Of a stretch of DNA of 64,000 nt, positions 1 to 64,000 are shown in pieces. The DNA lies in assembly GCA_002269645.1 (NCBI GenBank), contig NIVC01002112.1:140228-204227 (forward strand), read 5' to 3'. Position 1 is the first letter of the stretch. The number at the start of each line of letters is the position of its first letter. Position numbers and translations under genes: made by a program. This DNA comes from Macrostomum lignano (taxonomy: Eukaryota). A model generated the notes under the pieces. It ran no database searches. It saw nothing but the letters and a program-made list of their open reading frames with translations, and was not told where the DNA came from.

Positions 1-65
1 ATTGAGTACACTGACTTTCGTTATTGTTTTTTTTGAAATACTGCCAGTAAACTCACAAGCTCAAT

Positions 66-600
66 ACACTGCGGAGCCTCAGGTCGCAAACCCATTAGTC
101 AATTAGTTTCTGAGTATAGTGGAGCCTCAGGTCGCAACCCCATTACTCAATAGTTTCTGAGTATAGTGGAGCCTCAGGTCGCAACCCCATTACTCAATAG
201 TTTCTGAGTATAGTGGAGCCTCAGGTCGCAAACCCATTAGTCAATTAGTTTCTGGGCACTGCGGAGCCTCAGGTCGCACCTCATTAGTCAATAGTTTCTG
301 AGTATAGTGGAGCCTCAGGTCGCAAACCCATTATTCAATAGTTTCTGAGTATAGTGGAGCCCCAGGTCGCAACCCCATTAGTCAATTAGTTTCTGGGCAC
401 TGCGGAGCCCCAGGTCGCAACCCCATTAGTTAATTAGTTTCTGAGTATAGTGGAGCCTCAGGTCGCAAACCCATTAGTCAATTAGTTTCTGGGCACTGCG
501 GAGCCTCAGGTCGCAACCCCATTAGTCAATAGTTTCTGAGTATAGTGGAGATCCATGTCGCAACCCCATTAGTCAATTAGTTTCTGGGCACTACGGAGAT
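66..600. repeat. Minisatellite, 47-49 bp unit
   Basis: GGAGCCTCAGGTCGCAACCCCATTAGTCAATTAGTTTCTG... about 11 copies. Confidence 0.9.
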
Positions 601-1158
601 CATGGTCAGAATTTATAAGTAATCATAAAAACGATGCAAGGATTATTAAATCTCATATCCTAGCTCAGTTTTGCCCCCTGTAAAAGCAAGAATTAATTTC
701 TGCCTCTCAAGAATTCCGAAACCCCGTAGCAATTCCCTTTCAATGCAAAAGCAATAAAGCAGTTATTGTTTCCAATGATCTCTGTTTGAGCCTCTGGCAA
801 CAATTCCCAATCCCATAAAAACCATGATAGCGATTTTTCCCCATTTCCAATAACGGGATGTATTTTATCCTAAAAAATTCTGCCTCTAAAGCAGCTCTCT
901 AAGTGCTTCATCAATATTATCCTGAGTAGCAGCCCCCCCCCCCAGAGCATATACAACTATCAGTTACTCATAAACCATTTGCAGCTTGCTAGATGAGCCA
1001 GGAACAGCGCGGGGGAGCTGGGGATTATCCGCTAGCTGGAGAGCTGCCTGCTTCTGAGCCCTGCAGAGTGATGCAATGTGGGGGTAGCGAGAGATGGGGA
1101 ACATCTCACTGCTACTTTGACGGGGACAGAATACTGGCTGCAAGGAGTGTGGCAAAGA

Positions 1159-1429
<271 letters not shown>

Positions 1430-1900
1430 CCTTTCCTTTAATTACGGATTGTGTGGAGGAGCCCGAGTGGGGGAGTTGGGAGGCACCTGTGGGGGGGACA
1501 TATTTTATTAAACCAACGGCTGCCTCTCTGATCCTCAGCTACTCGCCAGCAGCAAAGTGCAGCAAAAATCTGCCCTGCGGGCTTCTCTCATTAAGTTGGC
1601 ACGAAACTCGCTGCTCGTCTTCACCACCGGTGCTCTCCACAAGTGGCTGGGCTATCGGCGCGTGCTGAGGCAATCTCGTTCCCTTCAATATTTTTGCTGG
1701 TGTTTGCATTTGATTTGCAGTGGGGCATAATACAGCGCTCGCCTGGGCTCCCACCTGCTTGATCAAATTATTACTGGTCAAGCCAACTGTCCTAGCGTGC
1801 TGTCTGTTGAACTTCTATATTTAGATATTTCAATTCGATTTTTTCCATTTCGTGAGCTTTCTCTGAGAAACGAAAACAGGAACAACGATTTACAAAGTCA

Positions 1901-2368
1901 AGCGATCTGGGCAGGGGCAGGCACGGGGCAGAGAGACGAAGGGGGGAGGTGAGAGAAAACACGCACAACCATGCATGTACAAAGTCAAGCGATCTGGGCA
2001 GGGGCAGAGAGACGGAGGGGGAGGTGAGAGAAAACACGCACGACCATGCATGTACAAAGTCAAGCAAACTGGGCAGGGGCAAGGCACGGGCCAGAGAGAC
2101 GGAGGGGGAGGTGAGAGAAAACACGCACGACCATGCATGTACAAAGTCAAGCAAACTGGGCAGGGGCAAGGCACGGGGCAGAGAGACGGAGGGGGAGGTG
2201 AGAGAAAACACGCACGACCATGCATGTACAAAGTCAAGCAAACTGGGCAGGGGCAAGGCACGGGGCAGAGAGACGGAGGGGGAGGTGAGAGAAAACACGC
2301 ACGACCATGCATGTACAAAGTCAAGCAAACTGGGCAGGGGCAGGCACGGGGCAGAGAGACGGAGGGGG
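1901..2368. repeat. Minisatellite, 87 bp unit
   Basis: CATGCATGTAC recurs at 2045, 2132, 2219 and 2306. Confidence 0.92.
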
Positions 2369-3832
2369 TGCTGAAGGACTCTTTAGTAGACATTTTACAA
2401 TGTAACTAGATTATTTGAGCATTGTTCAAAAGCAATTTTTCTAAACAATTTTATTGGAAGCTGTCTATGTAGAAGTAAGTCATCCATGAACAGAGGTATG
2501 TAGAATATGAATGGATTGTGTTCAGAATCCAATACAGAGATCTGTGTCTGCAGCTTATAGGCCCTACATTGTTTAGCCAGCTATCTATCTTTCTCCCTTC
2601 ACAAATTCTAGTCGCTTGGCATTGTCCCCAGCCAGCTAGCTTGGTTGGTCTGGATGACGTTTAGTCCACGGGTTTGGGCTTGAGGCCACTGCAGACAATA
2701 CATTATTGAAATGCATATTATATAATTTTATAGATTATACTAATATGGATCAAACAAGGAATAACGGGAAAATCCATAGGGAATACGGCAATATTGGGCA
2801 TGCATTCGACTAAAATTTCAGCTTTTAAAATTTCAACATGATTCTTGTCTCAGTACCAATGGCTCCAATAGGGCTGCTATGGGGTGCCAAATCTCAGTAC
2901 CAATGGCTCCAACAGGGCTGCTATGGGGTGCCATATCCCAGTGTCACAAGTTAGCGCATCAAAACGCGGATTAACAAAGGCGCACGCACGCAGCAGAGGC
3001 CACCCCAGCGAGGCAGTTCAGTTGAATAGAGAATGCCCGAAATTCTCTCAAGTGGCAGTTCTGTGTTCAGCCGGCATGCATGCTGGCAGAAGTGTTGCAA
3101 CTCAAATCAAGTGCAGTGATAGAGCGATCCCAAGGAGAGATAGGGGCAAATAAAATCTTAAGCTGGTTCTTATTGCATAGGGTAGAAGCGTAGACCAGGA
3201 ACTGCATCAAAAATGCATGCAGGATGCTCACTAATCCCGTACAAGACCCAAGCTCTGGTCTCACTCGCCTTCTCAGTAAACTCAGCATTTCACTTATGAT
3301 TGAGTCTGGTAAGCAAATCTGCATTGCTGCAGGCCAACCAATCAAATAGGTACGTTTATATTAAGTTCCCTCCCACCAAAAAACATTTTTTACAAGCTCT
3401 AGCCTGTTGATGAAGCTTGTAAATAAAACGGAGTATCCAGCCTCTTAGTTCCGAATTTAATTAAACAGAGGAGACCGTGCTGCACCCCCCCCCTGCACGG
3501 CTCGCTTGATGCTCAGCTTTATTATCTGATTGATAAAAATCCAATATTCATGGGAGCGCGGCCGCTGGGGTGGCCAGTTCAGGAAAACAGAACACGCGGC
3601 AGTAGTGCGCCATTGCAAGCTCATGCAGAGCTAGCCATGCCTTAGATTAAAAAATAAATAAGCCAAAATATCATAGAGCAAGGGATCATCTGAAACCCCA
3701 ACAGTATCAAGTATGAGGGATGCTTGTTGTTCTTTATCTGAGTTTCTGGGCGGTCACTATGGATGGCTTGGTTTACATGTAGCTTGAATGACTAGGGATA
3801 CATGTACAGACCTTTGATGTTGAGATGCTGGA

Positions 3833-5797
3833 CTGAGGGAATCAGTGTGGGGATTTGAGGGAATCAGTGTGGGGATCTGAGGGAATCAGTGTGGGGATTT
3901 GAGGGAATCAGAGTGAGGATTTGAGGGAATCAGTGTGGGGATTTGAGGGAATCAGTGTGGGGATTTGAGGGAATCAGTGTGGGGATTTGAGGGAATCAGT
4001 GTGGGGATCTGAGGGAATCAGTATGGGGATCTGAGGGAATCAGTATGGGGATCTGAGGGAATCAGTGTGGGGATCTGAGGGAATCAGTATGGGGATCTGA
4101 GGGAATCAGTGTGGGGATCTGAGGGAATCAGTGTGGGGATCTGAGGGAATCAGTATGGGGATCTGAGGGAATCAGTATGGGGATCTGAGGGAATCAGTGT
4201 GGGGATCTGAGGGAATCAGTGTGGGGATCTGAGGGAATCGGTATGGGGATCTGAGGGAATCGGTATGGGGATCTGAGGGAATCAGTGTGGGGATCTGAGG
4301 GAATCAATGTGGGGATCTGAGGGAATCAGTGTGGGGATCTGAGGGAATCAGTGTGGGGATTTGAGGGAATCAGAGTGAGGATTTGAGGGAATCAGTGTGG
4401 GGATCTGAGGGAATCAGTGTGGGGATCTGAGGGAATCAGTGTGGGGATCTGAGGGAATCAGTGTGGAGATCTGAGGGAAACAGTGTGGGGATTTGAGGGA
4501 ATCAGTGTGGGGATTTGAGGGAATCAGTGTAGGGATTTGAGGGAATCAGTGTAGGGATTTGAGGGAATCAGTGTGGGGATTTGAGGGAATCAGTGTGGGG
4601 ATTTGAGGGAATCAGTGTGGGGATCTGAGGGAATCAGTGTGGGGATTTGAGGGAATCAGTGTGGGGATTTGAGGGAATCAGTGTGGGGATCTGAGGGAAT
4701 CAATGTGGGGATCTGAGGGAATCAGTGTGGGGATCTGAGGGAATCAGTGTGGGGATCTGAGGGAATCAGTGTGGGGATCTGAGGGAATCAGTGTGGGGAT
4801 CTGAGGGAATCAGTGTGGGGATCTGAGGGAATCAGTGTGGGGATCTGAGGGAATCAGTGTGGGGATCTGAGGGAATCAGTGTGGGGATCTGAGGGAATCA
4901 GTGTGGGGATCTGAGGGAATCAGTGTGGGGATCTGAGGGAATCAGTGTGGGGATCTGAGGGAATCAGTGTGGGGATCTGAGGGAATCAGTGTGGGGATCT
5001 GAGGGAATCAGTGTGGGGATCTGAGGGAATCAGTGTGGGGATCTGAGGGAATCAGTGTGGGGATCTGAGGGAATCAGTATGGGGATCTGAGGGAATCAGT
5101 GTGGGGATCTGAGGGAATCAGTGTGGGGATCTGAGGGAATCAGTGTGGGGATTTGAGGGAATCAGAGTGGGGATCTGAGGGAATCAGAGTGGGGATCTGA
5201 GGGAATCAGAGTGGGGATCTGAGGGAATCAGTGTGGGGATCTAATGAATCAGTGTGGGGATCTGAGGGAATCAGTATGGGGATCTGAGGGAATCGGTGTG
5301 GGGATCTGAGGGAATCAGTGTGGCAATCTGAGGGAATCAGTGTGGGGATCTGAGGGAATCAGTGTGGGGATCTGAGGGAATCAGTGTGGGGATCTGAGGG
5401 AATCAGTATGGGGATCTGAGGGAATCAGTGTGGGGATCTGAGGGAATCAGTGTGGGGATCTGAGGGAATCAGTGTGGGGATCTGAGGGAATCAGTGTGGG
5501 GATTTGAGGGAATCAGAGTGGGGATCTGAGGGAATCAGTGTGGGGATTTGAGGGAATCAGTGTGGCAATCTGAGGGAATCAGTGTGGGGATCTGAGGGAA
5601 TCAGTGTGGGGATCTGAGGGAATCAGTGTGGGGATTTGAGGGAATCAGAGTGGGGATCTGAGGGAATCAGTGTGGGGATTTGAGGGAATCAGTGTGGCAA
5701 TCTGAGGGAATCAGTGTGGGGATCTGAGGGAATCAGTGTGGGGATCTGAGGGAATCAGTGTGGGGATCTGAGGGAATCAGTGTGGGGATCTGATGAA
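3833..5797. repeat. Minisatellite, 22 bp unit GAGGGAATCAGTGTGGGGATCT
   Basis: About 2 kb homogeneous array. Confidence 0.98.
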
Positions 5798-7819
5798 TAC
5801 CTTTTTAAAAAATCAGTGCGGGTAAATATCCCAGCTGAATTACATTTCAAGATCCCATCTATAATGACCCAGGGACTAAATCAGACATCTAAAAGTATCA
5901 TTAAAGATTCCAATTATTGCAATTCGCAATACTTTCGCACCATCAAATGAGCTAGCTAATTAATGCGCACTCATAATCTCGCTAGTTGGCTAGATGAGAT
6001 TTCAAAACTATAAAGGATTCACAGGTATTAAACATAATATAATGAGCTACCTGTAGAGGCCGGCAAGAAGCAGCAGGCAAGTAAAAGCACAACTTGCAGC
6101 TGGAATCCTCCACAGTCGGATCTCATCGTCTTGTCGAGTTATCTCAACGCTTCAAATGTAGCAAATTAGAACCAGGGGTGGGATGAGAACTGCTCCGCGC
6201 TTGAGCAGAATTGCGAGAAGGTCTGCCTATGCGTGACTTAGCTGCAATCTCTAAAGTTTTTTATGGTTGCTCTGGTGGGGAGGGGGGTGGGGGGGTCTGC
6301 ACCGGGCCGGCCAATGACGGGACCACGGTATATCTAGCACGGTATATCTATCTAGTGCGATTCTCACCTGACGAATCTATTGTATCAAATCTAACTCTCT
6401 TTCTCTCCGTTTCTTTACACACGGCGAGTGTCTTAAAGGCTTTTAGATCTCAGAAAATGAAGATGAAGCTGAGACAATTGTTTTGCATTATTTTTTCTTG
6501 GCGCTGCCCATTGCACCGCTGCTATTGAACTATTTTTAGCCCGAGAGGGTCTCTATACTGAAGACTCAAATTTTTTGACATTTCATATGCCACATATGCT
6601 AGAGGCATTGTAGCAACCACAAGGGGCAGTTGTGAGAGGTTTTTAACTGTTTTTTTTAACTTCATATTTTCTTTGCAGCTAGAAATAGGCCTTCATCATC
6701 ATTTGGTTCAGAGTTGTTTAAACTAAACTAGCACTGAATGCGAGCTTAGCGCTTTTTCGCTGCGGTCTTTACCACAGCGCGAGACCAGACAGACACGCGG
6801 TCTCATGGCGCCCACAGGCTAGTATGGCGCCCCCATAGTATGGCGCCCTCATAGTATGGCGCTCCCACACTATGGCACCCCTTTGTTCTTTATATGGATT
6901 AATAAACCTTTCTTAGTAAGTATTTAACAAATAACTTTTCTCCGAAATAAAAATATGCAGAAATCATCTATTACCACCTTGTCCATAGCTTATTCATATA
7001 CGAAATACTTTTCTTACTTTTTTACTTCTTTGTTCGTTTTTAAATCTGTTAAAATCCAAAAAAATTACTGATAGATTCGTTTTCAGTAGTTTATAAGCGT
7101 TTTATCAGTAGCTTAATCAATTTACTCATTATATCAGTAGTAACCCTGTTAATGTTCGGCAAAACTACTGATTGAAATTAGTTTTCAGTAGTTGATAAGC
7201 ACTTTAGTAACGTAATAATAAAATTTTGAATTCCAAATTCCGATAACTTTGTTATTTATTATTTCACAGCACAGCTACGAGCTGCATAAGTGTCCAAGAA
7301 TGGCTTGCCATTAATTATATTTTTTATTTTGATCTAAAGTACACTGTACCCTCGTTTTATTGTAATTTTTCAGCTCAATCTTAGCCAAGCAAAATTGTTA
7401 TTGATAGTTCTGTCTCCTACTGAACTAAAATTTGTTTAAAAAGTTTTTGTTGCTTTGAAAAGTAGTAGCTAAATAAGCTTTAAAAATGAGAAAGATTATC
7501 AAGTTTTAACAAATCGATATCAAGTCTACAGTCGCCTGTCAATCACGCGGTGCCACTCGCGGTCACTGTATTGCTTCAGTACTCTTACGTAATCGATAGC
7601 CGATTAAACTAGACGAGACTCCCCTGGTTCAATCAGCCAGATTCTTTGGCATTGAAGTCGAAAAGCTTTGTGTTTAATTTTGAGACTAGAGTAACTCGTA
7701 TGATGTACCTTAAAGTATAGGCATGCCTCTTAAGGTTTGAAAAGGCTTAAATTGGTGTTAGAAAGCTGCTGGTTGGATTTCATTGTAATGCATACAAATC
7801 TTTAGTTAGCAGTTTTCTT

Positions 7820-8110
7820 TTTTGTGTTTTTTTGCTTTGTGTTTTGCAGTTTTGTGATCGGTAGTATTTTGTGATTTTTTGTTTTGTGTTTTGCAGTTTT
7901 GTGATCGGTAGTATTTTGTGATTTTTTGTTTTGTGTTTTGCAGTTTTGTGATCGGTAGTATTTTGTGATTTTTTGTTTTGCAGCTTTGTGATCGGTAGTA
8001 TTTTGTGATTTGTTGTTTTGCAGCATTGCGATTACGGTAGTTATTTTGTGATTTTCTGTTTTATGTTTTGTGATTACGGTAGTTACTTTGTGATTTTTTT
8101 TAGTTTCGTA
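7820..8110. repeat. T-rich degenerate tandem repeat (about 45 bp)
   Basis: TTTTGTGATCGGTAGTATTTTGTGA... repeated. Confidence 0.75.
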
Positions 8111-8798
8111 TTGCAATACTTTAGTGTTTCCTTAAACTTTTATTTTGAATTTTGCATTGTGTTGCATTGTGTTTGTATTGTGATTTATTGTTTTGTGTTT
8201 TTTGTGCTGTTGCCTTGTTGTTTTCTGTTTTGTTTCTTTTGTACGTCGTATTTAGCTATTTTTGCCCCAGTTGCATTTTTGTCTTTCAGTTGGCTGTTTT
8301 CTTGCGGTTGGTGCTTCAATTTATAAAAATAATTTGCGTAGCTGTCTATTTGTTTTAATCTAATTTCTCGTGTTTAACTTAATTAATCGAATTAAGATTA
8401 AGGAAAGTTGGTATAAATACGACAATTAGATAATTTTATTCAAGATTTCATTGACTATTTTGTATTCGAGGGGTACAACAGCAGTGCGGATCACAGAGCT
8501 AACAAAGCAATTTGCATGTACATTAAACATCAATAGGACAACATCTGAAGAGTGTAAATCAGCAGTGGTTGTTTATTTTTTGTTATTGACAACAGGAAGC
8601 TGAATTATTAAATGTGTACAAGTTACGTAATGTAGTTGAATATTATAGCCAAGAATTAACGATTCCCAATTATAAATAGAACGACAATAGAAACATTGTG
8701 CTTCACAAACTTAATTACGCAACATGTCGATAGTCTAGCGTATAGAATTTGTGCCACTGGCAAAACATTGCTCATCTTCTGCTTAATCTCTCGCCTAC

Positions 8799-8916
8799 CC
8801 AGCTGTGTGCGCTACATGTACTGTCCCGCAGTCCAGCTGTAGCAGGGGCTCGGGTCTGGCAGTCTGCCAAAAACGGCGGTGCAAGGCGGCCAAGCGAAGT
8901 TAGCGGCGCAAGGAAC
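8799..8916 (-). CDS. elav: Probable ELAV exon 5 (hinge; FLAPLTSLGRLAPPFLADCQTRAPATAGLRDSTCSAHSW)
   Basis: Acceptor tttcag|G and donor TGG|gtaggc. The exon is open in the phase required by exon 4 (phase 2 in, phase 0 out). No conserved motif supports it. Confidence 0.55.
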
Positions 8917-9134
8917 CTGAAATTGGAACAAAAAGTGATGTAAGAACAGCAAAGTAAATCATGCCGCTTAAGTAGTCCCTCTAAAGACTGTTTTTTTCCG
9001 ATTTAACTATTGAAAGTTTGTTTTGAATCAATTGGATAGTGAGTTTTCAAACTCACCTGTAGTTCCAGTGCTCTGTCGAAAAGCATGAAATAGAGAATTT
9101 AAGTTAAAAATTTTAAGTTTCGCAGAAAAAGACC

Positions 9135-9460
9135 ACCCGACTCACTCCGCGAGACCACCCACCTCACTCCGCGAGACCACCCACCTCACTCCGCGAGACC
9201 ACCCACCTCACTCAGCGAGACCACCCACCTCACTCCGCGAGACCACCACCTCACTCCGCGAGACCGCCCACCTCACTCCGCGATACCACCCTCCCCACTC
9301 CGCGAGACCAACGCCACCCCAGCACTCTCAACCCCACGGGGGTCTGTTAGCCCGCCACCCCACCTCACTCCACGAGACCAACCACCTCACTCTACGAGAC
9401 CAACCACCTCACTCAACGAGACCAACCACCTCAGTCTACGAGACCAACCACCTCACCCCA
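9135..9460. repeat. Minisatellite, 22 bp unit GAGACCACCCACCTCACTCCGC (ELAV intron 4)
   Basis: Direct reading. Confidence 0.9.
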
Positions 9461-9477
9461 CGAGGCCGCCAGCTCAC

Positions 9478-18410
<8,933 letters not shown>

Positions 18411-18944
18411 ATAGTAGAGTACACGCCACTCTTGACAATATGAGCGCCCTTTCTGACAATGTCACACACGTGTTTAGGAGATTCCTGGAGCTCCGTCTGA
18501 AATGAGTTTTGAAACCGACAGTCCGTTTTCTGAGATTTCTTAAGCTATTCTACAATCAGCTTTGTAATTGGCCTGAGCAAAATGAAAGACAGAATGCATT
18601 ATTTTTCTTCTTATTTCTCTTGATTTTTTCAAATCGACTCAAGCGAAGGAAAACCGATCACTGACCATTGCTAAAGTGCTTTCTTAGTAGTCAAGGGCTC
18701 TTCACTGGGACAAAACTCAATTTCAGCTTTCCTCAAGCTTCGCACACAGGAATAGTTTCTTAATACTATTCAATCTTTTTGTATAGCTCAAAATACACAA
18801 CACGGCTGCCCGAACTAAAGCTGCACATGGAAAATATCTTTCGAATTGTATTTTAAGAACAATATTTGCCGTGCATTCTGTATTCGGAGTGGAAATTTTG
18901 GTAAACTAGCGCATGCCTTGTCCCCTAACCCAGAAAAAATTGCT

Positions 18945-19797
18945 GGGGTAATGGGTGTCAGAATAGGGGTAATGTGGGTCAGGATTGGGGTAATGGATGT
19001 CAGGATAAGATGCAATGGGTGTCAGGATAGGGATAATGGATGTCAGGATTGGGGGTAATGGATGTCAGGATAAGATGCAATGGGTGTCAGGATAGGGATA
19101 ATGGATGTCAGGATAGGTGTAATGTGTGTCAGGATAGGTGTAATGGGTGTCAGGATAGGGATAATGGATGTCAGGATAGGTGTAATGTGTGTCAGGATAG
19201 GTGTAATGTGTGTCAGGATAGGTGTAATGTGTGTCAGGATAGGGGTGATGGATGTCAGGATAGGTGTAATGTGTGTCAGGATAAGGTGCAATGGGTGTCA
19301 GGATAAGGTGCAATGGGTGTCAAGGTAAGGGATAATGGATGTCAGGATAGGTGTAATGTGTGTCAGGATAGGAATAATGGATGTCAGGATAGGTGTAATG
19401 TGTGTCAGGATAGGTGTAATGGGTGTCAGGATAAGGTGTAATGTGTGTCAGGATAGGTGTAATGGGTGTCAGGATAGGGATAATGGATGTCAGGATAGGT
19501 GTAATGTGTGTCAGGATAGGGGTGATGGATGTCAGGATAGGTGTAATGTGTGTCAGGATAGGGGTGATGGATGTCAGGATAGGTGTAATATGTGTCAGGA
19601 TAGGTGTAATGTGTGTCAGGATAGGTGTAATGTGTGTCAGGATAGGGATAATGGATGTCAGGATAGGTGTAATGTGTGTCAGGATAAGGTGCAATGGGTG
19701 CCAGGATAAGCTAGGTGCAATGGGTGTCAGGATAAGGTGCAATGGGTGTCAGGATAAGGTGCAATGGGTGTCAGGATAAGGGGTAATGGGTGTCAAA
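18945..19797. repeat. Minisatellite, 21 bp unit GTCAGGATAGGTGTAATGTGT
   Basis: Direct reading. Confidence 0.95.
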
Positions 19798-20257
19798 ATC
19801 TGTAATGAGCGACAGGATTGTATCAGAAATATGGTCGAACCACCGCTTACTCACGGGATTTTCCTTCAGACTCTGGCAGACTGGGGTCCGAATCTGTGAG
19901 TTTTCTCCTCTCCTCTCCCCAAGCTAAGATATATCCCCAAGACATCCATCTCAAATCCCAGACCGCATGTGGCCAATCAGGTGAGAGCCAGCTGGAAAAA
20001 TCCCCACCGTTAATTGATTTTTATTCCCGACTTATTCTAACGATGCGTTAATATTACTTTTTAGTAGTAGCCATCGTATTTTCTTCAAAATATTAATTAG
20101 AATTTGGCACTGCCAGCTGAGCAGATGTACAAGCAGTAGGACAGAGTGGTGTTCTAAATGGGCGCTGCTTTTGCATCTCCTCTTTAAGCCGCATCAGTGC
20201 TCGCTAAAGCTGTCGAAAAAATTAGCTAAGTACTTGCAGGTAGTACATGAAATACAT

Positions 20258-20680
20258 GTGATGCAATGCGACGCGACGCGACGTGATGTGATGTGATGTG
20301 TGGCGATGTGAGGTGATGTGATATGATGTGATGTGACGGGATGTTATGTGAGGTGATGTGATATGATGTGATGTGACGGGATGTTATGTGAGGTGATGTG
20401 ATGTAAGGTGATGTGATGTGATGTGATGTGACGTGATGTGAGGTGATGTGATGTGATGTGAGGTGATGTGATGTGACGTGATGTGATGTGATGTGAGGTG
20501 ATGTGATGTGATGTGAGGTGATGTGATGTGACGTGATGTGATGTGATGTGATATGATGTGATGTGACGTGATGTGAGGTGATGTGATGTAAGGTGATGTG
20601 ATGTGATGTGATATGATGTGAGGTGATGTGATGTGATATGGTTTGATGTGATGTGATGTGTCGTTTCGTGATGTAACGTG
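20258..20680. repeat. (GTGAT)n pentanucleotide repeat
   Basis: Direct reading. Confidence 0.95.
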
Positions 20681-20957
20681 ATTGAAAGCCAGCTCAGGAG
20701 GAAGGCAGGTGACCACAATAGATGTCAATTGCTTTCAGTGCATTGGAGACTTCTTATCGAGGCGTCGCACAAAATCACTTTTGAAAAATTTGAGCCCCGG
20801 TTCGTTTCGTCCTGACGAAAAATGCGTTAGATTTTAGAAATATATTCTCTCTAAAAATGAGCTTTTTGTGCGCCAAAGGAGATGAGAATGCAAGAAAAAA
20901 ACTCAATCGTTTCGATCCAGACGCGAGAAGCAGGTTGGAAAGGGAAAAATTCGGCCT

Positions 20958-21983
20958 TTAAAAAGTTGGCTGCGATAGTCGAGTTTGGCCGCAGATTCCG
21001 CTGCCAAATTGGGGCGCCCGACTGTAGCAGGCGTGCCAGCAGTTCGGAATCTGCTGCTGCTGCTGCTGCTGATAGAGCCTTTGCAGGTGAATCTGGTGTT
21101 GCTGCTGCTGCTGGAGCTGTCGGGATCCCAGGCTCCAGTGCTGAGCCGGCGCCCCTGGAGAAGCCATCGCGGCTGCTTGAAAGGTAGAGAATCCAGACGG
21201 ATCGCCAGCAGCCCTGCAGTCCCGACGCCGCTGCCTCCAAGTCGGAGCTCGGCGACAACCAGCCAGACTGCACCGATCGCACAGGGCAGTGGGACTGGGC
21301 GAGCAAGCAGAGCTTTTTTCAGTCGTGTCCGAGTCCGGGCCAGAGGTCATCGAGATTGCCGGCGTCAGGTTGTAGTTGTTCCGAGCCGGCGCCAGCTGAG
21401 AGCGCAGCAGCTGCGATGGCGGCTGCCTCAGTGTGCGCTGCCTGGCGTGTCGCCTGGCTGGCGACGTGCTGGAACTGCCGCTGCCGCTTCTCCAGCAGCC
21501 GCCCCTGGCCGGCGCTGAAGGCGTCCGTCTGGGTCTTCCGGTCTGGCTCTCCGGTTCCAGTCGGTGAATTCGAACTTCCAAGCTGTAGGTCCACCTGGGG
21601 GTCTCCGCACTGCCAGGCCACCGCTGTTTCCTCGCTTCATCATCGGCTTTGCCGTTCGTTTCTTTCAGCCGGAAAGGTTCGCCTTGCAACGGCTCTGATG
21701 GCTCTCTAATCTTCTTGTCGAATCTGCCGAACTGGATTTGCTTCCGGCGGCGGTGCCTGCAGCGCGACAACTGCCGCCGACGACGGCTCCAGTTGGAGTC
21801 TTCGCTGTCGCTGAATGTGCGCCAGTCTCGACTGGCTCCCTGCAGCCGGAGCAGGGCCAGGCTCATGGCCGCCACGCTGAAGTCGTCCCGAGTGCTGCGA
21901 CTCTGCACCTGCATCTGACCGGGCTGCTGCTCCCAGTTGTCAAGGTTACAAGTACACTCGGATCGTCTCGCGTAGTCAGTCAG
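20958..21983 (-). CDS. Putative exon encoding a low-complexity, probably disordered protein (Arg/Ser-rich, polyQ)
   Basis: Stop-free frame of 341 codons starting after ttttag|CTG, with a strong G/C third-position bias and CAG runs like the bona fide exons here. No recognisable domain. Competing ORFs exist on both strands. Confidence 0.45.
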   Translation of the reverse strand: MTDYARRSECTCNLDNWEQQPGQMQVQSRSTRDDFSVAAMSLALLRLQGASRDWRTFSDSEDSNWSRRRRQLSRCRHRRRKQIQFGRFDKKIREPSEPLQGEPFRLKETNGKADDEARKQRWPGSAETPRWTYSLEVRIHRLEPESQTGRPRRTPSAPARGGCWRSGSGSSSTSPARRHARQRTLRQPPSQLLRSQLAPARNNYNLTPAISMTSGPDSDTTEKSSACSPSPTALCDRCSLAGCRRAPTWRQRRRDCRAAGDPSGFSTFQAAAMASPGAPAQHWSLGSRQLQQQQQHQIHLQRLYQQQQQQQIPNCWHACYSRAPQFGSGICGQTRLSQPTF

Positions 21984-23289
21984 CTAAAACTGGCGAGAGA
22001 TCCGTTGGTAAAGGCGGTTTCGGGCATAGACATCGCATTCTCGAGCAAGTTGTTTTGATGAAGTTCCTGAATTTTATTTTTTGAGAAAGATGTGTAGGTT
22101 CTAGTCAGTGTTTTTGTCATTTTATCTTTTATGCCACCGAAGGCGCAACAGGTTGCTTCATCTTGGAGGACGTCTGAAAGATCAACTACGAGCTTATCGC
22201 GGGTTTTTGTCTGCATTTTATCTCAATAGTAACAGCTTCCGAGTGAGCAGTACGGCTTAGCTTGGATGATCTTGGTGATGCTTTGCATCAGACAGACTTT
22301 GTTCTTCCCAAACAAAGAAACTTCACTGAACTTAGACCAGTGACTTAACATCTGGCAACTTCTTAGTGCGTTCTGCTTTCACATCCGTTTGCCAGATCGG
22401 ATCGAGCGGCAGGATCTCGTACTATTTTCTTGAATCGGCACGCCAGCTCTGACATTCAAAGTGGCGATAACAAAAACAACACAAAATTCTTAACGGACCC
22501 CGACCAGATGGCAGTGGCTGGTTGCGCCGCGGGCTCGCCAGTCATTGGCGGCTTCAAGTTTCACCGCCATATTCTAAATTATTTTGCTTTCGCGCCTTGT
22601 TTCGTGTAACTGCAACCCCTCCCCGCACCACGGCTTCGATACCAACTGGGATCTGGGGCAAGGAATTTAGGCAATTTGCTGCTCTTGACAATGGGAGCAG
22701 CCAAAATGCGTGTTGCAGAAATGCAAGCACACACGCACACGCACATGAAAAGTTTCAGTGTTTCAGTGTTCAGCTCCCCATTTTTGACACCTCCAGTTTG
22801 CGCCCGCAGTCGCGTTGTTGTCGCACTTTGCAGCCGTCCGTGACTCGGTCCTGACCGGCTGCTGCAGCCCGGCGGCAGCCTTCAGTTTCGGTGCGCGTAC
22901 GTCTCTGTCTGTCTGTCTGTCATCGCTTTTTGGTGTCGGTCGTATACATGTAGGGGGGTGGGGTGAATGGGGTTAGCTGCGGCAATGAAAAGCACGGCCG
23001 TTGTGGCCTTAAAAAAACAAGCGCAGCTGCCGTAGATGGATGAAGCGGAATGTCGGGTTCCTTCCCCCGTAGCTGCAGAGTCCCCAGCGCCGCTCTGTCT
23101 GGGGGCTGCCCCGCTTCGTCAGTCCCTCCTGAGCGGCCCCACGCCGGCAGCCAGATGTGCCTGCAGTTCCGGCCATAAACTCCGAAGCATCTTTCCTGCT
23201 GCATTTCTCTAGTTGGGCCTAAGAGGTGCGTTTTCATGTGCGAGCCATGGCACCGATGTAGGAGTGCACTTTCGCCAGCTGGATCCTGA

Positions 23290-24013
<724 letters not shown>

Positions 24014-25160
24014 GCAACAAAACCTCTACTTGGCTTTGCTGATTAGTTCAATCAACTCTCTCATCCTCCCACTCACTCGTCAGCCACAGAGGATCAGTGG
24101 AATTAGAATGCCAGATTCACTCATAGGGGTGCACCAATCTAAAGCCTAGCACTGTCTCGATTGGATCAAACTATTTTTTATCAATAAACAGGAACCCTTA
24201 GTAACGATTGACCCTCTATACAATCGAAGACAGATTAAGTACACAGATAAGCTTTTCCAAGCTCAGGGATTTTGCTTCGATAAGATCAATCGTAACGTCT
24301 AAGCTCGCTCAGAATTTCGACCCTAGCAACAAGTTCTAAAAGATGCAATCACTAGCTTGAATTTTTTCCAGCCTGATTAAAATTTTTAAGGCTTTGAATT
24401 CAACTTTGATTAGTTTGCTTAGAATAAATTGAAACAAATTTATACTTTATGTAACTTTTACATCTCACGAAAAACTTTTGATTTCTAAGAATTTGTGTAC
24501 GAAAGGCACAGCGATATTCGTACAATGTCTATATTAAAAGCCAACAACAGGTTAGCTGCATGTGCGATCTTCTTCACCAAAGTACAGATTGTACTATCAG
24601 ATAACGATGTGTTTTAGATACAGTAGAGCATGTTCTGTACCAAAATCCTACAGACATCCCTGTACAGACAGAAAGCTGTTATCCACTAGAGCGGGCAGCA
24701 GGACTTCTTGGTAATATTGATTGACAGCTCAAATCGATACGCCGACGAGATGAGCCAGGCTGCTCAAGTGGGGCAGCTCAGCGCTCTCCGTAGGTTTCCA
24801 CTGGCCACTTAGCCACTGAGAGTCGCAGCACATAAGGCCCGGGTTAACCAAAAGTCAACCGACTAGCTTCCTAAAACAATCTTGCAGAAACTAAGGACGC
24901 AAAACACTTGAGCATTAGCAATGAAGAAAAAGACCTGTTGAAAAGATTTCTCTTCAAGATGAATAATGGACAAAAAGTAGTGACACTGAGCTAGTAAGCC
25001 ATTTCTAGTTCTTGGCCTCAACACTTTCAGGTCTTTTGTCCGCAGTTAGGCAGGCCACCAACTTGTTGCAACATCACTTGGGTATTTGTCTTCCCGATAT
25101 GTATGGAAATCTGTTTTATGCGAACTGTTAACCTTTACTTTAAGTGATTTATTGTTTGTC

Positions 25161-27444
25161 TCAAATCCACTCGGGCAAAGGCAGCCGCTGAGGCACGTAA
25201 GGTGCAGAAAATTCCAGAAGCTGCCACGGAAACGACAGGTGTAGCGGAGCAGGCGGCGGCAGGAAGGACAGCGAAGCTGGATGCTGCAGTACATCCTTGT
25301 TGCTGTTTCGGCTGCTACTGCTGCTGCCGCATCTGTCTGAGTACAAAACCTGAGCAGTCCGCAAAGCTGGAGGGTAACCTGCGGGTCATTGTGTAAGACG
25401 TTCTCATACCCCAGACACTACCTGGCTTCAATCCAATCTATACCTGGCTTCAATCCCATCTATACCTGGCTTCAATCCAATCTATACCTGGCTTCAATCC
25501 CATCTATACCTGGCTTCAATCCCGTCTATACCTGGCTTCAATCCCGTCTATACCTGGCTTCAATCCCATCTATACCTGGCTTCAATCCCATCTATACCTG
25601 GCTTCAATCCCATCTATACCTGGCTTCAATCCCATCTATACCTGGCTTCAATCCCATCTATACCTGGCTTCAATCCAATCTATACCTGGCTTCAATCCAA
25701 TCTATACCTGGCTTCAATCCCATCTATACCTGGCTTCAATCCCATCTATACCTGGCTTCAATCCAATCTATACCTGGCTTCAATCCCATCTATACCTGGC
25801 TTCAATCCCATCTATACCTGGCTTCAATCCAATCTATACCTGGCTTCAATCCAATCTATACCTGGCTTCAATCCAATCTATACCTGGCTTCAATCCAATC
25901 TATACCTGGCTTCAATCCCATCTATACCTGGCTTCAATCCCTTCCATACCTGGCTTCAATCCCATCTATACCTGGCTTCAGTCCCATCTATACCTGGCTT
26001 CAGTCCCATCTATACCTGGCTTCAATCCCTTCCATACCTGGCTTCAATCCCATCTATACCTGGCTTCAATCCCATCGGACAGTCAATTTTGAAGGAGTCT
26101 GGCAAATTGAGTACTTCTGGCAGAGGCATCTGCGGCAGCGGCACTGGCAGCTGCAGTGGTGGCGGGGGCAGCAGCGGGAGCGGCGGCGGCATCGAAGGAA
26201 GCGCTGCTGGTGGCAGGCGATACTCGTAAGCTTGGAGCAGCAGGTCAGTCAGCGGAGCCGATTGTCGTTTGTACCGCTTCCGGCGTCTGAGGAAGCTGCC
26301 ATTGTCGAACATGTCCTCCGAGCGGGGATCCAAGGCCCAGTAATTGCCCTTACCTGGATTGCCCGGCTCGCGAGGCACCTTCACGAAGCAGTCGTTCAGG
26401 GACAGATTGTGTCTGATGCTGTTCTGCCAGGCTGGGAACCTGCCGGAGGATTGCGGGGGCTTGGGTCAGTCAGATTTTGGGTCATTATGATGTTGGGTCG
26501 GTTAGCGGGATTTTGGGTCAGAGGGATTTTTGGTCGATGAGATTTTTGGTCAGTTGTGGGATTTTGGAGCAGTGGATTTTGGGTCAGAGGGGTTTTGGGT
26601 CAGTGGGATTTTGTTTCAAGGGTTTGGGGGCAGTGGGATTTTGGGTCAGTAGGATTTTGGGTCAGCGGGATTTTGGGTCAGAGGGGTTTTGGGTCAGTGG
26701 GATTTTGGGTCAGTGGGATTTTGGGTCAGTAGGATTTTGGGTCAGTGGGATTTTGGGTCAGTAGGATTTTGGGTCAGTGGGATTTTGGGTCAGTGGGATT
26801 TTGGGTCAGTGGGATTTTGGGTCAGTGGGATTTTGGGTCAGTGGGATTTTGGGTCAGTGAGATTTTGGGTCAGTGGGATTTTGGGTCAGTGGGATTTTGG
26901 GTCAGTAGGATTTTGGGTCAGTGGGATTTTGGGTCAGTGGGATTTTGGGTCAGAGGGATTTTGGGTCAGTGGGATTTTGGGTCAGTGGGATTTAACGATC
27001 ATTTTGGAGTCCATAGTCTTAGTAGGGACTACCCAGTACTCAATATAGAGTAGTCCCCGGGTCTTAAAGCCAAAAAATTCTGTCTTTTGTGAAACCGAAA
27101 GTGCTGTAATATTGAATACCCGTACAGCATTAAAGCCCGACAAAGCAAATAAAAATGAAGCAAAAACTCTTCAGCGAGCACCTGTCTCTGTAATACGGGA
27201 ATCTGTTGGCAATGAAGTCGCAGATGCCGCTAAGTGTCAGCTTCCTGTCTGGAGACTGCATAATCGCCATGGCGATCAACGCGATGTAGCTGTAAGGCGG
27301 CTTCGATTGCTGCTGCTGCTCCTGGTGCGGCTGCGGCTGCTGCTGCAACTTTTTCTGCTTTCGTTTGCACTGATGCTCCATGCTAGGAGTCGAACTTGCG
27401 ACCTCTGACAATGCGTCGCTGTTGTTGTCAGTAAAAGCATCCAT
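25161..27444 (-). CDS. foxD: Forkhead box D-class transcription factor (3 exons, 286 aa)
   Basis: Join 27444-27182, 26439-26060, 25378-25161 (861 nt, phases 2,1). [99 protein letters not shown] matches the FoxD-type forkhead domain ([34 protein letters not shown]). Confidence 0.93.
25417..26076. repeat. Minisatellite, 22 bp unit ATCTATACCTGGCTTCAATCCC (foxD intron 2)
   Basis: About 30 copies. Confidence 0.97.
26460..26992. repeat. Minisatellite, 16 bp unit GGGATTTTGGGTCAGT (foxD intron 1)
   Basis: Direct reading. Confidence 0.95.
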
Positions 27445-27499
27445 ATTTGTTTAATTAATAAGCTAATCACTGCACGTTTGTTTCTGGAGAGAAACTGAC

Positions 27500-27600
27500 T
27501 GCGCGTTTATAACAGATGAGGCTATTTATCTGATGAAATTTGCTGTAGGATAAGCCAGCGGCAGCCCGTATTTCAGTATGTCGCTTTCTGATTGGTTGCG
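27500..27600 (-). promoter_or_regulatory. Candidate foxD core promoter (TATAAA about 27506-27511, CCAAT about 27591-27595)
   Basis: The minus strand reads GTTATAAAC about 65 bp and AACCAATCAG about 150 bp upstream of the ATG. Motif match only. Confidence 0.3.
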
Positions 27601-28279
27601 TCATTTTGGACCGCATTGATGTTATCACCGGGTGGTGTAAGTAAAGCATCGTTTAGGGATCGGATCGTTGCTTTTGCTCTACTGTTAGTAGCCTGCAGTT
27701 CCAGAAATGTCAGTATACAGTTGGTTAATTAAAGGTATCGATAAGTAAAGAGTAGTTAGCCTTTGCTTTTCCGGCCGTCATTTTCTTCGTCTAAGTTTAA
27801 CATAAAAATTAAGGCAGGGGAGGATAGTGCTATAATATAATTTTAGGTTGCACAAAGATTATTCCCTAGCTCAAACAAAGGGGGAATCTGGGTGCTGGGT
27901 GTTAAGCCATCTGTTCTACTACTGCTTCAATACTGTCAATGACATCTTGTTTAAACAGTTTAATTCTCTTTGGATTCCTATTTTTATTTTTTTATATTGC
28001 CTTATACTAGGACAAGCTGTTGAAACCCGCGTATTTTGAACCCAGGGAATTCCAATCCCCGGAACTATTTTTGAATATCTTCTGAAATCTGAGGCTATAC
28101 TCAAACAAAAACTTAGTACGATAGAGGTAAACATAAAATGGAGTACAATCGTGTAAAATTAGGATTTGAGGTAAACAGTTGATTTTGTTGGCTGGGGTGC
28201 TGCGCAGAATGTCGGGCAATGTCTGTCTGACTCTAAAACATGTATTGGCAAACTCTGGCCTCGGTCTCTGACTCTCTTT

Positions 28280-28917
<638 letters not shown>

Positions 28918-29286
28918 GTGAGTTTAGGGTGGGTGCAAAATTGTACACACACAGACAGACAGACAGATAGACACAGACAGTTTTTATTTTTATAGGTAAA
29001 GACAGTTATTACATGTAATATTAGGAAAGCTGGTAGCAGAGAACTACCAAACCAAACTTTTACAAGTAAGAGTAAGACGTAAAACCGAAGAGGCTAGTAC
29101 AAAAAGTTTTTTGAAAGTTGCATTTTCTGCTAAACTGGCTGCTTTTAGGTGCAAAAAATGGTCAATCTGTACAATTTTTTTCAATCATAAATTGTTAAAC
29201 TTAAATAGATATAGTCACGCAAAATAATTTATATGAATTATTATAACTTCATTTTATTATTCTAAAATCTTTGGATTATCAGTGTG

Positions 29287-30462
29287 TGCTAGGGGTGTTC
29301 CTGTACGATACAAAATCCCACCGTTAAGCCACCAAAGTTGTCGTAGGGCTTACTTTCTCTCGATTAAATTTCTACTGCTATCACTTAATCTTGCCTTAAT
29401 GTTTTTAACTGTTTCTTAGAATCTCATATATTTCTGGGTAGCGTTCAGCTTAGTACATGGTTTGGTAGCGTTCTTAGTATATGGTCTGGTAACGTTCTTA
29501 GTATATGATCTGGTAGCGTTCTTAGTATATGACCTGAGCGCGCGCGGTCTTACTGCATGGTATATGTACTATGTACTGGGGGCGCTTCATAAGACCTAAA
29601 TTTCACAACGTCTAAAGCACATGACTTCACATCACCTAAATTTCATAACGCCTAAATTTCACAACGCCTAAAATCGAAAATGCAGCCTCCTTCACAACGC
29701 CTAAATTTCACATCGCCTAAATTTCACAACGCCTAAAATTTCTGCACGCTCCTTCACATCGCCTAAACTTCATATCGCCTAAATTTCACAACACCTAAAA
29801 GTGAATGTGAAGGAGAGAAGCAAAGATTTTAGGCGTTGTGAAATTTAGGCGATATGAAGTTTAGGCGATATGAAAGAGCATGCAGATTTTTAGGCGTTGT
29901 GAAATTTAGGCGATATGAAATTTAGGCGATGTGAAGGAGGCTGCACTTTTGATTTTAGGCGTTGTGAAATTTAGGCGATATGAAATTTAGGCGATATGAA
30001 AGAGTGTGCAAATATTTTAGCCGTTGTGAAATTTAGGCGATATGAAATTTAGGCGTTGTGAAGTGTGGTGGTTTTAGGCGTTGTGAAATTTAGGTCTGAA
30101 ATGAAAGCGTCCCTATGTACTTTCTCTCTCTCTCCAGTCTGGGCGTTTCCGGGATTAGAGGGTCACAGCGATTACTGTTAGTACTACTCTTTGCATGAAT
30201 CCCAAGTGCGACTTTCAACCTTCTTCACAACACTCTTAGAAATGAACAACAATCTGAGAGCTGAATTCGTTTAAATTCTATCGAACAAGTGAACATAAGT
30301 ATTACACGAGTGCACGAATTGGTCCAACTTCGCTCTTATTTATACTGCCTCGATTGTGTATATTTATAACAAACATAGAATATTTCGCAAATTAAAACAA
30401 ACACATAATTTTCGCGTAATTTTAGAAATAAGGTTTCCTAGAAAACAATAACCACTTCTACA
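29287..30462. mobile_element. TG...CA insertion with 6-bp TSD (AGTGTG); solo-LTR-like, present only in the left arm
   Basis: AGTGTG occurs at 29281-29286 and 30463-30468. The right arm has a single copy (empty site at 57944-57949). The insertion starts TG and ends CA. Confidence 0.45.
29578..30113. mobile_element. Foldback/Mutator-like MITE nested in the TG...CA insertion
   Basis: The halves are inverted arrays of CGCCTAAATTTCACAA. The ends are GGG...CCC, flanked by the direct repeat TATGTACT (8 bp, or 9 bp including C). Confidence 0.8.
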
Positions 30463-30660
30463 AGTGTGCATCATGATATGTGACCCTTAGATTCAGTTTC
30501 TAGTTCATACGACTTGAAATCTCCACCTAGTTCTAGGTCTATTAAAATCGCTTTTCTTTATGCCATACTTCTACATCAAAATTAAATCTCATTTATAGAT
30601 TTAGAACAATCTCAACACTCAAGTGAAATTGTAACAGTTTAATTTAAATATAAATTATTT

Positions 30661-30760
30661 ATAGCTAGTCCTAATAAAAAACAAAATTATAATTTGCTTT
30701 TATTTCTTCTAGTTTGTAATTTAATGAAATCTACATTTTGTATATCATATGTACAATCTG
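30661..30760 (+). CDS. tmem8: TMEM8 exon 1 (signal peptide) with non-canonical ATA at the orthologous start; first ATG at 30724
   Basis: Reads ATA GCT AGT CCT...(I)ASPNKKQNYNLLLFLLVCNLMKSTFCISYVQS-G|gtaagt. The phase-1 donor fits exon 2. An in-frame TAA at 30640 excludes an upstream ATG. The inverted copy has ATG at this position. Confidence 0.7.
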
Positions 30761-32206
30761 GTAAGTTATTATAAATTATTTTTTAAGCCTACTTAGGCCC
30801 CAATGGCAATAGCCTATTACTTTTATTATATAGTAGGACATATGCCTAGTTACCAATCAAATAAAGAGACCCTAATATTACTGTAGACCTAGTACTCCTA
30901 ATTCATATTCTCTGGTTATCTTTTCTCTTTTCTATTTTTATCTATCTTTCGTATAGTATATTTATTTCATATTTATTTCTTTTAGTTAGATATAAAAATC
31001 ATATATTAATTTAGGTATTTCTTTGATTAGGCCTAGGCTTATATTTTGATTGGGCCTAGATCTTTTTGAAATTTCTAGGCTAGGCTAATCTTTCCAAAAT
31101 TGCTTTCAAAAGTTTTTCAAAAAGAACCTAGAAAAGATTTTTTTCTATTTGCTTTTAAAATAATGCTAATTGCTAAAAAATTCTTATAGCCTATATAGAA
31201 ATAAATTTCTAATTCTAGCTAGGCCCCATTATTTGTCAAAATAATGTAGAAAAGACTTTAAGAAAATAAATAAATATGAATCAGCCCACCTAGCATTAGC
31301 AAGGTCCCACATTCTATCTTAGCATATTCTAGCCTTTTTTACTATAGCCATTATAGGAATCACCTAGCTGTTTCTATTGGCAGTATACATATATAAGTTG
31401 CTATTGGCTGAGAGTAGTATTTTGTCCAATAGTAAATTACTTGTATGTGTTACCAATAGGAAATAGCTAGGTAAATTCCTAAGTAGTAGGTTGTGCCTAA
31501 ATATAAAGCATCTATTATGAAAACTCCACATTGGGGGTAAGACCCCCCCCCAAAGGCAGAGAGCTTGTATTTATTATAGCTGGCCAACAATAAAGGTTGT
31601 CTGACAAAGCGTTAGCCAATCACACGCGCATGTGCGTAGGTGTACACCTGCACTGTACATTACACTGAGTGGAGCAACTGAGCAACCCCATGCTACCACA
31701 TCTATATTGACAGATTTTGCTATAGTTTTTAATGTCAATATTCACTACAGATATTAGAATAACTAAATAGGCTACCCAGGTATATATACTTGGTAAAACA
31801 GCTTTCTACTTTTTGTTTAGTAGCAATGAAGAATCCATAAGCTTTTATAAGAATAAAGACAACTGAGATGACTTTCATAAATTAAAAAATTAAGCTTGCA
31901 GATATAAACAGCTTGCTAATTGGTTTAGCCATAATGTACATTGGCCATTGAAATTTAACAAGCAGATTTTGATTGGAACAACCAAGGAAAGTAATAAAAA
32001 TTGGGGGTGGCTGGGTAAGGATAGAGATTCTGTGTGGTCTCCACCTTAGACACTACCTTAGACACTAGCTTTTCTAACCCTATACTCATGTAGGGTCATG
32101 TTAGCTTTGTATATACTAGACAAAGTCAAATTTGGAAATTTATGTTTGCAGTTTATGTCAGTTTTAATTTTTAATCTAAGGTTAAATGTATATTGAAATT
32201 GTCCAG

Positions 32207-35200
32207 ATACAACTTTGTGGTCCAGGCCTGTATTGTTCTATATAAGCAGCTACAATGAGGTGCAAAAGTCGGAGACTGTGCCTATAATTGCTCCGAAGCT
32301 GGCTGGCAACATAGTCTGGTCTGTTAACTTGCAAGTGGATGATGGTTGTCCTATTTATCCAATAGATGTGTAAGTATGTTTTCATTATTTTCAATATTTT
32401 TGCACATGGAAATAGTTTTTTTCTTTTGAACAAAATTTTATATATAGGCTTGTGCATGTTGATTTTGGGTCACTCACTATAAATTATATTTTATTCATTG
32501 TCTTTTAGATATTTTCTACTACTATTGTGCAGTAGTAGACTATTGGACTATTAACCCTATGTTAAAGTCATATAGGTAATCTTCACCTTGCATTGGTATC
32601 AGATGTGGTTGCTCTAGCATCTATCAACATGCTGCAAATCAGAATATTTAACTCTTTCATTTTGATTTCTGAAAGATTTATGCCGATGGTTTTTAATGTG
32701 TCTTTTTGCATATTGATTAAATTAAATATAGCCAAATTGCTGTGCTAAATAACAGGTTAGTTAGTTGCGCATATTGGTATTGATTTGTATTTGAAGTTAT
32801 TTTTGTCTAGGTGCCATTCTGCCAAAGGTGACAGGCGCATGGGGATTTTTTAAACTGTTTTTGTTTTTTATTTACCAATTATGTACTATAGAGTAGCTTA
32901 TTTCAGGATAATCCTACTACAGAGTAGCCTATTACAGAGTAACCTACTACAGAGTAGCCTACTACAGAGTAACCTACTACAGAGTAACCTACTACAGAGT
33001 AACCTACTACAGAGTAGCCTACTACAGAGTAGCCTACTACAGAGTAACCTACTACAGAGTAGCCTACTACAGAGTAACCTACTACAGAGTAACCTACTAC
33101 AGAGTAGCCTACTACAGAGTAGCCTACTACAGAGTAACCTACTACAGAGTAGCCTACTACAGAGTAGCCTATTGCCGAGTAACGTACTGCAGAGAAGCCT
33201 ATTGCAGAGTAACGTACTGCAGAGAAGCCTATTGCAGAGTAGCCTACTACAGAGTAGCCTACTACAGAGTAGCCTACTACAGAGTAACCTACTACAGAGT
33301 AGCCTACTACAGAGTAGCCTACTACAGAGTAACCTACTACAGAGTAGCCTACTACAGAGTAACGTACTGCAGAGCATACATGCGCAACCTTGGGAATCAC
33401 CCGGCCGTTTCTATTGGCAACACGCATATGTAGCTCGTAAGTCGCTATTGGCTGAAAGCAGTCACGTGACTACTATTCTGTCCAATAGCGACTTACATGT
33501 GTGTTGCCAATAGAAACGGCTACTACAAAGTAAACTACAAAGTAACCTGCAAGAGTATTAAACTACAGAGTAACCTGCAAGAGTATTAAACTACAGAGTA
33601 ACCTGCAAGAGTAGTAAACTACAGAGTAACCTGCAAGAGTAGTAAACTACAGAGTAACCTGCAAGAGTAGTAAACTACAAAGTAACCTGCAAGAGTAGTA
33701 AACTACAAAGTAACCTGCAAGAGTATTAAACTACAGAGTAACCTGCAAGAGTATTAAACTACAGAGTAACCTATCTTTTGGACGCCGAAGTAGCAACTCT
33801 AAATCAAAGCAGGAATGTTCAGAGTTCGAACCCTACGCTCAGTGCTCCATGTATAGTGCCAGAGCATAGTAACTGATTTCAAAGTATCTGGAACAGACAA
33901 AAAAGAAACGAGAATATAATAGTACATAGTTTAATTTTTTCCCAATCAAATAAGCATCTCAGAGGTCGTAGTTACAAAAAGTGTACCTCTGGATGAGAAA
34001 AGGTTTAAATTGTCACGTGACTGGTCTGAACCAATCCCCATCAGCAAGGTCGCAAAAGTGCCCATCCGGAAAATATACTAATACTAAGTAGATGACGAGG
34101 CATTTAGCCCTAATAATGCGGTCATAGTTACTCCTGCCGTTTGCCCAAAATCACGTCAATTTTGGTTTAGGTTCCTTTCATAGGTAAGTGGCATTTTTGG
34201 TCAAAAACTAAGTTGCACGGCCAGCGTAGATCATGCCTGCATGATCAGCGATGAAGAAAGGTTATCGGTGTGTCACCCGCAGCTTGATCAGCAGCCAGCA
34301 CGGCGCCGTTCCTTGGCTAAACGAGTCAGCCTGGTCGCCAGATCTGCTGATCCTTCGCCGACAGAGATTCGCTATTCGATTGGACAAATCCTCTACTCGC
34401 GCCCAGGCCATGTTCGATACCGTGGGCGGCGGGTTGTTCTACTTTACCGTTATTAGCATGGAGCCCGAGCAGTCCAAGCTGCAGAAGCTGGTAGGTAGGG
34501 CTGAAGACTAGGAACTCAAATTCTTAGAAACGCTCTTGAAATCCACCTCTCAGAGTCTATCAACTTTTAGTTAAAACAATTTTGCTAGGGACTTTAAAGG
34601 TCGCTTTCTTGGACAATCTCTTTGCTCATGGAGATGTGTATCTAATTATCAGAAGTTCCAGCTTTCATATGCTTCGAAAACGTCGTGTTCTACAGTCAAT
34701 TGTATAAAATAGTGAATAAGAAACTTACTAAAAATACATTCCTAAAAACCATCCGACAAGCATATTCCTAGACAGCGTTGTATAGGCATTTTCCTTAAAA
34801 TCATTCGATAAAGATATCCCATTTTGCTAGAAACTCGGGCATGACTTAAAGCACATTCCTAGAAAATCTAATAAGCATATTCCTAGAAACCTTCCGATAA
34901 GCATATTCCTAGAAACCTCCCGATACGCATATTCCTTGAAACCTCCCGATAAGCATATTCCTTGAAACCTCCCGATAAGCATATTCCTAGAAACCTCCCG
35001 ATACGCATATTCCTAGAAACCTCCCGATAAGCATATTCCTAGAAACCTCCCGATAAGCATATTCCTTGAAACCTCCCGATAAGCATATTCCTTGAAACCT
35101 CCCGATAAGCATATTCCTTGAAACCTCCCGATAAGCATATTCCTTGAAACCTCCCGATAAGCATATTCCTTGAAACCTCCCGATAAGCATATTCCTAGAA

Positions 35201-38200
35201 ACCTCCCGATAAGCATATTCCTTGAAACCTCCCGATAAGCATATTCCTAGAAACCTCCCGATAAGCATATTCCTTGAAACCTCCCGATAAGCATATTCCT
35301 TGAAACCTCCCGATAAGCATATTCCTTGAAACCTCCCGATAAGCATATTCCTTGAAACCTCCCGATAAGCATATTCCTTGAAACCTCCCGATATCCCGAT
35401 AATCACATTCTTAGAAACCCTCGGATAAGCACATTCCTAAAAACCCTGATATAAGGAAATTCCTAGAAAACCTGGTATAAGCACATTCCTAGAAACCCTC
35501 CGGTAAGTAACTCCTAGAAAACCTCGGATAAGTACATTCCTAGAAACCCTCCGGTAAGTAACTCCTAGAAACTCTCGGATAAGTACATTCCTAGAAACCC
35601 TCCGGTAAGTAACTCCTAGAAACTCTCGGATAAGTACATTCCTAGAAACCCTCCGGTAAGTAACTCCTAGAAACCCTCGGATAAGTACATTCCTAGAAAC
35701 CCTCCGGTAAGTAATTCCTAGAAACCCTCTGGTAATAATTCCTAGAAACCCTCGGATAAGTACATTCCTAGAAACCCTCCGGTAAGTAATTCCTAGAAAC
35801 CCTCGGATAAGTACATTCCTAGAAACCCTCGGACTGTAAGCTCATTTCCTAGACAAAAAATCTTAATGCTAGATGCTTAATCTTCAGATTTCGTTTTTCA
35901 ATGCTCTTCAGCGGACACAAGCAAACGTATTTCAGTGCTGCATACTTGTACTTTTAAATCGCAAACAATTTTTAGGGCATAAAAAAGACGCCATGCTCCT
36001 ATGCCGTGCACTTTAAGCCATCTGGCGATGTGCCAATCACTACGCCCCTGCTTAGCCTGGATACTAATGTTACTGTGCGAATACTTATTGGCCAGGTGCA
36101 ATTCTTCCGGTGAGTATAACCCCTATTCCTGTCATTTTTGCAGGCATTAAACGCTAAGAATGCCGAATTGAATCTTTTATTTCGTACATAAAATTTCGAG
36201 CTCTTGAGATTCGAGTTTATGAGATTCGAGCTTATAAGATTTGAGTTTGTGAGATTCGAGTTTGTGAGATTTGAGTTTGTTAGATTCAAGCTTATGAGAT
36301 TTGAGTTTTTTAGATTCGAGCTTATGCGATTTGAATTTGTTAGATTCGAGCTTATGAGATTTAAGTTTGTTAGATTCGAGCTTATGAGATTCGACTTTAT
36401 GAGATTTAAGATTGTTAGATTCGAGCTTATTCGAGTTTATGAGATTCGAGCTTATGAGATTTGAGTTTGTTAGATTCGAGCTTGTGAGATTCAACTTTAT
36501 GAGATTTAAGTTTGTTAGATTCGAGCTTATGAGATTCGACTTTATGAGATTTAGGTTTGTTAGATTCGAGCTTATGAGATTCGACTTTATGAGATTTAGG
36601 TTTGTTAGATTCGAGCTTATTCGAGTTTATGAGATTCGAGCTTATGAGATTCGAGTTTATGAGATTCGAGCTTATGAGATTCGAGCTTATGAGATTCGAG
36701 CTTATGAGATTTGAGTTTGTTAGATTCGAATTTATGAGATTCGAGCTTATGAGATTCGACTTTATGATATTCGAGTTTATGAATATGAGTTTATGATCTA
36801 ATTATCTTATAAACTAATTATTCGAGTTTATGAGATTCGAGCTTATGAGATTCGAGCTTATGAGATTTGAGTTTGTTAGATTCGAGCTTATGAGATTCGA
36901 GTTTATGAGATTTGAGTTTATGAGATTCGAGCTTATGAGATTTGAGCTTATGAGATTTGAGTTTTTTAGATTCGAGCTTATGAGATTTGAGTTTGTTAGA
37001 ATTGAGCTTATGAGATTTGAGCTTATGAGATTCGAGCTTATGAGATTCGAGCTTATGAGATTCGAGCTTATGAGATTTCGAGCTTATGAGATTCGAGCTT
37101 ATGAGATTTCGAGATTATGAGATTCGAGCTTATGAGATTTGAGTTTTTTAGATTCGAGCTTATGAGATTTGAGTTTGTTAGAATTGAGCTTATGAGATTT
37201 GAGCTTATGAGATTCGAGCTTATGAGATTCGAGCTTATGAGATTCGAGCTTATGAGATTTCAAGCTGATATGATTCGAGCTTATGAGACCCCTGCCCTGT
37301 CTAGTGTTTACAAATCAGTTGTTTTTAACTTCTACAAACAATTTTAGCCTCGCCCTGCCCGAGTTTGCCTACAGCGTTGAACTCGAGATCTTCGACTGCA
37401 CTCCGAAAATCCACTTTGCCGGCTTAGGCCTCAGAAATGCCAGCGAATCCGGCTGCGCGCTGTTCGCTCTCGTGTCAGCCGGCTCCGTTGCCGACCCTCG
37501 CCAGCTGTCAGCAAGATTAACGTCTACTAAGCGAATATTCGCCGGCCAATTATCGCCTCTGTCCGATGCCAATTATTTGTCATTGGCTGCTAATAAAGTT
37601 CCAGTTAGTGTGACTGTATCGGTGCGCCTGCACCGGAAATGTCGGCCGCCTTCGGCTGACCTGTCGTTATTGGCTACTTCAGCCTCATCGAATTCGGAAA
37701 CTGCTTGCGAGCTGTACTCGCCAAGTTTACAGGTGAAAAATAGTTTTTTTAGTTTCTTATCTTAATTTTTATCTCCTATGTGCTCAATTTTATATCTTTC
37801 ATCACTTCCTCAATCTGATCTTCGTCTCATCCAGAATCTTTCAATTATCTTATACCGAATATTGTTTTCATGTATCTCTTGAACGTTCTCTACATCTTAT
37901 CTACAGCCCTATCTTCTCTTCATATTATCATTAATCTTCCTCTTATCGTATCCCCAATCTTCCCTTCATCTCATCCCCAATCTCACCCTCATCTCATCCC
38001 AAATCTCGCCTTCATCTCATCCCAAATCTCGCCTTTATCTCATCCCCAATCTCGCCTACATCTCATCCTCAATCTTGCCTTCATCTCATCCCAAATCTCG
38101 CCTTCATCTCATTCCAAATCTCGCCTTCATCTCATCCCAAATCTCGCCTTTATCTCATCCCAAATCTCGCCTTCATCTCATCTCAAATCTCGCCTTCATC

Positions 38201-41200
38201 TCATCTCAAATCTCGCCTTCATCTCATCCCAATCTCGCCTTTATCTCATTCTCAATTTCGCCTTCATCTCATCTCAAATCTCGCCTTCATCTCATCCCAA
38301 ATCTCGCCTTCATCTCATCCCAAATCTCGCCTTCATCTCATTCCAAATCTCGCCTTCATCTCATTCTTAAATTCGCCTTCATCTCATTCCAAATCTCGCC
38401 TTCATCTCATCCCAAATCTCGCCTTCATCTCATTCCAAATCTCGCCTTCATCTCATTCCAAATCTCGCCTTCATCTCATTCCAAATCTCGCCTTCATCTC
38501 ATCCCAAATCTCGCCTTCATCTCATCCAAATCTCGCCTTCATCTCATCTCAAATCTCGCCTTCATCTCATCCCAATCTCGCCTTTATCTCATTCTCAATT
38601 TCGCCTTCATCTCATCTCAAATCTCGCCTTCATCTCATCCCAAATCTCGCCTTCATCTCATCCCAAATCTCGCCTTCATCTCATTCCAAATCTCGCCTTT
38701 ATCTCATTCTTAAATTCGCCTTCATTTCATTCCAAATCTCGCCTTTCTCATATCTCGCCTTCATCTCATTCCAAATCTCGCCTTCATCTCATTCCAAATC
38801 TCGCCTTCATCTCATTCTTAAATTCGCCTTCATCTCATTCCAAATCTCGCCTTCATCTCATCCCAAATCTCGCCTTCATCTCATCTCAAATCTCGCCTTC
38901 ATCTCATTCCGAATCTCGCCTTTATCTCATTCTTAATTTCGCCTTCATCTCATCCCCAATCTTCAATGATTCCTTAATCTCATCCCATCATTCTCGCCTA
39001 ATCATCTCGCCACCGTGACCCCCACCCCACGCAGAACTACGACATCTATGGCAAGACGGTGATCGCGCCGTCCAGCCGAGAGGCTGGCGGACGAATTCTG
39101 CGCATTTATTCCAGCATCCCCACCGTGATCCCCTTCACTATTCGCGGCCTATTCGACTCGGTTCGCTACCTGCTAATTGATGTCGAGTCCAAGACTAATC
39201 CAGTGTCCTTGGACTTTTGTCTCGGCAGGCGGCTCAGCCTTGGCCTCGAAGAGGACGCCAAGTTTTGCGAAATTCGATTTCAAATGCGAAACCATGACAA
39301 CCAGCTGAGTCGCGTGATGCCGCATCCGCCGGCCGGGGTCTGGTATCTGGCGATCGTGAATAAGCTGCTTAACAGGTAAAACTGTCTGCTTATTTTTTAT
39401 TAGAGATGAAGGGAGTAATAAGTGATAAAGAGAGAGGCAGGAGATAAAGGGAGAGGCAAAAGATGACAGGAGATGCTATAGAGGAAGGGAGATGCTATAG
39501 ATGAAGGGAGAGGCAAGAGATGAAGGGAGAGGCAAGAGATGAAGGGAGAGGCAAGAGATTAAGGAAAGGGCAAGAGATGAAGGGAGAGGCAAGAGATGAA
39601 GGGAGATGCAATAGATGAAGGGAGAGGCAAGAGATTAAGGAAAGGGCAAGAGATGAAGAGAGAGGCAAGAGATGAAGGGAGAGGCAAGAGATTAAGGAAA
39701 GGGCAAGAGATGAAGGGAGAGGCAAGAGATTAAGGAAAGGGCAAGAGATGAAGGGAGAGGCAAGAGATTAAGGAAAGGGCAAGAGATGAAGGGAGAGGCA
39801 AGAGATTAAGGAAAGGGCAAGAGATGAAGGGAGAGGCAAGCGATTGAAAGCAAGAAAAGCAGAGGGAATTAAAAGATGGGGAAAAGCTGAATCGAGGTAA
39901 AGAAGTGCAGCGAACGGGATATGAAGGTCACATGTAAGTCGAAGATAGAGGAAAGAATTGATAAAGGAAAATTCAGGAAACCTCCAGAACCGTATCTTAG
40001 CACCCGTTTGTAACCCGCTCAAACTGCAGAGCAGAGATTACCTTAACGATTCGAACCACGGATTGTCCATCAAAATGCTTAAATGGTGGCCAATGTGACA
40101 AGCAGTCCATTGCATCGATGACCGTCCGCATCTGCCGCTGCTACGATGGCTTCGCTGGCGACCTGTGCGAGGCTCGCGTGCCCAGCAGCCCCGATCCGCT
40201 GACCTCCCTGCTGCTGCTCTGCCTCAGCAATGCCGCCTTCCTGCCTACCGTGGCCTTGGCCTTCCGCCGCGGCCTGCTGGTTGAAGCCCTCATCTACTGC
40301 GCTGCCATGCTAGCCTCTGCGGTGAGCCTCCCTCATCTTGGCTCTCCCATCCTGAATCTCCCATCCTGAATCTCCCATCCTGACTCCTCTCCATCCTGAC
40401 TCCCCATCCTGACTCTTTCCCATCCTGACTCTCCCATCCTGAATCTCCCATCCTGAATCTCCCATCCTGACTCCCCATCATGACTCTCTCATCCTGACTC
40501 TCCCATCCTGACTCTCTCATCCTGACCCCTCCCATCCTGACTCCCCATCCTGACTCTCCCATCCTGAATCTCCCATCCTGACTCTCCCATCCTGACTCCC
40601 CATCATGATTCCTACCCATCCTGACTCCCCATCCTGACTCCCCATCATGAATTCTCTCCATCCTGACTCCCCATCATGATTCCTACCCATCCTGACTCTC
40701 CATCATGATTCCTCTCCATCCTGACTCCCCATCATGATTCCTACCCATCCTGACTCTCCATCATGATTCCTCTCCATCCTGACTCCCCATCATGACTCCC
40801 CATCCTGACTCTCCCATCCTGACTCTCCCATCCTGAATCTCCCATCCTGACTCTCCCATCCTGACTCTCCCATCCTGAATCTCCCATCCTGACTCTCCCA
40901 TCCTGACTCCCCATCCTGACTCTTTCCCATCCTGACTCCCCATCCTGACTCCCCATCCTGACTCTCCCATCCTGAATCTCCCATTCTGACTCTCCCATCC
41001 TGACTCCCCATCCTGACTCTCCATCCTGACTCTCCCATCCTGACTCTCCCATCCTGACTCCCCATCCTGACTCCCCATCCTGAATCTCCCATCCTGACTC
41101 TCCCATCCTGAATCTCCCATCCTGAATCTCCAATCCTGAATCTCCCATCCTGACTCTTTCCCATCCTGACTCCCCATCCTGACTCCCCATCCTGACTCTC

Positions 41201-44200
41201 CCATCCTGAATCTCCCATCCTGACTCCCCATCCTGACTCCCCATCCTGACTCTCCCATCCTGAATCTCCCATCCTGAATCTCCCATCCTGAATCTCCCAT
41301 CCTGACTCCCCATCCTGACTCTCTCATCCTGACCCCTCCCATCCTGACTCCCCATCCTGACTCTCCCATCATGACTCCCCATCCTGACTCCCCATCCTGA
41401 CTCTCCCATCCTGAATCTCCCATCCTGACTCTCCCATCCTGACTCCCCATCCTGACTCTCCCATCCTGAATCTCCCATCCTGAATCTCCCATCCTGACTC
41501 CCCATCATGACTCTCTCATCCTGACTCTCCCATCTTGACTCTCCCATCCTGACTCCCCATCCTGACTCTCTCATCCTGACTACCCATCCTGACTCTCCCA
41601 TCATGACTCTCCCATTCTGACTCCCTCATCCTGACTCTCCCATCCTGAATCTCCCATCCTGACTCTCCCATCCTGACTCCCCATCATGACTCCTCTCCAT
41701 CCTGACTCCCCATCATGACTCCCCATCCTGACTCTTTCCCATCCTGACTCTCCCATCCTGACTCCCCATCATGAATTCTCCCCATCCTGACTCCCCATCC
41801 TGACTCCCCATCCTGACTCCCCATCATGACACCTACCCATTCTGACTCCCCATCATGACTCCTACCCATTCTGACTCCCCATCATGACTCCTACCCATCC
41901 TGACTCCCCATCATGATTCCTCTCCATCCTGACTCCCCATCATGATTCCTCTCCATCCTGACTCCCCATCATGATTCCTCTCCATCCTGACTCCCCATCA
42001 TGATTCCTCTCCATCCTGACTCCCCATCATGATTCATCTCCATCCTGACTCCCCATCATGATTCCTACCCATCCTGACTCCCCATCCTGACTCCCCATTC
42101 TGACTCCCCATTCTGACTCCCCATCCTGACTCCCCATCCTGACTCCTACCCATTCTGACTCCCCATCATGACTCCTCTCCATCCTGACTCCCCATCATGA
42201 TTCCTCTCCATCCTGACTCCCCATCATGACTCCTACCCATCCTGACTCCCCATCCTGACTCCCCATCATGACTCCCCATCATGACTCCTACCCATCCTGA
42301 CTCCCCATCCTGACTCCCCATCATGACTCCTACCCATCCTGACTCCCCATCCTGACTCCCCATCATGACTCCTACCCATCCTGACTCCCCATCCTGACTC
42401 CCCATCCTGACTCTCCCATCCTGACTCCCCATCCTGACTCCTACCCATCCTGACTCCCCATTCTGGCTCCTCCCCATCCTGACTCCCCATCATGACTCCT
42501 ACCCATCCTGACTCCCCATTCTGACTCCTCGCCATCCTGACTCCTCATCATGACTACTATTCTGACTCCAATCCTGTCTCCCGCATCCAAAATCTTCCAT
42601 CTTGACTCTCTCCTCTTGACTCCTCCCTCTCTGACACTCCCTGACCCTGACTCTTCCACCTCCTGACTAATCCTCATTGACCCTTACTGTCCCTGACCCT
42701 CAATCTGCCCCTCATCTCCATTTTGAACCGCATCTCCCTGGCATTACCAGTTTTACCACGCCTGCGACAACAACTACGTGAATCAGCTGTGCGTCTTCCA
42801 ATTCGATACTCTTGGCAAGCTGGACTTTCTCGGCGCTTTTCTCAGCCTATGGGTTACTCTACTCCTACTGGTGGACCTGACGCCGCAGTTGAAACAGCTG
42901 GCGCAAACTGCCGGCTCGCTGTTCCTAATGATTGGCGTGCTGATCAATCGGACTAGCTTTGTTATAATTGCTGTCCCGCTGGGTGTCGGCTTTGCGGCGC
43001 TAATCCTTTCCTGGGTGAGGGCTGTGCCGCAGATTATCTCATTATTTGCTCAGTTATGATTATGAAGTGGAAAGTATTAGTTAAACAAAATCGGAACACT
43101 TCTCTAGAGCATAGATCCTTTATTCTCTAGATCAGCAAAACCATTGAGCTCAACGCAGCAGTAAAAAAATCCGCGACATCAAAAACTTTTCAGTAGTGTG
43201 AACGCGCATGGTTGCTATTTTTTGTTTAAGAAAGAGACAAGTGAAGCAACAGCTGCATCAAGCGTTGCGCTGTTGTCAAATGAGTAGTGAAGATGACTGA
43301 TTTCGCTTAGTTGACTTTAAACCCGCGGAACATACTCCCCCGTCCTCACCCATGGACACACGTTCCTCACCCATGGACACACGTTCCTCACCCATGGACA
43401 CACGTTCCTCACCCATGGACACACGTTCCTCACCCTTGGACACATGTTCCTCACCCATGGACACACGTTCCTCACCCTTGGACACACGTTCCTCACCCAT
43501 GGACACACGTTCCTCACCCATGGACACACGTTCCTCACCCATGGACACACGTTCCTCACCCATGGACACACGTTCCTCACCCATGGACACACGTTCCTCA
43601 CCCATGGACACACGTTCCTCACCCATGGACACACGTTCCTCACCCTTGTACACATGTTCCTCACCCATGGACACACGTTCCTCACCCATGGACACACGTT
43701 CCTCAACCATGGACACACGTTCCTCACCCATGGATTGTCTGAAGTTTGCTACAGTATAAACTTACAAAGCAAAATTTTGAAAAAGTTTTTTGATTTTCGA
43801 TTTTTGATTTGAATAAGTTTTAAATTTTTATTTTTTATTTATTTCTGAATTGACATCACTTTGATTCGATAATTATTTAGACCTGCCGTTGCTACACAAG
43901 CAAGCGCTGCTATCCGCCGCGGCGGCTCATTCTAACCAGCCTGCTTCCTGGCGGCTGCCTCGCCCTAGCCGGATTCGCCATGTTCGCCCTGCTGAACACG
44001 CGGTCCAATTACTATTTAGTGCACTCCGGCTGGCACTGCTGCGTAGCATTTGCTATTCTTTTGTTTCTAATACCGCTCGATCGGGTCCGGTTTCTACCGC
44101 GCAACCGCGTTGATGCCGCTTCGCCGTTCGAATCCGGCGACGCTGGCGCCGTTCGAAACTGCGGCATTGATCGCTGCTTCGTCTTGACCAGCCGCGGCGT

Positions 44201-44528
44201 CGGCAACGGCGACCAACGCGCCGTCGGCGACGCCACCAGCCGGGATGTCGAATATTCCGCTCTGCCGTTGCTTCGCGCCGCCACAGCTTCGTCTAGTCGC
44301 AACGGTGACGGCGTCCTTGGAAACGGCTTGTCGCGCCGGTCGAACTCGACCATGTCGCTACGGTCGTCTTCGTCTGGGGAAGACGAAGCGGACGCGACGA
44401 AGGCTGCAGAAGATGTCGACGGGCAGCAGATGGCGGAGGTGTCTCGGCAACTAGTCGGCGTTCGCGTTGGACGACGCAGGTCGCCTGGCCTGCAAGCTTC
44501 GGCTGGTGACTTGTCGGGCGGCCTGTAG
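32207..44528 (+). CDS. tmem8: TMEM8/PGAP6-family (CREST superfamily) membrane protein with EGF-like domain, exons 2-9
   Basis: Join 32207-32369, 34283-34490, 35976-36109, 37348-37732, 39035-39375, 40030-40321, 42751-43014, 43881-44528. All junctions are GT-AG and phase-consistent. Motifs: SQHGAVPWLN (cf. GAPPVIN), RLALPEFAYSVELEIFDC, PHPPAGVWYL, EGF-like CPSKCLNGGQC...CRCYDGFAGDLC, LLLLCLSNAAFLP, LVEALIY, FYHACD, LDFLG, NYYLVHSGWH (CREST S-xxx-H and HxxxH residues). Confidence 0.9.
32914..33775. repeat. 15-bp (AGAGTAGCCTACTAC) and 28-bp arrays; mirrored at 54575-55245
   Basis: Direct reading. Confidence 0.93.
33382..33520. mobile_element. Left-arm copy of the palindromic CCAAT/CACGTG element
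   Basis: CCGTTTCTATTGGCAACAC...GTAAGTCGCTATTGG...GTCACGTGAC...CCAATAGCGACTTAC...GTGTTGCCAATAGAAACGG. Confidence 0.7.
34870..35835. repeat. 26-bp (TTCCTTGAAACCTCCCGATAAGCATA) and about 51-bp dimer arrays; mirrored at 52925-53480
   Basis: Direct reading. Confidence 0.93.
36200..37285. repeat. 15-bp GAGATTCGAGCTTAT array (TMEM8 intron 4)
   Basis: Direct reading; mirrored and expanded at 50400-52510. Confidence 0.95.
37950..38960. repeat. Minisatellite, 23 bp unit TCTCGCCTTCATCTCATCCCAAA
   Basis: Direct reading. Confidence 0.95.
39420..39842. repeat. Purine-rich minisatellite, 19 bp unit GCAAGAGATGAAGGGAGAG
   Basis: Direct reading. Confidence 0.9.
40335..42545. repeat. 13-14 bp CTCCCATCCTGA array, about 2.2 kb (TMEM8 intron 7)
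   Basis: Direct reading. Confidence 0.96.
43345..43735. repeat. Minisatellite, 21 bp unit CCCATGGACACACGTTCCTCA
   Basis: Direct reading. Confidence 0.96.
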
Positions 44529-46307
44529 TCACTGTCTGACTGCCGCTTGCATGAGCAGCTGCTGATTAAAAAGATTCTCAAGAAAACTTCTCACCAGATA
44601 TATATACCTTAAACCTTAGTACGTCCTTAGTAAGTTCTTAGACACCCCTCCTGTCTCTGCATCTGTTCAATCGATTTTTGTAAAAATTTACACAAAACAT
44701 TGACCAATATGTAATGAATTCAGTGCTGAGGGTTTACAGAGCAAAAGCAATCGATCATTTATTGAGGGACCTACGAAATTAGCAATACGATTTTAAACTC
44801 AACAAAATGTAACAGTTAACGAGCAAACAGTTCAAACTTCAAACTGACAAGTTCCAGAGCTTAAAATACAGATCACCAATCGTGAAAATCTTCAGAAGAA
44901 TCTTCATTCCGTCGAATGCACTTGTCATATCGCATCGGCAACTCCTCAGTTCTCATCCTCAATCCACGCCGGCCACATATCCTTAGGTGTCGCTCTGATC
45001 AGCCCCTCCGCAGCCGCTTGCAGCTCAGGGGAAGCTGGCGAACCGCTGGCCTCTTGGAATCATCCTGTGTGCTGAATCTGCTCAGATTGAACTCGTCTCC
45101 CAGAGCTGAAATTGCCGCCCTTTGTTGCAAGCAGACTTCGTGTCGGCGACTCTTTTGCTGTTAAACCATCTGAGGCTGGTTCCGCGTCTCAGCGTCTGAA
45201 TCTCTGCGCACTCTGGCTATGCTGCTTACTGCTTTGTTCTTTTTTCTCTTTAATCCATGACTAAACCTTCACAGCTTGCATTAGTATTAAATCAATACTC
45301 AGCGGGAGCAGTGATATTTTGGAGCTGCAATGTCACCACTGGAGTCCAGATTCGATGCTCTTCAAAAATCGTATTGCTAATTTCGTGGGTTCCTCAGTAG
45401 ATGATCGATTGCTTTTGCTCTGTCAACCCGATTAAGCTGAAACATTAGCACTGAATTCATTACATATTGGCCCATGTTTGTGTAAATTTTTACAGAAATC
45501 GATTGAACAGATGCAGAGATGGAAGGGGTGTCTAAGAACCTTTATTTTATCCAGCAACCTATAATTACTATTATACAGCGAATGGTCACGATCCAAGCAT
45601 GAACTATACGGGCGATTTGCAATCAAACATGACAAGTCAGCCCTGTTTATTTTATCACTCTTGCTGTGCTTCGAGGTTTGAACAGAAGTCTCCTAGCTCT
45701 TTGCTCCGCAAATTCTTTGTTTGTCTTTGTTTGTCTTTGTTTAGTTTTACTCTGGTGCTACAAAAAATATTCTATATTCGTCTTTGTCACAGATGTTGCA
45801 GTCGCATTCGCTTTTAATACGTCGAACACGCGGCTGTTTGTCTGCTTTTCGTAACTTGGTTAATTGGTTTGTCAAATGTTCTTAAATAATTTTGTCTCTA
45901 TTGCGTTTCAACACATGTAACACATGCATGGCTTGGGCTTATGAAATAAAAAGAAGACAATATGAAAATAAATCCTTGACTACATGTACATAAAACCTAC
46001 ATAAAATATAACAGATTAATACGAGGTGCATGCTAAATTAAAGAAAATGTAATCCTCGCTGCCCCAGATCAAATGCAAGCATTGATTTTCTAATGAGAAA
46101 ATCATTTTTTTCTATCTCCTCAAGGGCAATCTTGGAAAATTTTCCATGAAAGTGGCCTCCAAAAAGTAAAACGATCTTAGAGTTTTCCGTCTAATACTAC
46201 AGTGGTGCTTGCATAAATCATGCTATCTGTAATGCCATTTTGTTGAGTAGACTTCTGTAAAGTTTTTAAATTCTCCTTTACATTTGCCATATCATGCAAT
46301 GGAGGGT

Positions 46308-46404
46308 TCATCGGAAGTCAGAGTTTAAGGCAATGGCCTTTGACATGGCCTTGCTACCGCCGCTCGTGTCAAAGGCCATTGCCTTAAACTCTGACTTCCG
46401 ATGA
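46308..46404. repeat. Perfect 38-bp inverted repeat (hairpin, 21-nt loop) upstream of the recombinase
   Basis: TCATCGGAAGTCAGAGTTTAAGGCAATGGCCTTTGACA (46308-46345) is the exact reverse complement of 46367-46404. Confidence 0.95.
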
Positions 46405-46660
46405 GCATCATTGCTTAAAATTTCAAAACTCTTACGTAATCTACGCACTTTATGTACACTATCGTGAATTCTTATCAGTCGATGCTGCTAAGGGGGTTTG
46501 AGATAAGGTTACCTCCACCTCGCCTATGTCTCACCTTTAAGTCGCGCACCTGAAATCACCCACCCCTTACTCTGCACCCACCCCTAAATTAATTACAAAT
46601 ATAAATATTTGCGTGTCTAGAGGTCAAATCTCAGATAGAGAAAAGCGGACGGCTGCAGAG

Positions 46661-48144
46661 ATGGAGGCACCGCTCATTAATTGGAAGCATTTGCCCTGCA
46701 GTGAGCTGGGCAACGTGACCAAGGACGAATTGAATTTTGTTTCGGAGGCTTCTTACAATGACAGAAGGGACGACGAGTTCGCTAGATTTCTCGAATTCAT
46801 TCAAAAGGAGCCCGAGCCCGATGAGCATCTGCCGCTCCTGTAGGAAGGCGGCGTAGATATCAGCGCCATGGACATCGCCGAGATTGTCAGCCTACCAGCA
46901 GACAGCAGGAAGCACATGATCAGCCATGGACAGCGGTTCAGGACATTCCTCACAGAGGAAAATCTTCAGCGCAATTTACAAACCATTCCGAATTCGGTGC
47001 TCAACCAATACATTCGCTACTTCTACTTTAAACTGAAGAAGATTGACGGCGAACCCTACTCTCCCGCATCGCTGGTGTGCATCAGGGCTGGACTGCAGCG
47101 CTATTTGCGAATGATCGAGAAGCTAACCGTTGACATCATCAATGGAGAAGACTTTTCTTCTGAAAATAGCATGCTGCGTGTGAAGGTTCGAGACTTTCAC
47201 CGGAGTGGTGGGAGGACGCAGCAGTTTGAGCCAATCGAGGAGGGGGACATGAGGAAGCTGATGATCTACTTCCAAGGCAGCACAGCTGAAGTTGAGCAGG
47301 ACAAATTCTTATTCTACATCATATACAGCTTTGGCGAGCGAGGCCAGGAGCACCTCAAGTTCTTGAAGGATAGAAGCTCACTTCAATTGCACGTCGACTC
47401 TGATGGAAAGCCGTACTACTGTCTGCCTCCGTTGCCCTCGAAAAATAAGTCAGCAGATCCAGAGAAGGCCAAGAAGCAGCCGGACAACAAGCAGGCCAGA
47501 ATTTACGACGTGGAAAAGGTGGAGAAATACCTCAAGCTGCTTCCAGTTACAACGAAGGACAACAATCTGTTTCCTCGTCCTTTGGCCAGCCGCAACGATG
47601 GAGGCCCTGTTTTCTCCTCGAAGCAGAACCGTGGAGAGAATTATCTGAGTGGCTTCATGAGAAACTTGAGTACGAAGGTGGGACTTGCGAAGACCTACAC
47701 GAATCATTGCATTCGGTAAGACTGATAAATTAATAATAGTAACTTTAATTATGTTATGATACATGTTATGTTACCAATTACTCATGAATCCAACTATATA
47801 AATTTGCACTCTAAAACAGGGTCACGCGAATATGCGATCTCGAGGCGGCAGGGCACAGCATGAGCGATATAATGAGCATTACTGGACAGCTGAGCGAGCG
47901 AAAGACTAGGAGGTACCTGGCCAAGCGTCGCGACCGGTCGCTTCAAAAGACGAGTGAGTCTGTTCACATGAATCGTCATGATCTAGAGCAAGAAGCTGGG
48001 CCACCCGAACATGCTGATGCTGTTGAGATCGTCGGTGAGACTGCAGTATCGACGGAGGTTAGTGTTAGCACTGAAGCTGCCTATTCTGTTGGTACGAAGT
48101 TTGCCTTCAACAATTGCACCTTTCACGGATGTTCCTTTAATTAG
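46661..48144 (+). mobile_element. Crypton-type (DUF3504/ZMYM-like) tyrosine recombinase gene, 2 exons, one upstream in-frame TAG
   Basis: ATG 46661, TAG 46841-46843, then the same frame continues (ATG 46868) to 47715. Intron 47716-47819 (CG|gtaag...aacag|G). Exon 2 is 47820-48144. Motifs: LKKIDGEPYSPASLVCIRAGLQRYL, SFGERG (catalytic R), GENYLSGFM...YTNHCIR (HxxR), ITGQ (normally TGH), RRYL (catalytic Y), C-terminal FNNCTF. Confidence 0.85.
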
Positions 48145-48362
48145 GCATGCAATCTTTACTTCTACAGGAATTAGCAAATTGTACTCGTAGAATTACTGAA
48201 AGAATAAGAACGACAGTCTAGTTTAATATTTTTTATTTAATGACTGTGCCAGTTTAATTATTTACATCTTAAAATAAACGTTTTGAATTGACTGATGCAA
48301 GATCCGCTTTGCAAGATGCTGGATAAAAACTGGCTTGAATTAATTGGTTGCATTGAAATTGG

Positions 48363-48439
48363 AATTCTAGGCAATGGCCGGCCATTGCCATGGGTCATTG
48401 TCATGAGGAGAAATTTTGGGCAATGACATTTCTAGAATT
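48363..48439. repeat. Palindromic cassette downstream of the recombinase
   Basis: Perfect 20-bp palindrome GGCAATGGCCGGCCATTGCC (48370-48389), the GTCATTG/CAATGAC pair and an outer AATTCTAG/CTAGAATT pair. Confidence 0.85.
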
Positions 48440-49139
48440 ATCTTAAACTTCGTAGCCATGCAAGTTCACATAGTATTAGCGTTAAATGAGTTGATTGAAA
48501 TAATATCCTGTATTTTAAATTAAAAAACATTGTTAGCAAAGTGAATCGTTAGCTTAATCTGATTAAATATGGTTCTTTTCTGACTATTATGTTGAAATCA
48601 ATAGCGTTTATTTAAATTTTGTACTTTTGTATCGCAAAATTATATATGACAACAACACTTCACTTCACATTACATTGCCTACAGGGCATATTTTTATGAA
48701 AGTCATTACCCATTTATCATGATTAATTATAATTTACCATTGTAAGGTCATAGTATATGATAACCATTGACGGGATAGCCTAAAGATAAATCCAGACTTA
48801 GATAATATTGTGTAAGAGTTTTAAAGATCTTGACCTAGAATATAATTGACAGTGACAATCATATTTTTTACCTTTTCTAATTTCTGATTGTCTTAAAGCT
48901 TGGACAATTTACCTTTTCTAACTTTTGATTGCCTTAGACCATTTAAAACTAAGGTTTGTTCATTGAGCCTAGTTACTATACTAATTAAAACAGGTCTAGG
49001 GCCTGGGCTAGGTTGCTAGGCCTAGGCCTATTACATGCTACATGTATATTTACCAAAAAAATGTTTCATACATCTACATGATACATTGAAGAAATCTCAA
49101 AGTAAATACTATACATTCTATGCACTAGATTCTAAAATA

Positions 49140-49743
49140 TTGGTTTTTGCATGCCAAGTGAGACACCCCTCAAGCAATCTGAGACTGAATAGCAAAAACA
49201 CTACTGTCTATGGCCACCCCTCGCTGCAGCCCAGCTTTTTGGGATCGCCTTGCAAGCAAAGTGAGAAATTTTTTCAAGCTAAGTGAGAACCATATTGAAA
49301 ACAAAGGGGTGGTTTTACGAAATTACAAAATGATGTACTGTCGGAAACTATATATTTAGAAAAGGATACACAGGAACACAACAAAACAAGCGGTACAAAA
49401 ATTGTTGATAATGTTATAAGCGTTCAAATAAAGGGTTGCATGTTGATACACTGAGCAAACTTTCGAGTGCAGTGGAGCTCCCAGCCTGCGATCTTGTGCG
49501 GAGTAATGAATGACATGCAGCGATTTTCTTCCAAGCTCGTTGCTTGTTAAACGCAGTTGATTTGCCATAGCCCAGCCTTTGTTTTCAATATGGCTCTCAC
49601 TTAGCTTGAAAAAATTTCTCACTTTGCTTGCAAGGCGATCCCAAAAAGCTGGGCTGCAGCGAGGGGTGGCCATAGACAATAGTGTTTTTGCTATTCAGTC
49701 TCAGATTGCTTGAAAAATGTCGCACTTAGCATGCAAAAACCAA
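49140..49743. mobile_element. MITE with about 168-bp TIRs and TA flanks (Tc1/mariner-like)
   Basis: 49140-49307 is the near-perfect reverse complement of 49576-49743 (TTGGTTTTTGCATGC...). TA lies on both sides and there is no internal coding capacity. Confidence 0.8.
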
Positions 49744-49765
49744 TACTAGTGATGCTATAGCCATA

Positions 49766-49835
49766 TAGGGTAACAGTCCACTTCGTTAACAGCCATTTCG
49801 GTAACAGCCACTTCGGTAACAAGTGAGAATAATAT
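49766..49835. mobile_element. Probable transposon terminus fragment (GGGTAACAGTCCACTTCG plus 16-bp subrepeats)
   Basis: G-rich start followed by a GGTAACAGCCA(C/T)TTC-type motif repeated about three times, resembling a TIR with subterminal repeats. No partner end was found. Confidence 0.3.
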
Positions 49836-50399
49836 AATATTCATTAATTGATAGGTTCCGAAAGGATGTGCGAACAAACTATAATGAAAGAACGACAAAA
49901 CACATGCGTACCTGCATGTGCTTAACTTGCTTTAAAGTGTTTTAACCGATCTACAGCTCGCACGCAGTTTCTGAATTGGATGAGGCTGAAGTAGCCAATA
50001 ACGACAGGTTAGCCGAAGGCGGCCGACATTTCCGGTGCAAGCGCACCGATACAGTCACACTAACTGGAACTTTATTAGCAGCCAATGACAAATAATTGGC
50101 ATCGGACAGAGGCGACAATTGGCCGGCGAATATTCGCTTAGTAGACGTTAATCTTGCTGACAGCTGGCGAGGGTCGGCAACGGAGCCGGCTGACACGAGA
50201 GCGAACAGCGCGCAGCCGGATTCGCTGGCATTTCTGAGGCCTAAGCCGGCAAAGTGGATTTTCGGAGTGCAGTCGAAGATCTCGAGTTCAACGCTGTAGG
50301 CAAACTCGGGCAGGGCGAGGCTAAAATTGTTTGTAGAAGTTAAAAACAACTGATTGTAAACACTAGACAGGGCAGGGGTCTCACAAGCTCGAATCATAT

Positions 50400-52510
50400 C
50401 AGCTTGAAATCTCATAAGCTCGAATCTCATAAACTCGAATCTCATAAGCTCGAATCTCATAAACTCGAATTTCATAAACTCAAATCTAATAAACTAGAAT
50501 CTCACAAGCTCGAATCTAACAAACTCAAATCCCATAAGCTCGAATCTAACAAACTTAAATCTCATAAAGTCAAATCTCATAAGCTCGAATCTTACAAACT
50601 TAAATCACATAAAGTCGAATCTCATAAGCTCGAATCTTACAAACTTAAATCTCATAAAGTCGAATCTCACAAGCTCGAATCTAACAAACTCAAATCTCAT
50701 AAGCTCGAATCTCATAAACTCGAATCTAACAAACTTAAATCTCATAAAGTCGAATCTCATAAGCTCGAATCTTACAAACTTAAATCTCATAAAGTCGAAT
50801 CTCATAAGCTCAAATCTCATAAGCTCGAATCTCATAAGCTCGAATCTCATAAGCTCAAATCTCATAAGCTCAAATCTCATAAGCTCGAATCTCATAAGTT
50901 CGAATCTCATAAGTTCGAATCTCATAAGTTCGAATCTAACAAACTCAAATCTAAGCTCGAATCTAACAAACTCGAATCTCATAAGCTAGAATCTCACAAG
51001 CTCGAATCTCAAGCTCGAATCTCACAAGCTCAAATCTCATAAGCTCGAATCTCATAAGCTCGAATCTAAAAAACTCAAATCTCATAAGTTCGAATCTCAT
51101 AAGCTCGAAATCCCATAAGCTCAAAATCTCATAAGCTCGAAATCTCATAAGCTCGAATCTCACCAGCTCGAAATCTCATAAGCTCGAATGTCATAAGCTC
51201 AAATCTCATAAGCTCGAATCTCATAAGCTAGAATCTCATAAGCTCAAATCTCATAAGCTCGAATCTCATAAGCTCAAATCTCATAAGCTCGAATCTCATA
51301 AGCTCGAATCTCACCAGCTCGAATCTCATAAGCTCGAATCTCATAAGCTCGAATCTCATAAGCTCGAATCTCATAAGTTCGAATCTAACAAACTCAAATC
51401 TAAGCTCGAATCTAACAAACTCGAATCTCATAAGCTAGAATCTCACAAGCTCGAATCTCAAGCTCGAATCTCACAAGCTGAAATCTCATAAGCTCGAATC
51501 TCATAAGCTCGAATCTAAAAAACTCAAATCTCATAAGCTCGAATCTCATAAGCTCGAAATCCCATAAGCTCAAAATCTCATAAGCTCGAAATCTCATAAG
51601 CTCGAATCTCACCAGCTCGAAATCTCATAAGCTCGAATGTCATAAGCTCAAATCTCATAAGCTCGAATCTCATAAGCTAGAATCTCATAAGCTCAAATCT
51701 CATAAGCTCGAATCTCATAAGCTCAAATCTCATAAGCTCGAATCTCATAAGCTCGAATCTCACCAGCTCGAATCTCATAAGCTCGAATCTCATAAGTTCG
51801 AATCTAACAAACTCAAATCTAAGCTCGAATCTAACAAACTCGAATCTCATAAGCTCGAATCTCACAAGCTCGAATCTCAAGCTCGAATCTCACAAGCTGA
51901 AATATCATAAGCTCGAATCTCATAAGCTCGAATCTAAAAAACTCAAATCTCATAAGCTCGAATCTCATAAGCTCGAATCTCATAAGCTCGAATCTCACCA
52001 GCTCGAATCTCATAAGCTCGAATCTCATAAGCTCGAATCTCATAAGTTCGAATCTAACAAACTCAAATCTAAGCTCGAATCTAACAAACTCGAATCTCAT
52101 AAGCTAGAATCTCACAAGCTCGAATCTCAAGCTCGAATCTCACAAGCTGAAATCTCATAAGCTCGAATCTCATAAGCTCGAATCTAAAAAACTCAAATCT
52201 CATAAGCTCGAATCTCATAAGCTCGAAATCTCATAAGCTCGAAATCTCATAAGCTCGAATCTCACCAGCTCGAAATCTCATAAGCTCGAATGTCATAAGC
52301 TCAAATCTCATAAACTGAATTTCATAAGCTCGAATCTAACAAACTCAAATCTAAGCTCGAATCTAACAAACTCGAATCTCATAAGCTCGAATCTAAAAAA
52401 CGTCAAATCTCATAAGCTCGAATCTAACAAACTCAAATCTAAGCTAGAATTTCACAAGCTCGAATCTCAAGCTCGAATCTCACAAGCTCGAATCTCATAA
52501 ACTCGAATCT
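50400..52510. repeat. 15-bp ATAAGCTCGAATCTC array with about 449-bp higher-order blocks
   Basis: Nearly identical ORF-track peptides at 50963 and 51412, and at 51228 and 51677. Confidence 0.93.
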
Positions 52511-54812
52511 GAAGAGCTCGAAATTTTACATTGTTAACTTTGTAAAGTTTTAACCTAGCGGAATTCCGATGTACGAAATAAAAGATTCAATTCGGCATTC
52601 TTAGCGTTTAATGCCTGCAAAAATGACAGGAATAGGGGTTATACTCACCGGAAGAATTGCACCTGGCCAATAAGTATTCGCACAGTAACATTAGTATCCA
52701 GGCTAAGCAGGGGCGTAGTGATTGGCACATAACCAGATAGCATAATGTTCACGGCATAGGAGCATGGCGTCTTTTTTATGCCCTAAAAATTGTTTGCGAT
52801 TTAAAAGTACAAGTATGCAGCACTGAAATACGTTTGCTTGTGTCCGCTGAAGAGCATTAAAAAACGAAATCTGAAGATTAAGCATCTAGCATTAAGATTT
52901 TTGTCTAAGAATAGGCGTACAGTCCGAGGGTTTCTAGGAATTACTTACCGGAGGGTTTCTAGGAATGTACTTATCCGAGGGTTTCTAGGAATTACTTACC
53001 GGAGGGTTTCTAGGAATGTACTTATCCGAGGATTTCTAGGAATTATTACCGGAGGGTTTCTAGGAATGTACTTATCCGAGGGTTTCTAGGAATTACTTAC
53101 CGGAGGGTTTCTAGGAATGTACTTATCCGAGGGTTTCTAGGAATTGCTTACCGGAGGGTTTCTAGGAATGTACTTATCCGAGGGTTTCTAGGAATGTACT
53201 TATCCGAGGGTTTCTAGGAGTTACTTACCGGAGGGTTTCTAGGAATGTGCTTATACCAGGTTTTCTAGGAATTTCCTTATATCAGGCCAGGCAGGGTTTT
53301 TAAGAATGTGCTTATCCGAGGGTTTCTAGGAATGTGCTTATCGGGATATCGGGAGGTTTCAAGGAATATGCTTATCGGGAGGTTTCAAGGAATATGCTTA
53401 TCGGGAGGTTTCTAGGAATATGCTTATTGGGAGGTTTCTAGGAATATGCTTATCGGAAGGTTTCTAGGAATATGCTTATCAGATTTTCTAGGAATGTGCT
53501 TTAAGTCATGCCAGAGTTTCTAGCAAAATGGGATACCTTTATCGAATGATTTTAAGGAAAATGCCTATACAACGCTGTCTAGGAATATGCTTGTCGGATG
53601 GTTTTTAGGAATGTACTTTTTAGTAATTTTCTTATTCACTATTTTATAAAATTGACTGGAGAACACGATGTTTTCGAAGCATATGAAAGCTGGAACTTCT
53701 GATAATTAGATACACATCTCCATGAGCAAAGAGATTGTCCAAGAAAGCGACCTTTAAAGTCCCTAGCAAAATTGTTTTAACTAAAAGTTGATAGACTCTG
53801 AGAGGTGGATTTCAAGAGCGTTTCTAAGAAATTGAGTTCCTAGTCTTCAGCCCTACCTACCAGTTTCTGCAGCTTGGACTGCTCGGGCTCCATGCTAATA
53901 ACGGTAAAGTAGAACAGCCCGCCGCCCACGGTATCGAACATAGCCCGGGCGCGAGTAGAGGATTTGTCCAATCGAATAGCGAATCTCTGTCGGCGAAGGA
54001 TCAGCAGATCTGGCGACCAGGCTGACTCGTTTAGCCAGGGAACGGCGCCGTGCTGGCTGCTGATCAAGCTGCGGGTGACACACCGATAACCATTTCTTCA
54101 TCGCTGATCATGCAGGCATGATCTACGCTGGCCGTGCAACTTAGTTTTTGACCAAAAATGCCACTTACCTATGAAAGGAACCTAAACCAAAATTGACGTG
54201 ATTTTGGGCAAACGGCAGGAGTAACTATGACCGCATTATTAGGGCTAAATGCCGCGTCATCTACTTAGTATTAGTATATTTTCCGGATGGGCACTTTTGC
54301 GACCTTGCTGATGGGGATTGGTTCAGACCAGTCACGTGACAATTTAAACCTTTTCTCATCCAGAGGTACACTTTTTGTAACTACGACCTCTGAGATGCTT
54401 ATTTGATTGGGAAAAAATAAACTATGTACTATTATATTCTCGTTTCTTTTTTGTCTGTTCCAGATACTTTGAAATCAGTTACTATGCTCTGGCACTATAC
54501 ATGGAGCACTGAGCGTAGGGTTCGAACTCTGAACATTCCTGCTTTGATTTAGAGTTGCTACTTCGGCGTCCAAAAGATAGGTTACTCTGTAGTTTACTAC
54601 TCTTGCAGGTTACTTTGTAGTTTACTACTCTTGCAGGTTACTCTGTAGTTTACTACTCTTGCAGGTTACTCTGTAGTTTAATACTCTTGCAGGTTACTCT
54701 GTAGTTTACTACTCTTGCAGGTTACTCTGTAGTTTACTACTCTTGCAGGTTACTCTGTAGTTTACTACTCTTGCAGGTTACTCTGTAGTTTACTACTCTG
54801 CAGCATGCTTGG

Positions 54813-54964
54813 GCGCAACCTAGGGATTCACCCAGCCGTTTCTATTGGCAACACACATGTAAGTCGCCATTGGACAGAATAGTAGTCACGTGACTGCTCT
54901 CAGCCAATAGCGACTTACATGTGTGCTGCCAATAGAAACGGCCGGGCGACTCCCAAGGTTGCGC
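54813..54964. mobile_element. About 150-bp fully palindromic MITE-like element (CCAAT boxes around a central GTCACGTGAC)
   Basis: GCGCAACC...GCCGTTTCTATTGGC / GCCAATAGAAACGGC...GGTTGCGC. The mirror copy at 33382-33520 lacks part of one end. Older diverged copies lie at about 31340-31497 and 56456-56600. Confidence 0.7.
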
Positions 54965-56642
54965 ATGTATGCTCTGCAGTACTTTACTCTGTAGTAGGCT
55001 TCTCTGTAATAGGCTTCTCTGTAGTAGGTTACTCTGTAATAGGCTTCTCTGTAATAGGCTTCTCTGTGGTAGGTTACTCTGTAATAGGCTTCTCTGTAGT
55101 AGGTTACTCTGTAGTAGGCTACTCTGTAGTAGGTTGTTACTCTGTAGTAGGCTACTCTGTAGTAGGTTTCTCTGTAGTAGGTTACTCTGCAATAGGCTTC
55201 TCTGCAGTACATTACTCTGTAGTAGGCTACTCTGTAGTAGGATTATCCTGAAATAAGCTACTCTATAGTACATAATTGGTAAATAAAAAACAAAAACAGT
55301 TTAAAAAATCCCCATGCGCCTGTCACCTTTGGCAGAATGGCACCTAGACAAAAAACAACTTCAAATACAAACCAATACCAATATTCACAACAAACTAACC
55401 TGCTCTTTAGCACAGCAATTTGGCTATATTTAATTTAATCAATATGCAAAAAGACACATTAAAAACCATTGGCATAAATCTTTCAGAAATCAAAATGAAA
55501 GAATTAAATATTCTGATTTGCAGCATGTTGATAGATGCTAGAGCAACCACATCTGATACCAATGCAAGGTGAAGATTACCTATAGGACTTTAACATAGAG
55601 TTAATAGTCCAATAGTCTACTACTGCACAATAGTAGTAGAAAATATCTAAAAGACAATGAATAAAATATAATTTATAGTGAGTGACCCAAAATCAACATG
55701 CACAAGCCTATACATAAAATTTTGTTCAAAAGAAAAAAACTATTTCCATGTGCAAAAATATTGAAAATAATGAAAACATACTTACACATCCATTGGATAA
55801 ATAGGACAACCATCATCCACTTGCAAGTTAACAGACTAGACTATGTTGCCAGCCATCTTCGGAGCAATTATAGGCATAGTCTCCGACTTTTGCACCTCAT
55901 TGTAGCTGCTTATGTAGAAAAATACAGGCCTTGACCAAAAAGTTGTATCTGGACAATTTTAATATACATTTATACCTTAGATTAAAAATCAAAACTGACA
56001 TAAAATACAAACATACCTTTCAAAATTTGACTTTGTCTGGTATATACAAAGCTAACATGAATGGTATAGGATTAAAGTCTAAGGTAGTGTCTAAGGTGGA
56101 GACCACACAGAATCTTTATCCCTACCTAGCTATCCCTAATTTCTATTACCTTCCTTGGTTGTTCCAATCTAAAAATCTGCTTGTTAAATTTCAGTGGCTA
56201 ATGTACATTATGGCTAAACCAATTAGCAAGCTGTTTATATCTGCAAGCTTAATTTTTTAATTTATGAAAGTCATCTCAGTTGTCTTTATTCTTATAAAAG
56301 CTTATGGATTCTTCATTGCTACTAAACAAAAAGTAGAAAGCTGTTTTACCAAGTATATATGCCTGGGTAGCCTATTTAGTTATTTTAATTTCTGTGGTTA
56401 ATATTGACATTAAAAATTATAGCAAAATCTATCAATATAGATGCTTTATACTTGGGCACAACCTACTACTTAGGAATTTACCCAGCTATTTCCTATTGGC
56501 AACACATAAGTAATTTGCTGTAAGACAAAATATTACTCTTAGCCAATAGAAACTTATAAGTGTATATTGCCAATAGAAACAACTAGGTGATTCCTATAAT
56601 GGCTATAGTAAAAAAGGCTAGAATATGCTGAGATAAAACGTG

Positions 56643-57087
56643 GGCGATCCTTCGGTTTCCTGCTCTAAATTATTTTAATGTGATATTATATCATAAAGGG
56701 TTTGAATGGCGATTCTAAAATAATTAAAAAATGATCCATTCCTGCACATGGATCCATTTTGAAGGTAATGATCCCAATTCTGAAGCAAATGATTTTGATT
56801 TTAAAGTGAATGAACCCAATCCTAAGGGAATTATCCCAACCGTGAAGTGAATTTTCCCGATCCTGAAGTGAATGATCCTGATTCTAAAGCGAATGGTTTT
56901 GATTTTGATTAGTCACTACTATCTACTGTAGTGCAACTGACTGACTAACTGTCTATATCTTCCTATATTGTATTTTTTTATTTTTTGTTATGCTTACCTC
57001 TGTTGCGCTATTCAAACTTGTTTTATAATTATAGTATAATAATATCTAATGTTAAAATAATTTAGAGTGGGAAACCAAAGGATCACC
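56643..57087. mobile_element. hAT-like MITE, present only in the right arm
   Basis: TIR GG(C/T)GATCCTT(C/T)GGTTTCC and 8-bp TSD AAAAC(G/A)TG. The left arm has the empty site near 31295-31310. Confidence 0.75.
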
Positions 57088-58119
57088 AAAACATGGGCCT
57101 TGCTAGTGCTAGATAGGCTGATTGATATTTATTTATTTTTTGAAGTCTTCTACATTATTTTGACAAAAATTATAGGGCCTAGCTAGAAATAGAAATTTAT
57201 TTCTATATAGGGTATAAGAATTTTTTAGCAAATAGCAAATAGCATTGTTTTAAAAGCAAATAGAAAAAAGCATTTTCTAGGTTATTTTAGAAAAACTATA
57301 TCTAGACCTAACAATTTTGGAAAGAATAGCCTAGAAATATGAAAAAGATCTAGGCCCAATCCAAATATAAGCCTAGGCTTAATCAAAGAAATACCTAATT
57401 GATTAGGCCCTATATGATTTTTTATATCTAACTAGTAAAAGAAATAAATATGAAATAAATATATTATACAAAAGATAGATAAGAATAGGAAAGTGAAAAG
57501 AAAACCAGAGAATATGAATTAGGAGTACTAGGTCTACAGTTATATTAGGGTCTCTTTATGTGATTGGTAACTAGACCTACTATATAATAAAAGTATTAGG
57601 CTATTGCCATTGGGCCTAAGTAGGCTTAAAGAAAATAATTTATAATAACTTACCTGATTGTACATGTGATATACAAAATGTAGATTTCACTAAATTACAA
57701 ACTAGAAGAAATAAAAGCAAATTATAATAATGTTTTTTATTAGGACTAGCCATAAAAAATTACATTTAAATTAAACTGTTACAATTTCACTTGGGTCTTG
57801 AGATTGCTCTAAATCTATAAATGAGATTTAAAGTAGAGTAGAAGTATGGCATAAAGAAAAGCGATTTTAATCGACCTAGAACTAGGTGGAGATTTTAAGT
57901 CATATGAACTAGAAACTGAATCTAAGGATCACATATCCTGATGCACACTGATGAACTAAGATTTTAGAATAATACTAGCAATCTTCGCCCCCCGTTGGGG
58001 GACATCTGGATAGAATCTCTGTTCTCTAGAAGTATCAAAAAGATAACGAAATAAAGCCTTCACAAAGACAACAGACAAACTGCTCAAATAAAGTGTAATG
58101 CAAAAAGAAATCATCCCAA

Positions 58120-59600
58120 GACAGCAAGCATCCCCCAGATAGCAAGCATCCCCCAGATTGCAAGCATCCCCCAGATAGCAAGCATCCCCCAGATAGCAAG
58201 CATCTCCCAGATAGCAAGCATCCCCCAAAAAGCAAGCATCCCCCAGATAGGAAGCATCCCCCCTCCCGGATAGCAAGCAACCCCAGATAGCAAGCATCCC
58301 CAAATAGTAAGCATCCACCAGACAATAAGTAGCTAGTGCAACAATTTCCTTAGCTCTATAGTGGCTCCTTTAAAATTGGCATGACGCTTACTTTTACGTT
58401 TGAAATTGTGTATCTTTTATGTTTGACATGGTGGCTCTTTTATGTTTGACATGGTGGCTCTTTTATGTATGACATGATGGCTCTTTAATGTTTGACATGG
58501 AGTCACATATATGTTAGACATGGTGGCTCTTTAATGTTTGACATGGTGGCTCTTTAATGTTCGACATGGTGGCTCTTTAATGTTAGGCACGGTGGCTGGT
58601 TAATTTTTGACATGGTGGTCCTTTTATGCTTGACATGGTGGCTCTTTAATGTTCGACATGGTGGTCCTTTTATGCTTAACATGGTGGCTCTTTAATGTTT
58701 GACATGGTGGTCCTTTTATGTTTGACATGGCGGCTCTTTAATGTTTGACATGGTGGCTATCTATGTTCGACATGGTGGCTCTTTTATGTTTGACATGGTG
58801 GCTCTTTAATGTTCGACATGGTGGCTCTTTTATGTTTGACATGGTGGCTCTTGAATGTTTGACATGGTGGCTCTTTAATGTTTGACATGGTGGCTATTTA
58901 TGTTCGACATGGTGGCTCTTTTATGTTTGACATGGTGGCTCTTTAATGTTTGACATGGTGGCTCTTTTATGTTCGACATGGTGGCTCTTTATTGTTTGAC
59001 ATGGTGGCTCTTTAATGTTTGACATGGTGGCTCTTTAATGTTTGACATGGTGGCTCTTTAATGTTCGACATATGGTGTCTCTTTTATGTTTAACATGGTG
59101 GCTATTTTATGTTTGACATGGTGGCTCTTTAATGTTTGACATGGTGGCTCTTTAATGTTCAACATGGTGGCTCTTTAGGCCTAATGTTCGACATATGATG
59201 TCTCTTTTATGTTTGACATGGTGGCTCTTTAATGTTTGCCATGGCGGCCCTTTTACGTTTGAAATGTTGTCTCTGTTATGTTTGACATGGTGGCTCTTTA
59301 ATGTTTGACATGGTGGCTCTTTGATGTTTTGACATGTTGGCTCTTCAATGTTTGACATGGTGGCTCTTTAATGTTTGACATGGTGGCTCTTTTATGATTG
59401 ACATGGTGGCTCTTTTATGTTTGAAATGGTGGCTCTTTTATGTTTGAAATGGTGGCTCTTTAATGTTTGAAATGGTGGCTCTTTTATGATTTACATGGTG
59501 GCTCTTTTATGTTTGACATGGTGTCTCTTCTGTGTTTGACATGGTGGCACTTTTATGTTTGACATGGTGCCACTTTTATGTTTGACATTGCGCTTCTTTT
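58120..59600. repeat. 18-bp (GCAAGCATCCCCCAGATA) and 23-bp (TTTGACATGGTGGCTCTTTAATG) arrays inside Helitron-like copy 1
   Basis: About 58120-58325 and about 58420-59600. Confidence 0.93.
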
Positions 59601-59649
59601 ATGTTTAGCATTTTGTGTTTTAAAGTGTTTTAATAAAAAAATTATTTTG

Positions 59650-59715
59650 CACTACTAAGATTCGAACCCAGGTCGCTACATTAGCAGTCCAGTCTGTTCG
59701 CATCTTGGCTATCTC
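59650..59715 (-). pseudogene. tRNA-derived fragment (Ser-GCT-like anticodon loop)
   Basis: The minus strand reads GAGATAGCCAAGATGCG...GGACTGCTAATG...GGGTTCGAATC, with A-box-like, CTGCTAA loop and B-box sequences but no proper acceptor stem. Confidence 0.35.
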
Positions 59716-60299
59716 TTTTCAATTGTAGAACATGAATTGTGGCCCTTATAATTCAATTCTTATAGCAAGTCAGTTAGAGTTAAAATTTATGACATAATCA
59801 ATTTCTCAGTCAGCCAGTATCAGTCTCAATTCAAGTTAGCAATAGCTATGGTTACGCAATTACAATCAAGTCTTGTGTGCATTTTTTCAACACTGTTTTC
59901 AACTTGTGATGCAATATTTATCAGAATTGAAATTCAGTCAGTCAGTTTTTTCTCTAGCATTCTTACAATGCATTTCAGGTCGAAAGAGCTGCTTGACCTT
60001 TGCAAAAAAGCATGTTTTTCGAATATTTAATCCCTTTAACATTGAGCAATTTCTTAGCCAAGATGCATGTACTGTCCCAGGAAAATTTCTGATCGAATGG
60101 TGCAAGTTTGAAGAAAATTGGTTGAGCCGTTTTTTCTGAAATCTATCGCATACCTACCTACCCACATATATACAGACAACTCATTTTTAGTATATACTAG
60201 CAATCTACGCCCCCGTTGGGGAGCTAAAGAAATGAAATACACGTTTTTTAATAAGCTACATGTAGCCTTGAAATCCTAAAAAATCTCCTGTCAAACTTC

Positions 60300-60876
60300 T
60301 AATAGCCCTAACCCCAACCCTAAACATAACCCTAAATTTAATATTTTGTCCATGAGTTTTTGCATGATGCTTCTATGATTTTTTGCATGACGCTTCCATG
60401 ATTTTTGCATGACGCTTCTATGCTAAACATTTTTAATAAGCTACATGAGCTAAGTTATAAGCTACCCTAACCCTAGCACTAACCCGAATCTTAACGCTAT
60501 AACCCTAACCCTAACCATATACCCTAACACTAACCCTACAGCCTGACATCTGTATAAGTTTGTGAAGCGCTAGTAGTATTTTTTTAGCTTAGTATCTTAG
60601 CGTTGGGGAGCCAAAAAATGCAGTACAAGTTTTGTAATAAGCTACATGTAGCATCACTTTGCAATATCTCTCTGCAATATTTGCATCTCTTTGCAATAAT
60701 ATACTGCTTTGCAAGCAGTCCCTTGTAAGCCTTGACATGTCAGTAATTCCCCCCACAGGCTTTAACATTTCAACTTCCCCTTGACATCTCAGCGATGCTC
60801 CCCATAAGCCATGAAATCTAAAAAAATCTGTCAACTTTCTAACCCTAACCCTAACCCTAACCTAACCTAACCCTAA
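60300..60876. repeat. Degenerate interstitial (CCCTAA)n telomere-like runs
   Basis: Short interrupted runs at about 60305-60335, 60463-60540 and 60840-60876. Confidence 0.7.
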
Positions 60877-61679
60877 AGCATTGACATTTCAGTAATTCTC
60901 TCTAAGAGTCAGTATAGCACTACTACAGCATTATTGCGATTCCCTGCAAGCCTCGACATCGTAGGGATTCCCAAATGAATCTCTTAACTTCGACATGAAG
61001 CTTCTTATTTTTTACATTACGCTTTTTCTATCAGCGATCCCTCCCGTGAGGAGCCAACAAATAATGAAAAAAAGTTTTAAATAGACTACATGTAGCTTCT
61101 GACTTTGGCCTTGACATCTCATTTATTCCCCATGAGCCTTGACATCTCAGCTATTCCCCTCGTAAGCCTTGAAATGTCAGCAATGCCCCCATAAACCTTG
61201 ATATCTGAAAAATCCCCTGTTAACCTTGAAACCCGCTAAAATCTAACTCTCAACCCACACCGGAACTAAACCTAACTTTAACCCAACCTAGAAAACCTTG
61301 AAATCTCAACAATTCTTCTCCCTTAAGCCTTGACATTTTAGTGATTCCTTCTTTAAGAATCATAGCACTATAGCGATTCCCTCCAAGCCTTGACATCGTA
61401 GCAATTCCCAAATGAATATTTTAACTTCGATATGACTCTTCTTTTATGTATAAATAGTGCTTCTTTTCTTTTTTACATGACTCTTCTTCTATCAGCGCCC
61501 CCCCCCGTGGCGAGCCAACAAAGAAGGTAATAAAAAAATTGAGTAAACTACATGTACTTTGAAGTAGCTTCTGACTTTTGCTTTGACATCTCAGAAACCC
61601 CCCCCCCCTAATCTCAGTTATTCTCCGTGAGCCTTGACATCTCAGTAATTCTCCCCAGCACAGCACAATAGCTTCATTT

Positions 61680-62965
61680 AATTTTTACATGACACTTCTT
61701 TCATGTCTGACATGACACTTCTTTTGATTTTTACATGACGCTTCTATGATTTCTAAAATGACACTTCCATTAGTTTTTATATAAGGCTTCTATGATTTTT
61801 TACATGACGCTTCTATGATTGTTTATATGACGTTTCTATGATGTTTTAGCTCATTAGCTTTTGATGTTTGACGCTTCTATGATTTCTTAAATGACACTTC
61901 CATTAGTTTTTATATAAGTTTTGTAATAAGTTTTGTATAAGTTTTGTAATTTTTACATGACGCTTCTACGATTGTTTACATGACGTTTCTATGATGTTTT
62001 TACATGACGCTTCTATGATTTTTTACATGACGCTTCTATGATTTTTTACATGACGCTTTTATGATTTTTACATGACGCTTCTATGATTGTCTACATGACG
62101 CTTCTATACTTTTTTACATGACGCTTCTATGATTGTTTACAGGACGCTTCTATGATTGTTTACATGACGCTTCTATGACTTTTTTACATGACGCTTCTAT
62201 GATTTTTTTAAATGACGCTTCTATGATTTTTAAATGACGCTTCTACGATTTTTACATGACGCTTCTATGATTTTTTACATGACGCTTCTATGATTGTTTA
62301 CATGACGCTTCTATGATTGTTTACATGACGCTTCTATACTTTTTTACATGACGCTTGTATGATTTTTTTACATGACGCTTCTATGATTTTTTACATGACG
62401 CTTCTATGATTGTTTACAGGACGCTTCTATGATTGTTTACATGACGCTTCTATGACTTTTTTACATGACGCTTCTATGATTGTTTACATGACGCTTCTAT
62501 GATTTTTTAAATGACGCTTCTATGATTTTTATATGACGCTTCTACGATTGTTTACATGACGCTTTTATGATTGTTTACATGACGCTTCTATACTTTTTTA
62601 CATGACGCTTGTATGATTTTTTTACATGACGCTTCTATGATTTTTATATGACGCTTCTACGATTGTTTACATGACGCTTCTATGATTATTTACATGACGC
62701 TTCGATTTTTTTACATGACTCTTCTATGGTTTTTTACATGACGCTTCTATGATTGTTTACATGACGCTTCAATGATTCTTTAAATGACGCATTTATGATT
62801 TTTATATGACGCTTCTACGATTGTTTACATGACGCTTTTATGATTGTTTACATGACGCTTCTATACTTTTTTACATGACGCTTGTTTGATTTTTTTACAT
62901 GACGCTTCTATGATTTTTATATGACGCTTCTACGATTGTTTACATGACGCTTCTATGATTATTTA
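61680..62965. repeat. Minisatellite, 22-24 bp unit CATGACGCTTCTATGATTTTTTA
   Basis: Direct reading; a short seed of the same unit lies at 60355-60420. Confidence 0.95.
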
Positions 62966-63399
62966 CCCAGTGGTGCACTGGCGCCCGGTCCAACAGATGG
63001 CGCTGGGCGCCAGAACATCGAAATTTCGACGCCGAGTTTTTCACAATTTTCACTGTACTACTTACTATCGAGAGGGCGCAGAGTGGGGGCACTGTGTAAA
63101 AAAAACACGCTTTTCATAAGTCTAGGGTCTATTATTAGTAATTTTATGTTCCTGGATCTCCATTTTTATTTGTTGAACAATTTTCAAGTCTATAACCTCA
63201 TTTCAAGAAATAATACGCTCGTATGTTATCAAAATCATTCTCGGCAAAAAAGTAGCTTTTTCAGAATCTTTCAGCCAAGAATTTTTCAATAAATGCTACT
63301 GAAAGTAGGTAACTACGAAATGAAACTTTGATGATTTTTTAAATTTCTGCTTTATGAGTGTCGTCATCAATTCTTAAATGGGAAATCCAGTAAGAACAA

Positions 63400-64000
63400 T
63401 CAGAAATTGCCAAGCTGTATTAGTAGACTCAAATATGAGATTCTACAGATCATTAGAGCGTGTCAGTCCCTATCTTCCCTAGAAAGAATCGTGTCTCTAG
63501 CTTAATCTGCTTTCCAGATATTCGAAGGCGGAGATTCCGGAAAATTTCTATGTATTTAAATAAGGGAAATCCAGGAAAATCAATCACAAATTGCCAAGCT
63601 GTATTAGAAGACTCAGATATGAGATTCTACAGATCATTAGAGCGTGTCAGTCCCTGTCTTCCCCAGAAAGAATCGTGTCTCTAGCTTAATCTGCTTTCCA
63701 GATATTCATTCAAAAATGGCGATTCCAGAAAATTGCAATGCATTCAAATGGTGAAATTCGCGAAAATCAATCAGCAATTGCCAAGCTGTATTAGAAGACT
63801 CAGATATGAGATTCTACAGATCATTAGAGCGTGTCAGTCCCTGTCTTCCCCAGAAAGAATCGTGTCTCTAGCTTAATCTGCTTTCCAGATATTCATTCAA
63901 AAATGGCGATTCCAGAAAATTGCAATGCATTCAAATGGTGAAATTCGCGAAAATCAATCAGCAATTGCCAAGCTGTATTAGAAGACTCAGATATGAGATT
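63400..64000. repeat. Tandem repeat, about 185-187 bp unit, runs off the window end
   Basis: AATTGCCAAGCTGTATTAG recurs at about 63405, 63589, 63776 and 63963. Confidence 0.9.

Follow-up and report, generated by a model that had tools for sequence, protein, structure and literature searches.

When a gene stands beside an inverted partial copy of itself, and each of the two carries a lesion that the other lacks, the question arises whether such an arrangement is a device for recombining the two, the trace of a past exchange or the outcome of ordinary decay. A locus of this kind is present in the window analyzed here, a stretch of 64,000 nucleotides from Macrostomum lignano, in which the paired lesions, as read directly from the sequence, are real. 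We give about an even chance to the view that a segment with a TMEM8/PGAP6-like gene was duplicated here in inverted, palindrome-like fashion and is now in decay, in a genome that is redundant and recently polyploid.

Structure of the locus

The TMEM8/PGAP6-like gene occupies positions 30661-44528 of the forward strand in nine exons, with ATA rather than ATG as its first codon, and its first 7.3 kb are repeated in inverted orientation at 49952-57949, 12.2 kb downstream. As delimited by blastn and by MAFFT alignment of the arms, the left arm (30463-37716, forward strand) begins 198 bp upstream of the gene and extends through exons 1-4 into exon 5, of which it includes the initial 369 nt; its outer boundary is abrupt, at AGTGTGCATCA. 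The right arm (49952-57949, reverse strand) is an inverted, truncated 5' copy, the remnant of a gene copy B. Between the arms lies a unique, unstranded spacer of 12,235 nt (37717-49951) with the final 16 nt of exon 5, all of exons 6-9 and an ORF for a recombinase, and it is this segment that any exchange between the arms would invert. With inverted repeats of 7.3 kb and 84-99.7% identity on both sides of a putatively invertible segment, the locus has the configuration of an exchange-prone inverted segmental duplication. A local, likewise unstranded inverted repeat (49138-49745; 170 nt, 95% complementary, 268-nt loop) is situated 208 nt away from the arm junction. The long inverted repeats are rich in minisatellites and hard to assemble.

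Gene model and family assignment

The nine-exon model of the original prediction was reproduced. Exon 1 (30661-30760, followed by a GT donor at 30761) covers the signal peptide, and exon 2 (32207-32369) is intact, with TGG at 32317-32319. Exons 3 (34283-34490) and 4 (35976-36109) were placed by a splice-chain search together with the profile score, which increased with exon 3, and a family motif (C..V.l..q.G.vP.ln) straddles the exon 2/3 junction. In exon 5 (37348-37732), the homology between the arms stops at 37716, 16 nt short of the donor. The remaining exons, which are located in the spacer, are exon 6 (39035-39375), exon 7 (40030-40321), which encodes a putative EGF-like domain and the start of the DUF3522 domain, exon 8 (42751-43014), which continues the latter, and exon 9 (43881-44528), with the end of DUF3522, a low-complexity tail and the stop codon; all nine exons are on the forward strand.

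The predicted product of 844 amino acids consists of a signal peptide, a large ectodomain, a putative EGF-like domain and a seven-transmembrane DUF3522 domain. TMEM8 homologues number 566, and with a profile of 83 homologues the nine-exon protein aligns end to end at 377 bits, compared with 328 bits for a seven-exon model; profile positions 10-716 match residues 13-694, so that colinearity extends over the full length including the ectodomain. An M. lignano protein (P0001) that is 100% identical to exons 7-9 matches the DUF3522 family (PF12036) with E=1.8e-42. The EGF-like module ahead of the transmembrane domain scores slightly below the cut-off of 22.1 bits (PF07974, E=3e-4, 21.4 bits), and its cysteine pattern aligns with that of the TMEM8 family profile. 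For annotation, the gene model Mlig028130 should comprise nine exons, with the copy in the window marked as a start-loss allele.

Lesions in the two copies

Left exon 1 reads ATA GCT AGT CCT from position 30661 and, as had been noted, is preceded by an in-frame TAA at 30640-30642, 21 nt upstream. Its single in-frame ATG, at 30724 (codon 22), is located downstream of the hydrophobic LLLFLLVC stretch, and a further ATG (30749) is in another frame. The argument that initiation at codon 22 would cost the protein its signal peptide is borne out by hydropathy, as the best 9-residue Kyte-Doolittle value is 2.8 in both exon-1 peptides and 1.06 from M22. Right exon 1' (57654-57753, reverse strand) starts ATG GCT AGT CCT at 57753-57751, encodes the full signal peptide and has GTG at codon 22 in place of the left ATG; in total, six differences are diagnostic between exons 1 and 1'. 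Hence, an AUG-initiated signal peptide is absent from the left copy and present solely in the truncated right one. Right exon 2' (55786-55948, reverse strand) in turn contains the predicted TAG, at 55838-55836, where the left counterpart has TGG. Each lesion, ATG>ATA in the left copy and TGG>TAG in the right one, is a single G>A transition, and both fall within the outermost 1.9 kb, where the arms are most diverged.

The original prediction had overlooked or given too little weight to the truncation of the right copy, to the divergence and neutral evolution of the outer arms and to the three subgenomes. The further exons of the right copy are all on the reverse strand. Exon 3' (53861-54068) is open, has kept its splice sites and differs from exon 3 by five nucleotides and a single amino acid. 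Exon 4' (52649-52782) is also open and contains a cluster of six substitutions (52749-52731), which changes five residues. Exon 5' (49952-50320) is truncated: the arm breaks off 16 nt before the position of the exon-5 donor with a 2-nt microhomology (..CCGATC/TA/CAGCTC..), and a TAG (49953-49951) arises directly where arm and spacer meet. Taken together, the truncation, the junction TAG, the nonsense codon of exon 2' and the cluster in exon 4' are those of a truncated duplicate pseudogene. The right copy is the stump of a once longer gene copy and is, thus, dead regardless of exon 2'.

Divergence between the arms and origin of the lesions

The arms differ by 5-8% in 30463-32369 and by 0.3-2.2% inward of there, with 0.3% in 33773-34282 and 1-2% elsewhere inside, and the non-coding divergence steps down at the exon 2/intron 2 border (32369-32442). 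Between the arms, exons 1 and 2 together have 11 non-synonymous and three synonymous differences (pN/pS 0.96, as under neutrality), and exon 5 has one and five, respectively (pN/pS 0.07). In a neutral simulation set to the 14 differences seen among 263 coding nt, a given copy was disabled in about 40% of the trials and both copies in 15-20%, and complementary lesions in exons 1 and 2 arose in 6-8%. The complementary lesions are, therefore, not beyond chance and are an ordinary result of neutral decay. A polarization of the variants by the family profile was uninformative.

Along these lines, copy B would once have been near-complete and lost about 6.6 kb at this locus, leaving a dead 5' stump, and the two lesions would have arisen independently under relaxed constraint. 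The left gene would then be a start-codon-loss allele, either null or weakly expressed from the AUA or from M22, in the latter case as a product without a signal peptide, and this loss might be tolerated given the presence of homeologous copies. That a start-loss copy can be tolerated follows from the three homeologous subgenomes of M. lignano (PMC10733133). At the same time, the inverted arms might serve as a substrate for occasional homologous exchange; nothing indicates a regulatory use of such exchange. Against decay stands that left exons 2-9 are fully intact and that the gene is under purifying selection in the comparison of copies described below, so that, unless it happened very recently or is buffered, a start loss in the window's sole full-length copy is unexpected. 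The account also takes the left and right arms to be linked as assembled, and a switch in divergence near 49.27 kb relative to another assembly makes this less certain.

A second explanation starts from the geometry of the locus. As originally proposed, the introns 1 extend over 30761-32206 and 55949-57653 and the topology of the inversion is right: with exons 6-9 and the end of exon 5 in the spacer, an exchange within intron 1 would join the ATG exon 1' to intact exons 2-9, and a canonical ORF arises only in this way, the left copy lacking an AUG and the right one carrying a nonsense codon in exon 2'. Conversely, a dead fragment may formerly have held both ATA and TAG and the live gene neither, until a single homologous crossover (an inversion) in intron 1, or a conversion tract ending there, rearranged them and broke the live gene. 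We regard this as unlikely, though worth serious attention. It fits the geometry exactly and needs only one decaying copy instead of two. The patchy divergence and the step at the border suggest, within the limits of comparing two sequences, that the arms have exchanged sequence, and a reversal of the GC>AT asymmetry inside intron 1, a weak signal (25:15 versus 13:24; Fisher p=0.023), would agree with this; the present combination may therefore be of recombinational origin, which also weighs against independent decay. However, a reciprocal crossover would be traceless in a two-sequence comparison, this scenario predicts neutral non-coding sites to be free of copy-specific asymmetry, and chance alone yields the pattern at the rate simulated above. 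We thus favor independent decay. The gene model, the lesions, the signal-peptide argument and the crossover geometry of the original prediction hold, and there is no support for treating the pair as special, given the stump, the neutral outer arms, the simulation and the redundant subgenomes.

Comparison with the Mlig_3_7 assembly

A contig of the Mlig_3_7 assembly (L001) is colinear with the window from 39717 to 49953 and then enters an inverted copy B, which from the same spacer breakpoint runs as a second convergent copy via exons 7-8 into exon 9. The spacer-side breakpoint 49953 is, thus, common to two different structures. Copies A and B differ by 1.2-2.3% in unique DNA, with a pN/pS of 0.23 indicative of purifying selection.

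The same contig bears on the possibility that the window is a mosaic of homeologues (S/L1/L2) or haplotypes, or contains a consensus error, so that the combination of an ATA exon 1, intact exons 2-9 and the right arm is on no single molecule. The window and the contig differ by two substitutions in 9.3 kb and then by 13 in the final 617 nt before the junction, beyond which the structures diverge, so that a homeologue-type switch is visible near 49.27 kb; it starts at the local inverted repeat. The M. lignano genome consists of three subgenomes that are about 1.9-2.4% diverged (PMC10733133), a level matched by the 2.1% of the final stretch, and 36% of the Mlig_3_7 scaffolds are chimeric (PMC10733133). 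Three subgenomes entail redundancy as well as a risk of chimeric assembly, and minisatellite-rich long inverted repeats assemble poorly. Even so, we consider a chimera rather improbable. Homeologue switching acts in homologous sequence, and the novel junction at 49951-49953 is beyond its reach; ATA is not obtainable by mixing with the right arm, which carries ATG, so that ATA must occur in some real copy; and the consensus of the window, with no frameshifts in 844 codons, is cleaner than that of the contig with its many 1-nt indels. What had been suggested as a consensus error would, thus, be better termed a homeologue chimera.

Initiation at left exon 1

It might also be argued that the left gene functions as it is, starting at the near-cognate AUA, using a different 5' exon or obtaining a signal peptide by some other route. 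Its exons 2-9 are intact and show purifying selection in the comparison of copies A and B, and the whole reading frame of the signal peptide 3' of the ATA has stayed open and conserved. Initiation at near-cognate codons is well established; AUA ranks among the weaker of these, and the context here has T at -3; initiation at AUA is possible and would be weak. No alternative first exon that combines an ATG with a hydrophobic core and an in-phase donor was found in 24000-32206 or 32370-37347. Nor is there an AG acceptor in frame with the terminal AUG of the spliced leader, and rescue by that AUG was rejected for this reason. Considering also the in-frame TAA 21 nt upstream, we find a functional left gene very unlikely.

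The recombinase ORF of the spacer

The spacer contains a Crypton-type tyrosine-recombinase ORF (46661-48144, forward strand; intron at 47716-47819) that matches the integrase family phrog_216 (E=4e-6). It is interrupted by a premature TAG at 46841-46843 in the window and intact in the Mlig_3_7 copy. The structure model (pLDDT 39) is too poor for reading catalytic residues. With regard to a second orientation of the segment, public look-ups of the junction ORFs returned nothing.

A live switch, in which the 12.2-kb segment with the gene body and the Crypton-type recombinase would be recurrently inverted, possibly by that enzyme, to toggle which of two diverged 5' modules drives exons 6-9, resembles invertible-segment systems in its layout of inverted repeats around a recombinase-bearing segment, and could draw on the intact Mlig_3_7 ORF and the breakpoint common to two structures, but is improbable in the extreme, as neither assembled orientation encodes a canonical protein or gives a defined functional output, the right module contains a nonsense codon and its last exon is truncated, a premature TAG interrupts the recombinase ORF of the window, and the arms are diverged gene copies rather than short defined sites. 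The 5' modules would here be the promoter, the signal-peptide exon and exons 2-5, and inversion with variable crossover points in the arms would reshuffle or mend the 5' end of the PGAP6-like gene. Among the four options originally offered, a scar left by earlier inversion or gene conversion and a consensus error stand as possible and AUA initiation as possible but weak, while the live switch found no direct support.

Comparison with known systems

Like members of the TMEM8A/PGAP6 family (DUF3522, PF12036), the gene has a putative EGF-like module ahead of the seven-transmembrane domain, the YHACD and HSxWH motifs and an N-terminal signal peptide at the family position; unlike them, its full-length copy has a mutated start codon, its low-complexity C-terminal tail is long and its ectodomain is weakly conserved.

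Another point of comparison is the post-polyploidy fractionation of M. lignano, in which most loci exist in several copies about 2% diverged, the structural differences between these copies are mostly indels and about 12% of the genome is no longer triploid (PMC10733133); that study is genome-wide and does not describe this locus. In such a setting, start loss and truncation of a single copy are expected. If independent decay is the correct reading, the locus would provide a worked example of how an inverted duplicate decays in a neopolyploid, with truncation at a microhomology junction, divergence at the edge of the arm and a start loss buffered by homeologues, and of the ways in which regions of this kind can lead the annotation and assembly of the M. 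lignano genome astray.

Programmed invertible segments with a resident recombinase, such as Hin/Gin, the fim switch, shufflons and FLP of the yeast 2-micron plasmid, likewise have inverted repeats around a recombinase gene, here a tyrosine-recombinase-like ORF, and an inversion that swaps the 5' end on a coding body. The present locus differs from them in having no defined short sites, an interrupted recombinase ORF and no simple orientation that is functional. Primate X/Y ampliconic palindromes, which undergo gene conversion from arm to arm, also consist of inverted arms and a unique spacer, with a high identity over most of the arm that would imply concerted evolution. The arms of M. lignano are far shorter (7.3 kb) and less identical (84-99.7%), their outer 1.9 kb would have escaped homogenization, and one arm is a deletion remnant.

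Inverted copies that act as substrates for homologous inversion are further known from human IDS/IDS2 (Hunter syndrome), the F8 int22h repeats and the FLNA-EMD duplicons. There, as here, a gene and an inverted partial copy are separated by a few to tens of kb. Exchange between such copies flips the DNA that lies between them and recombines parts of gene and pseudogene, and their gene conversion is patchy, as it may be at the present locus. The present locus is known from one assembled orientation and differs in that the duplicated part is the 5' module, that is, promoter, signal-peptide exon and exons 2-5, so that an exchange could repair the gene instead of breaking it. If exchange between the arms were recurrent, the locus would represent a rare case among animals of a gene body being joined anew to alternative 5' modules by inversion.

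Gene structure of the left copy

With the exons of the spacer as query, the only protein matched, at 100% identity, was P0001, a public M. lignano protein annotated as 'BOX15_Mlig028130g1, partial' (PF12036/DUF3522), the coding sequence of which lies on contig NIVC01001888.1 of GCA_002269645.1. When compared with a family profile built from 83 full-length TMEM8 homologues, ORF pieces of the window matched in colinear order and an extra piece was indicated at 34245-34508; a splice-chain search recovered exons at 34283-34490 and 35976-36109. The resulting GT-AG model of the plus-strand, TMEM8/PGAP6-like gene consists of exon 1 (30661-30760), exon 2 (32207-32369), the two recovered exons as exons 3 and 4, exon 5 (37348-37732), exon 6 (39035-39375), exon 7 (40030-40321), exon 8 (42751-43014) and exon 9 (43881-44528). 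A seven-exon model running from exon 2 directly to 37348 is in frame but reaches 328 bits, compared with 377 bits once the two exons are added (+49 bits). The nine-exon protein of 844 amino acids is colinear with the profile in a single aligned block, from the signal-peptide core through the end of DUF3522, and a family motif straddles the exon 2/3 junction. Based on this score, block and motif, exons 2-9 of the original prediction were therefore correct. The isolated exon-1/2 and intron ORF pieces gave no match in Pfam, nor did the exon 1'+2 peptide in a word-based homologue search. That P0001 is partial and starts with RVPSS is due to a 1-nt insertion in exon 7 of a contig from another assembly, Mlig_3_7 (position 459 of its sequence L001, corresponding to window 40175), and to the termination of this contig in a 19-nt minisatellite.

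The two lesions and the signal peptide

On direct reading, left exon 1 begins with ATA GCT AGT CCT at 30661, follows an in-frame TAA at 30640-30642, and has its sole in-frame ATG (30724; M22) downstream of the LLLFLLVC core; the other ATG, at 30749, lies in a different frame. In the inverted copy on the minus strand, exon 1' starts with ATG GCT AGT CCT at 57753 and has GTG as codon 22, and exon 2' carries TAG at 55838-55836 versus TGG at left 32317-32319. Signal peptides are present at the N-terminus of the typical family members P0004 and P0005. As had been proposed, a start at M22 loses the hydrophobic core, the best 9-residue Kyte-Doolittle value being 1.06, compared with 2.8 for both exon-1 peptides. 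Each of the two lesions is a G>A transition within AT-rich surroundings.

Organisation of the inverted repeat

The arms (30463-37716 and 49952-57949) are separated by 12,235 nt, with the outer edge only 198 bp 5' of codon 1 and the inner edge 16 nt short of the exon-5 donor. Of the exons in the right arm, 1'-4' retain their splice sites and 5' is truncated; the arm meets the spacer at ..CCGATC-TA-CAGCTC.. with 2 nt of microhomology, a junction which creates an immediate TAG when read on the minus strand. Since the spacer contains the final 16 nt of exon 5 and exons 6-9, in addition to one more ORF, the topology originally envisaged is correct: recombination of the arms in intron 1 would set the ATG-bearing exon 1' before intact exons 2-9, with exon 5 completed by the spacer end. 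Neither the exon-5 ORF nor the junction ORF was on record in exact-product look-ups made in search of other M. lignano copies, and scanning of 29-59 kb for Rfam families and tRNAs gave no match.

The arms also differ in inserted and repetitive DNA. A MITE-like insertion of 445 nt with 53-nt terminal inverted repeats (56643-57087) occurs only in right intron 1', and an unrelated 183-nt segment (31516-31698) only in left intron 1. The intronic minisatellites (36195-37288 versus 50379-52522, and 34849-35827 versus 52923-53501) have very different copy numbers, a 15-nt unit occurring 73 times in the left arm and 144 times in the right, and a 26-nt unit about 38 and about 22 times, respectively. 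About 400 bp 5' of the left arm, tandem repeats of 16/61 nt form a palindromic array (29617-30074) in which forward units precede their reverse complement. Further upstream on the minus strand are a two-exon FoxD-like forkhead gene (26025-27444) and exons belonging to an ELAV-like RRM gene (about 11.7-18.4 kb); the protein database held no FoxD protein of M. lignano, the best match having 70% identity.

Proposed decay of the duplicate and possible exchange between the arms

Every base cited in the original prediction was re-read as described, whereas its interpretation is supported in part only: the topology stands, and the live switch it offered hardly does. We consider it most likely, at about even odds, that the lesions arose independently as a palindromic duplicate decayed in a polyploid genome with redundant copies; this would have left the full gene as a start-loss allele and the stump as a truncated pseudogene. 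Between left and right, exons 1 and 2 differ at 14 of 263 nt (six differences in exon 1 and eight in exon 2), 11 changes being non-synonymous (start loss and nonsense included) and three synonymous (pN/pS 0.96). Exon 3 has five nucleotide changes and one residue change, and exon 5 has one non-synonymous and five synonymous changes (pN/pS 0.07). In right exon 4', six substitutions within 19 nt (52731-52749, corresponding to left 36009-36027) alter five residues, HFKP..D becoming NIML..Y. When neutral change was simulated with as many differences as observed, about 40% of trials disabled a given copy, 15-20% disabled both, and 6-8% produced the complementary exon-1/exon-2 pattern; complementarity alone is therefore no evidence for design or exchange.

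That the lesions are instead the scar of a past inter-arm exchange appears rather unlikely. Non-coding divergence is 5-8% in the outer 1.9 kb of the arms (upstream region and intron 1) and 0.3-2.2% in the inner 5.3 kb, with a step at the exon 2/intron 2 border. At the sequence level, this patchy identity and the step show an apparent interaction between the arms. Within intron 1, the balance between the arms, at sites where one has A/T and the other G/C, flips from 25:15 to 13:24 (Fisher p=0.023), which is weakly suggestive of, and compatible with, an old exchange there; a reciprocal crossover is traceless when only two sequences are compared. Polarising the left/right variants by the family profile left all 16 chimeras within 4 bits. 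Intron 1 also contains a run of G>A changes at left 32003-32024.

Comparison with the Mlig_3_7 assembly

L001, the end of a Mlig_3_7 contig without exons 1-6, is colinear with window 39717-49953, and its spacer-side breakpoint is identical to the nucleotide. Past this point it continues into an inverted, second gene copy (copy B), running backwards from 44215 (exon 9) across exon 8 and then exon 7. One breakpoint (..CCGATCTA; window 49951-49953, L001 10227-10321) is common to two different structures, its partner being copy B exon 5 in the window and, via 94 nt of filler, copy B exon 9 in Mlig_3_7. In unique DNA, divergence between the left gene and copy B is 1.2-2.3%, with a pN/pS of 0.23 in exons 7-9. 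It is this shared breakpoint, together with copy B on L001, that leads us to regard the window's right arm as best read as a probable remnant of copy B after a loss of about 6.6 kb. Within 60 nt of the junction, the right arm has a cluster of four substitutions.

The window and L001 differ by two substitutions between 40000 and 49270, and by 13 in the 617 nt just before the arm junction (49271-49887 versus L001 9545-10161; 2.1%, mostly C/T). The jump begins within a local inverted repeat (49138-49307 and 49576-49745; 170 nt, 95% complementary, 268-nt loop, 208 nt from the arm junction), plausibly a fragile or fold-back site. The three subgenomes of M. lignano differ from each other by 1.9-2.4%, the level also reached here, and 36% of Mlig_3_7 scaffolds are chimeric (PMC10733133). 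Judged from the alignment, the jump looks like a homeologue switch near 49271, either within one assembly or in a genuine recombinant; otherwise it might be a mutation cluster associated with the breakpoint. Because of the apparent switch, the two arms need not lie on one molecule, and both the jump and the frequent chimeras would fit the doubtful explanation that the lesions stem from a homeologue mosaic or a consensus artefact.

Candidate rescue routes for the left start

It is improbable that the left gene functions through a non-AUG or alternative start. AUA is a weak near-cognate initiation codon and position -3 is T, so initiation there is possible but would be inefficient. No alternative first exon (ATG, hydrophobic core and in-phase donor) was found in 24000-32206 or 32370-37347, covering the upstream region, intron 1 and the exon 2 to exon 5 interval; an in-frame ATG at 37283, just 5' of exon 5, has only a weak hydrophobic stretch. 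In M. lignano, where trans-splicing affects about 30% of genes, the spliced leader terminates in ATG (PMC8629364), but all six AG acceptors in 30600-30723 are out of frame and this AUG offers no rescue.

The spacer recombinase-like ORF and comparison with known systems

The additional spacer ORF, on the plus strand (46661-47715 and 47820-48144; intron 47716-47819), is of the Crypton tyrosine-recombinase type, matching phage integrase profiles (phrog_216, E=4e-6; phrog_1, E=3e-4) and, weakly, the QRICH1 domain, a combination reported for Crypton-derived genes (PMC3212892). In the window this ORF is interrupted by a premature TAG (46841-46843), where the Mlig_3_7 copy has CAG (L001 7115). Structure prediction without an alignment gave a pLDDT of 39, too low to be of use, and a PDB sequence search no match. 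As in programmed inversion systems, a recombinase ORF thus lies in an inverted-repeat-flanked segment, but neither defined sites nor a second orientation are in evidence, and the locus would be functional in neither of the simple orientations. A live DNA switch is extremely improbable. The locus is an inverted partial gene duplication capable of homologous exchange, a known class that includes human IDS/IDS2 and F8 int22h.
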